IMG/VR virus record: IMGVR_UViG_3300037467_002824
Location: 1 to 64,000 of that record
Reading direction: 5' to 3' (one strand)
DNA length: 64,000 nt
Origin: a virus
The notes beneath the pieces are model-generated. The model made no database searches. It was not told the origin of the DNA and saw only the letters and a list, made by a program, of their open reading frames with translations. Below, one piece after another: positions 1 to 64,000 of the stretch. How positions within the stretch are numbered: the stretch's first letter is position 1; each line of letters opens with the position of its first letter. The position numbers were made by a program, and so were the translations under genes.

Positions 1-318
1 GGTGACAGCATTCTGAAGCACGAACTTCAACGTCAGAACGGTTTGGGCGGGATGCGCGACATCGTGTCGTTGCAGAAGCAGATGCTCGCCGACGCCGACC
101 CGGCACACCAGGCGGCAGTGCTTCAAGCCCTCGAAGGGGCAAAGCCGGTCGACATGAACGCCGAGATGATCGACGCGCTTCACGAGATGACCCTCAAGCA
201 GCCGACGCCGACCGCGGCTGGAATCAAGGGCATGGAAGGGGTCAAGACCGATCGCACCTTCCACGCGCCGGAAGCGTTTTCGAATTCGAGCGGCCACGCG
301 CCGGTGTCGAAGAAGTAA
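1..318 (+). CDS. 3' end of a CDS cut by the window edge (head-module protein, function unknown)
   Basis: Frame 1 is open from nt 1 to TAA 316-318 (track ORF 43..318 begins at an internal TTG). It ends 3 nt before the prohead protease gene. Confidence 0.4.
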   Translation, partial: GDSILKHELQRQNGLGGMRDIVSLQKQMLADADPAHQAAVLQALEGAKPVDMNAEMIDALHEMTLKQPTPTAAGIKGMEGVKTDRTFHAPEAFSNSSGHAPVSKK

Positions 319-321
319 CCG

Positions 322-2313
322 ATGAAGAAGATCATCGAGCTGCCCGAGCGTTTCGCGACCGGTGAGCCGACCGTCATGGTTCTCGCTCACTGGAACGGAC
401 GCACGCACGTCTACGAAAAGGCGGCGAGCTTCCGTTCAGAGGGCTACTCGACCAAATTCGCTTCGGAGGCGTTCGACTACGTCGCAGCTGTAGAGCCCGT
501 TCCGGGCGAGACCATGGTGCTCGTCAATGCGCTCGGCGTGTTCGAATACTACGACGACAACCGGAACGGAGACGGCTTCAACGAGATGCCGTACCGGGTC
601 GGCACGAAGCCTCTCTGCACCTGCGATGCTTGCCGCAACATCGACTGGGCTCGGGGCTGGGTCAACGACGAAGAAGTCGTCACCCAGCACTACAAGACTT
701 TCGAAAAGGGCGGCATCTACCAGCACCACGTGAACAAGGACCCGACGAAGTCCTTGGGCCGTGTGACAAAGGCTTTCTGGAACGCTCGCATGCACCGCAT
801 CGAGCTTCTCCTGTCGATCAAGAACGCGCTCGCCCCGGAGTGGGTCCAAGAGATCGAATCCGGTATCTACGCGCCGGTCTCGATGGGCTGCCATGTTCGG
901 TGGGATGTCTGCTCGAATTGCGGGCACCGCGCGCCGACCCGCAAGGACTACTGCGAGCATCTCAAGTTCGAGATGCGCAAGATCGACCCCGTAACCGGGG
1001 TAAGGAACTGCGCTCTCAACCCGTCCGCTCGGTTCTTCGACATCTCGAAGGTCTTCCGCCCCGCCGACCCGCAGGGCTTCATGATCAAGAAGGTGGCGGA
1101 GTCCGTCTACGAAATCCGCGTTGCGGCCGAACTCGGCGAGAAGGTCGCCATGTTCGAAGCCAAGCAGGCGCAGATCCGCAAGCTGGGTGACATTCAAAAG
1201 GTCATCGTCGGCGAAGTCGAATACGCCAAGCTCGACCCAGTGAAACAGATGATGCAGCGGTACCGGGCGAACACGATGCCCGGCTCCGTGATCGCGTTGG
1301 AACCCGCCGGCGACGCTGAAATCGGTGCGATGGCCGATCACACACTGCCGGAAGTCGCTTCGACGCTGGCAGAAAAGGGCGCAGGCCTTTCGACGAGCGA
1401 GCTGATGAGCGTGCTCTTCAAGCGTGCAGGCCTCGGGTCGCCGGACGCAGATCTGCTCGACCGAGCGGTGGTAATGCAGCCGCTCGTGACGGCTTTCTTT
1501 ACCCGGTTTCCCTCGGCAGCCGAAAAGCTTGCCACGATGGTCGAGATCGATCCGAAGCATGTTCGACCGGAACTCGCTCAGAAGTTGGGCGCCTGGTTGG
1601 ACAAGCGGGCCGGAATCGGCGACTACCTGATGAGCGCGGCCGGTCGTTCGGGCCTTCCGGGCACGCAGTGGATTCGGGACCGTGAAGCACCGAAGACGGA
1701 CATGCTCTACGTGACCGACCCGAATACCGGGCAGCGATACTCGACGACCCGCGGCGCGGCTATGGCCTCGCACGATGAAAACGCAAAGGCCGACCTTGTT
1801 CGCCGTGTCGGCGGAACCCTGGCTCTCTCAGGAGCTTACCGACTCGCGTTGGGGAAGATGCTTCCGAACCTCGGTTCGATGCACGGCGTCGTACGCCACG
1901 GCGTGCCCCTCGCCGCTGGCGCGTACACCGCTCACAAGCTGCTGAACCACTATCCGCAGGGGCGTCACCTCGTATCCGACGAAGGCTACGCAATCCCTAA
2001 CACCACCGAGATGGTGAAGGAAAACGCGTTCGATCCGGAGATCCCCGCCACGAAGTTCTTGGACCTGATCGCGTTTGACTACATCGAACGTCTCGGGCCG
2101 GGATTCAAGACGGCTTCGGATCTACCTGGTTTCTTGGCCGGAAAGATCTCGCAACGCGCACCCGAAAGTGCCGTTGTTCGCGGTTACCCGTTGGAAACGA
2201 AAGTAGCGGCTCTGTTCGGAGATCTAGAGGTGCGTTCCGAGGACCCGACCGACGCTCCCGACGTCGATCTGAACCACGCGTTCCACCGACTCGGTCTTCT
2301 GCTTGTGAAGTGA
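322..2313 (+). CDS. Prohead (capsid maturation) serine protease, HK97/S78-like, with ~360-aa C-terminal extension
   Basis: 663 aa. The N-terminal third shows S78 prohead-protease blocks: YQHHVNKDPTKSLGRV (His region), RIELLLSI, IESGIYAPVSMGCHV (Ser region). A Cys/His cluster (CSNCGH...DYCEH) follows the Ser block. First gene of a protease-scaffold-decoration-capsid order. Confidence 0.6.
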   Translation: MKKIIELPERFATGEPTVMVLAHWNGRTHVYEKAASFRSEGYSTKFASEAFDYVAAVEPVPGETMVLVNALGVFEYYDDNRNGDGFNEMPYRVGTKPLCTCDACRNIDWARGWVNDEEVVTQHYKTFEKGGIYQHHVNKDPTKSLGRVTKAFWNARMHRIELLLSIKNALAPEWVQEIESGIYAPVSMGCHVRWDVCSNCGHRAPTRKDYCEHLKFEMRKIDPVTGVRNCALNPSARFFDISKVFRPADPQGFMIKKVAESVYEIRVAAELGEKVAMFEAKQAQIRKLGDIQKVIVGEVEYAKLDPVKQMMQRYRANTMPGSVIALEPAGDAEIGAMADHTLPEVASTLAEKGAGLSTSELMSVLFKRAGLGSPDADLLDRAVVMQPLVTAFFTRFPSAAEKLATMVEIDPKHVRPELAQKLGAWLDKRAGIGDYLMSAAGRSGLPGTQWIRDREAPKTDMLYVTDPNTGQRYSTTRGAAMASHDENAKADLVRRVGGTLALSGAYRLALGKMLPNLGSMHGVVRHGVPLAAGAYTAHKLLNHYPQGRHLVSDEGYAIPNTTEMVKENAFDPEIPATKFLDLIAFDYIERLGPGFKTASDLPGFLAGKISQRAPESAVVRGYPLETKVAALFGDLEVRSEDPTDAPDVDLNHAFHRLGLLLVK

Positions 2314-2339
2314 ACCCGTCCCGTTACTCTTAGGGACGA
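2303..2339 (+). promoter_or_regulatory. Sigma70-like promoter with conserved downstream box
   Basis: TTGTGA-N16-TACTCT followed by TAGGGACGA. The 12-mer TCTTAGGGACGA (2328-2339) recurs at 8100-8111. Lies 20 nt upstream of the scaffold-like gene. Confidence 0.4.
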
Positions 2340-2359
2340 CTGACCAAAGGAAAGACCCC

Positions 2360-2968
2360 ATGGCGACCCAGCCCGCTCGCATCGAAGACATCATGCGTTT
2401 CCTCGACACCGAAGAGAACGCGAATACCAAGGTTGCCAGCGCGGCTCCGGCTGCGGCGGCACCGGCGCCCATGCAGTCGGCCCTCGCCGATGTGATGGCG
2501 ACGCTCGGTCAGTCGAAGGTGGCTTCGGAAGCGGCTCCGGCTGCGCCCGCGGCGCCGACGGCCGCTCCGGTCAACGACCTCGTGAAGATGGCCACGGAGA
2601 TCGTGGCGATCGACCGCGACGGCGAGATCAAGCACGCGCAGCTTGTGGGCGCGGCGATGGCCGATGCGTTCGTTGCCCGCATCAACCAGTGGGACACGGC
2701 AGCAGGCACCGGTGCGGACAAGACCGCGTCGGAAGCTTCGCAGCTGGAGAAGTTCGCCTCGGAGAACCCGGAAGCGTACCGCTCGGCGGTGCAGCAGGGT
2801 TACGCGGACGCGAAGTCGCTCATCGAGAAGGTCGGTCAGGACCTCTACAACCAGAGCTACTCGCGCGAGATCGAAGACATCCAGAAGACCGCGACGGAAC
2901 ACTTCGTCCACGGCTGGACCGCGATCCAGCAGGCCGATCAGATCCTCACCGCGCAGCAGGCGAAGTGA
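2360..2968 (+). CDS. Scaffolding-like protein (Ala/Pro-rich, helical)
   Basis: 202 aa. Low-complexity N-half (AAPAAAAPAP, AAPAAPAAPTAAP) and acidic helical C-half. Purine-rich AAAGGAAAG lies upstream of the ATG. Lies between the protease and capsid genes. Confidence 0.45.
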   Translation: MATQPARIEDIMRFLDTEENANTKVASAAPAAAAPAPMQSALADVMATLGQSKVASEAAPAAPAAPTAAPVNDLVKMATEIVAIDRDGEIKHAQLVGAAMADAFVARINQWDTAAGTGADKTASEASQLEKFASENPEAYRSAVQQGYADAKSLIEKVGQDLYNQSYSREIEDIQKTATEHFVHGWTAIQQADQILTAQQAK

Positions 2969-3073
2969 TGACCCGTGAGGAGTTGATCCGCCGCCACGCG
3001 GAGCTGCGCAAACAAGCGTTCGAAGCACTGGCGGCGCCTCTCCTCACCGCTCTTCAGGAGGCTCGGAAGTAGA

Positions 3074-3301
3074 ATGGGACGCCCCACTGCATCACTGGAG
3101 ACAGCCCTCGGTCAGCTCATGACCGAGACGCGCATCGGTCATGAAAAGGCCGCGGCGAAGGCTGCTCGCGTGAGCGTGCCGGCGCCAGCCCCCATCGCCT
3201 CCGAGCTTCGGAAGGTTGCTGCCCTCCTGCGTTCGGCACCCGAACCGGGAGTCACGTACGAAGACCTGAACCGCGTTAAGGAGGCTCTCTATGGACGCTG
3301 A
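3074..3301 (+). CDS. Hypothetical small protein (head operon)
   Basis: 75 aa. The ATG is 2 nt after a preceding stop. Ala-rich and helical, no motif recognised. Confidence 0.4.
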   Translation: MGRPTASLETALGQLMTETRIGHEKAAAKAARVSVPAPAPIASELRKVAALLRSAPEPGVTYEDLNRVKEALYGR

Positions 3302-3473
3302 TTCCAAGAGCCCCGAGGCCGAAGAGCTGCGCAAGCTTGCCGCAAGCCTCCGCGAAATGGGCGACAAGATCGAGAACGAGCGGACCGTGAAGGCTGCTCA
3401 TGTGCTGTGCGCGAGCAAGGGTTTGCTCCGTATGCAGCAGAAGGTGCGGGGCTGGTATGAACCTCTTGCATAA
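3291..3473 (+). CDS. Hypothetical small protein
   Basis: 60 aa. The ATG overlaps the end of 3074..3301 by 11 nt. Charged and helical, no motif. Confidence 0.35.
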   Translation: MDADSKSPEAEELRKLAASLREMGDKIENERTVKAAHVLCASKGLLRMQQKVRGWYEPLA

Positions 3474-3855
3474 GCTCGCGAACGTGCTCGACGCCACTGC
3501 GGATCATCTCGATGCGCAGACGAAGGTTGCGTTCCAGCAGGCGATGGCAGCGCCGGCCGTCTCTCCCGTTGCTCCGGCACCGGAAGAGAAGAAGGCGAAC
3601 GTGAAAGGCTCGGAGTACCTCTCGGAGGTCTACCAGGCTGTCACGGGTTCTGCGCCCGACGCCGCCGTACTCAACAAGCTCGCGTCAGACGATGCGATGC
3701 GTGACACGTTTTTGAAGCTCGCGGAGCACGCTGCAGGCGCCGAATCTCTCGGCGGTCCCGCAGAACAAACGGATGCACCGGAAGAGCCGAAGACAGCTGA
3801 AGAGCGTGTTCGTCGTGCGGGAGATCGCTTCGGCGATTGGATTCTCAACGGGTGA
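3457..3855 (+). CDS. Hypothetical acidic protein
   Basis: 132 aa from ATG 3457 (MNLLHKLANV...). The track ORF start at 3400 adds a Cys/Arg-rich stretch that looks non-coding. Ala/Glu-rich. Confidence 0.45.
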   Translation: MNLLHKLANVLDATADHLDAQTKVAFQQAMAAPAVSPVAPAPEEKKANVKGSEYLSEVYQAVTGSAPDAAVLNKLASDDAMRDTFLKLAEHAAGAESLGGPAEQTDAPEEPKTAEERVRRAGDRFGDWILNG

Positions 3856-3921
3856 ACACTTTTGCGTCCGAATTGTTTTCGGCGCCCCTAGTATTCTGAC
3901 AGCCACAGCGGAGACACACCG

Positions 3922-4437
3922 ATGACCGTCCTGAACAGCAAGTTCAATCTCGTGACCAAGGACTCGCTGCCCCTCGCGATGGGCGGCATCTGGGACGTAC
4001 TTGTCCCGAGCGAAATCGCACTGGCGAAGGCCGCGGGTTCGGGCGCGGGTGTTCCGGATTCCACCGGCACCATGCAGCTCGGTACGATCCCGGGCGGAAA
4101 GATCATGGAGCTGAACTCCAGCTTCCAGCTCGTTCTCGCGAACAGCCAGGATCTCACCGCCAACTTCCGCAAGATGTTCTGGGTCGTGTTCGAAGGCGAC
4201 GACGACTACTCGGGCGCGCAGGCGGGTGCGATCACCGTGGTTCACGGTGGCCTCCGCATGGAGACGACCGAGTTCGTGGTCGGCCCGACGTACACGCCGG
4301 GGATGCCGCTCATCGCATCGAGCGGCCAGCTGACCGTGAAGGCGGCAGCGAACGACCACATCCAGGAAGTCGGCTGGGTCGCGTCGGGCGTGAGCCAGGA
4401 CGGAATCCTCGACTGCTACCTCGCCCAGGGCATGTGA
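3922..4437 (+). CDS. Head decoration-like protein (positional call)
   Basis: 171 aa, beta-rich, with GGAGACA upstream of the ATG. It sits directly upstream of the major capsid gene, where gpD/DUF2190-type decoration genes usually lie. No diagnostic motif. Confidence 0.35.
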   Translation: MTVLNSKFNLVTKDSLPLAMGGIWDVLVPSEIALAKAAGSGAGVPDSTGTMQLGTIPGGKIMELNSSFQLVLANSQDLTANFRKMFWVVFEGDDDYSGAQAGAITVVHGGLRMETTEFVVGPTYTPGMPLIASSGQLTVKAAANDHIQEVGWVASGVSQDGILDCYLAQGM

Positions 4438-4522
4438 TCACCAGGCTCCGGTGAACATCGGGGCCTGAACAAGAGTTCGAAGAAAAGGACACGTTTCACT
4501 CGGAAAGAGTGGGAGCCGCGCG

Positions 4523-5443
4523 ATGAGCTACAAGACCGAAACCACGAATGTCAGCGCCCAGTACCTGAACGCCGCGTTCGTCCGGAAGATCACGGACGAG
4601 GGCAAGATCAAGGAAGCGGCCGTCGAAGGTACCGCTTTCATTCGCGAGAAGGTTCGTCAGGAATCCTTCGCGCGTGAGATCATCGTTCCCGTCGGTCTCC
4701 AGGACGACGAGATCGATCGTGACGTCAACCACGACCAGCCGAAGAAGATCGTGGAGAAGGAACCGGCGTCGATCGCGACGTACGTGCCCTTCACCGGGTC
4801 GGGCCCGCGTGTCTGGTTCCGTGGCCCGCGCTACGAGATCCGCTTCGCCAAGGTGGAGAGCCAGCGCTTCACCAAGTCGAAGTTCGAGCTGATGACGTAC
4901 CAGAACGACATCCGCAAGATCCTCAGCGACAACAGCGTGAAGGACATGGCGGACGTCGAGGATACCCAGTTCCTCAACACGATCAAGGCGATCATCGCCC
5001 TGAACCCCGCTCAGGTGACGCCGGCCCCTGCGTTCAACAGCGTGGCCTGGACGAAGGCGGAGCAGGCGATGGCAGCCCGCCGCCGCCCGATCGGCAAGTT
5101 CCTCATGACGAAGGAACTCTTCTACGAGGCGCAGAACCTCCCGGCGTCGGCAGTCGGTTACCAGGTCGCTGGTGATCACTACCACGACGGCATCGAGAAG
5201 GAAGAGCGCCTCTGGGGTATGCCGGTCGTGACCACGGTGAAGAGTGACATCTTCCAGTCGGTCCTCGGCAGCTCGCGCACCGCGTTCGTCTTCTCGCCGG
5301 AGAACTTCCTCGGGAACTTCTTCCTGCTCCAGGACGCGACGCTCTTCATCAAGCAGGAGGCGGACATCATCACGTTCTACTCCTACGAGTCGATCGGCCT
5401 CGGCATCGGCAACCGCCTGTCGGTTCAGCAGATCAACTTCTGA
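4523..5443 (+). CDS. Major capsid protein (HK97-fold type)
   Basis: 306 aa. Size, composition and position after protease/scaffold/decoration genes fit HK97-fold capsid proteins. GGGAG RBS. Followed by a strong hairpin terminator (5468-5508). Confidence 0.7.
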   Translation: MSYKTETTNVSAQYLNAAFVRKITDEGKIKEAAVEGTAFIREKVRQESFAREIIVPVGLQDDEIDRDVNHDQPKKIVEKEPASIATYVPFTGSGPRVWFRGPRYEIRFAKVESQRFTKSKFELMTYQNDIRKILSDNSVKDMADVEDTQFLNTIKAIIALNPAQVTPAPAFNSVAWTKAEQAMAARRRPIGKFLMTKELFYEAQNLPASAVGYQVAGDHYHDGIEKEERLWGMPVVTTVKSDIFQSVLGSSRTAFVFSPENFLGNFFLLQDATLFIKQEADIITFYSYESIGLGIGNRLSVQQINF

Positions 5444-5467
5444 TAGCGGCTCCCGCTGCTGTCCGGG

Positions 5468-5508
5468 ACGCCCCGCCAGGCTTATGCTTGGTGGGGCGTT
5501 CGCATTTT
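5468..5508 (+). terminator. Rho-independent terminator after the capsid gene
   Basis: 13-bp stem ACGCCCCGCCAGG / CTTGGTGGGGCGT (two G.U pairs), 6-nt loop CTTATG, then TCGCATTTT. Lies 25 nt after the capsid stop codon. Confidence 0.5.
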
Positions 5509-5517
5509 GAGGTGCTC

Positions 5518-5826
5518 ATGAATACCTGGCTGCAGAAGATCGCTCGCGCTGGCGCGATGGCCGCGAGCAACCAGTTCCTCGGCTCGAACTCGATGGCGAC
5601 CCCGGGTGCCGGAACGACTGCCGCTCCGAAGCTCCCGTCGCCGGCGCCGAACCTGAAGATGCAAACGCCGACCGCGGGCCCGCTCGACTCTTTGGGTGTC
5701 GCCCAGAACACGGGCGCAACGCTCAATCAGCAGACGATCTCGCACGGCGACAACCAGAACAAGGTGAACACCGCTCCGATCGTCCCTGGCATGATCCACC
5801 CGGCACACCCGAACCCGAACGCATGA
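5518..5826 (+). CDS. Hypothetical low-complexity protein
   Basis: 102 aa from ATG 5518 with GAGGTG upstream. Pro/Ala/Asn-rich. Confidence 0.4.
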   Translation: MNTWLQKIARAGAMAASNQFLGSNSMATPGAGTTAAPKLPSPAPNLKMQTPTAGPLDSLGVAQNTGATLNQQTISHGDNQNKVNTAPIVPGMIHPAHPNPNA

Positions 5827-6434
5827 GTGGCTACGCGCTCACTGATGAGAACGCACCGGGGCTGAACACCGGCACCGATCGCGAGATCGACGATCAGCCG
5901 CCTGGCAAGGACTGTCTGGGGCTCATCCCCGGCACCGGCGACGCCTACCCAGGCCGTCGCAATGCGACTGCGCGCCCGACTCTCGAAGAAGTTGCGTCCG
6001 CTCTGGCGGACCATGACCGCTTTCAGAGCTACGGCGGGTGGTCACCGACCAATGCCGTCGACGCCGACCCCTACCTCTACAACACGAGCGATCGTCAGCC
6101 GGTGATGCCGATGGAAGTCACGGGAGCCCTCTGGGATTACCTGGTTAAGGGTGCCGAGGATCTCAATTACTCAGGGCTTTTCGACACGGACCACATCGAT
6201 CCGCGCATGCCAGAATCCCTGCAGAATCTGCTTGACCAGGCCCTCCGAACGGGCACTGGCGTCACCGGCGATCAGGCGGTGGCGAAAGCATTCGACGACT
6301 TGCGCGTGATGGACAACGGAACCAGCACGATGAACACCCAGGGCGACGGTACCGCCGGCGCGCCCTTGTCAGGCAAGGAGGCGGCGATGCGGGCCCGACT
6401 GGACGCCCGTCGCCGATACAACGCGTGGCTCTGA
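5823..6434 (+). CDS. Hypothetical acidic protein (head/neck region)
   Basis: 203 aa. ATGA start/stop overlap with the upstream ORF. No motif recognised. Confidence 0.5.
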   Translation: MSGYALTDENAPGLNTGTDREIDDQPPGKDCLGLIPGTGDAYPGRRNATARPTLEEVASALADHDRFQSYGGWSPTNAVDADPYLYNTSDRQPVMPMEVTGALWDYLVKGAEDLNYSGLFDTDHIDPRMPESLQNLLDQALRTGTGVTGDQAVAKAFDDLRVMDNGTSTMNTQGDGTAGAPLSGKEAAMRARLDARRRYNAWL

Positions 6435-7258
6435 GCGTCGAATTCACCAAGACCACGCCGCTCATTCCGCAGGCGAACTTCATCCAATGGACGTTGAAGG
6501 GCGTCGCGCCCCAGGGCGATTACTGGTTCGACCTCTATCGCTCCGGCTCAATGCACGGACCGTGGGAACCGGTGGCGTCGAAGTTGAAGAACGTCTACTG
6601 CTACGTGGACAAGTTTCCTCAGCCGGCAACCACCGATCCGACGACGTTCCTTCGGCCTAACCACCTGGCGGTCACTCGGAACTTCTTCTACCGACTCACT
6701 GCGGTCTGCACGACTGGAGAGAGCGCGGAAGACGTCACCGAACTGACGCCGACGCTCGCCCCAAAGCAGAAGCAGCTTCTGCGGAAGCTCATTCACGATG
6801 AGTACATCCAGCTCCGGAAGTACACCGGTGTGCCAGTTGCCGTGCTCAAGCGAAAGCAGTGGGGAGCGCGCTGCGTGAAGTGCGTCGACAAGATCACGAA
6901 AGAGATCCTGCGAGCGCACTGCACAGACTGCTGGGGCACAGGCTTTCTGGGCGGATACTGGAACCCCATTCTGACCTACGCTCGACGGGCGCCCCTGCAG
7001 ACGAACATCCAGGTCGCGCCCGAGAACAAGGTGGAGTCGACGACCGCCCGGTTCATGATGTTGAATATCCCTCGCGTGGAACAGAGCGACGTGGTCGTCT
7101 TCCTGTCCGACGGACGTCGGTTCGTCGTCGACCAGCAGTCGGAAACGAGCCTTCGTACAGTCGCTGTCCATCAGACGGTGTTTGCCTTGGAACTGCCGCG
7201 ATCACACATCATCTACCGATTCCCGGTGGACGAGACCACGGTCCCGCCGTTGATGTGA
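6425..7258 (+). CDS. Structural protein with FN3-like N-terminus and zinc ribbon
   Basis: 277 aa. The GTG start overlaps the upstream stop. FN3-like pattern (IQWTLKGVAP..YWFDLYRSGSMHGPWE..FFYRLTAV) and CVKCV-x13-CTDCWGTG. Confidence 0.5.
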   Translation: MALSVEFTKTTPLIPQANFIQWTLKGVAPQGDYWFDLYRSGSMHGPWEPVASKLKNVYCYVDKFPQPATTDPTTFLRPNHLAVTRNFFYRLTAVCTTGESAEDVTELTPTLAPKQKQLLRKLIHDEYIQLRKYTGVPVAVLKRKQWGARCVKCVDKITKEILRAHCTDCWGTGFLGGYWNPILTYARRAPLQTNIQVAPENKVESTTARFMMLNIPRVEQSDVVVFLSDGRRFVVDQQSETSLRTVAVHQTVFALELPRSHIIYRFPVDETTVPPLM

Positions 7259-7265
7259 GGGCGCC

Positions 7266-8009
7266 ATGGGTGACGAACAAATCAAAGCTGTCTCACAGCT
7301 CGCGAAGATCGAAGGTCAGTCGGACGACATCTTCTACGGCAGCTCCCTGGCCTTGCAGGGAGTTTTCGTCGAAGTGATCCGGTCTCGGTTTCGTGGGGAA
7401 AATCTTACTCCGGACCTGCCTTACTACTGGGCGGCTGACCCGACGCCGGGGTCAGACGAGACCAACGAAGGCGGGCACCCGCGGAAGCTCTACATCGAGA
7501 GCGAGTACCTGGAGTTCCCCGACGCCAAGAACTACCGGCCGGCCATCCTAATCGACGCGGGAGAGTCCGGAGGCAATCGCGACGTGGTTGCGAACCGTGC
7601 CGGAGCCCACCGTCCGACTGGGATCGAAGGCGGCTACTTCCGTGACACGCACGCAATGGAAGTGCTTCTGATCGACGAGACCCGCGGGGGTTGCTCGATC
7701 CTCTCGGACATCGTCCGTATGCACCTGCTCGCCTGCCGTATGCTGATCCGAGAGGCGTTCCGCATCCACGAGATGACCGAACCCCGGAAGAGCAAGGTGG
7801 TACCGTATCGTCGCGACAAGGACCTCTGGGAATGCCAGCTGTCCTTCCAAGTCGAAGTCGAACTTCGATGGACGACGCGGCCCATTGCGCCAGTCCTTCG
7901 TGAGATCGCGGCGAACTTCCGTAACATTGGAGACGGCGACCTTTCCAAAGGCGCTCTTTCGATGGCGCTCTATAACGGCGCACCGCCGCCCATCAAAAAC
8001 AAGCCCTGA
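7266..8009 (+). CDS. Hypothetical structural protein (neck/connector region by position)
   Basis: 247 aa, starting 7 nt after the upstream stop. No motif. Confidence 0.5.
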   Translation: MGDEQIKAVSQLAKIEGQSDDIFYGSSLALQGVFVEVIRSRFRGENLTPDLPYYWAADPTPGSDETNEGGHPRKLYIESEYLEFPDAKNYRPAILIDAGESGGNRDVVANRAGAHRPTGIEGGYFRDTHAMEVLLIDETRGGCSILSDIVRMHLLACRMLIREAFRIHEMTEPRKSKVVPYRRDKDLWECQLSFQVEVELRWTTRPIAPVLREIAANFRNIGDGDLSKGALSMALYNGAPPPIKNKP

Positions 8010-8074
8010 TTCCGATTCAAAAACAGGCCCGTTTTTCAAACGGACTCTTTCCGCTCTGTCCCTGCGGATGTGCG

Positions 8075-8111
8075 TTGTGGAAACGGCCCTCGCCCCTATT
8101 CTTAGGGACGA
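8075..8111 (+). promoter_or_regulatory. Sigma70-like promoter with conserved downstream box
   Basis: TTGTGG-N16-TATTCT followed by TAGGGACGA, the same architecture as 2303-2339. Lies 34 nt upstream of the 940-aa gene. Confidence 0.4.
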
Positions 8112-8144
8112 ATCAACCGGCCCTCGGCCCCTCGGAGTTAGAAC

Positions 8145-10967
8145 ATGGCACGTCCTATCGTCCTCGTCTTCCAGGAGCTGGCGAACACGTCGATCACCCC
8201 CGTGACGCCGGACCTGCAGACGATCATCGTCGGGCCCGCGTACGTGATCAACGATTACCCGGACGACGCTGCGAACATCCTGCTGAGCGACGCATACGGT
8301 ACCGCTGATGGTGCTGCGAAGACGGCAGGTTCCGCAGTGGCGTACCAGCCGCCCGCTTCCGGTGTGACGACCATCGACGTCACTTCGTACCCGAACAACG
8401 CTGCGGGCGCGATCGTCGACCACGACAGCGTTCAGCTCTGGCTGAAGCTTCCCCGCGTCATCATGGGTTCGACGTACCTCGCTGGAGGTATTGCTCCGGC
8501 GATTGGCGCAGCGATCACCACGTCGAACGGCGCGCCGGACGACCTGAACAAGATCACCTTTGCGATCGGCCAGGACCTCGCTGCCACCTACGGCATCCAG
8601 GCCGGCGACATCATCATGCTCACCGACTCGGCGGGCAACACACTGAAGCGCACCGTTCTGTCGGTCGGTGAAGGCGGAACCACGGTCAACGCACTCCGCG
8701 TGACGCAGAACCTCCCGGCTTCGGGGTGGACCTTCGACAACGCCGGCGGCGCTCGTATCGAGCGTCAGCTTGTGACCCAACAGGTCTCGGACCCGAGCGG
8801 CACGATCCTCGTCTTCCCGGAAGCGACTTCGAACGAACTGCTCATCAAGGGCGGCATTCAGCTCGGAGTGACTGTGGCCGGCGTGACGGTACAGCGCACC
8901 GTGGCGTACGCGCAGTGCTACCTCGCCTACCGCGCGCTCCGTCAGGACCTCCAGCAGGTCGACAGCTGCAACGCGACCGAGATCGTTACGAAGGTCGGCA
9001 AGATCGACGCGCGCAACCCGCTCGCGGTCGGCCTCTTCTGCGCTCTTCAGAATTCGGGCTCGGTCCGGATCAACTTCTACGGCGTGTCGTCGAACGACGC
9101 ACTCGGTCACGCGAAGTTCCGTGACGCGGTCAGCTCGCGCAAGGACCTCTACACGATCGTCCCCCTGACGACCGACACGAGCACGCTGCTCGCCTACAAG
9201 ATCGACAACGAGACGCTCGCCGATCCGACGATCGCGAGCGACACGGGAGTCGTTCAGAAATTCCGTATGCTGCTCGGATCGGGCACGCTTCCGACGGATT
9301 CGACCGTGGCAGCAGGTTCGCCCCAGGCAACGCCGCAGCAGTCGGGCGCCAGCTCGACCAAGCATCGCACGATCAACGTTCTCTCGCCGGGCGGCGCGAA
9401 TCTCTCCGCGCTCGTTCCGGGCGACCTGGTGACGATCGGCCTCGTTCCCTCGGGTGGTACGTGGGCAGGCCGCCGCGGCACGCACTACGTGTCGCACCTG
9501 AACACGACGACGCAGTTCGAACTCGTTCCGACCAACGCGGCCTGGAACGACGCGGGTGACGACATCGGCCTCACGGGCGGCGGAAACCCGGGCGCCGAAA
9601 TCGTCGTGACTGACGCGTCGGGCCTGGCGGTCAAGTACAGCAAGCTCGCCTCGCTGTCGCGCACCGTCGGCGGTTCGACCATCGTCATCACGCACCGTAA
9701 CCCGGTTGTCTCGGGCGGTCCTTACCAGGTCGAGTACGTCGCCGGCGCGGCCCTGGCCGTGACGGTCTCGGGCTTCAACATCACGGTCACCTTCGTCAAC
9801 GCGACGACGACTTTCACGCAGGTGAAGGCCGCAATCGAAGCAGCGGCGGATGCGAACGCAGTGGTGACGGTCTCTCTGACCGGTGGCGGAGACCTCGTGA
9901 CGGCAGCGGCCCTGACGCCTCTCGCGCTCACCGGTGCGACGTCGGCGATCGGCACGGCCGTCAACGACAACTACTACGACATCCTTCAGGATGACACCGC
10001 AACGTTCCTCTCGTCGGGCGTGCTCCCGGGCGATCTCATCGAGATCCCGGCGAACCCGAACGACTACTCGAACAGCGCATTCGACGGAGCCTTCACCTCG
10101 TACGTCGTGACGAGCGTGATCAGCGAAAACCGCCTGAAGCTGACCCCCGCTTCGGACGACACAGCATCGGTTGCGACCGAAATCCCGCACGGCTACAGCC
10201 GCTCGGGTTCGGGCCTGATCGATGTGACGACTCCGACCGCGATCCGCTACCGCGTGCAGCGCGTTCTCAATAAGGACGCGCAGGTCACGGCGCTCATCGC
10301 ATACGCGCAGAGCTTCATGTCGAAGCGTGCCGCCCTCATCTGGCCGGATCAGTGCCTCGTCGCAGGCCTCGTCGACGGGTCGCTCCCGCGCTCTTCGCCG
10401 CTCGTGGCACAGTCGGCCGGCCCGCAGCCGGGCTACTACGGTGCGTGCTGGGTGGGCGGCGCGATGGCGGGTCTGCCGGCACAGCAGGGTCTTACGAACC
10501 TCGCGTTCGCCGGTGCGACCTCGGTGATCCACTCGACCGACTACTTCACCGATCCGCAGATCTCCAAGCTCTCGGATGGTGGATGGCTGGTACTGCAGCA
10601 GGACAACCCGATCGCGGCTCCGTACTGCGTCCACCAGCTGACGACCAACCCGTCGGCCGTGGAAACGGGCGAGATCTCGGTGGTGAAGGACCTCGACTTC
10701 ATCAGCGTGTACCTCGCAGGCATCCTGAACAGCTTCATCGGCCGGTACAACGTCACCGAGGACACCCTCTCGGAGATCAACCGGGCGGTGGTGCAGGGGA
10801 TGGAAAACCTCAAGCTCCGCAAGGTCGCGCGCATCGGACCGCCCCTCATCGAGGGCAAGGTCACGTCGCTCGCGGTCTCGTCGGTCAGCTCGGACCGCGT
10901 CGAGATCTACCTCGATCTCAAGATCCCGCGCCCGCTCAACCGCATCGGCCTCCACCTGGTGATCTGA
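8145..10967 (+). CDS. Tail sheath-like large structural protein
   Basis: 940 aa with a GGAG RBS. It is followed by tube-like and spike genes. The C-terminal ~90 aa (DFISVYLAGILNSFIGRYNV...DRVEIYLDLKIPRPLNRIGLHLVI) resemble the conserved sheath C-terminal domain. There are central Ala/Gly/Thr-rich insertions. The call rests on position and weak motifs only. Confidence 0.5.
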   Translation: MARPIVLVFQELANTSITPVTPDLQTIIVGPAYVINDYPDDAANILLSDAYGTADGAAKTAGSAVAYQPPASGVTTIDVTSYPNNAAGAIVDHDSVQLWLKLPRVIMGSTYLAGGIAPAIGAAITTSNGAPDDLNKITFAIGQDLAATYGIQAGDIIMLTDSAGNTLKRTVLSVGEGGTTVNALRVTQNLPASGWTFDNAGGARIERQLVTQQVSDPSGTILVFPEATSNELLIKGGIQLGVTVAGVTVQRTVAYAQCYLAYRALRQDLQQVDSCNATEIVTKVGKIDARNPLAVGLFCALQNSGSVRINFYGVSSNDALGHAKFRDAVSSRKDLYTIVPLTTDTSTLLAYKIDNETLADPTIASDTGVVQKFRMLLGSGTLPTDSTVAAGSPQATPQQSGASSTKHRTINVLSPGGANLSALVPGDLVTIGLVPSGGTWAGRRGTHYVSHLNTTTQFELVPTNAAWNDAGDDIGLTGGGNPGAEIVVTDASGLAVKYSKLASLSRTVGGSTIVITHRNPVVSGGPYQVEYVAGAALAVTVSGFNITVTFVNATTTFTQVKAAIEAAADANAVVTVSLTGGGDLVTAAALTPLALTGATSAIGTAVNDNYYDILQDDTATFLSSGVLPGDLIEIPANPNDYSNSAFDGAFTSYVVTSVISENRLKLTPASDDTASVATEIPHGYSRSGSGLIDVTTPTAIRYRVQRVLNKDAQVTALIAYAQSFMSKRAALIWPDQCLVAGLVDGSLPRSSPLVAQSAGPQPGYYGACWVGGAMAGLPAQQGLTNLAFAGATSVIHSTDYFTDPQISKLSDGGWLVLQQDNPIAAPYCVHQLTTNPSAVETGEISVVKDLDFISVYLAGILNSFIGRYNVTEDTLSEINRAVVQGMENLKLRKVARIGPPLIEGKVTSLAVSSVSSDRVEIYLDLKIPRPLNRIGLHLVI

Positions 10968-11536
10968 TGGAGCAGGCTTCGCTCGAAAAACTGGCCCGGT
11001 TTCAGGCTGCAATCCCGTATCTCTCCGAGAACGAGATCGCGGCCCGCTGGGCGGGTTTTTCCGACGGCGAGAAGGTGGCCTTCACGGCCGTCCTTCAAGC
11101 GGCGAAGCCTGTCCTCAGTCGGATCGGCGGGGCGATGGCCTCCGGTGCGAAGGCAATGGGCAGCGCTATGGGCGGCATGTTCGGCCGAGGGGCTGCCCAA
11201 GCAGCAACCACGGCAGCCAAGCCGGGTCTCCTGTCACGCGGCATCGACGCGATCGGTACCGGCATGACCGTCGCCGGCGCGGGCAGCGCCGCCTGGGGGG
11301 CCATGAACCCTTCCCAGCCGAAGACGGCCTCGCTCACCAAGCGCGCGCTGGCCATGGGTCTTCACGACGCTCTCGATCTGGGGGCCTACGGCCTTCTTGC
11401 GGCGGGCCCGGTCGCCGAAATCGCCAAGCCCGAATGGGCTGAACACAATCACCGACAACTCGCCGCGGCCGACGTACTCGGCCTCGGAATTCTTGCTCGC
11501 CACCACATTCCGGGTTTGAAGCCCGCAGGTCACTAA
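10967..11536 (+). CDS. Gly/Ala/Met-rich protein with hydrophobic C-half
   Basis: 189 aa from ATG 10967 (TGATG overlap with the upstream stop). GGAMASGAKAMGSAMGGMFGRG. Track ORF 10352.. is an out-of-frame extension inside the upstream gene. Confidence 0.45.
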   Translation: MEQASLEKLARFQAAIPYLSENEIAARWAGFSDGEKVAFTAVLQAAKPVLSRIGGAMASGAKAMGSAMGGMFGRGAAQAATTAAKPGLLSRGIDAIGTGMTVAGAGSAAWGAMNPSQPKTASLTKRALAMGLHDALDLGAYGLLAAGPVAEIAKPEWAEHNHRQLAAADVLGLGILARHHIPGLKPAGH

Positions 11537-11551
11537 GATTTCGGAGACGCC

Positions 11552-12331
11552 ATGACGTACCCCATCGGTGTAACCAAGGGCCTTGCAACCTGGAACTTCC
11601 AGCAGCACCACGTGGAGCGGCTGCAGGATAACGCTTCCTACGACGCCGCTCACCCGGACGACACCCTGCTGCTCGCCGGTCCGGCGCGCGCGGGATCGGC
11701 CAACGCCACTTCGAACACTGGCGGCCGGACGCTTCTCGCGCTCGGCATGTTCCAGTCGTTCAACTGGACGACAACCGCCCCGGTGCAGCCGATGATGGCC
11801 ATCGGATCGGGCCGTTCGTTCTATCTCCGCGGAAAGTCGCAGACGCAGTGGCAGATCACGCGCGTCATGCTGAACGGCCGCAACCTGCTCCGCGCGCTCT
11901 ACCACAGCGCCGTGGAAGCGGGCGTGGACGTCAGCCAGTTCGACGACCCCGCTGCATTCAGCACGAACGACGCGTTCTACACGAACCTCGACTCCGAACT
12001 GTACTACGTGCCGTTCGGCCTCGCGATGATCATGCGCTCCAAGGCGCACTCGCTCATCGCCTCGATGTACTTCGAGCTGTGCTGCATCGGTACCTGGGGC
12101 GCCGGCGTCCAGGCCGGCCAGGCTCTGATCGTCGAGTCGGTGTCGGGTCTCTGCGACCGCGTCAACCGCTTCGCGCCGTCGGACGAAGGCCGCCGCAACG
12201 GCGTGCCGCGCTCGACGATCGACTCGATCCTTGGCCTCGGCCCGACCACCCCGCCGCCGTCGGTCCGTGATTCGGTCGACACGTTCGACGACAGCGACAT
12301 CGCGGTCGCGGACGTCGCGTCCATCACGTAG
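11552..12331 (+). CDS. Tail tube-like protein (positional call)
   Basis: 259 aa with a GGAGACG RBS, lying between the sheath-like and spike genes. Beta-rich. A diverged paralogue lies at 42498..43286 (shared WNF, YDAAHPDD, L.GPA, NGR.L.RAL). Confidence 0.4.
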   Translation: MTYPIGVTKGLATWNFQQHHVERLQDNASYDAAHPDDTLLLAGPARAGSANATSNTGGRTLLALGMFQSFNWTTTAPVQPMMAIGSGRSFYLRGKSQTQWQITRVMLNGRNLLRALYHSAVEAGVDVSQFDDPAAFSTNDAFYTNLDSELYYVPFGLAMIMRSKAHSLIASMYFELCCIGTWGAGVQAGQALIVESVSGLCDRVNRFAPSDEGRRNGVPRSTIDSILGLGPTTPPPSVRDSVDTFDDSDIAVADVASIT

Positions 12332-12345
12332 TAATCTTGGGGAGC

Positions 12346-13881
12346 ATGTCTCCCCCACCTCCCGCCCGAAACGGCCGGTTCTCCGGCCGCCCCGCCAACC
12401 TCGGACCCGAGGCCACTGGCGACCCTCTCTCCCCCGATTCTCAAAACGTCCGGCGAGGTTCCACCTGGAACGAGCCGCCGCGCGCCATCCGCGAACGCGG
12501 CCGGATCACCTCCGTAGACGCCAATCGGCGAGCGTACCGGGTCATGACCCTGGGCGGGCGGAGTCTGACCTGCCTGCGTATCCAGGAATCTCCCCAGGAC
12601 CACGCGATGCTGCCGATCGGCACCGACGTGCGGATCGACTGGAGCCTGGGTCTCCCGTACATCGACGGAGTCCTTCCGTCCGAAGGTGACGTTCCGGATT
12701 CGACCCAGAATCCGGTCGACAACCCGACCGGCACCGAGGGTTTCGGGGTGAATGACCCGGTTCTCGACCGTAACTACGGCGCCAACGGCCGCGCGCCAGG
12801 CGCCCCGACTGACGTCCTCCCGGGAGACTTCGTCCGACGCAGCCCGGACGGAGCGACCGTCGCAGCAATGTCAGGGAAAACCGCTCTTCTTCACGGCGGG
12901 CACCTCGCCCAGCTCCTTCTCTTCGGCAACGAAGACAAGGCAGAGCTGATCGCAGGGATCTTCCGGCTGATCACCTGGATGGGCGAATCGAAGATCACCA
13001 ACGAAGGTGGCCGGACCTCCTTCATCTGGAGGGGCGGCGCCAACCAGCTGTCCGAAACGGGTTCAGATGAAGAACGCTACACGATCCACCTGGATGTGGG
13101 AGCAACGGGTAACCTGGTTAACTTCCGCATCACTACGATCGACCAGCAGACCCTTTTCCAGGCGCACATCACGGGCGAAGGCCACGTAGAGATCTTCGGG
13201 ATCGCGGGGCTGGACTCGACCTTCACGAATCGATCAGGCTCCGGCCACGTCCAGCGTTTCGACGGCGATGTCTCTCGTACATTCCAGGGTGCGGTGACGG
13301 AGACTGTGACTGGAAATCGTTCGACCACAGTCGAATCCGACGCGACCGAGGAATTTTCGAACAACCTGTCGCAACGGGTCGGGAACGACTGGAACGTCCG
13401 AGCCAACCGGAACGCTGAACTCAGCGCCGGTGGCGGCATGTCCCGTCGCGTCGTGGGCGACGACAACAAGCAGGTCGGCGGCAAAGAACTGAAGACGATT
13501 CAAGGCGATGCCGAAGACACCATCCGAGGGCACAAGCACTCGTATGCCGACGGCGTCAACGAGGTCAAGTCGGTCAACGACAAGGTCATGGTGACCTGTC
13601 AGAACGGCAATTTCGAGTGTGATGCCGGCGGCAACCTCGCGCGTTTCACCTGCCAAGCTATGGAAGTTGCTGGGAATACGAACAACGCGGTCCTCTACAA
13701 CGAACTGAACCAGATCCTCAGCGAGTTCATCTCGAACTACGTCGGTCACACTCATCAAGTCTCTACAGCAGGTTCTGCGACCGCTCAGACCGGTCTCGCA
13801 AGCCCGCCTATCGATTCCACTTCTGGTCTCAGCGCACGTCTTCCTCAGATGCAGTCCCAGAAATTGAAGTTGGGCGGCTGA
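12346..13881 (+). CDS. Baseplate central spike, gpV/gp5/VgrG-like
   Basis: 511 aa from ATG 12346 (GGGGAG RBS; track start 12337 is TTG). OB-fold pattern GRITSVDANRRAYRV..LPIGTDVRIDWSLGLPYIDGVLP, a beta-helix-like middle, and a C-terminal HxH apex motif NYVGHTHQVS. Confidence 0.55.
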   Translation: MSPPPPARNGRFSGRPANLGPEATGDPLSPDSQNVRRGSTWNEPPRAIRERGRITSVDANRRAYRVMTLGGRSLTCLRIQESPQDHAMLPIGTDVRIDWSLGLPYIDGVLPSEGDVPDSTQNPVDNPTGTEGFGVNDPVLDRNYGANGRAPGAPTDVLPGDFVRRSPDGATVAAMSGKTALLHGGHLAQLLLFGNEDKAELIAGIFRLITWMGESKITNEGGRTSFIWRGGANQLSETGSDEERYTIHLDVGATGNLVNFRITTIDQQTLFQAHITGEGHVEIFGIAGLDSTFTNRSGSGHVQRFDGDVSRTFQGAVTETVTGNRSTTVESDATEEFSNNLSQRVGNDWNVRANRNAELSAGGGMSRRVVGDDNKQVGGKELKTIQGDAEDTIRGHKHSYADGVNEVKSVNDKVMVTCQNGNFECDAGGNLARFTCQAMEVAGNTNNAVLYNELNQILSEFISNYVGHTHQVSTAGSATAQTGLASPPIDSTSGLSARLPQMQSQKLKLGG

Positions 13882-13935
13882 GCTGCGCTTCTATACTTCT
13901 GACGCATCCCGGGCGGGTGCAAGGAGACTTCGAAC

Positions 13936-15111
13936 ATGTACATGCGAGTTACGGTTACAGCTCTCGCGCCGTTCGCGCTCAACGACTACCTCGGCCTCGA
14001 AGCCCAGGACATCGGACGCGACCAGCCCTTCGTGAGCCAGTCGTTCAACGCCGGCGATGTGAAGACGTTCGACGTCTCGGAGAGCCAGTGGGCGCGCCTG
14101 CGCGCGGTTCTCGACAAGCTGTCGTACAAGATGTTCGGAGTGGTCGATGCGACGACCGGTCTCGCGACCGGCCAGTACCGCAACGTACTGACCTACTCCG
14201 CGGAGCCCATCCCGGGCAATCGCGCGCGCTTCCTTCAGGTGAAGGGCGCGGTTTCGCTCGCCTCGGCGACGAACACCCTCACCCTGAACGGTGAGAACCT
14301 GATCCGCGGCTACGCCGCGTCGGGCTCGATGGGCATCGGCACGGCGAAGCTCTCGTTCGCAGCGCAGCGCAAGGGCCCGGAAGCGAACGCCATCACCGTG
14401 GTGGTGCAAGCTGCGAGCGGCGCGGGCAGCGTGACCACGACGCAGACGGCCGACCTCAACGGCGTGAAGACGACCATCACGGTCGTTCCGGCTGCAGCAG
14501 GTCCGGGTGCAAACGCAATCGCGGCGCAGATCAACGCCGACTCGCTCGCGAACTTCTTCGTGCAGGCCACGGGCGGCGGCACCGGCACCGTCACCGCAGC
14601 CTCGGTTACCCTCTCGGGTGGCGAAGGCGCGGGCGTGGCATACGCCTACTACGTGAACAGCTCGGGCCAGCGCCTCACGGTGCAGGCTCGCAAGCCGGGT
14701 TGCAGCGGGAACCTCATCTCGCTCAAGATCCTCGCAGCTTCGGGTGCCGGATCGGTCGCGGTGACGGGCAACGACATCGTCGTGACGCCGGCAGCGGCGA
14801 GCGACACGGTCACCGCAGTGGTGGCACAGATCAACGCGGACACGGCGGCGAAGGCTCTCGTCGTGGCTTCGGGTGTCGGCGCGGCATCGACGGGCGTCAT
14901 CGCTCAGAACTGGCTGCACGGCGGCGCCGGCGAGGACGCAGTCCTCAAGGTCGGAAGCTACGTGGCAAAGATCACGACCTACACCGACTCGCAGGTCGTG
15001 GCGACGGTCGATGGCACGGCGCTCGCCGGCTACGCGGCTGGCGATTACGCCGTGGTCAACCTCCTGGTGGGCTTCTCGATCGTCGGTGCCCAGCAGCTGA
15101 TCAGCGCCTGA
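13936..15111 (+). CDS. Tail-associated protein with two Ala/Gly/Thr-rich modules
   Basis: 391 aa with an AAGGAG RBS. Contains two copies of a ~90-aa module (..GPEANAITVVVQAASGAGSV..AIAAQINADSLANFFVQATGGGTG..LSGG and ..GNLISLKILAASGAGSV..AVVAQINADTAAKALVVASGVG..LHGG) that is also present in three other ORFs. Confidence 0.5.
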   Translation: MYMRVTVTALAPFALNDYLGLEAQDIGRDQPFVSQSFNAGDVKTFDVSESQWARLRAVLDKLSYKMFGVVDATTGLATGQYRNVLTYSAEPIPGNRARFLQVKGAVSLASATNTLTLNGENLIRGYAASGSMGIGTAKLSFAAQRKGPEANAITVVVQAASGAGSVTTTQTADLNGVKTTITVVPAAAGPGANAIAAQINADSLANFFVQATGGGTGTVTAASVTLSGGEGAGVAYAYYVNSSGQRLTVQARKPGCSGNLISLKILAASGAGSVAVTGNDIVVTPAAASDTVTAVVAQINADTAAKALVVASGVGAASTGVIAQNWLHGGAGEDAVLKVGSYVAKITTYTDSQVVATVDGTALAGYAAGDYAVVNLLVGFSIVGAQQLISA

Positions 15112-15118
15112 TCAGCGC
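15097..15118. repeat. Tandem duplication of CTGATCAGCGC at a convergent gene junction
   Basis: CTGATCAGCGC occurs at 15097-15107 and again at 15108-15118. The two convergent stop codons are the halves of TGATCA (15109-15114). Confidence 0.8.
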
Positions 15119-15831
15119 AACCTTCCTCCGAGGCCCGAATTCTTCTTTCGGGCCTTAGCCTCCAGCTCCTTTTCCTCGTTCGGCGTCGGCGGCGTCGTAT
15201 TGACCATCTCGGCCACCTCTTCGGTGGTGGGTTCGGGCGGCACGATGACCGTCGGCATCGACGATTCCGCGCGCGCGAGCTTCATCAGCTCGGTCTCCTC
15301 TTCCGCACCCGGCGCCGTCAGCTGTCGCTCCATCGAGATGGTGGAGAGGCCGTCGGACAAGGGCACTTCGGTCGCGACGAGCGTTTCGATGCGTTGTGCC
15401 GCCGTCGTTCCGAGTTCTTCCGGCGTCGGTGCGCCCGGAGCGTCGGTCGAAGCCGACTGCGATTCCTCGGTGAGGAAGGCTTCGCCGTCTTCGCCCTTGG
15501 GGAGGTTCACCGCCTTGGCGCGCTGCTCGTTCGTGAGCTGTGCGAGATGACGCGCGGTTCCGACGATCGTCGGACCTCCCGCGGCCGGCCGATCACCCGC
15601 ACCCGGCGGAACGATCAGCTTCACACGGAGATCGAGTTCGTCCATGTCGTTCAGCGGTTCGAACCGTTCGATGAACAGCTCGCCGTAGCCCTGCACATGA
15701 CCGATCTCGAATCGGATCTTCCTGCGTTCGGTGCCCGGACCGACATCGAATTCCAGCCGCTGGCCGTCTTCGACCATCTCCAGAACCACATGGACCATGT
15801 CCATCTGATGCGACTCGCTTGCCTTACCCAT
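15112..15831 (-). CDS. Hypothetical acidic protein
   Basis: 239 aa from ATG 15831 (the track ORF extends to 16107 through a poor-looking region). Beta-rich N-domain (VHVVLEMVEDGQRLEFDVGPG..FEIGHVQGYGELFIERF) and an acidic Pro/Thr/Glu-rich tail. Confidence 0.45.
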   Translation of the reverse strand: MGKASESHQMDMVHVVLEMVEDGQRLEFDVGPGTERRKIRFEIGHVQGYGELFIERFEPLNDMDELDLRVKLIVPPGAGDRPAAGGPTIVGTARHLAQLTNEQRAKAVNLPKGEDGEAFLTEESQSASTDAPGAPTPEELGTTAAQRIETLVATEVPLSDGLSTISMERQLTAPGAEEETELMKLARAESSMPTVIVPPEPTTEEVAEMVNTTPPTPNEEKELEAKARKKNSGLGGRLR

Positions 15832-16060
15832 TGCTGTACCTCGTAGTAGACTCGTGGAATGTCCCAATGGACACAGAAGCCGACTATACTGCAGCTCGCA
15901 CAGGATGTCCCGATGACGTTGCTGCGTCTTCAACGTCTCGTCCTTCTCCAACGGCTGGTGCGTCTGAAGAAGCAGCTGGAGATGGAAGGCGTGGACACCT
16001 CGAAGATGTTCGGACCGGAACAGGCTGAAGAGCTTCGTAAGCTCTTCAACGGAGGCCGCC

Positions 16061-17809
16061 GTGGGTAATTGGCAGGCATTGGAAGTCACGCCGCCCCCGG
16101 GCGTCACTCAGTTGGGACAACTCCTTTCCACCGGGCTGAACACCTTCACGACCGCCCTTCAGTCGTTGAAAGTCACGCTGCAAACGACGCAGGCGCAAGC
16201 CGTAGATCCTGCCTCGACTCAACAGCAGGCAATCAACCAGGCCATCCAGGCCGCTGTGCAAGAGATCAAGACGTTGATCGATCAGCTCGTTCTCTCGACG
16301 GGCTGCTACGTTCTCGTGATCCCGGTTCCGAAGAAGTCGCTCGTCGATCCGCGTACCGTCACCGACGAACAGGACCGTAACCTGGTTAATCCGACCTACT
16401 TCCCGGTAGGCCCATTTCTTCAGCAGTTGCCGGCGGCTCAGCGCGCGCGACTCTACGACCGCATCGACTTTGCTCATCTCTTCGACCCCCGGGCTGGGAA
16501 CGTCGGCGGAAACGCGTACCTGATCAAGACGCTCGCGGAGTCGCTCTACGACGCCGGTGATCTTCAGCGTCCTCGTTGGCGCGGATCGATGTACTGGGCC
16601 ACATGTGAGCTGATCGTCGGCTCGCCCGACTACACGCAGATCGCGAACATGTTGCTCTTCATCGACAACCTGTTCAGCGGGGCGACCGCACGCAGTCAGA
16701 ACACGAGCCGCAGCCAGACCACGCTCGTTCCCACTTCCATGTCAGCGACAGTCGCCTACCCCGAATCTTCGGCGAACCCCGCCGTGATCCTCACGTGGCC
16801 GTCTCTCCCGGTCGGGCGGATTCTGTCGGCCTTCGAATCAGCAACGCTCACGCCGGTCCGCATGGCCGTGATTCGCTCGGAAGACTTCCGTGCACGCAAC
16901 GCTCTTCGTGTGAGCGACCTCTTCTCAGGAAACCTCACGCAGGGGACGACCGGTCAATACGGCGCACAGGTGATCTTCGAAGGAGACTTCGACGGCATCA
17001 CGAATCGGTTTGTGGACACCGGCCCGTTCGAAGACGGTCACGATTACTACTACCACGTGGCCTTTCAAACGCGGCTCTCCGTGCCGGGCTCGCAGCCGGT
17101 ATTGAACGACTACGCGGCGCTCTCACCCGCAGTCTCGCTCCACTACACGGTGCGCCAGCAGGCTCCGCTCACGCCGAGCGTACCGCCCGATTGGATGCGC
17201 ACCCCGTCGATCGTAGAACTCATCCCGCCCCTCGCGGACTTTCTCACTCGTGTGAAGGTCTACCTCGATAGCTTCGCCGCCGGTTCGCAGACATTCACCA
17301 ATCACCAACAGGCGTACGTCGAGTTCATCGACAAACAGATCGCGAAGTACACCCAGCAGGCGCAGACGATCGCCAACAACGTAGAGCGCTTGATTCAGAT
17401 CTTCAGCGCGCCGACCGGCGGCGGTGCCTACGTGCGTTTCGGCAATGGCCAGGGGCCGGTCGGGGACTTCATCGCGGACTTCGTCGAAGCGATCACGAAT
17501 CAGCAAGACGAAAACCGCCCGCCCTTCGACGACGGCACGGAGTTCACCGCCGGTATCGTGTTCCTCGCCGCAAGTCCGGACCCCGCGCAAGCCGCGTTGT
17601 CTCTCGGCTTTCTCCAAGCCCTTCTCAGTTCGGCCGCCGAACTGACGCCGGCGCAGACTGCCATCGCGCAGATCAACCAGACCGTCGCTCAGGCGGAGCA
17701 GGCCGCGCTCGACGCCCTTCTCGGGCCGACGGTTACGCCCTCGACCACTTTCGCGCTCGACGGCACGCCTCTTCCGCCCGGAACGCCCGACCCGAACTGC
17801 GCAACCTGA
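16061..17809 (+). CDS. Hypothetical tail/baseplate-region protein
   Basis: 582 aa. GTG start 5 nt after GGAGG. Gln-rich helical N-terminus. No diagnostic motif. Confidence 0.55.
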   Translation: MGNWQALEVTPPPGVTQLGQLLSTGLNTFTTALQSLKVTLQTTQAQAVDPASTQQQAINQAIQAAVQEIKTLIDQLVLSTGCYVLVIPVPKKSLVDPRTVTDEQDRNLVNPTYFPVGPFLQQLPAAQRARLYDRIDFAHLFDPRAGNVGGNAYLIKTLAESLYDAGDLQRPRWRGSMYWATCELIVGSPDYTQIANMLLFIDNLFSGATARSQNTSRSQTTLVPTSMSATVAYPESSANPAVILTWPSLPVGRILSAFESATLTPVRMAVIRSEDFRARNALRVSDLFSGNLTQGTTGQYGAQVIFEGDFDGITNRFVDTGPFEDGHDYYYHVAFQTRLSVPGSQPVLNDYAALSPAVSLHYTVRQQAPLTPSVPPDWMRTPSIVELIPPLADFLTRVKVYLDSFAAGSQTFTNHQQAYVEFIDKQIAKYTQQAQTIANNVERLIQIFSAPTGGGAYVRFGNGQGPVGDFIADFVEAITNQQDENRPPFDDGTEFTAGIVFLAASPDPAQAALSLGFLQALLSSAAELTPAQTAIAQINQTVAQAEQAALDALLGPTVTPSTTFALDGTPLPPGTPDPNCAT

Positions 17810-17832
17810 TCGATCTGCGCTAGAATCGAGGC

Positions 17833-18186
17833 ATGCCGAACTACGATTTCGCCTGCCCGAACGGTCACGAAGACTTCGAGGTCCGTTGCTCCATCGCAGC
17901 CAAGGACTCGGAACTGCACCGGTGTCCCGAGTGCAGAGAGCCCGGCCATCAAGTCATCACCCAGGCACCCGTCCTCTGCACTACTATTGTTCCGATGTAT
18001 CCGGGCTCGAAGGCCGTCTCTGCCGGCTTTCAGCACTCGCACGGACCTCGGCCCGCTACCAAGCTGGTCTCCGGTCCGGGCGGGATGTCGCGACCGAGGG
18101 AAGTCGATTCCAAGGTCGCCGAGATGTACCGGCCCGATCCGAAAACGTCGGTGAAAGAAGCTCTCAAGAATGCCGGCAAACCTTGA
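17833..18186 (+). CDS. FmdB-type zinc-ribbon protein
   Basis: 117 aa. MPNYDFACPNGH..HRCPECRE matches the MP.Y.Y.C..C...CP.CG zinc-ribbon family opening. TAGAAT box 6 nt upstream of the ATG. Confidence 0.55.
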   Translation: MPNYDFACPNGHEDFEVRCSIAAKDSELHRCPECREPGHQVITQAPVLCTTIVPMYPGSKAVSAGFQHSHGPRPATKLVSGPGGMSRPREVDSKVAEMYRPDPKTSVKEALKNAGKP

Positions 18187-19048
18187 CCAGATCGCAGCGG
18201 AATTCGAGAAAGAATCCGGAGCCGTTGGCGATCTGTGGCGCCGAGGACGCGGTGCGGCGGGCGGTCTTTGGAACGCTCTCCGCGGCGAGTTGCCGGATCT
18301 GAGCGAACACGCGCATCTGGTTCACCCGGCCACGCCGCCTCCTATCCCGACGGCGGCGCTGAAGCCGCCCGCGGCCCCGGTGAAGACGGTCGTTGACAGC
18401 ACGAAGGACGCTCTCAAGGGAGTGCCCTCTTGGCTGCTGGGCGGAACGCTCGGCGCGGCCACAGGTACGCTCGTTGACAGCGACGATCGCGTCCGGGGCG
18501 CGCTCAACGGCGCGGGAATCGGAGCCTTGGGCGGGTACATGTGGGACAAGCTTCCTGGCGCGCCCGCGGGTCACACTGTGACCGCCGCCGAAAAGCAGGG
18601 GTTCTTCACACCGTCGATCAGCACCGGAGGATCGCTCGGTCTTTCGTACTCAGGCGGAAGTGAACGCCTTCCAGGAACCTCTTCCTACGCTGGCCGTGAC
18701 GTAATCGAGCGTGCCGGCAAGGCCCTCGACGAGGGCAAGCCCTACGAGGACGTGGTCGCCGCCGGCGCGAAGAGCCCGAAGGTCACCTACCTGCCGATGG
18801 CAGCGGCTGTTCTCGGCGGCCTCGTAGGCCGAACCTTGAAGAACACCCCGACGGGCTGGCTGGGCGGCGGCGCGGCGGGTCTCGCAGCCGGGTACCTCGG
18901 AAAGAGTCGGATGCAGCAAGGAATCGACGCAGAATCCCAATCGGCCACGAAGGGATTGCTCATCGAGCGCGCGAACATGGGCGACCAGCATGCCCGGAAC
19001 GTTATCCTTCAGCACCACCAGGACCTCTTCCCCGGGAGCCGCCCATGA
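18170..19048 (+). CDS. Glycine-zipper protein
   Basis: 292 aa. Repeated GxxxG segments (LLGGTLGAATGTL, GAGIGALGGYMW, AAVLGGLVG, GGGAAGLAAGYLG). Confidence 0.5.
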   Translation: MPANLDQIAAEFEKESGAVGDLWRRGRGAAGGLWNALRGELPDLSEHAHLVHPATPPPIPTAALKPPAAPVKTVVDSTKDALKGVPSWLLGGTLGAATGTLVDSDDRVRGALNGAGIGALGGYMWDKLPGAPAGHTVTAAEKQGFFTPSISTGGSLGLSYSGGSERLPGTSSYAGRDVIERAGKALDEGKPYEDVVAAGAKSPKVTYLPMAAAVLGGLVGRTLKNTPTGWLGGGAAGLAAGYLGKSRMQQGIDAESQSATKGLLIERANMGDQHARNVILQHHQDLFPGSRP

Positions 19049-19431
19049 CGCAACTGTACATCGTCAACGGAAACATCCAGTTCGCGCCCGCGCCGGACGC
19101 GCAGAACGCCACGATCCCGATCTCGCAGCAGATTGCCTTCACCCAGCTGCACGTCGATCAGCTTGTGTACAACGCGCCGGCGTCGAACCAGCCGATCGCC
19201 CTCGGTACGATGACGAACCCGAAGGCCGTGTACATCGAAATCATCAGCGGCAGCTGTACACTCAAGCTGAACACCGCAGACGTCGGCGTCATCAACCTCG
19301 GACTCGGCGCGACGCCCCAGGTGACGGACCGTTCGAACTTCACGATGTCGAATCCGACCGGTCTCGGCGCCCTCGCCATGGTTCTCACCGTGGCCCAGGC
19401 GTGCGTCCTGAAGATCTATGCGGTTCAGTGA
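19045..19431 (+). CDS. Hypothetical beta-rich protein
   Basis: 128 aa. ATGA overlap with the upstream gene. No motif. Confidence 0.5.
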   Translation: MTQLYIVNGNIQFAPAPDAQNATIPISQQIAFTQLHVDQLVYNAPASNQPIALGTMTNPKAVYIEIISGSCTLKLNTADVGVINLGLGATPQVTDRSNFTMSNPTGLGALAMVLTVAQACVLKIYAVQ

Positions 19432-19773
19432 TCAGTTGCCCGAACCGCCGCTTGTCGTCGGGCTGATGACGAGCGGCGGGGCAACGAGTTCCGGCGAAGC
19501 GACGCCGGCGCGGTTGATCTGATTCAACGCCCCGTGCAGAACCCCGGGCTGTGTCATGGCACTCGGATCTTCCCCGTACTGACGGTTGGCTTCGAATGCC
19601 CGATCGATCGCGTCATTGAGATTCAGCTGGCGATACTCGCCGTCGAAGTCCGGATCAGGGGTAGCTCCGTGCGCTACCCCTTCATCCTCTGCCCTTTTGG
19701 CGTGAAACCGCTTCCGGGCCGCGATCGTTCCTTCGCGGACCTTCTCTCGCAGAAACGGGAACACGCGCGGCAT
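19432..19773 (-). CDS. Hypothetical protein (last gene of inverted block)
   Basis: 113 aa. Its stop abuts the stop of 19045..19431 on TGATCA (19429-19434). Confidence 0.5.
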   Translation of the reverse strand: MPRVFPFLREKVREGTIAARKRFHAKRAEDEGVAHGATPDPDFDGEYRQLNLNDAIDRAFEANRQYGEDPSAMTQPGVLHGALNQINRAGVASPELVAPPLVISPTTSGGSGN

Positions 19774-20354
19774 TACTTATGCGCGCCCGGCAACGCTCCC
19801 CAGAGACCCTGGCGGACGCTCTGACCGGCGTTCCCTGCGGCTTGCCGTGCTCGCTGCATGCCATTTGAAACGGCCTGCTGTGCGGGCGCCACGGCCGACC
19901 CTACGGCCGCGCGGGCCTTGGCCATCGGACCGCTCAGGAAGTGAGGTGCGTTCGCGAACTGCTCGCGCGTCAGCTGCCCCACCGCACCGGGCGAAACACC
20001 GCGATTCTTGAGCGCGCCGGCGAACTGCTGAACGTGCCCCTGATAGGCCTTCTGTCCGAGGTAGCCGCCTGCCCCGCCAACAGCCGCGCCACCTGCAGCA
20101 CCAACGCCTGCGCCGACGAGGCCGCGCTTCGCGCGCTGCATCATGGACTGATCCGAGGGACCGCTCAACGCGCCACCCGCGGCGCCAACGCCTGCTCCGA
20201 TGAGTGCGCCACGGCCTGCGAACGAGCGAGCCACCTGTCCCGGCAGCGACAAGAGCGGGGCAGCGTCCTTCTCGAAGTCCGCCCACGTCTCGTAGCCGAA
20301 CTCCTGCGCCGCCTTGTCCATTCCCTGCTTGTACGCGAGATCCTTCATGGTCAC
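19773..20354 (-). CDS. AY..G-leader glycine-zipper protein
   Basis: 193 aa. N-terminus MTMKDLAYKQGMDKAAQEFG. Zippers GALIGAGVGAAGGALSG and LVGAGVGAAGGAAVGGAGGYLG. GTGA overlap with the upstream stop. Confidence 0.55.
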   Translation of the reverse strand: MTMKDLAYKQGMDKAAQEFGYETWADFEKDAAPLLSLPGQVARSFAGRGALIGAGVGAAGGALSGPSDQSMMQRAKRGLVGAGVGAAGGAAVGGAGGYLGQKAYQGHVQQFAGALKNRGVSPGAVGQLTREQFANAPHFLSGPMAKARAAVGSAVAPAQQAVSNGMQRARQAAGNAGQSVRQGLWGALPGAHK

Positions 20355-21118
20355 CGTCCGAAGGCCTGTCCGGCCTGCTGTGCGAGGTCCTTGCCTGCAA
20401 TTGTAGCGCGTCCGAGGGCGCCTCCGCGCAGGTATCCGAGCAAGCCGCCCCCGACGGCACCGACACCAGCTCCGAGCGTCCCGCCCATGATCATCCGGCG
20501 TTCGTGCTCCTTGTCGTCAGCGTTGTCCGGGGTAGCCAGATGTCCGATTCCAACGCCGGCGGCGGCTCCGAGAAGACCGCCCCCGCCAACCCACTTCGGA
20601 ACCATCCCGGAACGGATGTTGGCAGCGACTTGTTCCGCCTCGGGCCCGTGAAGAACGTCTTTCGACAAGTGAACAGCCGCTTCCTGATGCGTCGGGATGT
20701 TCCCCATCTCGAAACGCTTCACGACGAATTCGCCGGGGCCGCTGCCTACCTGAATCACTTCGTGAGACGGCATGCCGTGATTCGCTTCGTTCAAGAACCA
20801 CTGCGCCTTCTCGGGCACGTGCGGTTCCGCGCTGAACACGCCGCGGATCTTGTCGAGAAGGCCTCCTCCAAGCGGCTTCAGCTTATCGACTTCTTTCATC
20901 ACGCCGCGCGAAGAGTCTTCGTGGAGCGACCGGATCTTCTCTGCCATGTCCGGCATCTCGCGGGAGAGTTCTTCCATATTGGAGAGGAACTCGGAACGGG
21001 GGATGCGGTTCAGGTCTTCGGCGAGCGACGAGCCGTGCTTCACGAATTCGCGCAAGCTAGCGTATCCTGCTTCAGCGAAGGCGCGTTCGATCCCCTGGTC
21101 ATAGGCGAGGTTTCGCAT
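20351..21118 (-). CDS. AY..G-leader protein with C-terminal glycine zipper
   Basis: 255 aa. N-terminus MRNLAYDQGIERAFAEAG. C-terminal GGGGLLGAAAGVGIG..GGTLGAGVGAVGGGLLGYLRGG. Confidence 0.55.
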   Translation of the reverse strand: MRNLAYDQGIERAFAEAGYASLREFVKHGSSLAEDLNRIPRSEFLSNMEELSREMPDMAEKIRSLHEDSSRGVMKEVDKLKPLGGGLLDKIRGVFSAEPHVPEKAQWFLNEANHGMPSHEVIQVGSGPGEFVVKRFEMGNIPTHQEAAVHLSKDVLHGPEAEQVAANIRSGMVPKWVGGGGLLGAAAGVGIGHLATPDNADDKEHERRMIMGGTLGAGVGAVGGGLLGYLRGGALGRATIAGKDLAQQAGQAFGR

Positions 21119-21124
21119 GGTGCC

Positions 21125-21616
21125 TCAGTAGTGATGGAAGCGAGACACGCTTCGGTAGCCTGAACCAAGCGAGCCGTAGCACGCTTCCATGTTCAGCTGG
21201 GTCTTGATGCCGCGTGCCATCCCCATGAACTCTTCGTCGCACATCTTGGCGATCTGGTTGTAGAACGCCTGCTTGTCGTCGACGCCGATCGGCGCAACGT
21301 CTCCGTCCTGTGCCGTAACCTGGTTACGAAGCTGACGGAACGCCTCCGACTTCATGAGAAAGGCCGCCGTACCCACCAGGAGTACCCACGGGTTGATCGA
21401 GTTCTGGTCGAGCAACGTGATCGGAGTGATCGCGTTGTACCTCGCCACCGTGAACTTGATGGCGCGATTCAGATCTGCGTCGGAATACTCGGGCCCGTCC
21501 AAAAGAACGTTGAGGACGCCCGTATTCGGGATCTGTCCGGCCACATCACGCAAGAAGCCGCGGACGTCATCCGTGGTAACGACGGGCGTGGTGACGGGGG
21601 TTCCGGTTACAGGCAT
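21125..21616 (-). CDS. Hypothetical structural-block protein
   Basis: 163 aa. Thr/Val/Pro-rich N-terminus. No motif. Confidence 0.5.
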   Translation of the reverse strand: MPVTGTPVTTPVVTTDDVRGFLRDVAGQIPNTGVLNVLLDGPEYSDADLNRAIKFTVARYNAITPITLLDQNSINPWVLLVGTAAFLMKSEAFRQLRNQVTAQDGDVAPIGVDDKQAFYNQIAKMCDEEFMGMARGIKTQLNMEACYGSLGSGYRSVSRFHHY

Positions 21617-21628
21617 CGGGATCTCCTA

Positions 21629-22414
21629 TCAGACGATTGCCGAAAAGCGTGCTTCGCGCTGGACGTTCACACGAGCCATGCCGGTCAAGGGCGAGGCCGG
21701 TACTACGAGGAATGCCTGACGCGGCAAGAGGAGGAACGACGCGTCGGCGAACGACACGAACGGTTGCCCGACGTTCACTGCGCCACTGAAGATCGTCGCG
21801 GTCTCGGCAGCGATCGGCTCCAGTCCGGCGTCGAGGTTCGCGATCTGGAAAGACACATTGACGGCGCCCACCATGCCTACGAACTGACACTCCATCTGAC
21901 GGATCACGAGCGGATCGGTCTGATCGAAGTAGAAAAGCCCTCCAGCTCCCGCCGTGGTGAACTTGAGCTGCGGCGCGACGATCGTCGGATCGGCGCCGCC
22001 TGCAAGAGGCGTTGCGGCAGCCGCCGCCACGACGCTCGTGCCACCGGCGTGAGCAACCACCGGCAACTGCTGCGTCGGATTCGACGAGTTGCGGAAGTTG
22101 TTGATCGCGTTCGCAACCTCATCAGCCGTAGCGAGGATGGCTCCTGCGCTGCGCCGAAGAATCACTCGAACGGAGTTCGCGCTGAGCAACTGCACGGTCG
22201 TGACTGGCACGACATTCGGCGCTCCCGAATCGAACTGTTCCACCGTGACACTGTTGCCGTCCAAGCCGTACGCACGTGCGCGGTAGCGGACCAACGCGCC
22301 GCCTCCGCCTACGTCCAATGACGCCCGCCCGACGTACGAGCCGTTGTACGTGCCCGGCCCCGTGAGGAGCTGCTGCATGGAGACAACGCTGCTGAGATCG
22401 AAAGAAACTGCCAT
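21629..22414 (-). CDS. Structural protein, paralogue of 31943..32698
   Basis: 261 aa. Shares with 31943..32698 the Ala/Gly module (..ILATADEVANAINNF..PLAGGADPTIVAPQLKF..GGLFYFDQT) and overall collinearity. Confidence 0.55.
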   Translation of the reverse strand: MAVSFDLSSVVSMQQLLTGPGTYNGSYVGRASLDVGGGGALVRYRARAYGLDGNSVTVEQFDSGAPNVVPVTTVQLLSANSVRVILRRSAGAILATADEVANAINNFRNSSNPTQQLPVVAHAGGTSVVAAAAATPLAGGADPTIVAPQLKFTTAGAGGLFYFDQTDPLVIRQMECQFVGMVGAVNVSFQIANLDAGLEPIAAETATIFSGAVNVGQPFVSFADASFLLLPRQAFLVVPASPLTGMARVNVQREARFSAIV

Positions 22415-22423
22415 GAGAGGTCC

Positions 22424-22978
22424 TCACACGGTGATCGTGATGATGTCGGGGCCGTAGCCAGAAGGCTTGAAAAACTGGATCACGTAGTTTGCGCCGACCG
22501 GCAGGTACGCCGGCGTGACCCAACGGCCATCGTCACGGGTCATCAGGATCGCATACGGCGTCGTGGTCCGCCCTTGTGCGTAGTCCGGCTGAAGATAGAT
22601 TCGGATCTCCGCTTGCGGGATCGGAGTTCCACCCGGGGCCAGATACCGGAGCGCATCGACGCCGCCGTAGTCGTGATCAACCCTCGCTCGATTGGCCAAC
22701 GCGGTGTCTTGAATCGCGCTGGGCGTAAAGGGAGCACTCTGCGCAATGACCTGAGTGAACGCGTTCAGCGCATTCACCTGGTAGAACGCGTCCAACGCGC
22801 CGGCGGAGTCGTCGTAGAAAAACCGATCCAGATTCGAATCGAAATTGGCCCCGGTTACGTCAGCCGGAATCGTAGCCAAAAGCCAGAACGGCCCCTGCTG
22901 ACTTTCTGCTCGAAAAATCTGATAGTTAGCGATGGCAGGATCTCCCGCCTTTCGCCAGAAAACGCGCACACTACTCAT
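22424..22978 (-). CDS. FN3-like plus CarboxypepD_reg-like structural protein
   Basis: 184 aa. N-terminal FN3-like pattern (VRVFWRK..IANYQIFRAESQQGPF..FFYDD..YQVNALN). C-terminal beta-sandwich pattern (IRIYLQP..GRWVTPAYLPVGANYVIQFFKPGY). Confidence 0.5.
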   Translation of the reverse strand: MSSVRVFWRKAGDPAIANYQIFRAESQQGPFWLLATIPADVTGANFDSNLDRFFYDDSAGALDAFYQVNALNAFTQVIAQSAPFTPSAIQDTALANRARVDHDYGGVDALRYLAPGGTPIPQAEIRIYLQPDYAQGRTTTPYAILMTRDDGRWVTPAYLPVGANYVIQFFKPSGYGPDIITITV

Positions 22979-23186
22979 CGCGGTTCACCACATCGGTGTG
23001 GATCAACTCTTGGTCGATCAGCTCTTCAAACGTGAGATAGTGCGGCCGTTGGAGAGGCGGAGCTGCGGGTTCTGGCGGCTGCGCTTCCGAATTCAGCTGC
23101 GCTGACGCGTCGATCGGCACGCGTGCCGCGTCCTCGCCGTCGAGGACGAATGCACCGTAGGCATCGATCGTGGGCGGCGAAGGCAT
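22971..23186 (-). CDS. Hypothetical small acidic protein (first gene of inverted block)
   Basis: 71 aa, overlapping the downstream gene by 8 nt. Pro/Ala/Glu-rich. Confidence 0.4.
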   Translation of the reverse strand: MPSPPTIDAYGAFVLDGEDAARVPIDASAQLNSEAQPPEPAAPPLQRPHYLTFEELIDQELIHTDVVNRDE

Positions 23187-23224
23187 GCTCGGTTCCTATC
23201 ATAGAGCCGAGGCAACGCCGCACA

Positions 23225-26200
23225 ATGAGCCTGGTTCCTAAGAGCGTAAACCTTCGGGCCCTGCAGATCGGTATCGAAACCTCTGGGGGCGGCTCCGGGT
23301 TCATTTCGGACGACGGCGCCACGCCGATGACAGCCGATTGGAACATCGGTGGGCACAAGATCACAAGCCTCCTTGACCCGGTTAACCCATTCGACGCGGC
23401 CACTAAGAACTACGTCGACCTGGTAGCTCAAGGGCTTACGGCTAAGCCAGCGGCCACGGTTACATCGCAAACGAACATCGTTTTGTCGGGTACACAGATG
23501 ATCGACGGAGTCAACACCGTCGATGGCAACATCGTTCTTCTGCGAGGCCAAACGGATCCGATCGAAAACGGTATGTGGGTCGTCCACGCCGGCGCTTGGG
23601 CCCGTCACGCGGATATGCCGGCAGGGTCGCACGCCGGCGGTTCGTTCGTATTCGTCGAACAGGGCGGTCTTTACGCCGACACCGGTTGGGTTTGCAGTTC
23701 GGACTCGCCGAACGACATCGTCGGTACGAACAATCTCAACTGGGTACAGTTCTCCGGCGCGGGCGCGTATAGCGCTGGTACAGGCCTCGATCTCACCGGC
23801 ACCCAGTTCTCAGTGCTTTACGGTACGACCGCAGGCACCGCTCTCGAAGGTTCTCAGGACGCGAACTACGTACACCTCACCGGAACCGAATTCGTCGGCG
23901 GGGCCAAGACGTTCACGAGTGGTCTCACGGTCCAAGGCACGGACTTCGTCGCGCAGACGAATGCGTACGTAGCCAGCCTGACGGCATACACACTTTCGAA
24001 CGACTTCACGGTTCGCTTTCCTGCCGCCTTCAACTTGAAGTTCCAGACGTGGAACGGCACGACCGCTACAAACGTCGCACGTCTCACGTCTACCTTCGGG
24101 CTACAGATCGGGGACACGACGACCTGGTCGTATCCGGGCGTCCTGATCGCGAACCAAAACGTCCGTGCCGGATCAGCAATCTACTCCATCGACCTGTTCG
24201 GTTTTCCAGCGATCATGCTCGGCGCGAACGGAAACGACGTTTCTCTGTCGTCATTCAGCTCGACGGGTGTTCTCTATCTGAACAACGCTGTTGCTGCTAA
24301 CACTGTCATCAACAGCGGCAACAACACGTTTCACGACATTCTCACGCTGACGTCGCCGACGATCTTCGTGACGCCCGCAGCCGGCTACGGCTCCGCGCTC
24401 GCGTTCAAGCCCGCCAACGCTGCCGGAACGGGTGTGGTCTCGGGCCGTATCACCTCGGTGTGGTCGAATGCAGGCGCTGGCACGGAAGTCGGCGCCATGA
24501 CGTTCCAGACCCTCACAGGCGGTTCGCTCACGGAGCGCATGCGCATCGCAGGGAGCGGCGGCGTCACTATCGGTACAAGCGGAACTGATCCCGGAACGGG
24601 TGTCCTGCGTGTTGAAGGAAACGAAATCCTCACCACAACCACAGCTGCAACAGGCGGTGCGCAGCTTGTTTCCTCTCCGACGTTCACGATGCGCGGCGCG
24701 GCGTGGAATGGCTCGTCGAGCGCGAATCAGGACGCAGCATGGGGGTACACGCCGCAGGGTACACAAGACGGAACGCTCGGCCTCTCGATTGGGGGTTCGA
24801 CCATCTTCCGTTTCCAACGAAGTGCTCAGTCATTCCCCGCTACGCAGGCAGCGATCGTTGTTGGTGTCGGAACGTTGAACGCGGTTGCGTTGGGAAGTTC
24901 TGAAGGCTTCGGCAACGTGTTCGAATACTACGACACGTTTACGATGGGAAAGTCGGATACGGCGGGACACGTTGGATATCTCGGGTTCACGCCTGACTCT
25001 TTCACAACACACCTGAAGATCTGGAGCACAGGCAACATTCGGATCGGTTCTACGAACACCGACCCAACCTACAAACTCCAAGTCGATGGCACAACGAATA
25101 CGACGTCCTACGCCGTTGTCTCACGTCTCATGGTCGCGGACGGCGTCTTCACGGCGAGTTCTGCGGACCCTGGTGCAGGGAACATTCTTCTGGGGAATGC
25201 AAAAACATTCTACGGACGAAACGCAGCGAACAACGCGAATCTCTCACTTCTGACTCTCGACAGCAGCAACAACGTTGTTCTCGGTAACAACGTCACGTCC
25301 CAATACGCGGTTGCTCGTGCGGTCAACGGTGGCGCGTTCATCGTCCAGAACGGGGTCGACAATTTCCACCGGATGCTCTCGGATGGCGGTACCTACGTCA
25401 TCGGACCGGCAGTTCTCGATACGGGGACGACGACGCCAGCCGCTTCGACGATTCGTACACCCAACATCGCATCAGCGTCCAACATCGCACCCGGTGCATT
25501 GAATCTCGCGACAGGTTCGGGACGCGGATCTGGCGCCACCGCCTTCATTGCGTTGCAGACGAACGTTCCGACAAGTCCAGGAACCGGTGCGCAGTCGGTC
25601 GTTTCTCGTATGACAGTCGGCGCGGGCGTGATGGTGAACGACGGTGTGTTCACGACCGCGTCAGATCCAGGGTACGGCAACGTTTTGCTGGGGAACACGA
25701 AGACTCTCTACGGACGGAATGCGGCGAACGGCGGAAACATTGGTCTCATTGGTCTCGATAGCAGCGACCGAGTAGTAATGGGAAACGCTACGGCCGGCGC
25801 GATGACGTTGCGCTTCCAGCAGCAAGACGGGCTGACCTTTCAGACCTGGAATTACAACAGCGGGGCGTACGAATCGATCTTCAACTGGGGCGGAACTGAA
25901 CTCACGATCGGTGGCGGATCCCAGATCGATGCGATCTATGTCGATGCCGGAGCAGCAGGAAGCTTGGTGCTGAGCGCCAACGGTCCCACACAAGTCTCGT
26001 TCGGCTCAGGTTCGATGAACTTCCAGAGTTGCGGATTCTGGTTCGGTGGTCTCGGAATCTACACGGCGAACCACACGATCGCGTACACCGAGAACGTAGC
26101 ATTGGGTGACGCGACGGGCGGGGCGTTCAACTTCCAGCTTCCGAACCCGAATCGTGCTGGATTCGGACTCTGGGTGAAGAACATCGGAACGGCCAACAAC

Positions 26201-26320
26201 GTGACTCTCGTCCGGAACGCGGCGGAGAAGATCAACGGTACCGCCGCCAACTTCGCGGTGACACCCGGAGTGGGCGGGTTCCTCGTATCGGATGGTACGG
26301 ACTGGCACTTTGTGCGATGA
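23225..26320 (+). CDS. Tail fibre protein
   Basis: 1031 aa from ATG 23225 (track ORF starts at 23123 without an RBS). The N-terminus ADWNIGGHKITSLLDPVNPFDAATKNYVD is the conserved tail-fibre opening. The body is long and Gly/Thr/Asn/Ser-rich. Confidence 0.7.
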   Translation: MSLVPKSVNLRALQIGIETSGGGSGFISDDGATPMTADWNIGGHKITSLLDPVNPFDAATKNYVDLVAQGLTAKPAATVTSQTNIVLSGTQMIDGVNTVDGNIVLLRGQTDPIENGMWVVHAGAWARHADMPAGSHAGGSFVFVEQGGLYADTGWVCSSDSPNDIVGTNNLNWVQFSGAGAYSAGTGLDLTGTQFSVLYGTTAGTALEGSQDANYVHLTGTEFVGGAKTFTSGLTVQGTDFVAQTNAYVASLTAYTLSNDFTVRFPAAFNLKFQTWNGTTATNVARLTSTFGLQIGDTTTWSYPGVLIANQNVRAGSAIYSIDLFGFPAIMLGANGNDVSLSSFSSTGVLYLNNAVAANTVINSGNNTFHDILTLTSPTIFVTPAAGYGSALAFKPANAAGTGVVSGRITSVWSNAGAGTEVGAMTFQTLTGGSLTERMRIAGSGGVTIGTSGTDPGTGVLRVEGNEILTTTTAATGGAQLVSSPTFTMRGAAWNGSSSANQDAAWGYTPQGTQDGTLGLSIGGSTIFRFQRSAQSFPATQAAIVVGVGTLNAVALGSSEGFGNVFEYYDTFTMGKSDTAGHVGYLGFTPDSFTTHLKIWSTGNIRIGSTNTDPTYKLQVDGTTNTTSYAVVSRLMVADGVFTASSADPGAGNILLGNAKTFYGRNAANNANLSLLTLDSSNNVVLGNNVTSQYAVARAVNGGAFIVQNGVDNFHRMLSDGGTYVIGPAVLDTGTTTPAASTIRTPNIASASNIAPGALNLATGSGRGSGATAFIALQTNVPTSPGTGAQSVVSRMTVGAGVMVNDGVFTTASDPGYGNVLLGNTKTLYGRNAANGGNIGLIGLDSSDRVVMGNATAGAMTLRFQQQDGLTFQTWNYNSGAYESIFNWGGTELTIGGGSQIDAIYVDAGAAGSLVLSANGPTQVSFGSGSMNFQSCGFWFGGLGIYTANHTIAYTENVALGDATGGAFNFQLPNPNRAGFGLWVKNIGTANNVTLVRNAAEKINGTAANFAVTPGVGGFLVSDGTDWHFVR

Positions 26321-26380
26321 TCACCTAGGCGAACAATAGCGACGTTTGCAGTAGCAGGGGTGTCGACAAACGGGAACTTC

Positions 26381-26408
26381 TTGTTCTAAGCGTCCAGTAC
26401 GATAAGAT
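26381..26408 (+). promoter_or_regulatory. Promoter-like element
   Basis: TTGTTC-N16-TAAGAT. The -10 box ends 6 nt before ATG 26415, which would give a leaderless-type start. Confidence 0.35.
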
Positions 26409-26414
26409 CCGGCC

Positions 26415-26753
26415 ATGTCCAAGCCGAAATACATCACCGTCTCCGAAGTCACGGGCTACAAGATCGCGCGTCTGATGGAGCGTCAGGAAAAGCTGCAAGC
26501 GCAGCTGCAGCTCATGCAGTCGCAAGCCAATCACCTTCAAATGCTCCTCACAGAGACCAAGAAGGACACGGCCTCTCTCATCGAGAGCGCGGGCTTGAAG
26601 AACCTCCGTCTGGGTTCGATCGTTCTCGAAAACGAAGGGGGCTACTCGACCGGAACCGTTCTCGACCCCGAAGGGAAACCGTTCCCGGTACCGGAACCTG
26701 CACCGGCCGAAGCACCTCCCCAAGCAGCCGACGCTGTGCCCGTAACCGGGTAA
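26415..26753 (+). CDS. Coiled-coil protein
   Basis: 112 aa. Heptad-rich LMERQEKLQAQLQLMQSQANHLQMLL followed by a Pro-rich tail. Confidence 0.5.
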   Translation: MSKPKYITVSEVTGYKIARLMERQEKLQAQLQLMQSQANHLQMLLTETKKDTASLIESAGLKNLRLGSIVLENEGGYSTGTVLDPEGKPFPVPEPAPAEAPPQAADAVPVTG

Positions 26754-26883
26754 ACGGTATCTGTAGACGTTCTGCACACTATCGAATTCGGGGCGCTGGG
26801 TATTTCGAAAGAAACGAAAGATCGACGTCCAGTAGCGCGACAATCTCACTCCAGATTCGGTACGCCGATGGCTATCATAGGCC

Positions 26884-27372
26884 ATGGCATCCCGAAACCC
26901 GCCTCGCCGCCGTGCCGTCCCTTCTGACAGCGGCGGTCAGAACGCCGTTCTCGCTGCCATCGGCCTCATCGACAACAAGATCGACAACGTGGCCGTGTCT
27001 GTTCGCGAGACCGATTCCAAGGTCACCCGTCTCCAGACCGAACAGTCTCAGCAGACCGTCACGCTGAACGGCGTGGACGCCCGCGTGCGCCAACTGGAAA
27101 CGGAAAAGATCAACGAGGCGCGTATCCAGCAGATCGAAGCGCGGGGGTCGGAAACCGAGAAGCGCGTGACGAAGCTCGAAAACGAGCACCGGGAATTCGC
27201 TCCGAAACAAGAGCAGATGGCCAAGGACCTCGCTGAGCTGAAGACGGACTTGAAGCCCGTTTCTCAGTTCGTGGATCGCGCCAAGTTCATGCTCCCGCTC
27301 ATCACAGGCATCGGCGGTGTGGCAGGTGCGGTCGTCACGGCGATCGTCTTGAAAGTCTTGAATCTGCACTAG
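26884..27372 (+). CDS. Tail-anchored coiled-coil membrane protein
   Basis: 162 aa. Long coiled coil (RVRQLETEKINEARIQQIEARGSETEKRVTKLENEH) ending in one C-terminal TM helix (FMLPLITGIGGVAGAVVTAIVLKVL). Confidence 0.5.
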   Translation: MASRNPPRRRAVPSDSGGQNAVLAAIGLIDNKIDNVAVSVRETDSKVTRLQTEQSQQTVTLNGVDARVRQLETEKINEARIQQIEARGSETEKRVTKLENEHREFAPKQEQMAKDLAELKTDLKPVSQFVDRAKFMLPLITGIGGVAGAVVTAIVLKVLNLH

Positions 27373-27381
27373 GAGGCTGCC

Positions 27382-27891
27382 ATGCGTTTCATCCGTAATT
27401 TTGTGGCGACGGTTCTACTGTTCGCCGTTCTTCTCAGCACTCCGAGCGCCTTCGCCGACGCCGCCGCTGCACCCACGGCGTGGTGGGCGCCGATTGCCGA
27501 TCGACTCATCGAAATGCTCGGCGTAGTTCTCGCCACTCTTCTCGGCGCCCTTCTTCTGAAGGGTCTGAAGAAGCTGGGTGTAAGCACCACCGCCGAGACT
27601 CAGGCTATGTACGATCAGGCTGTTTTCACAGCCATCGGTGCTGCCGAGGAGTGGGCTCACAAACAAGTGGCCCAGCACGGAAAGACCGCACCCAACGGTG
27701 ACGAGAAGCTCCAGCAAGCGGTGTCCGCAGCTCTCAAGCTGATCGATCAATACGGCTTGGAAAAGAAGGGGGAAGACTGGGTCAAGGACCGCATTCATGC
27801 AGTTCTGGGCATGAACCGCAGCCCGGTGCTCAAGTCCATCGCAGTTGGTACGCTTTCGAGCGTGACCCCGCCACCTCCCCCGCCCGCTTGA
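27382..27891 (+). CDS. Holin-like membrane protein (LL-H-type resemblance)
   Basis: 169 aa. Signal/TM segment FVATVLLFAVLLSTPSAFA, second TM LGVVLATLLGALLL, then AVFTAIGAAEEWAHKQ..GDEKLQQAVSAALKLI, which resembles the LL-H holin family. Confidence 0.4.
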   Translation: MRFIRNFVATVLLFAVLLSTPSAFADAAAAPTAWWAPIADRLIEMLGVVLATLLGALLLKGLKKLGVSTTAETQAMYDQAVFTAIGAAEEWAHKQVAQHGKTAPNGDEKLQQAVSAALKLIDQYGLEKKGEDWVKDRIHAVLGMNRSPVLKSIAVGTLSSVTPPPPPPA

Positions 27892-27922
27892 CGAATTCTT
27901 CGGGGTTTGAGACGCTCGTCTC

Positions 27923-28504
27923 ATGCCCCGAATGGACCTCGTTTTCTTCGACACCGAAACCACCGGTCTCCTTCCGGACAATCCCAAAGATCCTGTTCCG
28001 GGAATCATCGAGATCGCCTGTATCCGTACCACCCCGGACGCGAGCAGAATCATCGACGAATTCGAAACGAAGATCGTTCTCGAACGGGACCGTTATCCCG
28101 TCTCCGAGGACGCTTTGCGCATCAACGGCTACTCCGACGAGAAGTGGGCCGGCGCCATGAAACTCGAAGACGCCATGTTCCAGGTCGTGCAGCGCATGCC
28201 GTTCGGCGTGCAGCTCGCTGGCCACAACACCAGTTTCGACATCGGCATGCTGAAGGCCAGCATCCGTCGGGCCGGAATGGCCGTTCCGAAGTTCTACTAC
28301 CACTACGTGGACACGATGTCCCTCGGCCAGCCGCTCGTGGCCAAGGGCCATGTGGACAACGTGAAACTCGTTACCCTCTCGAAGTTCTTCGGCGTTCCCC
28401 ACGAAGCAGCCCACACCGCCATGGGCGACGTCAAGGCGACGCTCGGCGTGTATCGTGCGATCCTGAACTACTTCCCGCCCGGCCCCGAACCGACCGCCAC
28501 CTGA
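27923..28504 (+). CDS. DEDDh 3'-5' exonuclease (DnaQ-like)
   Basis: 193 aa. Exo I VFFDTETTGL, Exo II LAGHNTSFDIGML, Exo III HTAMGDVKAT. Confidence 0.85.
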   Translation: MPRMDLVFFDTETTGLLPDNPKDPVPGIIEIACIRTTPDASRIIDEFETKIVLERDRYPVSEDALRINGYSDEKWAGAMKLEDAMFQVVQRMPFGVQLAGHNTSFDIGMLKASIRRAGMAVPKFYYHYVDTMSLGQPLVAKGHVDNVKLVTLSKFFGVPHEAAHTAMGDVKATLGVYRAILNYFPPGPEPTAT

Positions 28505-28517
28505 TTACCCTTCCAGG

Positions 28518-28766
28518 GTGACCTCTCTCTTCGATCGACTCGTTGAAGCCTCCGGTCTTTCCCGAGTCATCGCTACGGGCGTACTCGAACGTGCCCTTCA
28601 TCGTGAAGGCATCGATCTCACCAAGCCCCTCTACCGATCCCACGTTTTCGCAGCTCGACACGCCATCCGTGACGCGTTGGCAGTCTACTTGACCGTGAAC
28701 GAACTCCACGAAGCCATGGCCCGCGTCGAAGGCCTCTGCCGGACTTCCTCAATCAGTTACACCTGA
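28518..28766 (+). CDS. Hypothetical small protein
   Basis: 82 aa. GTG start. No motif. Confidence 0.4.
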   Translation: MTSLFDRLVEASGLSRVIATGVLERALHREGIDLTKPLYRSHVFAARHAIRDALAVYLTVNELHEAMARVEGLCRTSSISYT

Positions 28767-28774
28767 GCAGCCGC

Positions 28775-28789
28775 GGCCGGCTATCATTG
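28775..28789 (+). promoter_or_regulatory. Conserved 15-mer GGCCGGCTATCATTG with a -10-like box
   Basis: TATCAT (28782-28787) lies 7 nt upstream of ATG 28795. The identical 15-mer occurs on the minus strand at 43681-43695, also 7 nt from an ATG. Confidence 0.35.
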
Positions 28790-28794
28790 AGGCG

Positions 28795-29670
28795 ATGAAC
28801 CCGGCACAGTCCGCATACAGCCTCGGGTTGGCGGTCGCTCTCGAAGAGGCGGGTTTGCTCAAGCACGCCCTCGCGATCAACCCGCGTCTGATGGGCGCCG
28901 GCATCGGTGCAGCTGCCGGCGCAGGCGTGGGCGCCGCAGCGGACTCTGGCAATCGTTGGCGCGGCGCGTTCCTCGGCGGTGTGGGTGGCGGCGCCCTGGG
29001 CTACGGGGCCGGTCACATGATGAGCCGTCCGGGCGCTGCGCCGCACGTTCCAACGCCGGCCGCTGCTCCACACCCCGGTCCGGTGGCCAATGCGATGACC
29101 GGTGCCCCGACCCTGGCCGCACACGCTGCCCCCGCTCCGCGAGCGTCACATCCGCCCTTGCCCTCGGCGCCTCCGGCCAATGCCTTCTCGACAATCACCC
29201 GCATGACCCCGCAGCAGCTCGCTGTCGAGCGAGCGCAAGGCATGGTCGGCCATGGCGGAGGCATTCCCACGAATGTCCACGAAGAACTCTCCCGCGCGCT
29301 GAACCCGCAGAAGGTTCAGCAGATGCACGCAGGGATCGGCCAGATGCTCAACGACGAGAAGGTGCTGAGCCAGAAGTGGCACACGCCAGGGTCGTTCCAT
29401 CTTCAGAGTCACCCGGATCTGCACGGCGCGATCATGCAGCATGTCGTAAGCCCCGAAGGCGTCTACAGCGGCAAGGCTCACGGTGCGCTCGCCTCGATGA
29501 TGGAAGCCGCGAAGGGCGAAGGCATCAACCTCACCCCGCATCACATCGACGCAATGGCACAGCACCCGATGTACCGGGAGCTGGCGGGCCTCGGCGGCGC
29601 CGCGCCGGTAGTTACCCCTTCGATCCGCGACATGGCCACCCCCGTTGCACGCCGGCGAATCGCAGCATGA
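28795..29670 (+). CDS. AY..G-leader glycine-zipper protein
   Basis: 291 aa. Leader MNPAQSAYSLGLAVALEEAG, zipper MGAGIGAAAGAGVGAAADSG..FLGGVGGGALGYGAG, a Pro/Ala-rich linker and a C-terminal globular domain. Confidence 0.55.
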   Translation: MNPAQSAYSLGLAVALEEAGLLKHALAINPRLMGAGIGAAAGAGVGAAADSGNRWRGAFLGGVGGGALGYGAGHMMSRPGAAPHVPTPAAAPHPGPVANAMTGAPTLAAHAAPAPRASHPPLPSAPPANAFSTITRMTPQQLAVERAQGMVGHGGGIPTNVHEELSRALNPQKVQQMHAGIGQMLNDEKVLSQKWHTPGSFHLQSHPDLHGAIMQHVVSPEGVYSGKAHGALASMMEAAKGEGINLTPHHIDAMAQHPMYRELAGLGGAAPVVTPSIRDMATPVARRRIAA

Positions 29671-30122
29671 GTTACGAAGACAACCTCCGGCTGGCTTACG
29701 GCTACGGCGTGAAGCTCGCACTCGCCGAGAAGAAGTTCGGCCCCTTCACGTTCAAAATCGATCGCCCCAAGGGCTACGTGAAGACGTGGAAGCGCCCGGA
29801 TGGCAGCGAGAAGAAGTACACGTACCCTGTGGACTACGGGTACCTGATCCGCCACACCGGCGAAGACGGGGAAGGCCTCGACTTCTTCGTTGGCGACGAC
29901 CCCTCGGCGCCCGTCGAGAGCTTCATGAAGCTCAAGCCCGGCCCCGGTGGCAAGCTGATCGAGGACGAGACGAAGTTCATGATCGGTCTGACCGAAAGTG
30001 AACGGAAGAAGGTCCTCGCTCTGTACGACAGCGGTGAGTTGAAAAACCACCGTGTCTACAAGACCGTCTACGATCTCGTCGACCGACTCAAAGACTTCAA
30101 GAACAAGAAGAGGACCACGTGA
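29667..30122 (+). CDS. AY..G-leader protein with inorganic-pyrophosphatase-like core
   Basis: 151 aa from ATG 29667 (ATGA overlap). Leader MSYEDNLRLAYGYGVKLALAEKKFG. YPVDYGYLIRHTGEDGEGLDFFVG parallels the family I PPase block YP.NYG(Y/F)I..T...DGDP.D.LV. Confidence 0.5.
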   Translation: MSYEDNLRLAYGYGVKLALAEKKFGPFTFKIDRPKGYVKTWKRPDGSEKKYTYPVDYGYLIRHTGEDGEGLDFFVGDDPSAPVESFMKLKPGPGGKLIEDETKFMIGLTESERKKVLALYDSGELKNHRVYKTVYDLVDRLKDFKNKKRTT

Positions 30123-30397
30123 ACTACCTGCAGCTCGCCTATGCCCAGGGCGTCAAGATCGCCGCCGACGAACTCGGACTCTCGTTCGAGGACATCATGA
30201 AGATGGCCGCATCGCCGCCCCCGATCCCCTCGGTCGTGGCCGCCACCTCGCGCCTCAAGGCCCTCGCCCAGGGCGCTGCGAAGCCGATGGCACAGGCTGC
30301 CACGCAGGTCGGCAAGCAGGTCCCGGTGGGCGCCGGCCGCTCCTTCCAGAGCGCCTTCACGCCCGACGTCCTCGCGCGTCTCGGCGGCGGAGTCTGA
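30119..30397 (+). CDS. AY..G-leader small protein
   Basis: 92 aa. GTGA overlap with the upstream stop. N-terminus (M)NYLQLAYAQGVKIAADELG. Ala/Pro-rich. Confidence 0.5.
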   Translation: MNYLQLAYAQGVKIAADELGLSFEDIMKMAASPPPIPSVVAATSRLKALAQGAAKPMAQAATQVGKQVPVGAGRSFQSAFTPDVLARLGGGV

Positions 30398-30413
30398 TAC
30401 AGTCCCCAGGGTG

Positions 30414-31868
30414 TCAACCGCCCTGGGGAAACAAGCTCTGGAACTGTCCGATCAGGCCCTGCTTCTGAGTCGCGAGCATGGCCAGGTACTCGTCCACGGC
30501 CTTGTCCTGCTGCCGCAGCCCGACGCGATGAAGGATGCCGGTCTGCTCCGGGTAAGTCGTGAGGTAACGACGGATCTGTACCTGACGCTCCTCGGGGCTC
30601 AGCATCTCGTGCGACTTGTACCGAACCCCGCGCCCGATGATCTGGTGGAGCTTCTCCTCGTTCCAGTGTGGGTCGAGCAGCTGCAAGAGCCGGGTCCCCT
30701 TGAGATCGAGGCCTTCCCCTCCGGCCGACGAGAGCAGGAGGGCTCGGATCTTCCCTTCGTTGTACGACCGCACGAGGTCTGCCTTCGTGCGCTCATCTTC
30801 CTGCCCCGTGAAGAGACCGTACGGAATGCCGCGCGCCTTAAGCAATTCAGCATACGGGTGGAGGCCCGCGTCGAGATAGTTCGAGTACGCAACGGCCTTC
30901 GCGCGCTCGTTTGCGGCTAGCGCTTCAGCCATGTCCTGGGCAGCGCGTTCGAGCTTCGGTTGATGAACTGGTCCGCCCGGCGCCATCGTCGCGGTCGTAT
31001 TCGCCACCTGTCGAGCAGCGTTCAAGAAGGCGTTCAACTGTCGTGCCTCCATGACGTTCGGAGGAAGACCCATGCGAACCTTCAATCGCAGCCAAAGCGG
31101 AGCCTTGTTCATGACGACGTCGTAGACCTCACGTTGCCGCGGGGTCATCGGAACCTTGATCGTCTCCTCGGCCTTCATCGGAAAGTTGGGGTCGTTCGGA
31201 TCGTTCGGGTGGTAGTCGACCCACTTCTGAAAGATCTCGCGCAGCTCCTGCTGCTTAGCCGGGTTAAGCCGGCTCACTTCACCCGGCTCGATGCCGAGAA
31301 CACGTCCCAAGAGGTTCGGGCGAACCTGCTCGTGCGTGATGTACCGGCTCTCGAACTGCTGCGGCGACTCCGGAAGCACTTGGCGTCCGGCGGCGATATT
31401 GATCGGCGACGCGATATCCGACGGGTGGTTGTAGAACGGGGTCGCCGTCATGAGGATGCGCTTCTGCGCTTGGGCCGCTCGCACGGCCTGCGCCGACGCG
31501 CTCTCTGCATCTCGGAGGCGGTGAGCCTCATCGACGATCAGCGTTCCGGTCTGGATTGGCTTACGAGAACGGGCCAATCCTTGAAGCGATTGTACGTCGA
31601 TATTCGGTCCCGTATTGGGCACCGTATGCTTGACGATTTCTTTCTGAAAGTTGGGACGAAGTGACGCCGGAACAACGGCAGTAGCCGGTTGCTTCAGCGC
31701 GTCGGCCGCCGCGATGCCCGTGCGGGTCTTACCACTTCCCAGGCCATGGACCACAACGAGCCCCGGCTGGTCCGGCTGCTGGATGCGTTCGACAACGCGG
31801 TCTTGGTGAGGCTGCCCTGGCGTCGCCAGTTCCGCAGCCTTCACAAAGTCTTCGATGCGAACACTCAT
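30414..31868 (-). CDS. SNF2/DEAD-like superfamily 2 helicase
   Basis: 484 aa. Walker A GLGSGKTRTG, DEAH box LIVDEAHRLR, C-terminal helicase motifs LLSSAGGEGLDLKG and QIIGRGVRY. Confidence 0.85.
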   Translation of the reverse strand: MSVRIEDFVKAAELATPGQPHQDRVVERIQQPDQPGLVVVHGLGSGKTRTGIAAADALKQPATAVVPASLRPNFQKEIVKHTVPNTGPNIDVQSLQGLARSRKPIQTGTLIVDEAHRLRDAESASAQAVRAAQAQKRILMTATPFYNHPSDIASPINIAAGRQVLPESPQQFESRYITHEQVRPNLLGRVLGIEPGEVSRLNPAKQQELREIFQKWVDYHPNDPNDPNFPMKAEETIKVPMTPRQREVYDVVMNKAPLWLRLKVRMGLPPNVMEARQLNAFLNAARQVANTTATMAPGGPVHQPKLERAAQDMAEALAANERAKAVAYSNYLDAGLHPYAELLKARGIPYGLFTGQEDERTKADLVRSYNEGKIRALLLSSAGGEGLDLKGTRLLQLLDPHWNEEKLHQIIGRGVRYKSHEMLSPEERQVQIRRYLTTYPEQTGILHRVGLRQQDKAVDEYLAMLATQKQGLIGQFQSLFPQGG

Positions 31869-31879
31869 GCTCCTATACT
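31851..31879 (+). promoter_or_regulatory. Promoter-like element in a divergent region
   Basis: TTCGAT-N17-TATACT on the plus strand, 64 nt upstream of 31943. On the minus strand the same box reads TAGTAT, 6 nt upstream of the helicase ATG. Confidence 0.35.
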
Positions 31880-31942
31880 AGCAACGCTACCAGTGCATCT
31901 CGTCGTTTCAAAGAAAAACGCCGATCTCTCGCGGAGAACCTC

Positions 31943-32698
31943 ATGATTCTGTTCGATACGGGTTCGACCATCTGCCTTCAGCAAACGGTGAGCGGGACCG
32001 GTGTCTACGACGGCACTCAGGTCGGCTACGCACGCTTGACCTACTCCAACGGAGGAGTGGTCTTCACCGTCCGTGCAACTCAGGTTGGGACCGCCGGCAA
32101 CGCGCTCAAGCTCGCACTCGTGGCACCGACGGACTCGACACAGACCGTCGCCGGATTCGATGGAACGACCGTGACGGTTTTCCTGAAGCGAACCGCCGGA
32201 GTCATCTCCGCCACCGCTGCGGAAGTCGTAGCCGCGGTCAATGCGCTCTTCTCGTCGAAGCCTTCATCCGATCTCAAAATGACCGCCGCGGTCGGAACCG
32301 CGGGTACGATCCCTGCGGTTCTCGCTGCAACGAGTCTCGCCGGCGGGATCGATCCCACCGTCGTGAACCCGGCCCTGCTGAAGTTCGCTCAGGCCACGAA
32401 CTCGAACGGCGGCATGTTCTACTTCGAACAGACCAGGGCATGGGTCATCAGCTCGGTAACCGCGCGCTTCTCAGCGGCCGGATTGCCGATCAAAATCGCC
32501 ATCGTAAACATCGACAACGCGCTTAACCCGGTTACGAACGAAGAAGTCGCCGTTTGGGAACCGACGACGACCGACAATTACGCGGCGTTGGAAGACATGA
32601 AGACGCCGGTGATGCCAGGTCAGGCGTTGACCATCACTGCTACCGCTCAAGGCATGGTGCGCGTAACTGCGCGGGCCGAATCACCCACCGCGTTCTGA
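31943..32698 (+). CDS. Structural protein, paralogue of 21629..22414
   Basis: 251 aa. ..VISATAAEVVAAVNALF..SLAGGIDPTVVNPALLKF..GGMFYFEQT is collinear with the minus-strand ORF 21629..22414. Confidence 0.55.
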   Translation: MILFDTGSTICLQQTVSGTGVYDGTQVGYARLTYSNGGVVFTVRATQVGTAGNALKLALVAPTDSTQTVAGFDGTTVTVFLKRTAGVISATAAEVVAAVNALFSSKPSSDLKMTAAVGTAGTIPAVLAATSLAGGIDPTVVNPALLKFAQATNSNGGMFYFEQTRAWVISSVTARFSAAGLPIKIAIVNIDNALNPVTNEEVAVWEPTTTDNYAALEDMKTPVMPGQALTITATAQGMVRVTARAESPTAF

Positions 32699-32706
32699 GG
32701 GACGCC

Positions 32707-34164
32707 ATGCCTTACAGCAACCCCTCCAGAAGCCGCAATGACGGTACACCCTACGTAAACCCGTCGAACGCCTGGACTCCCTCCAAGCTTTCGAACGTGA
32801 GTGACGTGTGGTTCTGGGGGCAGCCGTCCGTCTTTGGCGCGGATTGCCCGATCGAACCCACAAGCCCAAATGGGTTCGTGAACAAAATCAACAACTGGGG
32901 CGACCGTCGACTGAACGGTCACTCGGTCAAGCGCTTCGACGGCAACCAGGCCGGCATGCCGCAGTGGCTCGGCCGCTTCGGCCCCGTGCGTCGTCCCGCA
33001 CTGTATTTCAGCGGCTCAACGCTGCTCATCTCGTGCGTGAACAACGCCGGCGTGAGCACGCCCGTACAGACCACAGGCGGGTGGACGCTCGCAGCACGTA
33101 TCTGCCCCGGTGCGTCGAGCGGCGGATACTTCTTTGGCTTCGGTGGCGTAACTGCTGGTGTGGGCGCAATCGCTGGTACAGGCGTCGTCGTGAAGAACAC
33201 GGCAGGCCAAACGTTCACCAACACGGCAACAGTATCAAACGCGTACAACGAAACGGTCATCGTCGTGACGGTGCGCGGGACCGTCGTTCGTGTCTCGGTA
33301 AAGGACCTCGTCACCGGCGTAACGACGATTCAATCGGGTACGCTCGCTGCCGGGGCTGACTTCAACTCCGCTCTCTTCGTAGGTACGAACGGTAATGCGA
33401 CTGTGACTTTCGAAGGCAGCGTTAACGAGCTGCTGTTCGCGCGAACACCGTGCAGTGACACGGATCACGATAGTCTCTTCACATATTTGCAGAGCCCGTA
33501 TGCCACAGCGCTTGTGACGGTCGGCGGCACGATCATGTGGGGCTTTGGCGATTCTCGTATGGTGGGAATGGACGCAGGTGTTGGACTTGTCGAGATGATC
33601 GCGACCGGGATGACAACGCCTGGTCTCATTGCGCACAACGCGGGTCTTAGCGGACAAACCACCGGCGACATGGTCACCAACTTCAACTCGCGCGAAGGCA
33701 ACTTGATGATCGACACGGGTGCCTGCGGAATGCGTCAGATCGTTGTCGTCGAATGCGCGGTCAACACATGCGCCGTGCACCCTGGTAACGCAACGGCTGC
33801 GTTTGTTGACGTACAAAACTACGTTGCTTTGCTAAAAGCACGCGATGCTAGCGCACCAATGGTCTTCGGTAACGGTGGAGATCGCAGCGGAACCGGGATC
33901 TACGCTGAGAACCCGCTTTACCACACCGACTTCCCAACCTTCGCGCAAGCATATCTCGACAACGCAGCCCTGCTCGGGATCTTGATCGCCAATACCGCTC
34001 AAGACCCTCTTCTTGGCGCGCTCAATTGGCAACACAACCGAACGTATTGTGCCCTGGATGACTTCGGCGGCGGCAACACGGCGGAAGTCCACTTCTCACC
34101 GACAGGCGGCGCTGGCTGCGCGACGAAATACCGCAACGCGCTTCTGGGAGCGGGTGTTCACTAA
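32707..34164 (+). CDS. Tail-associated protein with C-terminal SGNH/GDSL hydrolase domain
   Basis: 485 aa from ATG 32707. SGNH blocks WGFGDSRMVG, NAGLSGQTTGDM, ECAVNT and EVHFSPTG. The beta-rich N-terminal ~250 aa may be LamG/concanavalin-like (a guess). Confidence 0.5.
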   Translation: MPYSNPSRSRNDGTPYVNPSNAWTPSKLSNVSDVWFWGQPSVFGADCPIEPTSPNGFVNKINNWGDRRLNGHSVKRFDGNQAGMPQWLGRFGPVRRPALYFSGSTLLISCVNNAGVSTPVQTTGGWTLAARICPGASSGGYFFGFGGVTAGVGAIAGTGVVVKNTAGQTFTNTATVSNAYNETVIVVTVRGTVVRVSVKDLVTGVTTIQSGTLAAGADFNSALFVGTNGNATVTFEGSVNELLFARTPCSDTDHDSLFTYLQSPYATALVTVGGTIMWGFGDSRMVGMDAGVGLVEMIATGMTTPGLIAHNAGLSGQTTGDMVTNFNSREGNLMIDTGACGMRQIVVVECAVNTCAVHPGNATAAFVDVQNYVALLKARDASAPMVFGNGGDRSGTGIYAENPLYHTDFPTFAQAYLDNAALLGILIANTAQDPLLGALNWQHNRTYCALDDFGGGNTAEVHFSPTGGAGCATKYRNALLGAGVH

Positions 34165-34198
34165 CCGGTCTCGTCTCGCTTATTCTTCATCAACCCCC

Positions 34199-34213
34199 CT
34201 AACCCGGTAAAGC
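34199..34213. repeat. 15-mer CTAACCCGGTAAAGC (copy 1)
   Basis: Lies 2 nt upstream of the endolysin ATG. The identical 15-mer occurs at 40650-40664. It is a half-degenerate copy of the TAACCNGGTTA palindrome family. Confidence 0.8.
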
Positions 34214-34215
34214 AC

Positions 34216-35142
34216 ATGAGAACGAAGTTCCCCCCTTCAGGGTTCATCCTGCAGCTCTACCGCGGGGCGAGCGGCTTCAGCTTCGACAAGCTCGTTGCCA
34301 ACATCGACCGCTACAAGGCCTGTGGCGTCACTGGTATTGCCCCTCATGGCTTCGAGGGAGACCTCGACGTCAAGAAGTTCGACAAGTACGCCCAGCTCGC
34401 GAAGTCGAAGGGTATGAATTGCTATGCCGCCTTCGGTCTCGGGCCTTCCAAGGCCTACGACCGCGGCGCGTGGATCGGGAAGGTCGCGCAGCACCCGGAC
34501 TGCGCCGGCGTCCTCTTCGACCTCGAAGGTGCCTTCGAAATCGCTGTCGGGAAGAAAGCTGCGGCCGACATCGGGGAGGGCTTCATCAGCCAGTTCCCGA
34601 ACGGCGTGGTGGACGTCTGGACCTGCGATCAGCCGTGGGCGTCGCCGGGCTTTCACTGGACCCGCTTCCCCTGGGAAGAGATTGCTCGCTACGTCGACGC
34701 GCGCGCCGCCCAGTTCTACTTCAACGACTGGAAGGGCAAGTCGCGTTACGACACGCTCAACCCGCGCTTCCATCACGAGTGGGACGTCCTGAACGCTCGT
34801 CTGCGCCGCTCGCGACTGGAGCGCCCTCTGATGATGACCTTCCAGGCCTACGGCTGGAGCGACATCTTCCCGGACTTCATCGACGCCCTTCTCGCAAACC
34901 CGACGTCGTTCTTCTGGTGCGACAAGGGTCTTCCGAACGAGAACGCCCTTCTCGGCATGCGTGTCGTCACCGAACTGGCGAAGCTGGGACACACCGGTCC
35001 GACCGCGGTGAAGGACTTCCAGAAGGCCTGGAACGCCGCGCATCCCAAGGAACAGGACATCGCCGAAGACGGCCGCTGCGGCTACGGTGAGACGATCCCT
35101 GCCCTCGGGATCGAGGTCACCGACGAGATGAAGACCGGCTGA
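34216..35142 (+). CDS. Endolysin candidate: glycoside-hydrolase-like barrel plus PG-binding domain
   Basis: 308 aa. Alternating beta/alpha pattern with acidic residues at strand ends (VLFDLEGAFE, VDVWTCDQPW). The C-terminal GPTAVKDFQKAWNAAHPKEQDIAEDGRCGYGETIPALG resembles PG_binding_1. Confidence 0.5.
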   Translation: MRTKFPPSGFILQLYRGASGFSFDKLVANIDRYKACGVTGIAPHGFEGDLDVKKFDKYAQLAKSKGMNCYAAFGLGPSKAYDRGAWIGKVAQHPDCAGVLFDLEGAFEIAVGKKAAADIGEGFISQFPNGVVDVWTCDQPWASPGFHWTRFPWEEIARYVDARAAQFYFNDWKGKSRYDTLNPRFHHEWDVLNARLRRSRLERPLMMTFQAYGWSDIFPDFIDALLANPTSFFWCDKGLPNENALLGMRVVTELAKLGHTGPTAVKDFQKAWNAAHPKEQDIAEDGRCGYGETIPALGIEVTDEMKTG

Positions 35143-35233
35143 ACCCGATTGACACCGCCCCGGTCAACCGGATAGCCTCGTCTCATTCGTCGCAGACCTC
35201 CTACCGCGCGTTCAGGGTCGATGTCGATTTTTC

Positions 35234-35262
35234 TGGACGCGCGGTAGGCAGGGCGCTAGTAT
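35234..35262 (+). promoter_or_regulatory. Weak promoter-like element ahead of the tRNA island
   Basis: TGGACG-N17-TAGTAT. It overlaps the 3' arm of an 11-bp hairpin (35200-35248). Confidence 0.3.
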
Positions 35263-35608
35263 TCAAATCCATCGATCCTCTCTGGGGTCATCTGAGTTCA
35301 ACACGGTTATCAACGCCGCGGTGTTCTTCGGGGGCCCCCAGAGGGGATCGGGGGACGGTTCTCAACGAGGTTTCTTCAGCCAAGTCGTCGCCCCAGCTGC
35401 AGCCGGGGATTCTGAAAAGAAGATGTGATAGGGGTGCACCGGAAGCTATCCCGCGCTGAGTCGCTCTCAGCTACACCATAGACGCAGCAGAAGTAATCTC
35501 GTTGAGCGCCGTACCTCGATTCCCGTGAAAGTTCAGCCATGTACCCCCTGCTCAACGGCCCCCTGAATCGCACCGCCGAGGTCAACTCCTCGGCAGCGGC
35601 GTACGTAT

Positions 35609-35680
35609 TCCAGGGTAGCTCAGCGGCAGAGCGATCGGCTGTTAACCGAATGGTCGTGGGTTCGATCCCCACCCCTGGAG
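35609..35680 (+). tRNA. tRNA-Asn (GTT)
   Basis: Hand fold: acceptor TCCAGGG/CCCTGGA, D stem GCTC/GAGC, anticodon loop CTGTTAA, T arm GTGGG-TTCGATC-CCCAC. CCA is encoded. Confidence 0.85.
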
Positions 35681-35712
35681 CCATCACCAAACGCGCCGGC
35701 GCCTCCAACGCC

Positions 35713-35784
35713 GGATCGTTGGCGTAGCGGCAGCGCACTCGCCTTTTAAGCGATGAGGCGCGGGTTCGATCCCCGCACGATCCA
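35713..35784 (+). tRNA. tRNA-Lys (TTT)
   Basis: Acceptor GGATCGT/ACGATCC, loop CTTTTAA, T arm GCGGG-TTCGATC-CCCGC. CCA is encoded. Confidence 0.8.
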
Positions 35785-35860
35785 CCATGAACACTCACAC
35801 GATGCGAGAACGCGAACAGGATTCCGAGCGGGCATAAGGCCCGCCTCGTTGAGTCCGTTC

Positions 35861-35932
35861 GCCCGCATCGTCTAGTGGCAGGACAGGCCGACTTTCAATC
35901 GGCAGAGCTGGGTTCGATTCCCAGTGCGGGCG
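35861..35932 (+). tRNA. tRNA-Glu (TTC)
   Basis: Acceptor GCCCGCA/TGCGGGC, D stem GTCT/GGAC, loop CTTTCAA, 4-nt variable loop, T arm CTGGG-TTCGATT-CCCAG. One extra nt lies between the D and anticodon stems. CCA is encoded. Confidence 0.75.
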
Positions 35933-35936
35933 CCAC

Positions 35937-36007
35937 GCCTTCGCGCATCGGGTATGCACCACCGGCTGTCTACCGGTCGGTCTGGGGTTCGAGTCCCCTC
36001 GGAGGCG
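35937..36007 (+). tRNA. tRNA-Asp (GTC)-like, atypical D arm
   Basis: Acceptor GCCTTCG/CGGAGGC, loop CTGTCTA (T at position 37), T arm TGGGG-TTCGAGT-CCCCT. The D region is only 17 nt, lacks a canonical U8 and has a GCAT/ATGC mini-stem. Confidence 0.5.
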
Positions 36008-36011
36008 CTAC

Positions 36012-36084
36012 GCGCGCATCGTCTATCGGTCAGGACAGCTGGTTCTCAACTAGCGAAGAGCGGGTTCGATTCCCCTTGCGCGCA
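36012..36084 (+). tRNA. tRNA-Glu (CTC)
   Basis: Acceptor GCGCGCA/TGCGCGC, D stem GTCT/GGAC, loop TTCTCAA, T arm GCGGG-TTCGATT-CCCCT (one mismatch). Confidence 0.7.
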
Positions 36085-36236
36085 TCGCCTTCACGACTAG
36101 GATTCAAGCAGCCATGAAGCTCTCACACACGACCAAGCTGACGCGGTGCCTCGGAGGGGCACTTGCGAGCGGTCGTGTGGGCACGCGACGGCGCTGACAG
36201 CCAGGCGATACGAAGCCTGGCAGCCAGTCCGATTAC

Positions 36237-36311
36237 GTGCCCGTAGCTCAATGGATTAGCAGCGCTGCGCTACGAACGCAGAGGTTGGGGGTTCGAGTCC
36301 CTCCGGGTACG
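36237..36311 (+). tRNA. tRNA-Arg (ACG)
   Basis: Acceptor GTGCCCG/CGGGTAC, loop CTACGAA, T arm GGGGG-TTCGAGT-CCCTC. CCA is encoded. Confidence 0.8.
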
Positions 36312-36315
36312 CCAT

Positions 36316-36387
36316 GCGCTTGTAGCTCAATGGAAGAGCACCGCCCTCCGAAGGCGGGGGCCGCAGGTTCGAGTCCTGTCAGGCGCG
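36316..36387 (+). tRNA. tRNA-Arg (CCG)
   Basis: Acceptor GCGCTTG/CAGGCGC, D stem GCTC/GAGC, loop CTCCGAA, T arm GCAGG-TTCGAGT-CCTGT. Confidence 0.8.
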
Positions 36388-36392
36388 CTACC

Positions 36393-36405
36393 TGAACCGG
36401 GTTCA
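36393..36405. repeat. Palindrome TGAACCGGGTTCA in a tRNA spacer
   Basis: Perfect 13-nt palindrome between tRNA-Arg(CCG) and tRNA-Gly(GCC). The identical 13-mer occurs at 45160-45172. Confidence 0.8.
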
Positions 36406-36410
36406 GATTC

Positions 36411-36482
36411 GCGGGTGTCGCTCAGTGGTAGAGCACCAGCATGCCACGCTGGAATTCGAGGGTTCGATTCCCTTCACCCGCT
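36411..36482 (+). tRNA. tRNA-Gly (GCC)
   Basis: Acceptor GCGGGTG/CACCCGC, D stem GCTC/GAGC, loop ATGCCAC, T arm GAGGG-TTCGATT-CCCTT, discriminator T. Confidence 0.8.
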
Positions 36483-36486
36483 CTTC

Positions 36487-36557
36487 GCGGACGTGGGTCA
36501 TAGGCTGATCTCTGGGTTTCCACCCCAGCTAAGCGAGTTCGAGTCTCGCCGTCCGCT
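36487..36557 (+). tRNA. tRNA-Gly (TCC)
   Basis: Acceptor GCGGACG/CGTCCGC, D stem GGTC/GATC, loop TTTCCAC, T arm GCGAG-TTCGAGT-CTCGC. Confidence 0.8.
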
Positions 36558-36573
36558 CTAAGTAAAGTTTCAC

Positions 36574-36602
36574 TTGCGTATATGTAAAGCCTCCTTTACA
36601 TT
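36574..36602 (+). promoter_or_regulatory. Internal promoter-like element of the tRNA island
   Basis: TTGCGT-N17-TACATT in an AT-rich spacer. It overlaps an 8-bp hairpin ATGTAAAG-CCTC-CTTTACAT. Confidence 0.4.
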
Positions 36603-36607
36603 TCGAT

Positions 36608-36684
36608 TGCGGCGTAGGGAAGTCAGGTCGTTCCCGCTGGCCTCATAAGCCGGAGATCGCAGGTTCAAATCCTGCCGCACGCAA
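36608..36684 (+). tRNA. tRNA with CAT anticodon (Met or Ile2), bulged acceptor stem
   Basis: 5' TGCGGCG pairs with 3' CGC(A)CGCA only if one A is bulged. D stem GGGA/TCCC with an 11-nt loop, anticodon loop CTCATAA, T arm GCAGG-TTCAAAT-CCTGC. Confidence 0.5.
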
Positions 36685-36798
36685 CCAAGCCAATGAACGC
36701 GTACATCGACATCACCCCGTGCCTATCGCTGGAGCAGTTGCTTAGCGGCGCCGGGGCGTTGTTGCGTGTGTAAACACACGACCCCGGCAGCAAGCTTC

Positions 36799-36880
36799 GG
36801 CCGGGTGGCGTAATGGAAGCCGCGCTGCGTTCAGACCGCAGTGTCCTTGTGACGTAGGGGTTCGACTCCCCTCCCGGCCA
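36799..36880 (+). tRNA. tRNA-Leu (CAG)
   Basis: Acceptor GGCCGGG/CCCGGCC, loop TTCAGAC, long variable arm, T arm AGGGG-TTCGACT-CCCCT. Confidence 0.8.
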
Positions 36881-36884
36881 CTCT

Positions 36885-36967
36885 CCGTGAGTGGCGTAAT
36901 GGCAGCCGCGCCAGCCTGAGTAGCTGGTGCCCGAAAGGGCGTGCAGGTTCGACTCCTGTCTCACGGA
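36885..36967 (+). tRNA. tRNA-Leu (GAG)
   Basis: Acceptor CCGTGAG/CTCACGG, loop CTGAGTA, variable arm GCCC-GAAA-GGGC, T arm GCAGG-TTCGACT-CCTGT. Confidence 0.75.
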
Positions 36968-36971
36968 CTAC

Positions 36972-37052
36972 GGCCTCGTGGTGAAACGGAAGACGCGCCC
37001 GGTTCAAACCCGGGTACCTACGGGTGTGAGAGTTCGAATCTCTCCGGGGCCA
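36972..37052 (+). tRNA. tRNA-Leu (CAA)
   Basis: Acceptor GGCCTCG/CGGGGCC, loop TTCAAAC, long variable arm, T arm GAGAG-TTCGAAT-CTCTC. Confidence 0.8.
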
Positions 37053-37069
37053 CTAAATTCACTGCCGAC

Positions 37070-37098
37070 TTGCATTTCGTTTTCACCCCTTCTATACT
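37070..37098 (+). promoter_or_regulatory. Internal sigma70-like promoter of the tRNA island
   Basis: TTGCAT-N17-TATACT, 31 nt upstream of tRNA-Ser(GCT). This is the best consensus match in the window. Confidence 0.55.
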
Positions 37099-37128
37099 GA
37101 CCCTCGTGAACCTCATGGATCACAATTT

Positions 37129-37215
37129 GGAGCATTGCCAGAGCGGCCGATTGGGCACGCCTGCTAAGCGTGCGGTGTCGCAAGGCACCCCTGCGTTCGA
37201 ATCGCAGATGCTCCG
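37129..37215 (+). tRNA. tRNA-Ser (GCT)
   Basis: Acceptor GGAGCAT/ATGCTCC, loop CTGCTAA, long variable arm, T arm CTGCG-TTCGAAT-CGCAG. Confidence 0.8.
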
Positions 37216-37323
37216 CTCGTGGTGTGTCATTACGACGACCACGAGCAGTCCGAAGCAGTTCAAGTCATCGCGCTCCTGAATCACTAGCTGTCCAAGACAT
37301 CGCCGTCTCGGACGGCGAATTCT

Positions 37324-37410
37324 GGAGCGGTGTCAGAGAGTGGTTTATTCCGGCGGTCTCGAAAATCGTCACACCTTCGGGTGTCGTGGGTTCGAATCCC
37401 ACCCGCTCCT
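37324..37410 (+). tRNA. tRNA-Ser (CGA)
   Basis: Acceptor GGAGCGG/CCGCTCC, loop CTCGAAA, variable arm CACACC-TTCG-GGTGTC, T arm GTGGG-TTCGAAT-CCCAC. CCA is encoded. Confidence 0.8.
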
Positions 37411-37493
37411 CCAGGAATACGATGAACACGTTGAGCAACACGATCCTGCGTCTGAAGCCCGGCCCCGAGGGAGAACCTCGGGAGCTGTTGCTT

Positions 37494-37566
37494 CCGGTCG
37501 TAGCTCAACTGGCAGAGCAAGCCCCTCTTAAGGGCGAGGTTGCGGGATCGTTGCCCGCCGACCGGA
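37494..37566 (+). tRNA. tRNA-Lys (CTT), unusual T loop
   Basis: Acceptor CCGGTCG/CGACCGG, D stem GCTC/GAGC, loop CTCTTAA, T arm GCGGG-ATCGTTG-CCCGC (A54/T58 instead of T54/A58). Confidence 0.65.
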
Positions 37567-37575
37567 CTGATGAAC

Positions 37576-37647
37576 GCGCGCGTGGTCTAATGGCTGGGCA
37601 CCTGGTTTACACCCAGGCTCATGGAGGTTCGATCCCTTCCGCGCGTA
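37576..37647 (+). tRNA. tRNA-Val (TAC)
   Basis: Acceptor GCGCGCG/CGCGCGT (G1.T72 wobble), D stem GTCT/GGGC, loop TTTACAC, T arm GGAGG-TTCGATC-CCTTC. Confidence 0.75.
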
Positions 37648-37685
37648 CCGGCAATCGAATGTGCACGCGAGTCGTCACAGTCGTC

Positions 37686-37752
37686 GCCGGTGTGAAGGTC
37701 AAGTCGATCTCTCATAAGGATCTGGCGGCGGGTTCGAGTCCCGCCACCGGCA
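37686..37752 (+). tRNA. tRNA-like with CAT anticodon and a reduced D arm
   Basis: Acceptor GCCGGTG/CACCGGC, loop CTCATAA, T arm GCGGG-TTCGAGT-CCCGC, CCA encoded. Only 13 nt (TGAAGGTCAAGTC) lie between the acceptor and anticodon stems. Total length 67 nt. Confidence 0.45.
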
Positions 37753-37787
37753 CCAATCGAAGGCCGAGAGAGCTGAATTGAAGCTCT

Positions 37788-37860
37788 CTCGGTGTAGCTC
37801 ACAAGGACGAGCAGCGGCGTTCTAATCCGCAGGAAGTCGGTTCGAATCCGACCACCGAGA
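37788..37860 (+). tRNA. tRNA-Arg (TCT)
   Basis: Acceptor CTCGGTG/CACCGAG, D stem GCTC/GAGC, loop GTTCTAA, T arm GTCGG-TTCGAAT-CCGAC. CCA is encoded. Confidence 0.75.
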
Positions 37861-37940
37861 CCAAGAAGATGAACCTCACGCGCACCACCACTACGACCGC
37901 CACTCGAACGCGAACAACGCGTTCGGTGGCAGCTGTATGT

Positions 37941-38013
37941 GCTGGTGTAGCTCGATTGGAAGAGCACTCGCCTTGTAAGCGAGAGACAGCGGGTTCGAAT
38001 CCCGTCACCAGCT
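37941..38013 (+). tRNA. tRNA-Thr (TGT)
   Basis: Acceptor GCTGGTG/CACCAGC, D stem GCTC/GAGC, loop CTTGTAA, T arm GCGGG-TTCGAAT-CCCGT. CCA is encoded. Confidence 0.85.
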
Positions 38014-38018
38014 CCAAC

Positions 38019-38091
38019 GCTGGTGAAGCACGTTTGGACGTGCACCCGCATGGTAAGCGGGAGGCAGTGGGTTCGAATCCCATCACCAGCT
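38019..38091 (+). tRNA. tRNA-Thr (GGT)
   Basis: Acceptor GCTGGTG/CACCAGC, D stem GCAC/GTGC, loop ATGGTAA, T arm GTGGG-TTCGAAT-CCCAT. CCA is encoded. Confidence 0.85.
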
Positions 38092-38096
38092 CCAAC

Positions 38097-38169
38097 GCCG
38101 GTGAGGCTCATGTGGATGAGCGCTGCACTCGTAACGCAGACTCAACGGGTTCGACTCCCGTCACCGGCT
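38097..38169 (+). tRNA. tRNA-Thr (CGT)
   Basis: Acceptor GCCGGTG/CACCGGC, D stem GCTC/GAGC, loop CTCGTAA, T arm ACGGG-TTCGACT-CCCGT. CCA is encoded. Confidence 0.8.
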
Positions 38170-38241
38170 CCAAGACCATGATGAACAAGAGCACGCCCCT
38201 CATTACCAACGCCTGCGAGTCGCTCGCAGGCAGCGGTGTAT

Positions 38242-38313
38242 GCGTGGGTAGCTCAATGGTAGAGCACTCGACCGATAATCGAGAGACGATGGGTTCGATC
38301 CCCGCCCCACGTA
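38242..38313 (+). tRNA. tRNA-Ile (GAT), C at position 33
   Basis: Acceptor GCGTGGG/CCCACGT (G1.T72), D stem GCTC/GAGC, loop CCGATAA, T arm ATGGG-TTCGATC-CCCGC (mismatched). CCA is encoded. Confidence 0.65.
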
Positions 38314-38357
38314 CCATGGGAGTTCTGGATCACTTTACCGCCGGCGCCTTCGCGTCT

Positions 38358-38431
38358 GCCGGTGAAGCTGACATGGTGACTAGCGCTCCCCTGAAGAGGG
38401 AGAGGAGTCCGTTCGATTCGGACCTCCGGCA
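38358..38431 (+). tRNA. tRNA-Phe (GAA)
   Basis: Acceptor GCCGGTG/CTCCGGC (one T.T mismatch), loop CTGAAGA, T arm GTCCG-TTCGATT-CGGAC. Confidence 0.7.
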
Positions 38432-38470
38432 CCTCGGTCCTCTTTGGCGACCCTTCGACGTATCCCGCAT

Positions 38471-38539
38471 GCGGGTACGCGCTGGGCGCCGTGCGAACTC
38501 CAAATCCGCTACGCGTCGGTTCGATTCCGACTACCCGTG
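38471..38539 (+). tRNA. tRNA-Trp (CCA), short D region
   Basis: Acceptor GCGGGTA/TACCCGT (G1.T72), loop CTCCAAA, T arm GTCGG-TTCGATT-CCGAC, CCA encoded. The D region is only 15 nt. Total length 69 nt. Confidence 0.55.
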
Positions 38540-38588
38540 CCATCATCTGCAGCAACCCGAGCAGCGCCCGTAACTGGGTCCACTGTAT

Positions 38589-38661
38589 TCGGGGATAGCT
38601 CAATTGGCAGAGCGGCGGCCTCTGACGTCGTTGGTTGAAGGTTCGACTCCTTCTCCCCGAG
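38589..38661 (+). tRNA. tRNA-Gln (CTG)
   Basis: Acceptor TCGGGGA/TCCCCGA (U1-A72, as in bacterial tRNA-Gln), D stem GCTC/GAGC, loop CTCTGAC, T arm GAAGG-TTCGACT-CCTTC. Confidence 0.8.
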
Positions 38662-38666
38662 CTAAT

Positions 38667-38739
38667 TCGGGAGTCGTCTAATTGGCAGGACACCCGCCTT
38701 TGAAGCGGGCCGGTGCGGGTTCGAGTCCCTCCTCCCGAG
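38667..38739 (+). tRNA. tRNA-Gln (TTG)
   Basis: Acceptor TCGGGAG/CTCCCGA, D stem GTCT/GGAC, loop CTTTGAA, T arm GCGGG-TTCGAGT-CCCTC. CCA is encoded. Confidence 0.8.
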
Positions 38740-38743
38740 CCAC

Positions 38744-38771
38744 TTGTATATCGTCTGAACTGGGTTACACT
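38744..38771 (+). promoter_or_regulatory. Internal promoter-like element of the tRNA island
   Basis: TTGTAT-N16-TACACT directly after tRNA-Gln(TTG). It lies 12 nt upstream of a 35-codon ORF (38784-38891) and 157 nt upstream of tRNA-Pro. Confidence 0.4.
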
Positions 38772-38928
38772 CTGGAAGTCATCATGAAGCGCTCGCACCA
38801 CATCGCAGCCCTGTTCGCCGCCGCCAAGGCGTGCGACGCGGCGGTGTATCGAGCGCCCGGCGCCCCGCAGCCTACCGTCGCTGGTCTCTGAGCTTCGCTC
38901 AGACCCAGCTGCAAACGACGGATGATTG

Positions 38929-39002
38929 CTGGGCGTAGCGAAGACAGGTATCGCGCTGCTTTCGGGAAGCAGAGATCGCAGGTTCGAGTCCTGCCGCCCA
39001 GA
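38929..39002 (+). tRNA. tRNA-Pro (CGG)
   Basis: Acceptor CTGGGCG/CGCCCAG, D stem GCGA/TCGC, loop TTCGGGA, T arm GCAGG-TTCGAGT-CCTGC. CCA is encoded. Confidence 0.85.
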
Positions 39003-39006
39003 CCAT

Positions 39007-39078
39007 CGGAGAGTAGCCGAATGGTTAGGCGCCTGATTTGGGATCAGGAAAGCGCAGGTTCGATTCCTGTCTCTCCGA
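39007..39078 (+). tRNA. tRNA-Pro (TGG)
   Basis: Acceptor CGGAGAG/CTCTCCG, loop TTTGGGA, T arm GCAGG-TTCGATT-CCTGT. Confidence 0.8.
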
Positions 39079-39087
39079 CTAGTACAC

Positions 39088-39158
39088 GGGCTCGTAGCTC
39101 AATGGGAGAGCTGCCGGTTTGCACCCGGCCGATGGGGGTTCGATTCCTCTCGGGTCCA
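39088..39158 (+). tRNA. tRNA-Ala (TGC)
   Basis: Acceptor GGGCTCG/CGGGTCC with the G3.T70 Ala identity pair, D stem GCTC/GAGC, loop TTTGCAC, T arm GGGGG-TTCGATT-CCTCT. Confidence 0.8.
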
Positions 39159-39168
39159 CTGAATTCTC

Positions 39169-39196
39169 TTGCATCCTGTTTGAAACACGCTAGGCT
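39169..39196 (+). promoter_or_regulatory. Internal promoter-like element of the tRNA island
   Basis: TTGCAT-N16-TAGGCT, 76 nt upstream of tRNA-Tyr. Confidence 0.35.
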
Positions 39197-39271
39197 ATTC
39201 ACGTGATCCTCACTCATTGTCATCGCCATTCGTATTGAGCGCCTCGGGCTGGCGGCCCGATAGACGCATAC

Positions 39272-39354
39272 GTGGCGGTGTACCCGAGTGGGATGGGCTC
39301 TGACTGTAGATCAGAGGGCTTTTGCCAGAGCAGGTTCGATTCCTGCCCGCCACA
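39272..39354 (+). tRNA. tRNA-Tyr (GTA)
   Basis: Acceptor GTGGCGG/CCGCCAC, loop CTGTAGA, long variable arm, T arm GCAGG-TTCGATT-CCTGC. Confidence 0.8.
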
Positions 39355-39356
39355 CT

Positions 39357-39428
39357 TTGATCGAGCACGAAGAGTCGAGTGGGAAGGCTGTGAACCTTCA
39401 GAAGCGGGTGCGAGTCCCGTCGATCAAC
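39357..39428 (+). tRNA. tRNA-His (GTG), unusual T loop
   Basis: Acceptor TTGATCG/CGATCAA, loop CTGTGAA, T arm GCGGG-TGCGAGT-CCCGT (G at position 55). No encoded G-1 pairs with C73. Confidence 0.6.
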
Positions 39429-39651
39429 CCAATATCATTCCTGCATGCGTGAGAAAATCCGTGAGCTACTTCGCCCTCTCGTTCCCTATCTGTACATCCT
39501 GTTGCTGTTGATCAGCGGCTGCATCGGGTGGGCGCTCCATGAAGCGCGTCACCCCTGATGTGCCCGAGGGTGAAGAGGCCGAACCACCGGATTGCAACCC
39601 CGGTCCAAGCCGGTTCAAGACCGGCCGGGCACTCCGCTATATGATTGACGC

Positions 39652-40272
39652 ATGCGCTACCTGATCGCTCTGCTGTTCGTGCTCGCATCCTGCGTGTCAC
39701 CCGATCCAGCTCACTACGGCACCAAGACCGTGGCGACCAACCTCTGCCGCGAGCCCCAAGCCACCTACGCTCGCAACGTGGAGAACCTCAACATGCTGGG
39801 TCTCTCGGCCTGGCATCTCCGCACCGACCTCGCGTCGACACTCGATGTCGAGATCGAGTGCAACGACTTCACCTCGGACTGCATGGACTTCCACATCTCC
39901 GCGGCGTGTGGTCCTCAAGCCGGCTACTACACCCTCGGCTCGTTCGCCGTTCACATCGACCCGGCGCGCGCCAACGGTGAGTTCGCCTTCTCGGGCGTCG
40001 CGAACCACGAACTGATCCACTGGTACATCTACAACGGGCCGCACCCGGAACGGGCGCGCATGCACATCTGTGAGTGCGGCGTGGCTGCTCCCGAGTGCTG
40101 GCCGGGCGACTGCGGGCACAACAACTTGATGAGCCCCGTTCTCGCCGGCCTCGGTACCTCCACGATGTCGAGCTGGAACGGCGACCTCGAATCGGCCGAC
40201 GTCGGAGAGATCACTCAGAACTTCCCGACCGAGATGGACCGCCGCTTCGTGCTCTGGGCGATCACGCCCTAG
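39652..40272 (+). CDS. Secreted lipoprotein zinc metalloprotease candidate (HExxH)
   Basis: 206 aa. Signal peptide with lipobox LFVLAS-C, zinc motif VANHELIHW, possible Met-turn NNLMSP, and 10 Cys. Confidence 0.45.
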   Translation: MRYLIALLFVLASCVSPDPAHYGTKTVATNLCREPQATYARNVENLNMLGLSAWHLRTDLASTLDVEIECNDFTSDCMDFHISAACGPQAGYYTLGSFAVHIDPARANGEFAFSGVANHELIHWYIYNGPHPERARMHICECGVAAPECWPGDCGHNNLMSPVLAGLGTSTMSSWNGDLESADVGEITQNFPTEMDRRFVLWAITP

Positions 40273-40616
40273 TCCTTCAGGACGTCTCGCATCAGAGCGT
40301 CCAGCTCCGCGTCACGCTCCCGTTGTGGGAGCGTCCAGTACACCTTCATCTCTCTCAACAGCGCCTCAGCTCGTTCTTCGATTCGACGGCTTGAATAGCC
40401 GTTGTGAAGAGCTTCGAGCAGTTGGTCGAGCACCTTCAGCCCCCGCGCCGCCGTGTACTTCCAGGCTTCGACCTCCATCTGGAGGTTGGCGTTAGCCACG
40501 CGCTCTTCGCCGAGTTCTTCGACGACGCGATCGTATTCCTCACGTCGAACCATCGCGCTCTCCTCATGGCGGTCGTCGCGATGGCGGCCGTCAGATTCAT
40601 GATAGTCGTTCCACAT
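40269..40616 (-). CDS. Hypothetical charged helical protein
   Basis: 115 aa. Its stop overlaps the stop of 39652..40272 on CTAG. Glu/Arg-rich helices. Confidence 0.5.
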   Translation of the reverse strand: MWNDYHESDGRHRDDRHEESAMVRREEYDRVVEELGEERVANANLQMEVEAWKYTAARGLKVLDQLLEALHNGYSSRRIEERAEALLREMKVYWTLPQRERDAELDALMRDVLKD

Positions 40617-40649
40617 GTGGCCCCGTTGCCCTTGTTCTACCCGTGTGAG

Positions 40650-40664
40650 CTAACCCGGTAAAGC
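40650..40664. repeat. 15-mer CTAACCCGGTAAAGC (copy 2)
   Basis: Located in the divergent intergenic region 40617-40756. Identical to 34199-34213. Confidence 0.8.
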
Positions 40665-40756
40665 TTCGTGCACGAATCCGGGCCGTGAATTCTGCTCCCT
40701 ATACTTGGGAGCGCCGTTCACCACGGAGGCCGCATGAATCTCACTACGGTCGTTCG

Positions 40757-41929
40757 ATGACGCGACGGGAACAAGAGGCACGCCGGAAGGCGTGGGCCCT
40801 GTACCGCGAAGGAAAAGGCCCCAAGCCAAAGCCGCGTCCGGCCTACCCCAGCGAGCTGAAGAAGCGCGCTCAGACGGGAAAGGCCAAGAAGAGTCCGGTA
40901 CGTATCGAGTACGTCGACCCGGTCGACAAAGAGGTCGAGCGTCGCAACTCGCTCTACTACAAGAACGAGCACGCGAAGATCGTCGAGATGCTCCGCGTCG
41001 AACGCGAACGCAACGCGTTCCTCGGCGCGCTCCGACGCGACAAGTCGACTCCCAAGATCATTCGCTGCGAGAAGTCGAGCGGCCTGCGAGAGATGACGGC
41101 AGTCTCGATGGCCTCCGACTGGCACGTCGAAGAGACGGTCCCCGCGGTGAAGGCAGGCTTCCGCAACGAATACAACATGTCGATTGCGGAACAGTCGATC
41201 AATCGATTCTTCCAAGCACAGATCGATCTCGTTCGACACCACCGCGCATCGAAGCAGGTCGTGATCCGCGACATGGTTTGCGCCTTCACAGGCGATTTGA
41301 TGTCAGGTTACATCCACCAAGAACTCCGTGAAACGAATGCGCTTTCGCCGACGATGACAGCGATCTGGCTGCGCCGGCGCATCCGCAACGGACTCATCAC
41401 ACTGCTCGACGCGCTCGATCTGCGGAACCTGCTGATCCCGTGGAGTTACGGAAACCACGGAAGAACGACCCCGCAGACGCAGATCTCTACCGGTGCCGAA
41501 AACAGCTACGAGCACATGCTCGGGTTGATGCTGGAAGACGACTTCCGTGACGACCCGCGCGTGAAGTTCGACACCTCGCCGACCGCTCACCAGTACGCAG
41601 AGGTCTACGACTTCACGCTGCACTTCCATCACGGCGACTCGCTCAAGTACGCCGGCGGCGTGGGCGGTCTCGGCATCCCGCTCCTCAAGGCCGTTCCGGC
41701 CTGGGACGAGATCCGCTACGCGCACTATCACCACATCGGCCACTTCCACCAGCTCCGCGACTACGGCCGCGCGATGGTGAACGGAAGCATGATCGGCTTC
41801 GGGCCGTACTCGCACTGGATCAAGGCCAGCTTCGAGGCACCTCAGCAGCTCTTCTACTTGCTCGATTCGAAGCGCGGCAAGTGTCACGTCACCCCGCTGT
41901 GGGTCCGTGAGGAACGGGAGAAGGCCTGA
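40757..41929 (+). CDS. Calcineurin-like metallophosphoesterase
   Basis: 390 aa from ATG 40757. Motifs SDWH, GDLMSG, GNHG, HFHHGD and GHFH occur in canonical order. A basic Lys/Arg/Pro-rich N-terminus precedes them. The gene is preceded by an 8-codon leader ORF (40734-40760). Confidence 0.7.
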   Translation: MTRREQEARRKAWALYREGKGPKPKPRPAYPSELKKRAQTGKAKKSPVRIEYVDPVDKEVERRNSLYYKNEHAKIVEMLRVERERNAFLGALRRDKSTPKIIRCEKSSGLREMTAVSMASDWHVEETVPAVKAGFRNEYNMSIAEQSINRFFQAQIDLVRHHRASKQVVIRDMVCAFTGDLMSGYIHQELRETNALSPTMTAIWLRRRIRNGLITLLDALDLRNLLIPWSYGNHGRTTPQTQISTGAENSYEHMLGLMLEDDFRDDPRVKFDTSPTAHQYAEVYDFTLHFHHGDSLKYAGGVGGLGIPLLKAVPAWDEIRYAHYHHIGHFHQLRDYGRAMVNGSMIGFGPYSHWIKASFEAPQQLFYLLDSKRGKCHVTPLWVREEREKA

Positions 41930-42492
41930 TGACTGCGATCGTTGCCGTCGAGACGCGAGGTGGAGCCTGGATCGGTTGCGACTCGTTCTGCGGGGACGAT
42001 CGCTTCAGAGACCTCTACGACCGACCGAAGTGGTCGGTCCACGCCAACGGCACGATCGTCATCGCAACCTCGGGCAACGTCCGCCCGGGTCAGATCGCCG
42101 AGTCCACGAAGGTCGGAGGGGCGCGTCGATCGCGCGAGACGGACGTGGCTTACGTCATCCGTACGATCGTCGAGCCGGTCCGGAAAGCCCACATCGACGC
42201 CGGCGTGATCGCGAACGACGGCCGCGGGGACGAGGGGCACATGCCGCACATGAACGCGGTGATCGTAGCCCTCGGCAAGGTCTGGATGATGGACGAAGAG
42301 TACGGGGTGTGGCGGTCATTGCGCCGTGTCGCAGCGGCCGGCGCCGGCGCTGAACACGCGCAGCTTTCGCTCGCTTCGAACACGAAGATGAACGCCAAGG
42401 CGCGCGTCGAGGCCGCGCTCCATGCGGCAGCGGACCACAACAACCTGGTGTGCGGTCCGTTCTACACGCTCTGGGTGCCTACGAAGAAGTAG
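41929..42492 (+). CDS. Ntn-hydrolase / HslV-proteasome-like protein
   Basis: 187 aa. ATGA overlap with the upstream gene. The N-terminus MTAIVAVETRGGAWIGCDS parallels the Thr1 start TTIV.V..G.V..GD of HslV/proteasome beta subunits. Confidence 0.4.
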   Translation: MTAIVAVETRGGAWIGCDSFCGDDRFRDLYDRPKWSVHANGTIVIATSGNVRPGQIAESTKVGGARRSRETDVAYVIRTIVEPVRKAHIDAGVIANDGRGDEGHMPHMNAVIVALGKVWMMDEEYGVWRSLRRVAAAGAGAEHAQLSLASNTKMNAKARVEAALHAAADHNNLVCGPFYTLWVPTKK

Positions 42493-42497
42493 ACCGT

Positions 42498-43286
42498 TTA
42501 CAACTTTCGTGCGTTATGAAGGGTAACGTACCAGAGGCCGCTTTCGTTACCCGAGAGGCCGTCGTCGCGCTGCACTGCGAGGTGCCGCATCTTCCTCCCA
42601 AGGAGATGATCGGCCACCTCTACCACCGTTCCGGTGACGTCTCCAACGTTCTTCCAACCTGGAAGGTTGGCCCTGAAGATAACCCTATCTCCCGGGCGAA
42701 AACCTGCCTTTTCGTGCCGTGCACGCTCCCGGGGAGAGAACACAGACTTCTTCCGCGTGAAGCGCTTCACGAGGTCCATCGCGCTCGACTTGATGAGCGA
42801 CGGGGGCGGCGGATCGAACTCCGTGGCGAGCCAGGGGAGGTCGTCCCGTGAGAGTTCCCGCGAGATGCTGTATGACACGTAGGCCTGGTCGTTAACCAGG
42901 TTGCTCCCCGCGCTGACCGTCATCGAGGTGTCCTGCATGTTGCAGTTCTCGTAGTAAGTCGCGCGAATCACCTGGCGATCCTTCGAGCGAAGAAGGACCA
43001 GAAGACCGAATTGCGCTTGCGTCGTGCCTGCCATCAAAGCGCGCTTCAGGGAGCGGCCGTTGATCGCCGGCCGCAGGAACGAGATCCCGCGCGAGTCGAC
43101 GTTCATCGCCGAAAGCATCCCGATGGCGAGCATGCCGCGGTCATTCACGGGATCGATCTGCGCCGCTTCTTCCACGGTCGCCGGACCGCTGAGGATCATC
43201 ACGTCATCGGGATGCGCCGCGTCGTAGGTCGAGATACCGGAAGGGGGAATCGGATCGAAATTCCAATCGTTCATGTACTGCCTCAC
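42498..43286 (-). CDS. Tube-like paralogue with C-terminal SH3/Tudor-like extension
   Basis: 262 aa. The N-terminal ~165 aa align with 11552..12331 (WNF, YDAAHPDD, LSGPA, LAIGM, NGRSLKRAL, RSK, Y.E.C). The basic C-terminal ~95 aa include GDRVIFRANLPGW..VTGTVVEV. Confidence 0.5.
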   Translation of the reverse strand: MRQYMNDWNFDPIPPSGISTYDAAHPDDVMILSGPATVEEAAQIDPVNDRGMLAIGMLSAMNVDSRGISFLRPAINGRSLKRALMAGTTQAQFGLLVLLRSKDRQVIRATYYENCNMQDTSMTVSAGSNLVNDQAYVSYSISRELSRDDLPWLATEFDPPPPSLIKSSAMDLVKRFTRKKSVFSPRERARHEKAGFRPGDRVIFRANLPGWKNVGDVTGTVVEVADHLLGRKMRHLAVQRDDGLSGNESGLWYVTLHNARKL

Positions 43287-43675
43287 GTGTGGTCGTGTTC
43301 GCAGTGCATCTTACCGTGCTCGCAGCACTCTTCACAAGATTCCAGGCCGTGTTCGCAGACGTCGTGGTCGGCGACCTTCGGCTCCGGCGGCTTGCTCTTC
43401 GCCTCGTGCTCTGCCTTGAAGCGCGCCAGGAGAGACTTGTGGTAACGATCCGCGTAGTCGCGAGCCTTCGCCACGTAATCCGGCTCCACGTCAGCTCGCT
43501 TCTGAGCGTACTCCCGCCCCTTCGCTCCGAAGCGCGCCGGCTGCCCGTCCTTCACGTCGTGATGGAGCGGACGCTCTACCGGAACGCCGGGTCTTTCCAC
43601 CCGCATTCCTGCGTCGTCCAGAGCGAGCTTCACGCCCTGTTCATAAGCCATCCGGAAGAGGGTGGTTGCGTCCAT
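43283..43675 (-). CDS. AY..G-leader protein with Cys/His metal-binding tail
   Basis: 130 aa. Leader MDATTLFRMAYEQGVKLALDDAG. C-terminal HDVCEHGLESCEECCEHGKMHCEHDH. TATCAT box 7 nt upstream of the ATG. Confidence 0.5.
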   Translation of the reverse strand: MDATTLFRMAYEQGVKLALDDAGMRVERPGVPVERPLHHDVKDGQPARFGAKGREYAQKRADVEPDYVAKARDYADRYHKSLLARFKAEHEAKSKPPEPKVADHDVCEHGLESCEECCEHGKMHCEHDHT

Positions 43676-43680
43676 ACCCG

Positions 43681-43695
43681 CAATGATAGCCGGCC
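43681..43695 (-). promoter_or_regulatory. Conserved 15-mer GGCCGGCTATCATTG with a -10-like box
   Basis: Minus-strand copy of the 28775-28789 element. TATCAT lies 7 nt upstream of ATG 43675. Confidence 0.35.
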
Positions 43696-43697
43696 GG

Positions 43698-45173
43698 CTA
43701 TGCGCTGCGGGCGAAGTCGTAGTGCTGACGGTCGACGCGGAGGTAGGACTTCAGGAAGGGGCAGTCATCCAGGACTTCGTCGGCGAGTTCCTGAGCGATC
43801 TTGCGGTAGGAGGGGTGGCCCTCCTTCTTCGAGCGCAGCTCGATGATGTGGAACAATTCCCGAAGGTTGGCCCGCAGGACGTACCGCACGTTGTAGGCGA
43901 GCGGGACGACGTACTGGGCTTCCCACGGCGAGACGTTCGCTAGGGCGGTCCAGACCGGCCGAACGGCTTCGAGCGCTTCCTGCATCTCGGCGTAGAGCCC
44001 GAGTTCATTGAGGAACGGGTCGATCGCGTAGTCCTCGTTGCAGGTGAGGAGCGGGTTCGTCTGGCTGACCATGCGATGGCGCTGAAGATCTCGCCACGCG
44101 CCGTAGTCACAGACGATCTCGAACTTCCAGGAGAGGTCCTCGAACGGCCGACCCGGGAGTTCGAACGGACCACGATCCTTGAGATACGCATCCAGAATCG
44201 GGCGAGCGTCCTTTTCGAGAGAGGTGCGGAACCTCGCCTCGGCGTGCTCCAACTCCGGACGCGCCTCCAGAAGGATCATGGACGCCAGCTTCCATAGGGC
44301 GTTCTGCGGGGCCTCCAGCTTCCTCACAGCGCGCCGCGCCTGGTTGATCGAGGGTTCGGGCCATCGGTCTTTGTCGATCGCCCGGATGAGCCCCAGGGTG
44401 GCCGGGAAGGACCGAGACGGCTCGACGTACTTGAGGAGGGTCGGCATCTCCGTCCGAGTCTCCTCCGCCATCGTGGCGCCGAGGACGCGTACCTCGTTCA
44501 GCGGGTGCCCGAGCATCTTCGAAAAGTGATGCTCGGCCCCTGTCCCGTTAAGGGTGACACCCAGGTTCGTAAGTGTCCCTGCGGGAAGGACACCGCGCAC
44601 CAGATCGAAAGCCTTCGTCTGGCACTGCTTGTCAGTCGCCGCCGGCTTGAGCTTCTTGAGCACCTTGGCCGCCTTCTTGGTGAGGGCGGAGTACGTCTTC
44701 AAGAGCTGGGTGGCGGCCTGCCGGTACTGTTCGAGCAACGCCGGCGGCAGGTTCGGGCTTCGAAAGAAGCTGTCGTCCTTGAATTCTACGTACCGCGTCG
44801 ACTTCTCGGTGTAGCTGCCCAGGCGCGAGTCTTCGATCGCCTTCGCTGCAAGGATCGAGCAATTCTCCACCGCCAGACGAACTTTGGCGTGTTCCGCGAC
44901 ACTCTTGTGGCCATAGCCGACCACGTACTTTTCATGGAACGCGCGAGCTTTGTCGCGCGCCAGCTGGAGATCTCCTCCATCAAAAGATCCCACGTGCACA
45001 GGGCGCAGAACCGCAAGATCTTGATCGGCCAGGAGCTTTTCGAGGTTCGTGCGGAGGTCATAGGGCGACCTGCTGTAGTAGGCGAACAGGACTGCTGCGA
45101 CTTCTTCAGGAAGATTACGCAACACGAAGACGTCCTGATCGAGATTCGAGACGAAAGGCTGAACCGGGTTCAT
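43698..45173 (-). CDS. thyX: FAD-dependent thymidylate synthase ThyX, tandem-domain form
   Basis: 491 aa from ATG 45173 (MNPVQPF; ATGA overlap). N-half: GHKSVAEH and SYTEKSTRY, but DSR in place of RHR. C-half: DLQRHRMVSQ and ANLRELFHIIELRS..HPSYRKIA (ThyX motif region). Confidence 0.75.
   Translation of the reverse strand: MNPVQPFVSNLDQDVFVLRNLPEEVAAVLFAYYSRSPYDLRTNLEKLLADQDLAVLRPVHVGSFDGGDLQLARDKARAFHEKYVVGYGHKSVAEHAKVRLAVENCSILAAKAIEDSRLGSYTEKSTRYVEFKDDSFFRSPNLPPALLEQYRQAATQLLKTYSALTKKAAKVLKKLKPAATDKQCQTKAFDLVRGVLPAGTLTNLGVTLNGTGAEHHFSKMLGHPLNEVRVLGATMAEETRTEMPTLLKYVEPSRSFPATLGLIRAIDKDRWPEPSINQARRAVRKLEAPQNALWKLASMILLEARPELEHAEARFRTSLEKDARPILDAYLKDRGPFELPGRPFEDLSWKFEIVCDYGAWRDLQRHRMVSQTNPLLTCNEDYAIDPFLNELGLYAEMQEALEAVRPVWTALANVSPWEAQYVVPLAYNVRYVLRANLRELFHIIELRSKKEGHPSYRKIAQELADEVLDDCPFLKSYLRVDRQHYDFARSA
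45160..45172. repeat. Palindrome TGAACCGGGTTCA on the HD-hydrolase/ThyX junction
   Basis: Perfect 13-nt palindrome, identical to 36393-36405. On the coding strand it reads ATGAACCCGGTTCAG, containing both the stop of the upstream gene and the start of thyX. Confidence 0.8.
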
Positions 45174-45781
45174 TCCCACGTCCTCTTGCCGTCGACCTTG
45201 CGCGAGGTCCAGCGACGCAGCTTGTGGAAGAGCATCGTGTATTCGATGAACGCCCGTTCCTGTGTCCAGCGCTCGACTCGCAGGTCGCGGATGAACTCGT
45301 CGTGGGTGCACTTCACGGAGCCGTCCGGGAAAAGCACCGGGATCTCGTTACCCCAAATGACGCGGTCGAGCCGCTTCACTTCCGGATACTCGCCCGGCAC
45401 GCTCCAGATCTGGTAGATCAGATCCTGCGTAGCTTTCTCGGCCTGTCGGTACATCTCCATCTCCGGGCGCACCTTGATCGGCTTCGGTACGTCGGGGAGA
45501 AACCCTTCGCTGCCGTCATGGAGCATCGCGCAGAACGCTTCTTCAAGAAGCCCGCAGCGCATCAGCTCGCGCGCCAGATAGACCGAGTGCTGGGCCACCG
45601 AATAGTGGAAGATCCCCTGGCCCTGGTACCGGCAGCAGTTCGACAGCCCGAGGACCATGTCCTCCAGGTGAAGGTCTTCCTTCTTCGGGGCGAAGGGATC
45701 GAACTTCGATCCCGACTGGGTGCAGATCGTGAAATGCGGATGCGTACCCGGGCTGTGCCCGGCGCCATTCGGTTCGCTCAT
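45170..45781 (-). CDS. HD-domain phosphohydrolase (YfbR-like dNMP nucleotidase family)
   Basis: 203 aa from ATG 45781 (ATGA overlap with the tdk stop). CCRYQGQGIFHYSVAQHS and AMLHDGSEGFLPDVPKP match the HD-domain His...HD...D pattern. Confidence 0.55.
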   Translation of the reverse strand: MSEPNGAGHSPGTHPHFTICTQSGSKFDPFAPKKEDLHLEDMVLGLSNCCRYQGQGIFHYSVAQHSVYLARELMRCGLLEEAFCAMLHDGSEGFLPDVPKPIKVRPEMEMYRQAEKATQDLIYQIWSVPGEYPEVKRLDRVIWGNEIPVLFPDGSVKCTHDEFIRDLRVERWTQERAFIEYTMLFHKLRRWTSRKVDGKRTWE

Positions 45782-46329
45782 GTGGCCTCGCTGAAACAGG
45801 CGCGGCAGCGCGCTTCGTACTCGTCGACGTCTCCCACGACGATCTGTGCCGTGGACATGTTCGGTTTCGGGATTCGGTAGGTTCGGTTCGCCGCCGCGCG
45901 GCGGCACTTGAAGCACACCGCGGTGAGCTTCAAGACCTCATCAGCGATCGCCATGAGCTGCGGCATCAAGCCGAAGGGGCGTCCGCGAAAGTCCATGTCG
46001 AGGCCCGCGATCACGACGGTAACGCCGCGATCGACGAGCGATTGAATTTCGGTGAGAAACGAATTCTCCTGGAAGAACTGTGCTTCGTCCACAGCCACCA
46101 AGCTCACGTCGGGCGCGACGCAGTCGGTGAGATTCGATCCGGTCGGAACCGAATGGATGACCGTTTCCGGAAGCATCGTCGCCAGCGAGCGCGACGTTCT
46201 CGTATTGGTCCGAGGTTGAAAGAGCTGCGTGTTGTATCGGCCGAAGTGCGCCCTTCGAACACGGCGCACCAACTCTTCGGTCTTGCCCGAGAACATCGGG
46301 CCCGTGATCACTTCGATTCGACCGGACAT
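45778..46329 (-). CDS. tdk: Thymidine kinase
   Basis: 183 aa. P-loop GPMFSGKTEEL, VAVDEAQFF, GLDMDFRGRPFG, and zinc-ribbon lasso CFKC..-x-..CRAC. Confidence 0.9.
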   Translation of the reverse strand: MSGRIEVITGPMFSGKTEELVRRVRRAHFGRYNTQLFQPRTNTRTSRSLATMLPETVIHSVPTGSNLTDCVAPDVSLVAVDEAQFFQENSFLTEIQSLVDRGVTVVIAGLDMDFRGRPFGLMPQLMAIADEVLKLTAVCFKCRRAAANRTYRIPKPNMSTAQIVVGDVDEYEARCRACFSEAT

Positions 46330-46472
46330 TTCTTCTTGGCTTCCTTGATCTCGAACTCAATGTTCTTGAGAGCACCTTCGAGAGCCCGGACAGCCTGGTT
46401 CAAGCAGTCCAAACGCCCGTTTTCTTTCGTCGCGGCCAGCCGCGCGGAGCGCGCGTACTTGAGCGCCTCCAT
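46308..46472 (-). CDS. Hypothetical small helical protein
   Basis: 54 aa from ATG 46472. The track start 46532 would overlap the upstream gene by 41 nt. Lys/Glu-rich. The 3' end overlaps the tdk start by 22 nt. Confidence 0.3.
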   Translation of the reverse strand: MEALKYARSARLAATKENGRLDCLNQAVRALEGALKNIEFEIKEAKKKCPVESK

Positions 46473-46491
46473 CACCAGCTTCCGCCGAAGC

Positions 46492-46812
46492 TCAGTCGGT
46501 GGCGCGGCCATACCGGGGCTCGATCTCTGCATTGGGGTCTTGGACCTTCACGTCAGCGTCCGTCATGGTCGTGACGTACTTGTAACGGCTGTCGTAGCGC
46601 TTGAGGCCAGGGGCCGGATACTGCGAACGCTGCTTGTCCAACTTCGCGAGCGCGCGGTTGTGTCGCCCCACAATCTCCGCGTGAACCGGAATGTACCGGT
46701 AGGCGAACCACACACCGAGAGAGTGGTTGTGGCGCCACTGCGCATATCGCGCGCCGAACGTGAGAAGCCATCGATAGAAGTGAAGGATGAAGGCCGGGAT
46801 GAAACGCATCAC
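46492..46812 (-). CDS. Hypothetical membrane-associated protein
   Basis: 106 aa. GTGATGA start/stop overlap. N-terminal hydrophobic helix FIPAFILHFYRWLLTF. Confidence 0.4.
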   Translation of the reverse strand: MMRFIPAFILHFYRWLLTFGARYAQWRHNHSLGVWFAYRYIPVHAEIVGRHNRALAKLDKQRSQYPAPGLKRYDSRYKYVTTMTDADVKVQDPNAEIEPRYGRATD

Positions 46813-47168
46813 TCTTCCTCCCCGCCGCCGAGGTCAACGCCCTTCTCGTCACAGAGACGAAGGCAGAAGTCGATCTTCGCCTGCTGCGCCTTCTTGGCGT
46901 CGTTGTACGGGCCCATCAGGTCCTGGACGATGGCCTTCGCTCCATTGAGCTTGTCGTCGGCCTCCATCTCTTCCTTGATGCGCTTGATGTTGTTGTTCGA
47001 CTGGACGATCGCCTGCTTCAGCTCGTCCTCGCTCATCTTCTCCGCCTCTTCGGCGAAGCCGACCGGCAGCTTCTTCAGGACCGGGTCCTTCGCCTTGGCC
47101 TGTTCGGCCTTGCGGCGTTCCTTGGCTTCACGTTCGACGGTCTTCACTGCGCTGTGAACGATTCCCAT
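46809..47168 (-). CDS. Lys/Glu-rich coiled-coil protein
   Basis: 119 aa. KERRKAEQAKAKD..KRIKEEMEADDKL and an acidic tail GGGEEE. Confidence 0.5.
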   Translation of the reverse strand: MGIVHSAVKTVEREAKERRKAEQAKAKDPVLKKLPVGFAEEAEKMSEDELKQAIVQSNNNIKRIKEEMEADDKLNGAKAIVQDLMGPYNDAKKAQQAKIDFCLRLCDEKGVDLGGGEEE

Positions 47169-47174
47169 AGTGAC

Positions 47175-47525
47175 CTACTTGGTATTGGTGGCGGCCTTGA
47201 CGAAATTCATGACAGACTCGGTCTTGCCGAGTTGCCGGCCCATGCGTGTTACCGCTTCGGGCGCCATGTCGGTGAGATGCTTCAGCATCTCGTTTCGGGC
47301 TTCGATGATCGGGTTATAGATCTCCAATTCGAGGACTGGAGGCGTTCCGTCCTTAACCCGGTTCAGGCGTACCCCGATCGTACGCGGAAGCGAGTAGAAC
47401 TTCAACACGGTCTCCAGCGCAGCCTGGGCTTCTTCGGCCGTGGGCTTCTTGCCAGCGAAACGCTGGTTCATGGCGCGAGTCAGGTCGTGCTTGACCTTGC
47501 GGACTTCGGCGCGGCGGTTTTTCAT
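47175..47525 (-). CDS. Hypothetical protein
   Basis: 116 aa from ATG 47525 (ATGA overlap with the upstream stop). Basic N-terminus. Confidence 0.45.
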   Translation of the reverse strand: MKNRRAEVRKVKHDLTRAMNQRFAGKKPTAEEAQAALETVLKFYSLPRTIGVRLNRVKDGTPPVLELEIYNPIIEARNEMLKHLTDMAPEAVTRMGRQLGKTESVMNFVKAATNTK

Positions 47526-47761
47526 CGGCCTTCCAACGTGTAACCGACCCGCTGGGCCTTGCGGTCGAAACGGACCTCGGCGACTCGCCACGCCGAGTCT
47601 TTGGCGAGGTCGTTGACGGCCTTCATCGCCCCTCTCAATTCCGCTTCAGCGAGCCAGCAGACTTCGATGTCGTCCCAATGGTCCGATACGGCGTCGACCG
47701 TGCGGCGGACGGCGTTGTCCATTGCTTCTCGAATATCGTTCTCATGGATAGATGCGCACAT
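47522..47761 (-). CDS. Hypothetical small protein
   Basis: 79 aa from ATG 47761. The longer track start 47839 would overlap the upstream gene by 59 nt. Confidence 0.4.
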   Translation of the reverse strand: MCASIHENDIREAMDNAVRRTVDAVSDHWDDIEVCWLAEAELRGAMKAVNDLAKDSAWRVAEVRFDRKAQRVGYTLEGR

Positions 47762-47780
47762 CGCATCTAGCCTTCTACGC

Positions 47781-48026
47781 TTACGCGTAGCCTTGTGGCA
47801 AGTGCCTCTTGAGCAGTTTCTCGGCGAGAACGCGGTCAAGCGGACCGACCCCGAGCGTCTTCTCGTCGTGGTCGAGGTCGACGTAGAAAGCTTCCTTGAC
47901 GAGCGGGCCGAACTGTGCCTCCAACTCCATCCAGATGGCGACTTCCATCACGGATGGCGGCAGTTCCAATTCCAGCACGGGCTCGATCACCCGCGTGAGG
48001 ATCTCCTCCGCCTGTTCGTCAGTCAT
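47781..48026 (-). CDS. Hypothetical small acidic protein
   Basis: 81 aa from ATG 48026, 1 nt after the upstream stop. Confidence 0.4.
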   Translation of the reverse strand: MTDEQAEEILTRVIEPVLELELPPSVMEVAIWMELEAQFGPLVKEAFYVDLDHDEKTLGVGPLDRVLAEKLLKRHLPQGYA

Positions 48027-48027
48027 A

Positions 48028-48387
48028 CTACAAGGGTACGATTCCGCGCCCCTTGCACGTCTCACAGACGTAGGTATCCGTGTCGAGACCGTTGGACTCT
48101 CGGTACATACCCCGTCCTTTACAGGTTTTACAGGGTCGCCCAAGCGAATCAATCAACTGATCAGCAAGGCGCGGATCGTTGACCGTAAACTCCACGGTCA
48201 ACCGCCCGTCATCGCCCACGTGCTGAACCTTCAGCTCGAAAGACGGTTTCCGCCGGCGGTCGAAAAGCTCACCGAGCACCTTGGTGAGATGCTCGGTGAG
48301 TTCCTTCTGGTTGAGAGCCTTGCCCTCGAACTGCTCCAGGCTCTTGCGTACGTAGTCGGCAACCTCGGACTGGGACCGCGGTTTCAT
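48028..48387 (-). CDS. Protein with DnaJ-type CxxCxGxG zinc finger
   Basis: 119 aa from ATG 48387 (GGAGGGTGG RBS). C-terminal CKTCKGRG-x15-CETCKGRG. Confidence 0.55.
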   Translation of the reverse strand: MKPRSQSEVADYVRKSLEQFEGKALNQKELTEHLTKVLGELFDRRRKPSFELKVQHVGDDGRLTVEFTVNDPRLADQLIDSLGRPCKTCKGRGMYRESNGLDTDTYVCETCKGRGIVPL

Positions 48388-48593
48388 CCACCCTCCGAAC
48401 GGGCCGCCAGGGCGGCTGCGACGGCCTGATCGATCTTCGCGCCGATCTCCTTTCGGAAGTAGTCGGCGGCCTTCTCGGCCAGTTCGATGTCGAAGTAGCG
48501 GTTCAGCTCCACGCCGCACACATACAGGATAGCGACGTCGTCGTCATCCTGCACTCGAAGAAGTTCAGAAGCCCACTCAGCTCCGTTCTTCAT
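48384..48593 (-). CDS. Hypothetical small acidic protein
   Basis: 69 aa. Its stop overlaps the downstream start. No motif. Confidence 0.4.
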   Translation of the reverse strand: MKNGAEWASELLRVQDDDDVAILYVCGVELNRYFDIELAEKAADYFRKEIGAKIDQAVAAALAARSEGG

Positions 48594-49248
48594 ACTGCGC
48601 CCCGAACTTCGTATCGTACTTGTCCGCGCAGATCTTCCCCTTGAACCACACCTGGAGGCCCGGGTTGCGCGCGCTGTCGTACTTGAAGTCGAGATCCTTC
48701 AGCTTGTGCGCCCGGTTCAAGTCCGGGAGCGTCGTCCGGAACCCTGCGTAGGCGCTCTCCAGACGCGACTGGAGTTCGTCGAACTCGCCGAACCAATCGC
48801 GCTCCTCAGTCACGTTGATCAGCTCCGCTACGAAGCGCTCGGGGGTCATCGGTTCGATCAAGATGAACTCCGGGGTGATTTCCGTGGTGACGAGCACCGG
48901 ACGCTTCACGAGCGTCGGCCGGTGGTTCGGCCCCACGAGCAGAACGATCGTTGCCTTGTCGATGAGCTGCTTACCCGGATACTGACACGAGAGCACGACC
49001 GACGCGCCCTTCTGGAAGAAGGGGTCGATGCTCTCCGCGAAGTGCTTCGCGTCGCTCACGATCACGTCGCCGCAGAAGAGCACTTCAGCCGGCGTCATGG
49101 CCTTCATGTCCTTCGCGAGTTCCATCGACCACTGCTGGCGGAACTTCGCGTCTTCGCCCACGACAACGACGAGGCTGCCCGCGGGTACGTCGATCGACAC
49201 GCCGGTCGAGAAGATTCGGTCCAGTTCCTGCTGTGTAACGCTATCCAT
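48577..49248 (-). CDS. Hypothetical protein
   Basis: 223 aa from ATG 49248. No motif recognised. Confidence 0.5.
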   Translation of the reverse strand: MDSVTQQELDRIFSTGVSIDVPAGSLVVVVGEDAKFRQQWSMELAKDMKAMTPAEVLFCGDVIVSDAKHFAESIDPFFQKGASVVLSCQYPGKQLIDKATIVLLVGPNHRPTLVKRPVLVTTEITPEFILIEPMTPERFVAELINVTEERDWFGEFDELQSRLESAYAGFRTTLPDLNRAHKLKDLDFKYDSARNPGLQVWFKGKICADKYDTKFGAQYEERS

Positions 49249-49507
49249 TGAAACCTCGCAGCGGCTCGGGTACGAGCGTGAGCTTACCCTTCTTCGACCG
49301 CTTTTCACGAAAACATTCGACGTCCGCTCCGTAGTTCTGAGGAACTTCCGGGAACGTATTGTGTTCTGGCGTCTTGCAGATGGCCTTCTCGGGCATCTCC
49401 ATCAAGACGTCATGTCGGCCTTCGAGCGTAACGCCCTGGGCCCGGAAAAGTTCCGCGCCACACTCGCAACAGCGAGCCACGAGTGTGTACGTCTCGGAGC
49501 TAGGCAC
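49241..49507 (-). CDS. Hypothetical small protein, possible zinc ribbon
   Basis: 88 aa. CCECG ... CKTPEH. Confidence 0.45.
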   Translation of the reverse strand: MPSSETYTLVARCCECGAELFRAQGVTLEGRHDVLMEMPEKAICKTPEHNTFPEVPQNYGADVECFREKRSKKGKLTLVPEPLRGFNG

Positions 49508-49973
49508 TCACCCGTCCGGTGGCCATGGCGTGGTAGTACATCGGTGAGGGGTCTTCCCTCGTTCGCCAACCGGAGCGGACGTACGTCGGGAAGGTCATGT
49601 ACGTCGACTCCATCGTGTCGAGCATCTTCAAGACCAAGTCGTTCACCAGATGCTGAGTGAGCGCCGCTTCCACGCTCGTGGGCACATCTGCATCAATGCG
49701 CAACGTACTCGCGTAGGCCGCCGGGAACTCCACCGTCAAGGTGTGGGTCGTCTCCCCCTTCGTGTAGACGAAGTTGCCGTGGTCGTTCACTTCGCAATGT
49801 GAGTTGAGCATCGCGATGATGTGCTCCAAAGGAGCACCGAGGCGGCGCTCTTCGACTGCGTACATCTCGCGCAGCGCCTCATCGGAGGTCGTGTTGGCTG
49901 CGACCGCGATGCGGGCTTCGCGAAGCACGTCGTCGAGCTTTTCTCCAGTGACAATGACGGTCATTCTCGACAT
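49500..49973 (-). CDS. Hypothetical protein
   Basis: 157 aa from ATG 49973, 2 nt after the upstream stop. No motif. Confidence 0.5.
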   Translation of the reverse strand: MSRMTVIVTGEKLDDVLREARIAVAANTTSDEALREMYAVEERRLGAPLEHIIAMLNSHCEVNDHGNFVYTKGETTHTLTVEFPAAYASTLRIDADVPTSVEAALTQHLVNDLVLKMLDTMESTYMTFPTYVRSGWRTREDPSPMYYHAMATGRVSA

Positions 49974-49975
49974 GT

Positions 49976-50332
49976 TCAATTCCCCGAGCAAGAGTTGCAG
50001 ATCGCGTAGCCGTCAGGCGTCCACTTCGAAGCCTTCCGGGTGCACTTCCATACATCACAGATTCGCCCTTCGTTCAAGAGGGGCTGGTCCTGTGGAAGCA
50101 TCTTCGTGGAGTAGTTGAGGGCCGCCGCGTGGTCCTTGCAAAGCCAGCCGTACCGGCGCATCTCACCTTCGGCCGTCGTCCCCCGGCACCGGTGTGTAGC
50201 GGGCTTGCAGCAGGGATGCTTCTGGGGCGCCTGCCCCACGTAGTAGCCGCATCGCCCTGGGATGTCGCGCCAGGGCCGGGCCGTTGACTTGAAGCGGGGC
50301 GGGGGAATGTGGCTAGCGCGTTTGTCACTCAT
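49976..50332 (-). CDS. Cys-rich basic protein
   Basis: 118 aa with 11 Cys (CGYY, CCKPATHRC, CKDH, CDVWKC, CNSC). The palindrome GAACCCGGTTA lies 12 nt upstream of the ATG. Confidence 0.5.
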   Translation of the reverse strand: MSDKRASHIPPPRFKSTARPWRDIPGRCGYYVGQAPQKHPCCKPATHRCRGTTAEGEMRRYGWLCKDHAAALNYSTKMLPQDQPLLNEGRICDVWKCTRKASKWTPDGYAICNSCSGN

Positions 50333-50344
50333 GGGGAAAACCCG

Positions 50345-50355
50345 TAACCGGGTTC
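50345..50355. repeat. Palindrome-family site TAACCGGGTTC
   Basis: Located in the 50-nt spacer between 50383..50763 and 49976..50332, 12 nt upstream of the downstream ATG. Confidence 0.7.
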
Positions 50356-50382
50356 ACCCAAAAGTGTACGGACCTCAACGGG

Positions 50383-50763
50383 TCACGCCAAACCACCGCG
50401 TGAATTGATGGGAGTCGTGCTGATCGGGCCCTCGTCCTCGAACCGGAGGGTCCGGACGGTAATCAGACCGTCGAAAAGAATGACGATCCGGAAATGACCT
50501 TCGGGCAGCTCGGCACGCACTTCTTGCGCCACCTTCGGGAAGGTGTCTTCGATGTACGTGGCGTAGTGTTTGCGGGGGATGATCCGGACGTTGAACACGC
50601 GGACTTCCGGGGTATCGCCGCCGGGAACGATCAGGGCGATGTACTCCGCGTAGTCCTCGCCCTTCTCGATCAGCTCGTCGATACGGTTCCGGATGGCCCG
50701 AACACCCTGGTGGAGGATCGCCGCCAGGGTGGCTTCGGGGGTTTCGTCCGCGCGTTCCATCAC
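50383..50763 (-). CDS. Hypothetical protein
   Basis: 126 aa. GTGATGA-type start overlapping the upstream stop. No motif. Confidence 0.5.
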   Translation of the reverse strand: MMERADETPEATLAAILHQGVRAIRNRIDELIEKGEDYAEYIALIVPGGDTPEVRVFNVRIIPRKHYATYIEDTFPKVAQEVRAELPEGHFRIVILFDGLITVRTLRFEDEGPISTTPINSRGGLA

Positions 50764-51233
50764 GTCCCTACGCGCTCGTCCGTTCCGTCCCAGACGAACT
50801 CACCGTCTTCACCCACCGGGAAGTGGGCGCCGCATCCGCAGCAGAAAGTCCCGCTGTAGAAGCTAGGATCTCGTGCGTAGGTCTCGGCCAGCTTCCAGCC
50901 CATGGTGGTGACGACGCCACAGCCGCCGTCGATCTGCTTCTGGGTCCAGTAGCGTCCCGTCAGAGGGCGTTCACTTTCGGGGTACTCCTCGAACTTCACG
51001 TACCCGTACTTGCCGTGCTGCTCCATTTCTTCGAAGGTGAGATCTCGCAGCGGGTACTTCGGTTTGCGGCCGACGTGAATGTACTTGTCACGCACCGGAC
51101 GGACGAAGCCCTTGGCGCGCTCCTCGTCTGAGAGGACGACGTAGCCCTTCTGCTGACCATTCGGCTTCAGGTCTCGATTGGCGTCGCCGTCGGGGCCGCG
51201 CTCACCGATCACTTCGGTTTTCTTCTCGTCCAT
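50760..51233 (-). CDS. Hypothetical protein with C-terminal Cys cluster
   Basis: 157 aa from ATG 51233. GGCGVVTTMG..FCCGCGAHF. Confidence 0.5.
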   Translation of the reverse strand: MDEKKTEVIGERGPDGDANRDLKPNGQQKGYVVLSDEERAKGFVRPVRDKYIHVGRKPKYPLRDLTFEEMEQHGKYGYVKFEEYPESERPLTGRYWTQKQIDGGCGVVTTMGWKLAETYARDPSFYSGTFCCGCGAHFPVGEDGEFVWDGTDERVGT

Positions 51234-51235
51234 GA

Positions 51236-52399
51236 TCAGCCCTCGAACTTCTTCCAGAGCCCCGGCGTACGGAACTCGTCGACGGGGACGTAGAACATCT
51301 CGTTCGTGTCCGCCCACTGCATGAACGCGAGGTTCGCGCTCGTCTTGTGGCCGCGTCGACGTCCCGTGCCGAGCACGTAGGCGAGGCGCTTGCTGCTCTC
51401 GTGGGTGTAGAAGCCCTCAGTGAGAACGAAGAACTTCGTTTCCGGCTCCCAGGCGGTGCCCGTCCACACTTCGCGCGTCCCGGCGTTCTCACGCAGGGTT
51501 CCGACTGCCATCGGCACCGGGCCCATGGCGGGTTCGGTCTTCGCCGAGCGTTCGAGCAGGCGCTGCTTGTAAAGACTCACGAGGAGTTCGGTCCCCGTGA
51601 TCATCACAGCGCCTTCCGGCCCGTGCGGCGTGACCTTGAGCCGGGCGAGCACCTCGCGGTGGTCGTCGGCCGTGATCGCGCCGGTGGCGGCTGCCGCGCC
51701 AACGAGGTTCTCAGCGGTCCGGCGCATCTCTCCGAGGGTCTCGTCGTTGATCGCACGACCGCGGTACTGCCTATCGAGTTCGCGGAACCCGATGAGCCAT
51801 GCTGGTGCTGACACCGGGTGGGCACGAGTCGACTTCTCACGGTCGTATGAGACGGCGGTGTCTGAAGTCTTTCCGCTGAGATGGTTCAACAGCTCTCCCG
51901 AGTCGCTCACGAGGTTCATGAGGTACGGGCCCTTCTTGCGCGGAAACTGATCGTCGAAGTCGGCGCCGTACCAGTACGGGCGCTTCGTCGTGTCCGTGAC
52001 GAAGTCCTGCGCCTCGTGACGAACTTCTACGTCGCCGTGGAAGCCTTCTGCCGCCGGCGGCGACTGCATGTAATCGTCGACGATCGCCTTGGACGGGAGG
52101 ATCTTCCGCAGGATGCTCTCCTGCTGCATCGTCTCCCGAATCAGAGCGGTGCCCGCCGCCGCAGCGTCTGCGAGAGCCTTCGCTTTCGCATGCTCCTTGT
52201 CGATGAGTTCGTTCATCAACGCTGCGCTGACCCGTTTACCCCAGTATGCCGGATCGCTGGCGTAACGATCGATCAGCTTCTGGTGTTCCAACGTGATGGC
52301 CTCGCCATCTTTGACGTACGGCGGGATAGCCATGGAGGGGAAAAGAGGACCTGCTCCCGAGAGCGGTGCGATCCCTACCATTCCTTCAGTGATCTTCAT
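51236..52399 (-). CDS. Hypothetical protein
   Basis: 387 aa. ATGA overlap with the upstream gene. No motif recognised. Confidence 0.55.
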   Translation of the reverse strand: MKITEGMVGIAPLSGAGPLFPSMAIPPYVKDGEAITLEHQKLIDRYASDPAYWGKRVSAALMNELIDKEHAKAKALADAAAAGTALIRETMQQESILRKILPSKAIVDDYMQSPPAAEGFHGDVEVRHEAQDFVTDTTKRPYWYGADFDDQFPRKKGPYLMNLVSDSGELLNHLSGKTSDTAVSYDREKSTRAHPVSAPAWLIGFRELDRQYRGRAINDETLGEMRRTAENLVGAAAATGAITADDHREVLARLKVTPHGPEGAVMITGTELLVSLYKQRLLERSAKTEPAMGPVPMAVGTLRENAGTREVWTGTAWEPETKFFVLTEGFYTHESSKRLAYVLGTGRRRGHKTSANLAFMQWADTNEMFYVPVDEFRTPGLWKKFEG

Positions 52400-53163
52400 G
52401 CCCAGAACTCCTTGTCTTGGACGAGCGAGTCTACCGCATGTTCGAGGTCCGTGGGAGACCCGTTGTTGTCGATCTTGCCGTCCACGAGGGCCTTGAAGTT
52501 CTCGTAGGTGGGCTCACTGGCATGGGTGTCCCCAGAGGGCTTCACGCGCCCGCTGGCGTCGACCCAGATGGCCTTGCCGCCCCAGTGGTGGGTCGCCCAG
52601 ATCTCGTTGTCGAAGCGGCAGTCGGTGACCGCCACGCCGACCGGCACGTCCACCGGGTAATCCGGGATGTCATCGAGCGAGAGACCGTACTCGCGGCTGT
52701 AGCCGAAACGGCCGGTCTTCAGGTTCGAGATCGTCACGCCGAGAGCGTCGACCCATACGTTCACGTAGACCGAGCGGCCCCACTCGGTGCCCATGCGCTG
52801 CAGGAAGTAGCGCGCCGTGCACTTCTCACGGTTCGACGCGAAGTGGGACAGCTCGCGGTAGAGGGCGATCCACGCTTCTTCCTGATGCTTCGGCGGGAAG
52901 AGATTCAGAATGCGCTGCTTGTTGGCAAGGATGCGATCCTCGCATTCGGCCCAATACTCGTTCGTGAAGACGCGGTCGTCGCGGGTAGCACGGAGCTTCG
53001 ACTCACCGAACATCACGTGCATCGGAAGATCGAAGATGAGACCCGTGGTGCGCTTCAGTTCGTCAGCGAGCGCCGCCACGATCCAATTGTGCTTCACTCG
53101 CAGGATCTCTGCGATCGTGTCCTTGCCGACGCCCATGTTTCCGACGAGTCCGAGAACCTTCAT
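52396..53163 (-). CDS. Deoxynucleoside monophosphate kinase-like P-loop protein
   Basis: 255 aa. The N-terminus MKVLGLVGNMGVGKDTIAEIL parallels T4 gp1-type dNMP kinases (G....GKDT). Confidence 0.5.
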   Translation of the reverse strand: MKVLGLVGNMGVGKDTIAEILRVKHNWIVAALADELKRTTGLIFDLPMHVMFGESKLRATRDDRVFTNEYWAECEDRILANKQRILNLFPPKHQEEAWIALYRELSHFASNREKCTARYFLQRMGTEWGRSVYVNVWVDALGVTISNLKTGRFGYSREYGLSLDDIPDYPVDVPVGVAVTDCRFDNEIWATHHWGGKAIWVDASGRVKPSGDTHASEPTYENFKALVDGKIDNNGSPTDLEHAVDSLVQDKEFWA

Positions 53164-53396
53164 CGCTTTACTCCTGCAAGGGCCACTGCCAGTTCGAGAG
53201 CTTTCCGTTCAGCCCCGCGCCACGATCCCGCGGGGGCTCTACACGTCCACCCACCGCGGTATACGATCACTTCGAAGAGGCGCTTGTCCAGCCTGTGGAC
53301 ATTCACCGTGATCGGGTGGGTTCGGCCTACGCGTACCTGGCCGTAACGGTGAAGACCGTCACAACAGTTACCCGTCCATTCGATGGTGGGAGCCAC
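53160..53396 (-). CDS. Hypothetical small protein
   Basis: 78 aa. Its stop overlaps the downstream ATG (ATGA). Confidence 0.4.
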   Translation of the reverse strand: MAPTIEWTGNCCDGLHRYGQVRVGRTHPITVNVHRLDKRLFEVIVYRGGWTCRAPAGSWRGAERKALELAVALAGVKR

Positions 53397-53452
53397 GCAA
53401 TATCACTACGTCAGCTGGGCCCGCATTGTAAAGAACCGAGCCTTAACCCAGT

Positions 53453-56098
53453 TCAGCGCCGCTTGAAACGCCAGGTGGCACGGTAGGCCCACGCCGCACC
53501 GTAGTCCGAGTCTTTCCAGGCGCCTACCGACCAGTGCGGTAGATGGCCAGAGAACGGTTCGATCGCGCCTCCCGCGTTGCCAGTGATCATCTCACTCAGC
53601 GTGACGAGATCCGAGAGATTGGCGTGGTAACCGGCGGTAGAAGCGAGCGCTTCCCCGATCGATCCGATCGACTCAGAGAGATTCACTACGTACCCCGCGT
53701 GGACCGCAAGCGATTCGCTCAGCGTTACCGTCTCGGCAAGCGCGACAGTCGTTCCCCACTGCGATTGCAACGCTTCAGCATTCGACACTGTCTCGGCGAG
53801 GCCTTCTGTGAAGGCTGCGCTCGATGCCATCGACTCCGAGACGTTCACCGTCTCAGCGACGTTCGAAGAAAGTCCTGCGCTGGCCGCGACAGCCTCCGAG
53901 TTGGCAACCGTCTCGTTAAGCGCAGCGGACATGCCAACACTCGTCTGAACAGCTTCACTGGTCGTAACGGTCTCGGATACCGACGCTGTCGAACCTTGGC
54001 TCACTGCAGCGCTCTCCGAGAGATTGATCGTCTCGGAAAGGCCAAGGCCAAGATCGACGCGGACTACGACAGCCTCCGTCCAAGAGACAGTCTCGGAAAG
54101 ATCGACGTTCGTTCCACCGCCATCAGTACCCACCGATTCGATGAGGGTGACCGTTTCACTGACCGCCGGGTTGTACGTGGCTTGGGCGGCAACCGCTTCT
54201 GAAGTCGTGACCGTTTCCGAGACCCCAGCTGTTGCGTCTTTCTGCGCAACCAGGGCTTCGCTTGTTGTCACCGTCTCCGAAACCGACGGGGTCGTCGCGA
54301 CCTGCGCCGATACCGCTTCCGCGTTCGTGACGGTCTCACTGACGTTGGCCGAGAAGCCCTGCGAGGCTGCGGCTGCTTCACTCAGGGTGACGGTCTCACT
54401 CACGGCGCCGGTCGTTCCACGTGACGCCGCCAACGACTCACCCACCACGCCAACGTTCTCGGATACCGCACCCGAGGTGGCCATCTGCGCAGCGACCGCT
54501 TCAGTCCACGAGACCGTCTCGGACAAGCTGACGGAGTCCGCGTCCTGCACCGCTGCGGCTTCCGAAAGAGCCACTGTCTCGTTCACCGCAGCGTTGAGCC
54601 CAGCGCTGGCCGCCACGGCTTCTGCCACCGTCACCGTCTCGGATACACCGGCGATGTTGCCCTTCGAGGCCGCCACGCTTTCGGCGTTGGTTACCGTTTC
54701 GCTGAGGCCCTCGGTCGCGGAAAGCTGCGCCGACACGGCTTCGGCGTTGGTCACCGTCTCCGAAACCGACGGCGTTGCCGCCAGCTGTGCTGAGACCGCT
54801 TCACTGTTCGAAACGGTTTCGCTGACGCCTACGGTGGCGCCGCGAGTGGCAGCAAGAGATTCAGCGAGAGAGACACTCTCACTAACCCCAGTGGTAAACC
54901 CTACGCTGGCTGCGAGCGCTTCGGCCACGCTCACGCTCTCAGTAGTCGAGACAATAGCGGCGTAGGCGGCAAGAACCGCTTCGGCGAGGGACACGCCTTC
55001 GCTCACGCCTACGGTCGCGTCTTTCTGCGCGGCCAAGGCTTCCGTCCAAGCGTCGGTCTCGCTCACGCCCACGGTAGCCGCGAGCACTGCCGAGAGCGAC
55101 TCGTTCCACGTCGTCCACGTCTCGGAAACGCCGACCGTGACTCCCCAAGCTGCCGCGAGCGATTCCCCGACCGCGCCAACGCCTTCGGTTACATCAACAG
55201 TGGTCGCTTTCGTCGCCGCAACGGCTTCGGTATTCGCAACCGTCTCACTTACGCCGACGTTCGCGGCGTAGCCCGCTGCAACCGCTTCACTGTTCGAAAC
55301 TGTTTCCGAGACGGGAACTACGTACCCAAGGAACTGCGCCAGCGATTCCGAGAGCGTGACGGTCTCTGAAACCCCTGTGGTCATTCCCTTCGAAGCCGCT
55401 ACCGACTCCGAAAGAGAAACCGTCTCAGACACATTACCGGTGTAGGCGGTGCTGCCCGCAGTAAAGGTCGGCGTCGTAATAAACGAGTTCGAACCAATCT
55501 GAATGACAACGTCACGGCTGGTATTGCCGCCCGCACCTGTGATGTTCCAGATAGGCTTGACGAACAGATATTCGTTTGTGAACGTAACGCTGCTCGGCGC
55601 GACCAAAGTACAAGTTGTGACTTGGGCAGCCGATGTCGTCAGGTTGACGACGCCTGCGTGAGAACCACTGCTACGGGTATCGATCGACGTGATGAGTGTC
55701 GGGCTCGATCCATCTGCATTTGCGCTCTTGTAGAGCCAGAATTCGAGCTGACCGTCTTGATCACTGCCGCTAGAAACCGCGATTACCGAAATGGACAGCT
55801 GCCACTGATCCGTAGTCCCATTCGCACCGAACGTTCCACTGAACGCACTTTGCGAACGAAAGCAATCGCCCGTGGTGTTGTTGGGAGCGGTTGCACTAGA
55901 CGGATAGGTTGTTGAGAAGACCGTCGCCGCCTGCTTGACGCCGAAGTCCATCAAACCGTAGTTGCTGGCCGCTGTCTTGGCGACCGTCCAACCCGTGCTC
56001 GTAGTGGCAGAACCAGGCGCAGACCCGCCGTCTTGCAACTGGCCGTGGTTGGCGCCTGTTGCGACAGAGTTCAGCAGATAGAACGTCTTGATCGCCAC
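53453..56098 (-). CDS. Repeat-fibre protein: 222-aa N-domain plus 31 x ~20-aa repeats
   Basis: 881 aa with a GTG start. Beta-rich N-domain, then 31 tandem units of consensus VSETV(T/S)x(S/A)EAVAAxxxxxxG, then a basic aromatic tail WAYRATWRFKRR. Confidence 0.65.
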   Translation of the reverse strand: MAIKTFYLLNSVATGANHGQLQDGGSAPGSATTSTGWTVAKTAASNYGLMDFGVKQAATVFSTTYPSSATAPNNTTGDCFRSQSAFSGTFGANGTTDQWQLSISVIAVSSGSDQDGQLEFWLYKSANADGSSPTLITSIDTRSSGSHAGVVNLTTSAAQVTTCTLVAPSSVTFTNEYLFVKPIWNITGAGGNTSRDVVIQIGSNSFITTPTFTAGSTAYTGNVSETVSLSESVAASKGMTTGVSETVTLSESLAQFLGYVVPVSETVSNSEAVAAGYAANVGVSETVANTEAVAATKATTVDVTEGVGAVGESLAAAWGVTVGVSETWTTWNESLSAVLAATVGVSETDAWTEALAAQKDATVGVSEGVSLAEAVLAAYAAIVSTTESVSVAEALAASVGFTTGVSESVSLAESLAATRGATVGVSETVSNSEAVSAQLAATPSVSETVTNAEAVSAQLSATEGLSETVTNAESVAASKGNIAGVSETVTVAEAVAASAGLNAAVNETVALSEAAAVQDADSVSLSETVSWTEAVAAQMATSGAVSENVGVVGESLAASRGTTGAVSETVTLSEAAAASQGFSANVSETVTNAEAVSAQVATTPSVSETVTTSEALVAQKDATAGVSETVTTSEAVAAQATYNPAVSETVTLIESVGTDGGGTNVDLSETVSWTEAVVVRVDLGLGLSETINLSESAAVSQGSTASVSETVTTSEAVQTSVGMSAALNETVANSEAVAASAGLSSNVAETVNVSESMASSAAFTEGLAETVSNAEALQSQWGTTVALAETVTLSESLAVHAGYVVNLSESIGSIGEALASTAGYHANLSDLVTLSEMITGNAGGAIEPFSGHLPHWSVGAWKDSDYGAAWAYRATWRFKRR
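53558..55432 (-). repeat. Coding tandem repeat, ~60-nt period, 31 degenerate copies
   Basis: In-frame 20-21-codon units inside 53453..56098. All six frames stay open across the region. Confidence 0.8.
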
Positions 56099-56101
56099 GA
56101 A

Positions 56102-56383
56102 TCACTCGATCCTCTCGAAGCGATACGTACATTCCGGATACAGTGCGACGTGCTCCGGTTTGGACGGCCAGACGTTACAACCGTTCAGGTACAACGCAGA
56201 ATCACGGCCTACGCACTCACCCAAACCGTCTTCTCGGCGCGCGAAATAGACGCACGGCCCCTGTTCGCTTTGGCAACAGGCGCCACAGCGGCAACAGTAA
56301 CCGGTGCGCCGCACTCTCCGCCCGTCTGCGAGGACGAACTCCTGCGGCTCTTCCTCCTGCAGGACGGGCAACGCGTAGGGCAT
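56102..56383 (-). CDS. YkgJ/UPF0153-type Cys-cluster (CxxCxxCC) protein
   Basis: 93 aa. GYCCRCGACCQ matches the CxxCGxCC signature of the zinc/iron-chelating YkgJ (FliB-related) family. Further Cys at ECVG, NGC and PEC. Confidence 0.55.
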   Translation of the reverse strand: MPYALPVLQEEEPQEFVLADGRRVRRTGYCCRCGACCQSEQGPCVYFARREDGLGECVGRDSALYLNGCNVWPSKPEHVALYPECTYRFERIE

Positions 56384-56384
56384 A

Positions 56385-57068
56385 TTACCCCAGCGTGATG
56401 GTGAATGTGATCGTGAGGGTGTCGGTGTTGGCGAGCGTGCGCTGTGTGAACGACAGCGCGTGGTTCATCGTGCCCGAGGAGGACGCGGTGAAGAGCGCAG
56501 CCTTCTGAGCCGACTGGGCACCGGTGGCCGTGAAGACCTTCTGGATGGTCGTCGTGTTCGTACCACCCGTATGGGCGTAGGTGCCCTGGGCGCGCGTGAG
56601 GCCGTTGGCCGCAATCTCGGTCGAGAGAGTGGTCGAGGCCGAGGTCTCGGTCAGCGTGTCGTTCGACAACGCGATGTAGTTGAGACCGTTGGTGCCGAGG
56701 CCCGACGTGCCGTATCCCTGCAGGTGCAGAAAGTCACGGCCGGCGGTGGTGATGACGTTGTACGTCTCCTCGACCGATACGACTTCGTAGCTGTCGGGGT
56801 CGGGCTGGAGACGAAGGCCGACGACGGTGGCGTCCCAACGCGCTTCCGCGGTCGGGAACATAACCAAACGATCGGCTGCTTCCTCGACCTGCTCGCGGGT
56901 GTAGACCTGCCCGCCGAGTCCGAAGAAGCGCATCGCGCGCCGATGTTCGATGGTGCCCTTGGCACGAGGAAGCGCGATCGGCTCTTCATCGAGCCGAACG
57001 TTCGCGGCGTAACCGCTCTGAACTGCAGCGCTATTGCCGATTGACTCGTTGAGATTGATCCCGCTCAT
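56385..57068 (-). CDS. Beta-sandwich protein carrying one copy of the fibre repeat at its N-terminus
   Basis: 227 aa. The N-terminus INLNESIGNSAAVQSGYAANV resembles repeat units of 53453..56098 (NLSESIGSIGEALASTAGYHAN; NSEAVAAGYAANVG). The C-terminal part (NVITTAGRDFL..YIALSNDTLTETSASTTLSTEI..KAALFT..DTLTITFTITL) looks like a fibre/receptor-binding jelly roll. Confidence 0.5.
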   Translation of the reverse strand: MSGINLNESIGNSAAVQSGYAANVRLDEEPIALPRAKGTIEHRRAMRFFGLGGQVYTREQVEEAADRLVMFPTAEARWDATVVGLRLQPDPDSYEVVSVEETYNVITTAGRDFLHLQGYGTSGLGTNGLNYIALSNDTLTETSASTTLSTEIAANGLTRAQGTYAHTGGTNTTTIQKVFTATGAQSAQKAALFTASSSGTMNHALSFTQRTLANTDTLTITFTITLG

Positions 57069-57122
57069 GTCCCCAGTATAAGGGCGAGCTAGGGTGACCT
57101 GGGGAAAAGGGCGAGCGACTGA

Positions 57123-57473
57123 TTACCGACTTGGCGGCGCGGTGGTGCAAAAGCGATTGAAGTCCTCGCCTTGCGCGTTTCCCAGAAAAATGAAAATTGC
57201 TCCGAGGATACCGACGCCGAGAGACGCGCCGCCGACTGCGTAACGAACGTCGCCGCTGGTCGGAAAGGCGGTGAGGATGCCGCCGCTCCCGCCGGCGAAG
57301 GCCGCGCCGGCGCCAAGGGCCCCGAAAACACGCCGACGGGTCAGCATGTCCCGGCACTGTTGATCGGACATGGCGATGAGCGCGCCGCGCATTCCAGGCA
57401 TCGGTTGCACGAGCGCACGAGCCTGCGTCGCGGCGCAGCCGCCGAGGGCCAAAGAAAGGGCCAGCCACTTCAT
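57123..57473 (-). CDS. Lipoprotein with glycine-zipper segment
   Basis: 116 aa from ATG 57473 (ATGA overlap). Signal peptide and lipobox MKWLALSLALGG-C. GALGAGAAFAGGSGG and GGASLGVGILGAIFIFLG. Confidence 0.55.
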   Translation of the reverse strand: MKWLALSLALGGCAATQARALVQPMPGMRGALIAMSDQQCRDMLTRRRVFGALGAGAAFAGGSGGILTAFPTSGDVRYAVGGASLGVGILGAIFIFLGNAQGEDFNRFCTTAPPSR

Positions 57474-57997
57474 CGGCGCACCACCTCTCGCCAGTCCTCC
57501 CAGCGGGTCAGGCGGCTTCGATCGGTGACGTGCTGGTTGTAGGGGCAGTCGAAGACGACGTGCCGCCAGTAGGGCTCCAGGACGCCCGTGATCTCGGGCT
57601 TGTCGTCGATGAGGATATCCCCCCGGACAACGGTCTTGTCGTGAGTGAAAATCGCCTTCCGCGCGATCTCCGGACCGAAGTGCCGGCGGAGCCAGGCCGT
57701 CTTCTCGGTCGTGCAGTGATCCGATGCCGCCGGCGTGGAGCAAACGAAGACCACATGGCCGTCCGCCACGATCTCCTGGATGGCCTGCTGTGCGCCCGGG
57801 ATCACGGGCAGATTCGCAAAGAGGCCCTCTTCGAACATCACCGGATCGATCAGGTGGTGATGCGATTCGGGGATGTGGTGGGACATGTTCCAGTTCTTCC
57901 ACTCGTCCAACCCCGGGAAGCCCTTGTTCTTCCAGGCCTGGCGGAAGCCTTCGACGAAGTTGGCGAGAACGCCGTCCATATCGACCAGTACGATCAT
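57470..57997 (-). CDS. 5'(3')-deoxyribonucleotidase (HAD superfamily, NT5C-like)
   Basis: 175 aa. HAD motif I VLVDMDGVLANF, motif II VFVCSTP, motif III/IV K..ILIDDKPE. Confidence 0.8.
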   Translation of the reverse strand: MIVLVDMDGVLANFVEGFRQAWKNKGFPGLDEWKNWNMSHHIPESHHHLIDPVMFEEGLFANLPVIPGAQQAIQEIVADGHVVFVCSTPAASDHCTTEKTAWLRRHFGPEIARKAIFTHDKTVVRGDILIDDKPEITGVLEPYWRHVVFDCPYNQHVTDRSRLTRWEDWREVVRR

Positions 57998-58230
57998 CGT
58001 TGACCTTTCACGATCTTCAGCGTCTCACGCGGCGCCACCACGGTGCACTTCGCCTGGATCTCCGCGATCCGGCGTTTCGGAATGTCGTAGTGCGGATAGC
58101 TGGCCCCGCTGTGAAACCAGCATCGCTTGATTCCCAAGTCATCTGCCATACGGTGGAGGTTCTCGACCGTATAGGGCACGCAGACCAGATGCCGCATGCT
58201 GTCGCAGTAGTACGTCAGGCCTTCGATCAC
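57994..58230 (-). CDS. DUF4031-like protein
   Basis: 78 aa from GTG 58230 (GTGA overlap; the track ATG 58281 would overlap the upstream gene by 55 nt). HLVCVPYTVENLHRMADDLGIKRCWFH..YPHYDIPKRR fits the DUF4031 pattern (..HL..D...ELH.FA..IG....W......HYDI). Confidence 0.5.
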   Translation of the reverse strand: MIEGLTYYCDSMRHLVCVPYTVENLHRMADDLGIKRCWFHSGASYPHYDIPKRRIAEIQAKCTVVAPRETLKIVKGQR

Positions 58231-58607
58231 AGGTAACCTCTCAGTTCGCCTGGATACTTGGCTCGGTCGAACTGTTCCCAAGCTTCTTCGACCGAGCCTC
58301 CATGCCCGTAGATGGTCAACGTGGCGGGAGAATCCTCACGAAGTGATACCGAGACTTCGACCCGGGCCCAGTAAGTCCAGCAGCCCGCAGGATCTTCAGG
58401 TGACGGGAAGATGTGAACTTTCGAAGTCACCCAGTAGTGCCACGCAGAGCACTTGATGTCCGCAATCTCCACCTTCTGAGATCGGAGGGCCCGATCCAGC
58501 TGTGCTTCGTGCAGCGCGGTCCAGAAGGGCGCCATGTCGAGGCCGGGCGAGCTGTGGATGAGCGCCGTCCAGCCCGGGACATCGATCTCTTCGTAAGAGA
58601 AGTTCAT
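58227..58607 (-). CDS. Hypothetical protein
   Basis: 126 aa from ATG 58607 (ATGA overlap). Trp-rich. No motif. Confidence 0.45.
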   Translation of the reverse strand: MNFSYEEIDVPGWTALIHSSPGLDMAPFWTALHEAQLDRALRSQKVEIADIKCSAWHYWVTSKVHIFPSPEDPAGCWTYWARVEVSVSLREDSPATLTIYGHGGSVEEAWEQFDRAKYPGELRGYL

Positions 58608-58840
58608 CCGCCACAGGCCTTGATGATCCCGAAGATCGCGGCGAGCCAAAAAACAGAGAGCGTGATGGCCATGAGCGCGTTGGCCGGACTCGACCAATGC
58701 TCTCCTTCACCGAGGTCTCTCGAAGTAAAGCTCTGGACGGGCTTCGGATGTGTCGGTTTGGGCGGAACGCTGCTGATGCGGTCGATTCGCCAATCCTGGC
58801 CGGAGCGGCGGAACTCCGCGCGACGGTGTGCTCGGTTCAT
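58604..58840 (-). CDS. Small tail-anchored membrane protein
   Basis: 78 aa. Basic N-half and C-terminal TM helix LMAITLSVFWLAAIFGIIKA. The palindrome TAACCGGGTTA lies immediately upstream. Confidence 0.45.
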   Translation of the reverse strand: MNRAHRRAEFRRSGQDWRIDRISSVPPKPTHPKPVQSFTSRDLGEGEHWSSPANALMAITLSVFWLAAIFGIIKACGG

Positions 58841-58843
58841 GGT

Positions 58844-58854
58844 TAACCCGGTTA
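58844..58854. repeat. Palindrome TAACCCGGTTA filling an intergenic spacer
   Basis: Occupies the 11-nt gap between the stop of 58852..59169 (its TAA is part of the motif) and ATG 58840. Confidence 0.8.
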
Positions 58855-59169
58855 GCGTGCCTTGCGAAAAACAGTGAGCAAGGGCGCTCCGGTATTATCG
58901 TCGAACTCCGACGTGATGGGAAGGAACGACAGGATATTCCTGTATTGCTCGGACCAGGCCACGACGCACCAGATGCCGTTCACCCGCAGGAGCCAGATCG
59001 AGCGCTCGAACGTCTGCCGCACCATGAACCGGGTGTTGGCAGAATCCGCGCGCTCGATCTGTCCGCAAAGCCAGCGGTAATCGAACAGGGTGAGGTCCAG
59101 TCCGTACCGCTCGCGGGCACGTTCACGGCAGTGGACGAAGTGGCGGTAGAACCGCTTGCCCACTCCCAT
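58852..59169 (-). CDS. Hypothetical protein
   Basis: 105 aa. Arg/Trp-rich. No motif. Confidence 0.45.
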   Translation of the reverse strand: MGVGKRFYRHFVHCRERARERYGLDLTLFDYRWLCGQIERADSANTRFMVRQTFERSIWLLRVNGIWCVVAWSEQYRNILSFLPITSEFDDNTGAPLLTVFRKAR

Positions 59170-59174
59170 GAAAA

Positions 59175-60020
59175 CTACTCGTCGGAACCGTGCGTGTCGT
59201 ACGCCGACCCCGAGTCGTCGTTGGCCTTTTTGGAGACCTTGTCCATGATGTCCTTGTCCACGATGGGCGTGTCCACCGCGTTGACGACCTGCGCTTGGGG
59301 ATCGCTGGTCGACATCGAGCTGGCCACCACGCTGCGGAGGGCTTCGTCACTCATGCCGACCGCTTGGCCCACATGACCCATGTTGCCGTAGATCCCGCGG
59401 ACGTTACGCCCGAGGTTCTTCTGCTCGCGATAGACCTGCGTTCCGACCGACGCCATGCGCACTGCGTCCATCATGCCGCCCGCGCCCTTGGTCGCGTTGT
59501 AGTTGATGGCGTTGTTCGCATCCATGCCCATCGCCTTCGCGGTGATCACGCTGTCGATGTTGGCACCGATCATCGTGAACTCGTACTGCCACTGTTCACG
59601 AGCCTTCTCGATGAGCGTACGGAGACGGTTGCCTACGTACTCCTTCGAGGCGTTCTCCTGGCCGTCAGTGATGACGGTGAAGAGCACCTTCCCGGGCTTC
59701 ATATCTTCGGGCATCGTCTTGATGCGATTGAAGACACGCAGCACGGTCATGCCGAGCGCGTCGTTGAGAGCGGTCCAGCCGCCACCGCCTTCGCGGTAGG
59801 CTTCTTCGGTGAGCGGCGGCACGTCCTTCAGGTCGACGGAGTCGTGAACGACCGCGACGCTGTTGTCGAAGAGCGTCAGCGAGAACATGCACTCGCCGTC
59901 GACCTTCTTTTGATCTTCGAGGAGCTTGTTGAATCCGCCGACGGTCTCGGCGACGAGACCCATCATCGAGCCCGAACGGTCGATGATCACATTGAACGAG
60001 GTGAGGTTGTTATTGGGCAT
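59175..60020 (-). CDS. von Willebrand factor A (vWA) domain protein
   Basis: 281 aa. MIDAS DRSGSM, WTALNDAL, VITDGQENAS. Confidence 0.8.
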   Translation of the reverse strand: MPNNNLTSFNVIIDRSGSMMGLVAETVGGFNKLLEDQKKVDGECMFSLTLFDNSVAVVHDSVDLKDVPPLTEEAYREGGGGWTALNDALGMTVLRVFNRIKTMPEDMKPGKVLFTVITDGQENASKEYVGNRLRTLIEKAREQWQYEFTMIGANIDSVITAKAMGMDANNAINYNATKGAGGMMDAVRMASVGTQVYREQKNLGRNVRGIYGNMGHVGQAVGMSDEALRSVVASSMSTSDPQAQVVNAVDTPIVDKDIMDKVSKKANDDSGSAYDTHGSDE

Positions 60021-60261
60021 CGGAAACTTCTTTCTTCTTGAGTTCGTCGAGCGGATGTTCGGTGCTCCACCAAACCATCACGCCCTCCGAGTTGGGGAAC
60101 TTCTGTTCGTGACACAGCACTGCATTCAACATGCAGCTCTCGTCCCAGCCGGGGGACGACTCCTTCGATGGTGCCTGTGTTTTCGAAGTTTTGCCACAGG
60201 CCGCACAGACCCAGATCGTACCAGGGGCACAAGGCTCACGTAGATTCGGCATGGTCCTCAC
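60010..60261 (-). CDS. Small Cys-rich protein
   Basis: 83 aa. CAPGTIWVCAACG...C..LCH. Overlaps the vWA start by 11 nt. Confidence 0.4.
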   Translation of the reverse strand: MRTMPNLREPCAPGTIWVCAACGKTSKTQAPSKESSPGWDESCMLNAVLCHEQKFPNSEGVMVWWSTEHPLDELKKKEVSDAQ

Positions 60262-60595
60262 TACGCGCAGCGAGAACAGCTTTCTGAACGGTCTCGAAGA
60301 CCATCTTGGTGAGATCCTTGCGAGAGCCGGCCGGTAGCCGCTCGCTCAGGTTCTTGGCCATGATCGTCCACTGCTTGAAGATCTCCTCGTCGGTCAGCAT
60401 GGGCGCGTCGGGCTTGGTGCCGTCCACGGCCACAGCCATCTGACTCGATCCGCCTTCCGGTGTGTCCATGATCGACCAGAGGAGGAACTTGTGGGTGCCG
60501 CCTACGTTCGGCCCCATCGCCATCACCTGCTGCTTGGTGAGACCTTCGGGATGATGATGAACTTCGTAGGTGATGTAGTAGCGAGTCTCGCTCAT
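60236..60595 (-). CDS. Hypothetical protein
   Basis: 119 aa from ATG 60595 (ATGA overlap). No motif. Confidence 0.45.
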   Translation of the reverse strand: MSETRYYITYEVHHHPEGLTKQQVMAMGPNVGGTHKFLLWSIMDTPEGGSSQMAVAVDGTKPDAPMLTDEEIFKQWTIMAKNLSERLPAGSRKDLTKMVFETVQKAVLAARSEDHAEST

Positions 60596-60828
60596 CGCTT
60601 GTCCTTCTCGGGCACATTGCCGTGCCAGCGGTTGATGGTTTCCAGCGGCCGGGCCTGCTCCGCCGGGCACTGCGACTTGTCGGGATCGTTGTGGCCCGTG
60701 AAGTTGATCTTCTTCGCGACCCGCTCTTCCTGCTTCTCCGGATAGTGGTCGCAGTATTCGCATTCACCCGGCGCGTGAAGAACCTTGCTGTCACAGTGGG
60801 GATAGGGTGCTTTGTACTTCTCGCTCAT
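60592..60828 (-). CDS. Small Cys/His-rich protein
   Basis: 78 aa. HCDSKVLHAPGECEYCDH. Confidence 0.45.
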   Translation of the reverse strand: MSEKYKAPYPHCDSKVLHAPGECEYCDHYPEKQEERVAKKINFTGHNDPDKSQCPAEQARPLETINRWHGNVPEKDKR

Positions 60829-60998
60829 GTCGAGGCTGGTGCTTTCTCCTCCGTAGGAGGCAGGGTGTCGCGTTCTTGGATTCGATTGCCGAGGCGATCG
60901 TATCGATCTCGTGAGTCGAACGGTTCGAGGATTACTCGGTACTGGGCGGTTTCAAGTCGCTTCTTCCAGACCTCGGCTTGTAAGAGTTCGGTGAACAT
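60825..60998 (-). CDS. Hypothetical small protein
   Basis: 57 aa. Strong AAGGAGGAG RBS just upstream of ATG 60998. ATGA-type overlap downstream. Confidence 0.45.
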   Translation of the reverse strand: MFTELLQAEVWKKRLETAQYRVILEPFDSRDRYDRLGNRIQERDTLPPTEEKAPAST

Positions 60999-61185
60999 GG
61001 CTCCTCCTTGAATGCTTGATCTTCGAAGTGCTGACTGTGGGCAAGCATCCGATCGCACATGTAGAGCAAGGGTTCGGCCAGTTGATTCAGAGCCCACCCG
61101 AGGATGCGTAGAACACCCCCGAGCAAGAGGATGGGCGTCGCCATGAACATCAGCGCGGACGAGGCGAGCGCGTACTTGAGTCGGT

Positions 61186-61695
61186 TCATTTCTTTTCGTC
61201 TCCAAAGAGACGGAGGTCCAGCTCTTCACCCGTGTCTACTTCGTCCGGACCAAAGTTCGGATCTTCGAGGGCGGCCCGCACGAGCGGGTCTTCGCCCCAG
61301 CAGATCTGGCAGCCATGACAGCCGGGGTGACCGAAGTGATCGCCGTAGGTACGATTCGGTTGAGGAATGGTCATCACCAGCGAGATGCGTTCGTGGCGGG
61401 TGCCGCTCGCTGGAATCAACACGTCAACTGCGATGCCCTCCTCGACGAGGTAGGGATCGCGCGTCAGCACCACCGGTTGCGGCACCGTACCGATTGCCGG
61501 ATCGAAGCAATCGGCGTAGGTGCCCTTACGCGTCATCGGATGACGTGTCTTTCCCTGCTTGGTGCAGCACGCTTTGAATTCGAGGATCTTCTCACCGAGG
61601 TGGCAACGGCAGGTGCACGTCCAGTAGAACGGTACCGTGCCTTCCGGCGGCGCGTTGGGATCACGATCCTTGTGACGAGGCTTTCCTTTGCCCAT
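61186..61695 (-). CDS. Cys/His-rich protein
   Basis: 169 aa from ATG 61695, 1 nt after the upstream stop. WTCTCRCH, KACC, HPGCHGCQIC. Confidence 0.5.
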   Translation of the reverse strand: MGKGKPRHKDRDPNAPPEGTVPFYWTCTCRCHLGEKILEFKACCTKQGKTRHPMTRKGTYADCFDPAIGTVPQPVVLTRDPYLVEEGIAVDVLIPASGTRHERISLVMTIPQPNRTYGDHFGHPGCHGCQICWGEDPLVRAALEDPNFGPDEVDTGEELDLRLFGDEKK

Positions 61696-61696
61696 G

Positions 61697-62125
61697 TCAC
61701 TTCTCCACTCGGATGAGTCGTCCATAGATCTGACGAGCGGTGACCCATCCGTTGATGTGGCCTTTGTTGTTGGAGATCTGGAACTGGTCGCCCTGCGTGG
61801 CCGAAACGAGATGGAGGAACTGCCTTCCGTGGACCGTGCAGAGCACGATGTCATCCACTTCCGGCAGCTCTCCCTCGCTGAATGGAGCCACTGTACAGAG
61901 CTGTCCAGACTTGATGCGCGGAACCATGGAGTTGCCGTGGGGACGGAACGACACGGGCCTTCCAGCGCGGAGTTCTTCGATGTATCGGGATGCCCAGCCC
62001 ATGTCTTCGTTCCTCGGTTCTTGGCCTTTCGACCCCTCAAAGAAACCGAGCCCGCCACATTCCGGGCAGGCCCAATCTCCTTGGTCGTCAGCTAGGCCCG
62101 ATCCGTTACAACATTCACAGATCAT
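61697..62125 (-). CDS. S24/S26 (LexA/signal-peptidase-like) domain protein with N-terminal zinc finger
   Basis: 142 aa. N-terminal CECCNGSG-x9-CPECGGLG. Peptidase-like core HGNSMVPRIKSGQL..VDDIVL..ISNNKGHINGWV..IYGRLIRV (Ser and Lys candidates). Confidence 0.6.
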   Translation of the reverse strand: MICECCNGSGLADDQGDWACPECGGLGFFEGSKGQEPRNEDMGWASRYIEELRAGRPVSFRPHGNSMVPRIKSGQLCTVAPFSEGELPEVDDIVLCTVHGRQFLHLVSATQGDQFQISNNKGHINGWVTARQIYGRLIRVEK

Positions 62126-62129
62126 GTCG

Positions 62130-62140
62130 TAACCGGGTTA
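62130..62140. repeat. Palindrome TAACCGGGTTA filling an intergenic spacer
   Basis: On the coding strand it reads TAACCCGGTTAcgacATG. The TAA is the stop of 62138..62767 and the ATG starts 61697..62125. Confidence 0.8.
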
Positions 62141-62767
62141 TTTCTTCTTGCGGGTCGACAACGCGCCCTTGGCGAGCGCCGGTTCCTTGGGCTTCTTCTC
62201 GACGATCAGATGAGGGGCCGCCTTCTTGAGCGCGAGGGCGATCTTGTCGCCGGTCTTCTCATTGATATCATCGAGATGAATCATCATGCTGATGCGTCCC
62301 TTCGTCTCCTGGTTCCAGGGCGTTGAGAACTTGATCGGCGTACGATCGGTGAGGCCGTGCTTGGCATTCAGTTTCCGCGCCAAGTCCTTGTTGAAGGCTT
62401 CGGTCTCCTTGCGCTCTTGGGACTTGAGCGCGAGTTCCTTTTCGTCGTTCACGTAGGCGCGAATGCGCTCGACCACCTTGGCGACGTCGAAGCCGTTCTT
62501 CTTCGATTCGCGAATGTAGAGGCGTTTGCGGTAGTGATCGGCCGGCCCGAAGACCAGCTTGAGGGGCGAGCCTTCGGCGGCGTAGAGGCCCTGACGTTCG
62601 AACTTGAACGACGTCTTGATCTTGTCGAACGCTACGTCATAGCCGTAGCGAACCTCCTTCGTATGATCCGGGAATTCGACGGTGATGCCGGCAGCCTTCA
62701 CGCCGTCGAAGATCTGCTTCTGCAGCTTTCGTGCTTTATCGAGATCACTCTGGAACATCAGCGACAC
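62138..62767 (-). CDS. Basic Lys-rich protein (possible nucleic-acid binding)
   Basis: 209 aa. Lys-rich throughout, with tail KKPKEPALAKGALSTRKKK. Confidence 0.5.
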   Translation of the reverse strand: MSLMFQSDLDKARKLQKQIFDGVKAAGITVEFPDHTKEVRYGYDVAFDKIKTSFKFERQGLYAAEGSPLKLVFGPADHYRKRLYIRESKKNGFDVAKVVERIRAYVNDEKELALKSQERKETEAFNKDLARKLNAKHGLTDRTPIKFSTPWNQETKGRISMMIHLDDINEKTGDKIALALKKAAPHLIVEKKPKEPALAKGALSTRKKK

Positions 62768-63195
62768 TCCGTGGGTTCGGGAAACGCCTTGTTGGTCAGT
62801 TTCGTCGCGGCGACCAAGGCCTGGTTCCGCGTGCGTCCACGGCCACGCTCGTAGGAGTAGCGGCGCATGAAGTAGAGGCGTGCGACGTGTTCGTCTTCCC
62901 TCTCGGAATAGAAGTCATCGTTGACTTGAGTGACTTCGTTGAGAACGGTGCTCGGCATGGCCAACACCTTGTAAAGGGCCGCGTCCGTGCCCCCGTCCTC
63001 TTCATCCAGAAGGATTTTCCTCTTGCCCCCCGCCGAGATGAACGCTGCGCCTACCGCGCAGTATTCGTACTTCGGGCGCTTCCCTTCGTGGTCACGATCG
63101 ATGTCGATGTAGAGACTGTCGATCAGCCCCTTGCCCTTGAAGGTGTCGAGGAGGAACGCCAGTTTCTTGAAGTGTGTCTTGATGGGCTTTGCCAT
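62758..63195 (-). CDS. Hypothetical protein
   Basis: 145 aa from ATG 63195 (AGGAGAG RBS). The track ORF extension to 63435 is Arg-rich junk. Confidence 0.5.
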   Translation of the reverse strand: MAKPIKTHFKKLAFLLDTFKGKGLIDSLYIDIDRDHEGKRPKYEYCAVGAAFISAGGKRKILLDEEDGGTDAALYKVLAMPSTVLNEVTQVNDDFYSEREDEHVARLYFMRRYSYERGRGRTRNQALVAATKLTNKAFPEPTECR

Positions 63196-63203
63196 GATCT
63201 CTC

Positions 63204-63446
63204 CTACCAGATCGAGGGATGTACGACTACGGTGAATTCGATGTCCGTCGCCATGGCGGCGTACACCTGTTCGGCGCGCTTCTTCGCACGCTCTTGGTCG
63301 GTTTCTTTGCCTGATGCCTGAGCGCCCTTGTAGGACAGCTCGATGTACCAACGCCCGTCGGCATAGGCGATGAGGTGTCCACGGCCCGGGAAGGCGCGCA
63401 GACGCGGCCCGGAGGCCGCTTGGTCGAACTCCCACTCGATGGGCAT
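63204..63446 (-). CDS. Hypothetical small protein
   Basis: 80 aa. No motif. Confidence 0.45.
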   Translation of the reverse strand: MPIEWEFDQAASGPRLRAFPGRGHLIAYADGRWYIELSYKGAQASGKETDQERAKKRAEQVYAAMATDIEFTVVVHPSIW

Positions 63447-63447
63447 G

Positions 63448-63648
63448 TCAGTACCTCAATTCCAGGCTGAGCTTCAGCATGATGAGCAGGTCGTCCACGT
63501 CGTAGTCCGAAGACGGGAGCATCCGCAGTTCTTCGAGGCGGTTGCGGAACGGCGAGGGGATGCGGAGCCGCATCATCACGTCGTCCAAGAGCGGCACGAA
63601 GACGTTCTCTTCGTACCAGGCATTACTGAGGGGTTCGAGCGGCATCAT
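63448..63648 (-). CDS. Hypothetical small protein
   Basis: 66 aa from ATG 63648, which overlaps the upstream stop. The track start 63807 lies inside the upstream gene. Confidence 0.4.
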   Translation of the reverse strand: MMPLEPLSNAWYEENVFVPLLDDVMMRLRIPSPFRNRLEELRMLPSSDYDVDDLLIMLKLSLELRY

Positions 63649-63863
63649 CGACCGAACCAGGCCGAGAGGATGGCGGTCTTGCCCGAGGCGATCATGACCT
63701 CGTACCAGTTGGTCGGATAGCCGTCGTGGTCCTTCTTCACCTTGTTGGTGAAGGCCTCGTATTCGGCGTACGTCGGCATACGGCCACCACCTTGGGTGTC
63801 GAACCAACTGTTGATGGTCTTCATCTCTTCATCCGTCAGCTTGTCCGCTTTGGTTTCGTCCAT
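63645..63863 (-). CDS. Hypothetical small protein
   Basis: 72 aa. Acidic N-terminus. No motif. Confidence 0.45.
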   Translation of the reverse strand: MDETKADKLTDEEMKTINSWFDTQGGGRMPTYAEYEAFTNKVKKDHDGYPTNWYEVMIASGKTAILSAWFGR

Positions 63864-64000
63864 CGCGTTTCTCCTTCTCGATGCGTTTCTTGAGTTCGCG
63901 TGCCTCCTTGAGAGGCAGCGGAGGATGTTGGGTGGAGCCGTCCACCACGACGTAGTAGCCAGGGCACCAGACGAGGCGCCTGCGACCGCTACCGTTCTTG
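63829..64000 (-). CDS. 3' end of a CDS cut by the window edge
   Basis: The minus frame is open from 64000 to TGA at 63829-63831 (..WCPGYYVVVDGSTQHPPLPLKEARELKKRIEKEKRDGRNQSGQADG). It overlaps the next gene by 35 nt. Confidence 0.3.
   Translation of the reverse strand, partial: KNGSGRRRLVWCPGYYVVVDGSTQHPPLPLKEARELKKRIEKEKRDGRNQSGQADG

Follow-up and report, generated by a model that had tools for sequence, protein, structure and literature searches.

Dense runs of tRNA genes are known from phage clusters and from bacterial L-arrays, and the published accounts describe them as same-strand, supernumerary to the host and horizontally spread (Santamaria-Gomez et al. 2021, PMC8421152; Morgado and Vicente 2018-2019, PMC5966550, PMC6409571), with L-arrays encoding functional tRNAs (PMC8421152). 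Phage tRNAs have been found whose anticodon loops are altered at nuclease sites (van den Berg et al. 2023, PMC10264068), and T5 tRNAs are known to act against retron and PARIS (PMC11555353, PMC11464382). Phage tRNA clusters also include tRNA-His genes without G-1, some with an (8/4) arrangement (Mukai et al. 2017, PMC5389517). Finally, short or stem-rich D regions are found in D-arm-reduced mitochondrial tRNAs and in tRNA-Sec's D arm (reviewed in PMC7609411).

The window analysed here comprises the first 64 kb of an uncultured soil phage, whose record is complete at 191 kb and has direct terminal repeats. It carries a tRNA island (35609..39633) with 33 same-strand genes in 4.0 kb; this and all features given below are on the + strand. 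The island forms a long, closely spaced run in a viral genome, like phage tRNA clusters and L-arrays, and arrays of this kind in phages and soil bacteria contain its Ile(C33) type. All 20 amino acids are covered and CCA is encoded in about half of the genes. A second assembly, L023, has exactly the same island sequence. ARAGORN detects 29 of the tRNAs and RF00005 adds both CAT tRNAs, while a His-like gene was included on the basis of covariation. The previous count of 32 becomes 33 with Cys(GCA) at 39560-39633, included on the basis of model R1 and of RF00005 with lax filters. In contrast to the L-array accounts, of which the available parts (PMC8421152, PMC5966550, PMC6409571) gave us no description of such a feature, the island shows recurrent departures from universal tRNA positions. 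The flagged genes probably work as part of a tRNA set carried by the phage; this set would belong to a horizontally spreading long-array lineage that comprises phage clusters and bacterial L-arrays.

The sequence-only reading had listed eight structural departures in these tRNAs, and each of them was found again at its position. Neither ARAGORN, RF00005 nor minimum-energy folding gave a canonical alternative fold, and for Asp, CAT number 1, Trp, Lys and His the fold of lowest energy is the hand-drawn cloverleaf. With default filters, 27 island genes reach the RF00005 gathering cut-off of 29 bits; CAT number 2 (37.4 bits) and Cys (37.3 bits) do so with lax filters only, and Asp, at 21.4 bits, stays below it. 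RF00005 gave no match for Trp and Ser(GCU), and none for the His-like gene at E<=10, also when just a 321-nt slice was searched; ARAGORN reported nothing for this last gene, even at -ps80. The Trp genes were matched solely, and weakly, by the Rfam tRNA-Sec model. Standard tRNA finders miss part of the alternative tRNA designs.

The relatives used for comparison were L018, the 485-kb phage LR745208.1 and five metagenome arrays. From Glu-Asp-Glu through Tyr-His, the array is colinear with that of LR745208.1. Covariation across related phages had been proposed earlier as a check, and compensatory changes among relatives were found for Trp, His, CAT number 2 and Ile. The tRNA-Trp(CCA) gene (38471..38542 with its CCA) has, as previously described, 69 nt in total (38471-38539) and a D region of 15 nt, which forms a hairpin of 4 bp with a 3-nt loop and a 3-nt linker. 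It also has G1.U72, C8 and one A.C mismatch in the anticodon stem. Across three orthologues, in three phages, 95% of the cells are paired and 11 of the 21 pairs are compensatory, and none of 500 shuffles did as well. The D hairpin itself changes from GCGC/GCGC to GTGC/GCAC across the orthologues. The second tRNA(CAU) gene (37686..37755) comprises 67 nt (37686-37752) plus CCA, and the 13 nt between acceptor and anticodon stems take the place of the D arm, in agreement with the earlier observation. Its orthologue in LR745208.1 also has 67 nt and a 13-nt connector; the two differ by three stem changes, all three compensatory, and every stem is kept. In both the Trp and the CAT number 2 genes the cloverleaf is maintained by compensation. 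D regions of 15 nt in Trp, 17 nt in Asp and 13 nt in this CAT tRNA, short or rich in stem, recall the mitochondrial and tRNA-Sec cases (PMC7609411). However, the genes of the window are on a bacteria-infecting phage and have a normal T arm and variable region, and, unlike tRNA-Sec, their anticodons are CCA, GUC and CAU rather than UCA and they have no long variable arm.

The tRNA-His(GUG)-like gene (39357..39431, of which 39357-39428 precede the CCA) has C73, a D loop without GG and, as noted before, the T loop UGCGAGU (G55) and no G-1, the base at -1 being U. In a family of seven such genes from tRNA arrays, every cell of the acceptor stem (49/49), of the anticodon stem (35/35) and of the T stem (28/28) is paired and each position shows 2-4 pair types, so that here too a cloverleaf is kept by compensation. 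C73 and U-1 are present in 7/7 members. The family is like the (8/4) tRNA-His of Mukai et al. 2017 (PMC5389517) in being a phage-array tRNA-His without G-1 in 7/7 members. The acceptor branch can be drawn as 7/5 or 8/4: six of the seven members allow an acceptor of 8 bp and a T stem of 4 bp, with one A-U to G-C covariation (pair 8:65 is AU in five, GC in one and AC in one), and a 7/5 branch with a G49.U65 wobble fits equally (the competing pair 49:65 is GU in five and GC in two). Unlike the (8/4) tRNA-His, the discriminator is C73 in 7/7 and not A73 or U73, and the family adds a G55 T loop with an AG D loop. A role of some deviant genes outside decoding, in which they would mislead or inhibit defence proteins that target tRNA or would act as tRNA-like regulators, with the His-like gene and the 67-nt CAT as the clearest candidates, is very improbable: although the general model RF00005 does not see the His-like family, the main HisRS identity element (G-1) is missing with C73 kept, and irregular tRNAs that are charged yet unused in translation have a precedent (PMC5389517), the anticodons complete a 20-amino-acid set in which the His and Trp genes have no duplicates, the anticodon stems and loops show the conservation of decoding tRNAs, and the absence of G-1 from 26 of 65 ARAGORN-detected phage His tRNAs (40%) points to a common decoding solution.

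The tRNA-Ile(GAU) gene (38242..38313) has C33, within the anticodon loop CCGATAA, and G1.U72; the G1.T72 pair is indeed shared by Val, Ile and Trp. An identical C33 anticodon arm is found in 62 IMG/VR contigs, in LR745208.1 and in about 45 bacterial tRNA arrays, and the bacterial loci concerned are long tRNA arrays that carry the same set of variants. In an alignment of 48 Ile-C33 sequences, 17 of the 21 pairs are compensatory, as in a maintained cloverleaf, and C33 occurs in 6 of 22 Ile(GAU) tRNAs from loci chosen without regard to Ile. The tRNA-Val(UAC) gene (37576..37647) has G1.U72, as has the Val(TAC) gene of the relative L021, whose array is interrupted by a homing-endonuclease-like ORF; the same pair is present in 28 of 54 phage Val(UAC) tRNAs.

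By the textbook rules, cellular tRNAs would be expected to differ greatly from the window in their share of deviant traits. The window's share is about average for phage arrays when compared with a pool of 1966 unique, ARAGORN-detected phage tRNAs, from loci picked by pattern searches, which was de-replicated by identity alone and in which the counts do not stand for independent events. In this pool, 13% of the tRNAs have G1.T72. The T loop of tRNA-Lys(CUU) (37494..37566) reads AUCGUUG, with A54 and U58 swapped as reported earlier, and such A54/T58 loops occur in 76 of the 1966 tRNAs (3.9%). Positions 54 and 58 covary in the pool (TA 1850, AT 76, TT 0). Likewise, G55 goes with an AG D loop (A18) in 23/24 tRNAs and U55 with GG in 1890/1948, and the G55 of the His-like gene fits this rule. 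The tRNA-Asp(GUC) gene (35937..36007, without CCA) has U37, as the earlier reading had it, in the anticodon loop CTGTCTA. A pyrimidine at 37 is present in 38 of the 1966 phage tRNAs, 32 of them Asp, and U37 in 32 of 77 phage Asp tRNAs. The whole Asp anticodon arm, CCGG-CTGTCTA-CCGG, is found in about 35 other phage tRNAs, among 77 IMG/VR contigs.

Taken at the level of sequence, these comparisons show that the variants are conserved, compensated and recurrent, and they indicate that most of the deviant tRNAs are alternative designs recurring in many phages and mobile bacterial arrays. Decay into pseudogenes, the first of two explanations offered for the deviant genes, is unsupported for Trp, the 67-nt CAT, His, Ile-C33, Asp-U37, the G1.U72 of Val and Trp and the A54/U58 loop, because each is compensated in orthologues or recurrent in many unrelated phage or mobile arrays. 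Compared with their relatives, Trp, His, CAT number 2, Ile and Val do not show the broken stems or lost constraint of pseudogenes. The second explanation, deliberate alteration, stands solely in the sense that conservation, compensation and recurrence suggest that selection keeps the variants; nuclease resistance and altered handling by synthetases or EF-Tu had been offered as possible reasons.

Two features may reflect decay, the bulge of CAT number 1 and Asp's compact D arm with C8, since at these points the orthologues in LR745208.1 are regular; both look lineage-specific and could be damage. The tRNA(CAU) number 1 gene (36608..36687) has U1-A72, and A73 followed by CCA. The bulged A proposed for the acceptor stem of this tRNA (36608-36684 without CCA) was recovered: TGCGGCG on the 5' side lies opposite CGC-A-CGCA on the 3' side, and the bulge is also present in the minimum-energy fold. 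ARAGORN needs a lowered threshold for this gene and gives a worse fold. The LR745208.1 orthologue is without the extra base, but has U1xU72 and G2.U71. The D region of Asp has the 17 nt without U8 described earlier, i.e. C8, a hairpin GCAT-CGGGT-ATGC (4 bp, 5-nt loop) and the 3-nt linker ACC; its positional orthologue in LR745208.1 is canonical. That these two genes are non-functional pseudogenes and the remainder is intact is a possibility to which we give limited credence. The low RF00005 score of Asp, its U49xU65 mismatch in the T stem and the absence of U8, the orthologues without these defects and the presence of a second CAT tRNA, which would make loss of the first tolerable, all speak for it. 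However, all other stems of both genes are perfectly paired and the cloverleaf folds, CAT number 1 scores 49 bits against RF00005 with an encoded CCA directly after A73, and Asp has the anticodon arm of the widespread phage Asp(U37) type and is the sole Asp gene in an otherwise 20-amino-acid set.

Relaxed constraint could also be considered, in which supplementary tRNAs drift from the universal rules and the variants are neutral or mildly harmful rather than serving counter-defence. The nearest orthologues lack Asp's compact D arm with C8, the bulge of CAT number 1, the A8 positions of Thr and Phe and the A54/U58 loop of Lys (the Lys orthologue of L018 has the canonical T loop TTCGACT), and drift would give the same pattern. 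Phage tRNAs overall also show non-U8 in 12% and mismatched 1:72 pairs in 2-3% of the pool. Moreover, island content differs greatly among relatives, and L018 has just 8 tRNAs at the island site, which suggests that most of the island is dispensable. Nevertheless, drift does not predict isotype-specific recurrence, with U37 almost confined to Asp and C33 concentrated in Ile, nor identical anticodon arms where the other tRNA arms have fully diverged, nor the strict 54-58 and 55-18 coupling. We consider this explanation unlikely.

If the genes are working tRNAs, several near-universal positions would have been swapped for alternative solutions with the L-shaped molecule kept intact. G55 in the T loop would pair with A18 instead of U55 with G18, T54 with A58 would give way to A54 with U58, and the short D hairpins would retain a GG or AG loop. 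G1.U72 would top the acceptor stem, tRNA-His would be made without an encoded G-1, and there are isotype-specific changes of the anticodon loop, namely C33 for Ile(GAU) and U37 for Asp(GUC). The tRNAs may be transcribed from promoters within the island; among RNA runs, none was found that contains the stretch. Candidates, matching a pattern that was defined post hoc, are TTGCGT-N17-TACATT (36574..36602), whose last base is 5 nt upstream of tRNA(CAU) number 1, TTGCAT-N17-TATACT (37070..37098) upstream of Ser(GCU), and TTGCAT-N16-TAGGCT (39169..39196) upstream of Tyr-His-Cys. RNase P cleavage, with U at -1, and charging by host synthetases would follow.

As to why the variants persist, the leading idea that we infer is evasion of host tRNA-cutting defences. 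The altered loops and stem ends could make these tRNAs poor substrates for host tRNA-cutting or tRNA-modifying enzymes during infection, and translation of phage genes would then continue. The isotype-specific C33 and U37 are like the anticodon-loop changes of nuclease-insensitive phage tRNAs (PMC10264068, PMC11555353, PMC11464382). In contrast to them, many deviations in the window lie outside the anticodon loop, and van den Berg et al. 2023 (PMC10264068) was not found to mention C33 or U37. The genome itself gives no sign of tRNA warfare. Genes for Thg1, a CCA-adding enzyme, TilS, RtcB and Pth were looked for in the phage gene content, and none was found.

Some oddities of the island were not on the previous list, among them the T49xT65 mismatch of Asp. 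A8 is present in Thr(GGT) and Thr(CGT) (38019..38169), both with a 5-bp D stem closing 14:21, and their LR745208.1 orthologues have U8. Phe(GAA) (38358..38431) also has A8, and its anticodon arm is that of the LR745208.1 orthologue, which has U8. The added tRNA-Cys(GCA) gene (39560..39633) has A8, an A31xC39 mismatch and U73 and is without CCA; it scores 41.6 bits with model R1 and, on a short slice, 37.3 bits with RF00005, and its fold has z = -2.65.

The sequence-only reading had listed several tRNA genes of the island that break near-universal structural rules, and had offered decay into pseudogenes or deliberate alteration as explanations. All of its structural statements were confirmed by sequence reading, ARAGORN structures and minimum-energy folds, and no automated method gave a canonical alternative fold. 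The deviations are real. Fold z-scores were uninformative, canonical control tRNAs scoring no better than deviant ones. The Asp (35937-36007) and Trp (38471-38542) genes share an unusual plan: the acceptor stem is followed by a single base, then by a D stem of 4 bp whose loop of 3-5 nt retains GG, and last by a 3-nt linker. A8 is also present in Thr(GGU), Thr(CGU) and Phe. Trp was considered as a tRNA-Sec and rejected, with only weak matches to that model, no long variable arm and the anticodon CCA. The CAT tRNAs were rejected as initiators, as both lack a C1xA72 mismatch and an anticodon stem of the GGG/CCC type; each may be a Met or an Ile2 tRNA.

The virus record that has the window at its start (191,199 bp) carries direct terminal repeats and is rated complete; the G+C content of the window is 61%. 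In a search of sequencing runs, DNA contigs of this phage were seen in soil and rhizosphere metagenomes only and no RNA run was listed; four partial contigs matching it contained identical fragments and unrelated tRNAs of other organisms, with no strain variation. ARAGORN detected 29 tRNA genes on the plus strand at 35609-39355. The Rfam tRNA model added two CAT tRNAs, one at 36609-36683 (49 bits) and one, for which the filters had to be relaxed, at 37686-37752 (37.4 bits). A His-like locus at 39357-39428 had no match in ARAGORN or Rfam at any threshold tried. A further gene at 39560-39633 (plus strand), located 3' of a small ORF downstream of His, was not detected by ARAGORN or by Rfam at default settings. 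It scored 41.6 bits with a covariance model of the His-like family and 37.3 bits with the Rfam tRNA model on a small search slice. Because it has the anticodon GCA and U73, it is a tRNA-Cys; it also shows A8 and an A31xC39 mismatch. With this gene, the island comprises 33 genes covering all 20 amino acids. ARAGORN misses 4 of these genes, and Rfam with its default settings misses 6. The larger spacers contain short ORFs on the plus strand (36115-36197, 38785-38891 and 39446-39558), the last reading by eye as a hydrophobic 37-aa peptide. A one-piece tmRNA gene was found by ARAGORN outside the window (genome C1, 80078-80436, minus strand; tag peptide ANDNATASPALLAA). The phage genome contains no genes for Thg1, CCA-adding enzyme, RtcB, TilS or peptidyl-tRNA hydrolase. 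Genes for repairing or maturing tRNA, which would have pointed to tRNA warfare, are absent.

U33, a purine at position 37, the T54-A58 and G18-U55 pairs and G-1 of tRNA-His are treated as universal in tRNA. We compared the island with a pool of 1966 unique tRNAs from 2 Mb of IMG/VR loci, which holds ARAGORN-detectable tRNAs from loci picked by pattern scans, so that the following counts are not phylogenetically independent. A pyrimidine at position 37 occurs in 38 tRNAs; 32 of these are Asp, which amounts to 42% of all Asp. G1.U72, which the island has in Val (37576-37647), Ile (38242-38313) and Trp, is present in 13% of the pool and in 52% of Val(UAC), and position 8 is not U in 12%. The A54/U58 T loop, seen in Lys(CTT) at 37494-37566, amounts to 3.9%, spread over 54/178 loci, with no U54/U58 case. 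A T loop with G55 was found in 24 tRNAs, 23 of which have AG and no GG in the D loop, while GG is present in the D loop of 97% of tRNAs with U55. G at -1 is absent from 26/65 tRNA-His. As a class, phage-array tRNAs depart from the textbook rules, the cellular side of this comparison being general knowledge. The window shows deviant traits about as often as phage arrays generally do, and the cluster is therefore ordinary in that context.

The two anticodon-loop changes recur widely. The Ile anticodon arm, including C33, is identical in the uncultured phage LR745208.1, and this 17-nt arm is present in 62 IMG/VR contigs, in about 60 of them within tRNAs whose acceptor, D and T arms are quite different; its U33 twin is found in 103 contigs. 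When 48 of these C33 tRNAs were aligned, they gave a standard cloverleaf in which 17/21 pairs are kept via double changes. At loci not selected for Ile, C33 occurs in 6/22 Ile(GAU) tRNAs. The C33 arm was also found in 84 bacterial genome contigs, 45/84 loci having at least five tRNAs within 8 kb. All 15 of the latter that were examined are long tRNA arrays without rRNA, and many of these arrays belong to Acidobacteriota genomes assembled from metagenomes. Among the bacterial contigs, 24 loci have at least 15 tRNAs per 8 kb, and the hosts of long arrays include Pyrinomonadaceae, Bryobacterales, Akkermansiaceae, Steroidobacteraceae and Pseudomonas nitroreducens. C33 is found in 14% of the tRNAs of these long arrays, in which the C33 Ile tRNA occurs together with the variant repertoire seen in phages. 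About 35 other phage Asp tRNAs have exactly the U37-bearing anticodon arm of the window Asp, and several of them also have D hairpins of similar compactness. We found no description of Ile C33, Asp U37 or A54/U58 in phage tRNAs in the literature, which is not proof of absence.

Why such variants persist is something we infer. Evasion of the anticodon nucleases of the host by phage tRNAs has been proposed (PMC10264068). The isotype-specific changes, Ile C33 and Asp U37, fit this proposal. The acceptor-end and T-loop changes could serve the same escape purpose against other tRNA-targeting enzymes. Alternatively, these acceptor-end and T-loop changes could be tolerated drift. Should the variants as a whole prove to be tolerated drift, the result would still provide a baseline for ordinary deviation in phage arrays.

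Trp has a 15-nt D region in all three phages compared; 95% of the cells of this alignment pair, and 11/21 pairs changed on both sides, a result equalled by 0/500 shuffles. Its D hairpin shows a C-G to U-A change between orthologues, and its G1.U72 is kept in the relative L018 and is G-C in LR745208.1. The LR745208.1 copy of the second CAT tRNA is likewise 67 nt long with a 13-nt connector. The stem differences between these two copies are all compensatory (3/3), as are those between the His-like genes of the window and L018 (5/5); such two-sequence tests are weak alone (15/500 and 54/500 shuffles equally good) and gain weight because family members were added and no disruptive change was seen. 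Other traits are not shared. LR745208.1 has a canonical Asp with U8 and A37, its first CAT tRNA shows U1xU72 and is not bulged, and its Thr and Phe have U8, unlike the A8 of the window; the L018 Lys(CTT) has a normal T loop. Most deviations are not signs of decay, being conserved in orthologues or standard in phage and mobile-array tRNAs, several of them mutually compensating. Candidates for real damage are the bulged A of the first CAT tRNA and, in Asp, the compact D arm with its C8. A widespread, A+T-rich tRNA(CAU) type of phages, seen in L095, L099, L110, L142 and some 20 further IMG/VR loci, is similar to the compact forms of the window. It combines G1.U72 with a D region of 15-16 nt, in which a 4-bp stem follows the acceptor immediately, a TGGT loop comes next and a 3-nt linker ends the region.

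The His-like pattern had no match in IMG/VR. A metagenome scan gave five more members, all located in dense tRNA arrays and all missed by ARAGORN. The family thus comprises seven sequences. Pairing is complete in their acceptor, anticodon stem and T stem, where single positions show up to four pair types, and anticodon GUG, C73 and U at -1 are present in 7/7. General tRNA models reject the window gene because it combines a G55 T loop with an AG D loop. It thereby obeys the G55/AG rule of the pool, which argues for a tertiary core that is probably intact. Phage tRNA clusters are known to encode a tRNA-His without G-1, the acceptor branch of which is 8/4 and the discriminator A73 or U73 (PMC5389517). 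The present family has no G-1 either and can be folded as 8/4, but all its members have C73. The extra pair has one A-U to G-C covariation for it and one A.C mismatch against it, and the sequences fit a 7/5 fold, in which there is a G.U wobble, equally well. Because of C73 throughout and this equally good fit, we did not file the family under (8/4) tRNA-His.

A broader, tentative reading, which we consider rather improbable as a whole, is that tRNA architecture has a separate 'mobile dialect', common to phage clusters and the long bacterial arrays and selected to hide these tRNAs from tRNA-targeting immune nucleases and modifiers with decoding intact. Its elements might be Ile C33, Asp U37, A54:U58, G55:A18, compact D hairpins, G1.U72 and a C73 tRNA-His without G-1. 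Part of it, such as the His family and compact Trp and CAT, would be systematically missed by ARAGORN and Rfam, and phage repertoires would be under-counted.

If the variants work, annotation pipelines would count too few phage tRNAs, and supposedly universal tRNA positions have viable natural alternatives that are spread on mobile elements. Ile C33 and Asp U37 would then be concrete candidates for testing escape from tRNA-cutting defences, and the isotype-specific loop changes natural templates for orthogonal tRNA design.

For the 308-aa protein encoded upstream of the island, a search of 5.8 billion proteins gave just six relatives. Three of these lie on array-bearing contigs. The protein had no match in IMG/VR. 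The loci found via the downstream exonuclease (L001-L017) are without a tRNA array, and the neighbouring 536-aa protein had no tblastn match in the phage collection. In L018, a 99.9-kb contig whose copy of the 308-aa protein is 66% identical, the same site holds a small array of Leu, Asn, Pro, Lys(CTT), Gln and Tyr, plus a Trp and a His-like gene that ARAGORN missed. Another relative, L021 (60% identity), carries Leu, Ser, Val, Thr and Ile, and within this small array an ORF (8330-8780) with an HNH-type Cys/His pattern, recognized by eye. This recalls the homing endonucleases that the literature links to tRNA arrays. The only colinear array in the phage collection is that of LR745208.1 (485 kb), in the order CAT, Lys, Glu-Asp-Glu, Arg, Gly, Ser, Lys-Val-CAT-Arg, three Thr, Ile-Phe-Trp-Gln-Gln, Pro, Ala and Tyr-(Cys)-His. 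It is stretched over about 50 kb (141808-191412) by blocks of inserted genes. The comparison of its Cys with that of the window could not show orthology. Its Trp, Ile, His and Thr-GGU have ATCGT-type (A54/U58) T loops, and ARAGORN assigned a four-base anticodon (ttta) to one Lys-like gene.

A consensus scan gave no promoters or terminators in the island. The pattern TTGCRT-N16-17-TANNNT, chosen post hoc and derived from the very sequences scored, has three matches in the 64-kb window versus 0.41 expected. All are on the plus strand in the A+T-richer spacers of the island (36574-36602, 37070-37098 and 39169-39196), and the first of these promoter-like sites ends 5 nt 5' of a tRNA start.

What the first reader, a model, noticed from the sequence alone, without database searches (positions are those of the whole stretch)
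45159..62140. Over-represented palindrome GTAACCNGGTTAC, preferentially on stop/start junctions
The core AACCNGGTT occurs at least 11 times: 9699, 13111, 16379, 21317, 32525, 36395, 45162, 47355, 50346, 58845 and 62131. About one occurrence is expected for this length and base composition. It is usually extended to (G/T)TAACCNGGTTA(C/A). Near-copies lie at 23386, 26744, 34201, 40652 and 53445. In the minus-strand block it fills the tiny spacers between genes, and on the coding strand it reads as stop codon plus motif: TAACCCGGTTAcgacATG (62140-62123), TAACCGGGTTAaccATG (58854-58838), TGAACTGGGTTAA (53455-53443) and ATGAACCCGGTTCAG (45173-45159), where stop, start and motif coincide. An identical 13-mer, TGAACCGGGTTCA, sits in a tRNA spacer (36393). 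The single-nt centre excludes a hairpin loop, so a DNA site for a dimeric protein (regulator, methylase or nuclease target) or a phage-specific transcription signal is more likely than a terminator.
Basis: seen in the sequence. Interest (0 to 1): 0.7.

Follow-up and report, generated by a model that had tools for sequence, protein, structure and literature searches.

The report
Evenly spaced palindromic protein-binding sites in phage
An uncultured ~191-kb phage carries a 15-base palindrome (core TAACCNGGTTA) about every 3 kb, inside genes and between them; it is most likely the landing site of an unidentified dimeric DNA-binding protein, and its core matches the preferred cutting site of the bacterial Gabija defence nuclease.

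Summary
AACCNGGTT occurs 12 times in the window, against 0.7-1.7 expected under dinucleotide, Markov-3 and Markov-5 nulls, and it is the top palindrome of 1024 tested. Eight sites lie in genes, where a synonymous-codon shuffle expects 0.8. In 83.5 kb of this phage there are 26 sites. The symmetrised consensus is c[T/G]TAACCNGGTTA[A/C]g, with no information beyond +-7.

Lone half-sites are not enriched and hairpin potential is nil. Sites are over-dispersed (gap CV 0.49, minimum gap 1268 bp, P~5e-5) but not periodic. The junction preference is real but partial: 11 of 26 sites touch non-coding sequence or a start/stop codon, against 9% of positions. Fifteen are intragenic.

The closest relative keeps the motif while site positions turn over; more distant relatives lose it. 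The best reading is a multi-copy dyad site for a phage-encoded dimeric DNA-binding protein acting genome-wide. This kind is known from the 17-bp repeats of Cluster O mycobacteriophages, RK2 KorB operators and stoperators. No binder was identified.

One new lead: the core equals the optimal recognition sequence of GajA. An unrelated phage carries a cousin motif, TATAAC-N2/3-GTTATA.

The parts
992..1002 (.). Weak site TAACCGGGGTA (1 mismatch), inside gene 322-2313. It is the only intragenic site in the other reading frame and may be chance.
6137..6147 (.). Site TTACCTGGTTA (1 mismatch), inside gene 5823-6434.
9698..9708 (.). Site TAACCCGGTTG inside the tail-sheath gene (R-N-P-V-V). It is created by synonymous CGT/GTT codons where relatives have CGC/GTG.
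13110..13120 (.). Full site gGTAACCTGGTTAAc inside the gp5-like baseplate hub gene. It is kept in relatives L066 (exact), L067 (1 mismatch) and L069 (TAACCAGGTAA, although the peptide changes from NLVN to NQVK).
16378..16388 (.). Full site cGTAACCTGGTTAAt inside the 582-aa gene 16061-17809. The orthologous position in L066 has TAACTTGGTTA.
21316..21326 (.). Perfect 15-bp palindrome CGTAACCTGGTTACG inside gene 21125-21616 (-).
23374..23384 (.). Site TGACCCGGTTA (1 mismatch), 150 nt into gene 23225-26320.
26743..26753 (.). Site TAACCGGGTAA. Its 3' TAA is the stop codon of gene 26415-26753 (+).
31256..31266 (.). Site TAGCCGGGTTA (1 mismatch) inside the SNF2-type helicase gene 30414-31868 (-).
32524..32534 (.). 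Full site TTAACCCGGTTAC inside gene 31943-32698 (+).
34200..34210 (.). Site TAACCCGGTAA in the 51-nt spacer, 5 nt upstream of the ATG at 34216. No Shine-Dalgarno sequence is present.
36394..36404 (.). Site (T)GAACCGGGTTC(A) in the 22-nt spacer between tRNA-Arg(ccg) and tRNA-Gly(gcc).
40651..40661 (.). Site TAACCCGGTAA. Its 3' TAA ends ORF 40404-40661 (+), which has gene-like GC1/2/3 values.
42893..42903 (.). Site TAACCAGGTTG inside gene 42498-43274 (-).
45161..45171 (.). Site GAACCGGGTTC. It overlaps the ATGA stop/start junction of gene 45170-45781 and thyX (M-N-P-V-Q).
47354..47364 (.). Site TAACCCGGTTC inside gene 47175-47525 (-).
50345..50355 (.). Site TAACCGGGTTC in the spacer, 12 nt upstream of the ATG at 50332 on the minus strand.
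53443..53455 (.). Weak near-copy TGAACTGGGTTAA (2 mismatches). It overlaps the TGA stop of the 881-aa gene.
58844..58854 (.). Full site TTAACCCGGTTAG. On the minus strand its TAA is the stop of gene 58852-59169. The following ATG at 58840 is an uncertain start.
62130..62140 (.). Full site GTAACCGGGTTAT. On the minus strand its TAA is the stop of gene 62138-62758. The ATG at 62125 is probably not a start; the gene starts at 62002.

Best explanation
The motif is a multi-copy, dyad-symmetric duplex-DNA binding site. It is 15 bp long, c[T/G]TAACC-N-GGTTA[A/C]g. It is most likely bound by a homodimeric sequence-specific protein encoded by the phage itself. Selection keeps roughly one site every 2-5 kb along the whole chromosome. 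The site is placed wherever it costs least. Where a spacer exists it fills the spacer, and its own TAA is often reused as a stop codon. In long genes it is written into Asn-X-Val tripeptides as xxT-AAC-CNG-GTT-Axx, using otherwise disfavoured codons. Because the sites are symmetric, carry no flanking signal and are not tied to promoters, the protein most likely acts genome-wide. It could be a silencer or roadblock, an insulator, or a loading or organising site, in the manner of KorB OB sites or ParB parS sites. It is unlikely to act as a gene-specific operator. What is shown: the enrichment, the dyad-only character, selection at the DNA level inside genes, the even spacing, and lineage-specific conservation with turnover of positions. 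What is inferred: that a protein dimer binds the site, that the phage encodes it, and what binding does.
For: Enrichment survives every null tried. In 83.5 kb there are 23 sites with at most 1 mismatch, against 0.43 expected. In 517 kb of unrelated viral DNA only 1 unseeded core was found. Selection acts at the DNA level. Eight of 14 N-[LPQR]-V tripeptides use AAC-CNG-GTT although GTT makes up 17% of Val codons. The sheath site is created by synonymous changes relative to L066 and L069. The gp5-like site survives a peptide change from NLVN to NQVK in L069. The dyad is what matters: lone half-sites number 38 against 36 expected. Information is confined to +-7 and the centre is free. There is no hairpin potential. 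Spacing is even: gap CV 0.49 and minimum gap 1268 bp across 26 sites, P about 5e-5. L066 again shows gaps of about 3 kb, although its sheath site sits at a different position. The lineage pattern is typical of binder/site co-evolution. L066 has 3 sites against 0.01 expected and L069 has 2 against 0.03, while L067, L074 and L005 are not enriched. A parallel case was found. An unrelated phage has 24 TATAAC-N2/3-GTTATA dyads in 29.7 kb. Its 72-75% relatives carry TGCAATCGATTGCA instead, at equivalent gene junctions. A syntenic winged-helix gene is the most diverged gene there, at 33% identity against 74% for its neighbour. Published precedent exists in the Cluster O phages, which carry more than 30 copies of a 17-bp dyad, a third of them in genes, predicted to bind a dimeric protein (PMC4351075).
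Against: No binder was identified. In the 83.5 kb seen, the only DNA-binding domain detected is a sigma-70 region-4-like HTH in a 183-aa protein just outside the window. No ParB, KorB or MarR homologue was detected, by my own Pfam/PHROGs scans or, for window 1-20967 and both extensions, by the precomputed Pfam tables; genes 20351-26320 were only partly scanned. About 108 kb of the genome was not available. Even spacing and intragenic placement are not what classical operators show. The recognised 11 bp is contiguous, which also fits a nuclease or a methyltransferase. The function (silencing, organisation or activation) is pure inference.
Confidence: 0.55

Rival explanations
1. The motif is a target of a sequence-specific nicking or cutting enzyme of the OLD/GajA type, encoded by the phage or the host. 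The sites would be programmed nick or break points, for example to start recombination-dependent replication or to load clamps, as with the site-specific nicks of T5-like phages. Alternatively they are what a host Gabija system would cut.
For: The core TAACCNGGTTA is identical to the optimal recognition sequence of B. cereus GajA, AATAACCNGGTTATT. In that sequence the centre is free, and the CC/GG core and the T/A at +-5 are the critical positions. The enzyme nicks CC^GGG on both strands (PMC8136825). The phage logo conserves exactly those positions. The recognised bases are contiguous over 11 bp, as in nuclease sites. Even spacing would suit distributed nicks.
Against: No OLD, TOPRIM or AAA_15 protein was found in the 83.5 kb. 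The outer AT wings of the GajA site are replaced here by C/G and T/G. A defence nuclease target should be depleted in a phage, not enriched 25- to 50-fold. The in vivo relevance of the GajA motif is itself in doubt (bioRxiv 10.1101/2025.08.30.673261). Assembly breaks seen in one sample (window about 4867-4890) do not coincide with a site.
Confidence: 0.12
2. The motif is a signal for the phage's own multisubunit RNA polymerase: a promoter element, a pause or termination site, or the site of a dimeric specificity factor.
For: The phage encodes an RNA-polymerase beta'-like piece (PF04998) among the virion genes, just left of the window. In the block of small minus-strand genes, many sites sit at gene boundaries (45161, 50345, 53443, 58844, 62130, 67020, 71319). 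In the parallel phage lineage the dyads lie mostly at gene junctions.
Against: The site is perfectly symmetric and has no flanking information. Fifteen of 26 sites are inside genes, including the middle of the sheath, hub and helicase genes. There is no hairpin or T-run. A distinct -10-like motif lies 7 nt upstream of start codons. There is no fixed distance between the sites and those motifs.
Confidence: 0.12
3. The motif is the target of a phage or host DNA methyltransferase or base-hypermodification enzyme. Enrichment would arise from a linked very-short-patch-type repair bias or from epigenetic regulation.
For: The core contains CCNGG, a known methylase/restriction specificity (ScrFI/SsoII class; from general knowledge). 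CCNGG overall is slightly over-represented, 517 against 460. Lineage-specific switching of palindromes among relatives also occurs with restriction-modification specificities.
Against: Restriction-modification targets are normally avoided, not enriched. An 11-15 bp specificity is atypical for methyltransferases. The excess is confined to the AA..TT-flanked form: 12 of the 400 CCNGG in the window. No methyltransferase was found in the 83.5 kb. Even spacing is unexplained.
Confidence: 0.08
4. The motif is an RNA-level element: a small hairpin, a nuclease processing site, or a stop-start translational coupling signal.
For: Several sites overlap stop codons and lie 0-12 nt from start codons that lack a Shine-Dalgarno sequence.
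Against: The 15-mers fold at 0 to -4 kcal/mol. Site 35-mers (-7.3) are no more stable than random 35-mers (-7.8). Variants break complementarity (GGTAA) instead of covarying. Most sites are mid-gene. One lies between two tRNAs. Two of the claimed downstream starts are doubtful.
Confidence: 0.04
5. The motif is a Chi-like self-marker read by a translocating helicase-nuclease. The palindrome would provide both orientations at once.
For: The density (about 1 per 3.3 kb), the mostly intragenic location and the even coverage resemble Chi in E. coli (general knowledge). The genome is circularly permuted, so ends can lie anywhere.
Against: Chi-type signals are read as single asymmetric strands, so lone half-sites should be enriched in both orientations. 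They are not: 38 against 36.
Confidence: 0.03
6. The motif is a compositional or coding artefact, or the remnant of a repeated or mobile element.
For: All intragenic sites share one reading frame, which could suggest a peptide motif.
Against: The frame is forced, because TAA is a stop in one frame and the TTA codon is never used in the other. The host proteins are unrelated to each other. The synonymous shuffle expects 0.8 sites against 8 seen. Enrichment survives a Markov-5 null. Flanks carry no information, so this is not a MITE or REP element.
Confidence: 0.01

Closest known systems
17-bp dyad repeats of Cluster O mycobacteriophages (TGTTCGGNNNCCGAACA; Cresawn et al. 2015, PMC4351075)
   Same: Both are short, invariant inverted half-sites around a free centre, with tens of copies spread through an apparently lytic phage genome. 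In both, sites are partly intergenic, partly near gene starts and partly mid-gene. There is no orientation with respect to transcription. A dimeric DNA-binding protein is predicted, and both binder and function are unknown.
   Different: The sequence and spacer differ (7+3+7 against 7+1+7). Cluster O repeats are denser at one genome end. Here the sites are significantly evenly spaced, and the majority are written into coding sequence through rare codons. The phage type differs: a ~191-kb myovirus with a virion RNA polymerase against a 70-kb siphovirus.
KorB operators (OB, TTTAGCSGCTAAA) of plasmid RK2, and ParB-parS / MatP-matS (GTGACRNYGTCAC) type chromosome sites (from general knowledge)
   Same: All are 13-bp palindromes with a single free central base. 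RK2 has 12 copies per about 60 kb, including sites far from promoters and inside genes. The sites are read by a dimer that acts at a distance or organises the whole replicon. matS differs from GTAACCNGGTTAC by one transition per half-site plus the inner base.
   Different: No ParB_N, KorB or MatP homologue was found in the 83.5 kb examined. This is a phage chromosome, not a plasmid or a bacterial Ter domain. No partition ATPase was seen.
Stoperators of Cluster A mycobacteriophages (L5 gp71 sites; from general knowledge and as described in PMC4351075)
   Same: Both involve many copies per genome (about 24-36). Sites are often in tiny spacers that overlap stop and start codons. Both represent genome-wide action of one DNA-binding protein.
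   Different: Stoperators are asymmetric and oriented with transcription. They belong to temperate phages with an identified repressor. Here the sites are symmetric and mostly intragenic, and no repressor or integrase was seen.
Recognition sequence of the Gabija nuclease GajA (AATAACCNGGTTATT; Cheng et al. 2021, PMC8136825)
   Same: The 11-bp core TAACCNGGTTA is identical. The central base is free, and the critical positions are the same (CC/GG and the T/A at +-5).
   Different: GajA's outer wings are A/T, whereas here they are C/G and T/G. GajA is a host defence enzyme, so its target would be expected to be avoided. No OLD-family gene was seen in the phage. The in vivo role of the GajA motif is disputed.

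Membership tests
Multi-copy dyad repeats of phage genomes (Cluster O type) | Short inverted half-sites around a non-conserved centre, far more copies than chance | tested here: met
   There are 26 sites in 83.5 kb against about 0.4 expected. The logo is confined to +-7 and the centre is free.
Multi-copy dyad repeats of phage genomes (Cluster O type) | Distributed through the genome, both between and inside genes, without orientation to transcription | tested here: met
   Eleven sites are at junctions and 15 are intragenic. They occur in plus- and minus-strand gene blocks and in the tRNA array.
Multi-copy dyad repeats of phage genomes (Cluster O type) | Shared by close relatives of the phage | tested here: met
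   L066 (77% sheath identity) has 3 sites in 11 kb against 0.01 expected. The motif is lost in more distant relatives.
Stoperators (Cluster A) | Asymmetric site in one orientation relative to transcription | tested here: not met
   The site is a palindrome. The symmetrised and raw logos agree, and there is no strand bias.
Stoperators (Cluster A) | Cognate immunity repressor in a temperate phage | tested here: inconclusive
   No repressor or integrase was found in 83.5 kb. About 108 kb was not seen.
KorB OB / ParB parS sites | Palindromic loading site present in several copies on the replicon | tested here: met
   The site is a 13-15 bp palindrome with an odd centre, at about 1 per 3.3 kb.
KorB OB / ParB parS sites | ParB_N-domain (CTPase) protein encoded by the same replicon | tested here: inconclusive
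   None was found in the 83.5 kb available. The rest of the genome could not be reached. The unrelated motif-bearing phage does encode a ParB_N protein, but such genes are common in phages.
GajA (Gabija) target site | CCNGG core with T at -5 and A at +5, centre free | tested here: met
   The logo gives C/C and G/G at 0.98-1.00, T(-5)/A(+5) at 0.79, and no information at the centre (against PMC8136825).
GajA (Gabija) target site | AT-rich outer wings (AA..TT at +-6/7) | tested here: not met
   Position -7 is C 0.60 / G 0.29. Position -6 is T 0.48 / G 0.25 / A 0.19.
GajA (Gabija) target site | Actually nicked or cut by an OLD-family nuclease | not testable with these tools
   This needs in vitro digestion or mapping of read ends.
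Intrinsic terminator / RNA hairpin | Stable stem-loop followed by a T-run | tested here: not met
   The 15-mers fold at 0 to -4 kcal/mol, and site 35-mers are no more stable than random ones. Flanks carry no information, so there is no conserved T-run.
REP / MITE-type repeated element | Conserved sequence extending beyond the core | tested here: not met
   Information content is about 0 beyond +-7.

The most novel reading that the evidence does not exclude
The dyad TAAC(C)N(G)GTTA may be a recurrent cis-element of phage chromosomes. It is seen here and, as TATAAC-N2/3-GTTATA, in an unrelated IMG/VR phage. Gabija's GajA may have evolved its otherwise unexplained sequence preference to hit exactly this element. 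Alternatively, these phages may carry an OLD/TOPRIM-type enzyme of the same specificity that makes programmed, evenly spaced nicks. Either way, a defence nuclease's optimal site and a phage genome-wide signal would be the same sequence.
Probability: 0.1. Interest if true: 0.85.

Novelty: new member of a known kind. Interest (0 to 1): 0.5.

Why it matters
Multi-copy dyad motifs spread through lytic phage genomes have been described, for example in Cluster O, but none has a known binder or function. This case adds three testable features. First, there is clear DNA-level selection inside essential genes. Second, the spacing is statistically even, which points to a chromosome-wide role rather than a promoter-specific one. 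Third, the core is identical to the optimal GajA site. If that identity is not a coincidence, it would give Gabija a natural target and explain its sequence preference. If it is a coincidence, the phage is still a natural substrate with about 50 predicted optimal GajA sites. The lineage-specific motif swapping seen in a second phage group, next to a fast-diverging winged-helix gene, offers a practical route to finding the binders.

Tried and rejected
- **Phage-collection searches.** Megablast and tblastn against the GenBank phage collection found no relatives.
- **Domain scans for a binder.** Pfam and PHROGs scans of most of the proteome (concatenated early-region proteins, the ten largest structural proteins and the 26-34 kb genes) looked for ParB, HTH, OLD/TOPRIM or methyltransferase domains. 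They found only nucleotide-metabolism enzymes and a sigma-r4-like HTH just outside the window.
- **The S24-peptidase-like gene next to site 62130.** I considered it as a LexA-like binder and rejected it. Its homologues are stand-alone 100-aa proteins without a DNA-binding domain. The N-terminal zinc-ribbon extension is probably non-coding.
- **IMG/VR scan with CGTAACCNGGTTACG.** It returned 60 stretches, each with a single copy, so it gave no further motif-rich phages.
- **Metagenome scan for the rest of the genome.** It returned only two short distant contigs. The remaining ~108 kb stayed out of reach.
- **Strict periodicity of the sites.** None was found (P=0.7).
- **Chi-like half-site model.** Rejected.
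- **Hairpin model.** Rejected.
- **Contig ends as evidence of physical breaks.** The one assembly break mapped did not fall at a site.
- **Proteins shared with the second motif-bearing phage.** tblastx found none in the segments available.

Full report
**What the window is.** The window has 62% G+C and carries 29 tRNA genes at 35609-39355. It has no nucleotide or protein match in the GenBank phage collection. It encodes a tail sheath, a gp5-like baseplate hub, a head-maturation protease, an SNF2-type helicase, ThyX, thymidine kinase, dNMP kinase and a 5'-nucleotidase. The identical sheath protein lies on contigs of about 191 kb from several metagenomes. Those contigs end at different places, which indicates a circularly permuted map. 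Ten kb to the left lies an RNA-polymerase beta'-like piece (PF04998) among virion genes. Ten kb to the right the block of small minus-strand genes continues. That block includes a Tad2-like protein and a 183-aa protein with a sigma-70 region-4 HTH. This is therefore an uncultured myovirus of about 191 kb. Gene calls are my own codon-model calls, checked against pipeline calls where available.

A shuffle of synonymous codons that keeps all proteins and the codon usage gives 0.8 coding sites, and 8 are seen. Eight of the 14 N-[LPQR]-V tripeptides in the window are spelled AAC-CNG-GTT, although GTT accounts for only 17% of Val codons.

With the two 10-kb extensions the phage shows 26 sites in 83.5 kb. 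Of these, 23 have at most one mismatch, against 0.43 expected. In 517 kb of unrelated viral DNA only one unseeded core was found.

**Anatomy of the site.** The symmetrised logo is c[T/G]TAACC-N-GGTTA[A/C]g. C/C and G/G are essentially invariant. A/A and T/T stand at 0.87-0.96, and T(-5)/A(+5) at 0.79. There is weak information at +-6 and +-7, none at the centre and none beyond +-7.
- Lone half-sites are not enriched (38 against 36), so the dyad is what is selected.
- As RNA or single-stranded DNA the 15-mers fold at about 0 kcal/mol. Site 35-mers are no more stable than random ones.
- Spacer variants N1, N2, N4 and N5 do not occur at all.

**Where the sites lie.** Eleven of 26 sites touch non-coding sequence or a start/stop codon, while only 9% of positions do (P=7e-6). 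The motif's own TAA serves as the stop codon at 26743, 40651, 58844 and 62130, and at -1558 in the left extension.

The majority of sites are intragenic, however. They sit in the sheath, hub, helicase and other unrelated genes. Fourteen of the 15 intragenic sites use the frame xxT-AAC-CNG-GTT-Axx. That frame is forced, because one alternative contains a stop and the other needs TTA, a codon never used here.

Two of the cited start codons are weak. The stretch 62003-62125 has GC3 of 0.56 against 0.79 for genes. In addition, homologues and two pipelines start that gene at 62002. The ORF that would start at 58840 is not called by those pipelines.

**Spacing.** Sites avoid each other. Across 26 sites the gap CV is 0.49 and the smallest gap is 1268 bp, with P about 5e-5 for both measures against random placement. 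For the window alone P is about 0.0005. There is no strict period (P=0.7).

**Relatives.**
- The closest relative, L066 (77% sheath identity, 71% G+C), has 3 sites in 11 kb against 0.01 expected, again about 3 kb apart.
- The hub-gene site is exact in L066 and has one mismatch in L067. In L069 it reads TAACCAGGTAA, even though the peptide changes from NLVN to NQVK.
- The window's sheath site is made by synonymous CGT/GTT codons where L066 and L069 have CGC/GTG. L066 has its own sheath site 426 nt away.
- More distant relatives are not enriched: L067 and L074 at 56-57% G+C, and L005 at 35%.

Density is therefore conserved, positions turn over, and the system is lineage-specific.

**A literature lead.** A full-text search for the motif found Cheng et al. 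2021 (PMC8136825). In that paper the optimal recognition sequence of the Gabija nuclease GajA is AATAACCNGGTTATT. The centre is free, and CC/GG and the middle wing base are critical. The enzyme nicks at CC^GGG on both strands. The 11-bp core is identical to the phage motif, but the outer wings differ. No OLD/TOPRIM gene is present in the 83.5 kb. A 2025 preprint argues that a simple motif is not sufficient for Gabija targeting in vivo. I treat this identity as a lead, not as an explanation.

**A second phage.** I seeded IMG/VR with the GajA 15-mer. This turned up an unrelated contig, IMGVR_UViG_3300001605_000015, with 51% G+C and no tblastx similarity to the window phage.
- In 29.7 kb of it, TAAC-N3-GTTA occurs 12 times (0.4-0.5 expected) and TAAC-N2-GTTA occurs another 12 times. 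The consensus is TATAAC..GTTATA.
- Its relatives at 72-75% identity have none of these. They carry TGCAATCGATTGCA instead, with 8 copies in 12.8 kb against 0.2 expected, at equivalent gene junctions.
- In that syntenic region a winged-helix (HTH_24/MarR_2) gene is the most diverged gene, at 33% identity against 74% for its neighbour. A ParB_N gene shows 48-54% identity.

This is the pattern expected when a DNA-binding protein and its many sites co-evolve. It also shows that such systems are common and switch specificity quickly.

**Interpretation.** The best-supported reading is a multi-copy dyad site for a homodimeric DNA-binding protein encoded by the phage, with the sites kept at roughly even intervals along the chromosome. 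The symmetry, the lack of flanking signal, the mid-gene locations and the even spacing argue for a genome-wide role such as silencing or roadblocking, insulation, or loading and organisation. They argue against classical operators, promoters or terminators. A separate -10-like motif (GCTATCAT, GCTAGTAT or GCTAGAAT), 7 nt upstream of several start codons and upstream of the tRNA array, looks like the actual promoter signal.

The published counterpart is the Cluster O 17-bp dyad repeat: more than 30 copies, a third of them in genes, with binder and function unknown. KorB OB sites, matS and stoperators are functional analogues. None of those memberships could be established, because no cognate protein was found. 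Nuclease-target, methylase-target and phage-RNA-polymerase-signal readings remain open at lower probability. Hairpin, Chi-like, mobile-element and compositional explanations were tested and rejected.

**Verdict.** This is a real, strongly selected feature. It is a new member of a known but functionally unsolved kind. It adds three useful handles: even spacing, recoding of genes to carry the site, and identity with the GajA optimum.

Noticed in passing
window 17819, 23196, 26872, 28781, 35255 (+); 31882, 40605, 43689 (-): A -10-like motif (G)GCTATCAT / GCTAGTAT / GCTAGAAT ends about 7 nt upstream of ATG start codons. One copy lies upstream of the tRNA array. It looks like a promoter for leaderless or near-leaderless transcripts and is distinct from the palindrome.
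   Followed up: partly
window 35609-39355: An array of 29 tRNA genes, all on the plus strand and covering most amino acids. One palindrome copy sits in the Arg/Gly spacer.
   Followed up: partly
whole window: The palindrome CGCCGGCG occurs 35 times against 10.6 (Markov-3) or 16.6 (Markov-5) expected. It is second only to the studied motif. The cause was not examined and may be codon-related.
   Followed up: no
window 53453-56098 (-): An 881-aa protein is built largely of about 13-residue tandem repeats (..VSETVTxSEAVAAxxG..). It has no Pfam, PHROG or phage-collection match.
   Followed up: no
L072 1-1668 (window about -9678 to -8011); L070 3620-3871 and 1948-2499 (window about 69993-70244 and 71365-71916): Just outside the window lie three notable genes: an RNA-polymerase beta'-like fragment (PF04998) among virion genes, a Tad2-like (anti-Thoeris) protein, and a 183-aa Cys-rich protein with a sigma-70 region-4 HTH. 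The last is the only DNA-binding domain seen and lies next to site 71319.
   Followed up: partly
L198/L202 (IMGVR_UViG_3300001605_000015, 60448-90183) and L199-L201: An unrelated phage has 24 TATAAC-N2/3-GTTATA dyads in 29.7 kb. Its 72-75% relatives instead have TGCAATCGATTGCA at equivalent junctions. A syntenic winged-helix gene is the most diverged gene in the region, and a ParB_N gene lies two genes downstream.
   Followed up: partly
window 61697-62002 (-): A stand-alone 101-aa S24-peptidase-like protein is 60-70% identical to about 100-aa proteins in many bacterial and metagenomic contigs. That is unusually high conservation for this phage.
   Followed up: partly
whole window, gene set: The Leu codon TTA is never used (0 of about 1500 Leu codons). 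TAA is the stop codon of 15 of 90 genes, and 4 of those TAA codons belong to the palindrome.
   Followed up: yes
window 43698-45173 (-): The ThyX ORF is 491 aa, about twice the usual length. The Thy1 domain matches in two stretches. Its start codon lies inside a palindrome copy and overlaps the upstream stop (ATGA).
   Followed up: no
L197 6662 and 7699: In another IMG/VR contig two copies of a 27-bp sequence containing AATAACCSGGTTATT lie 1 kb apart in inverted orientation. They may be ends of a small mobile element.
   Followed up: no
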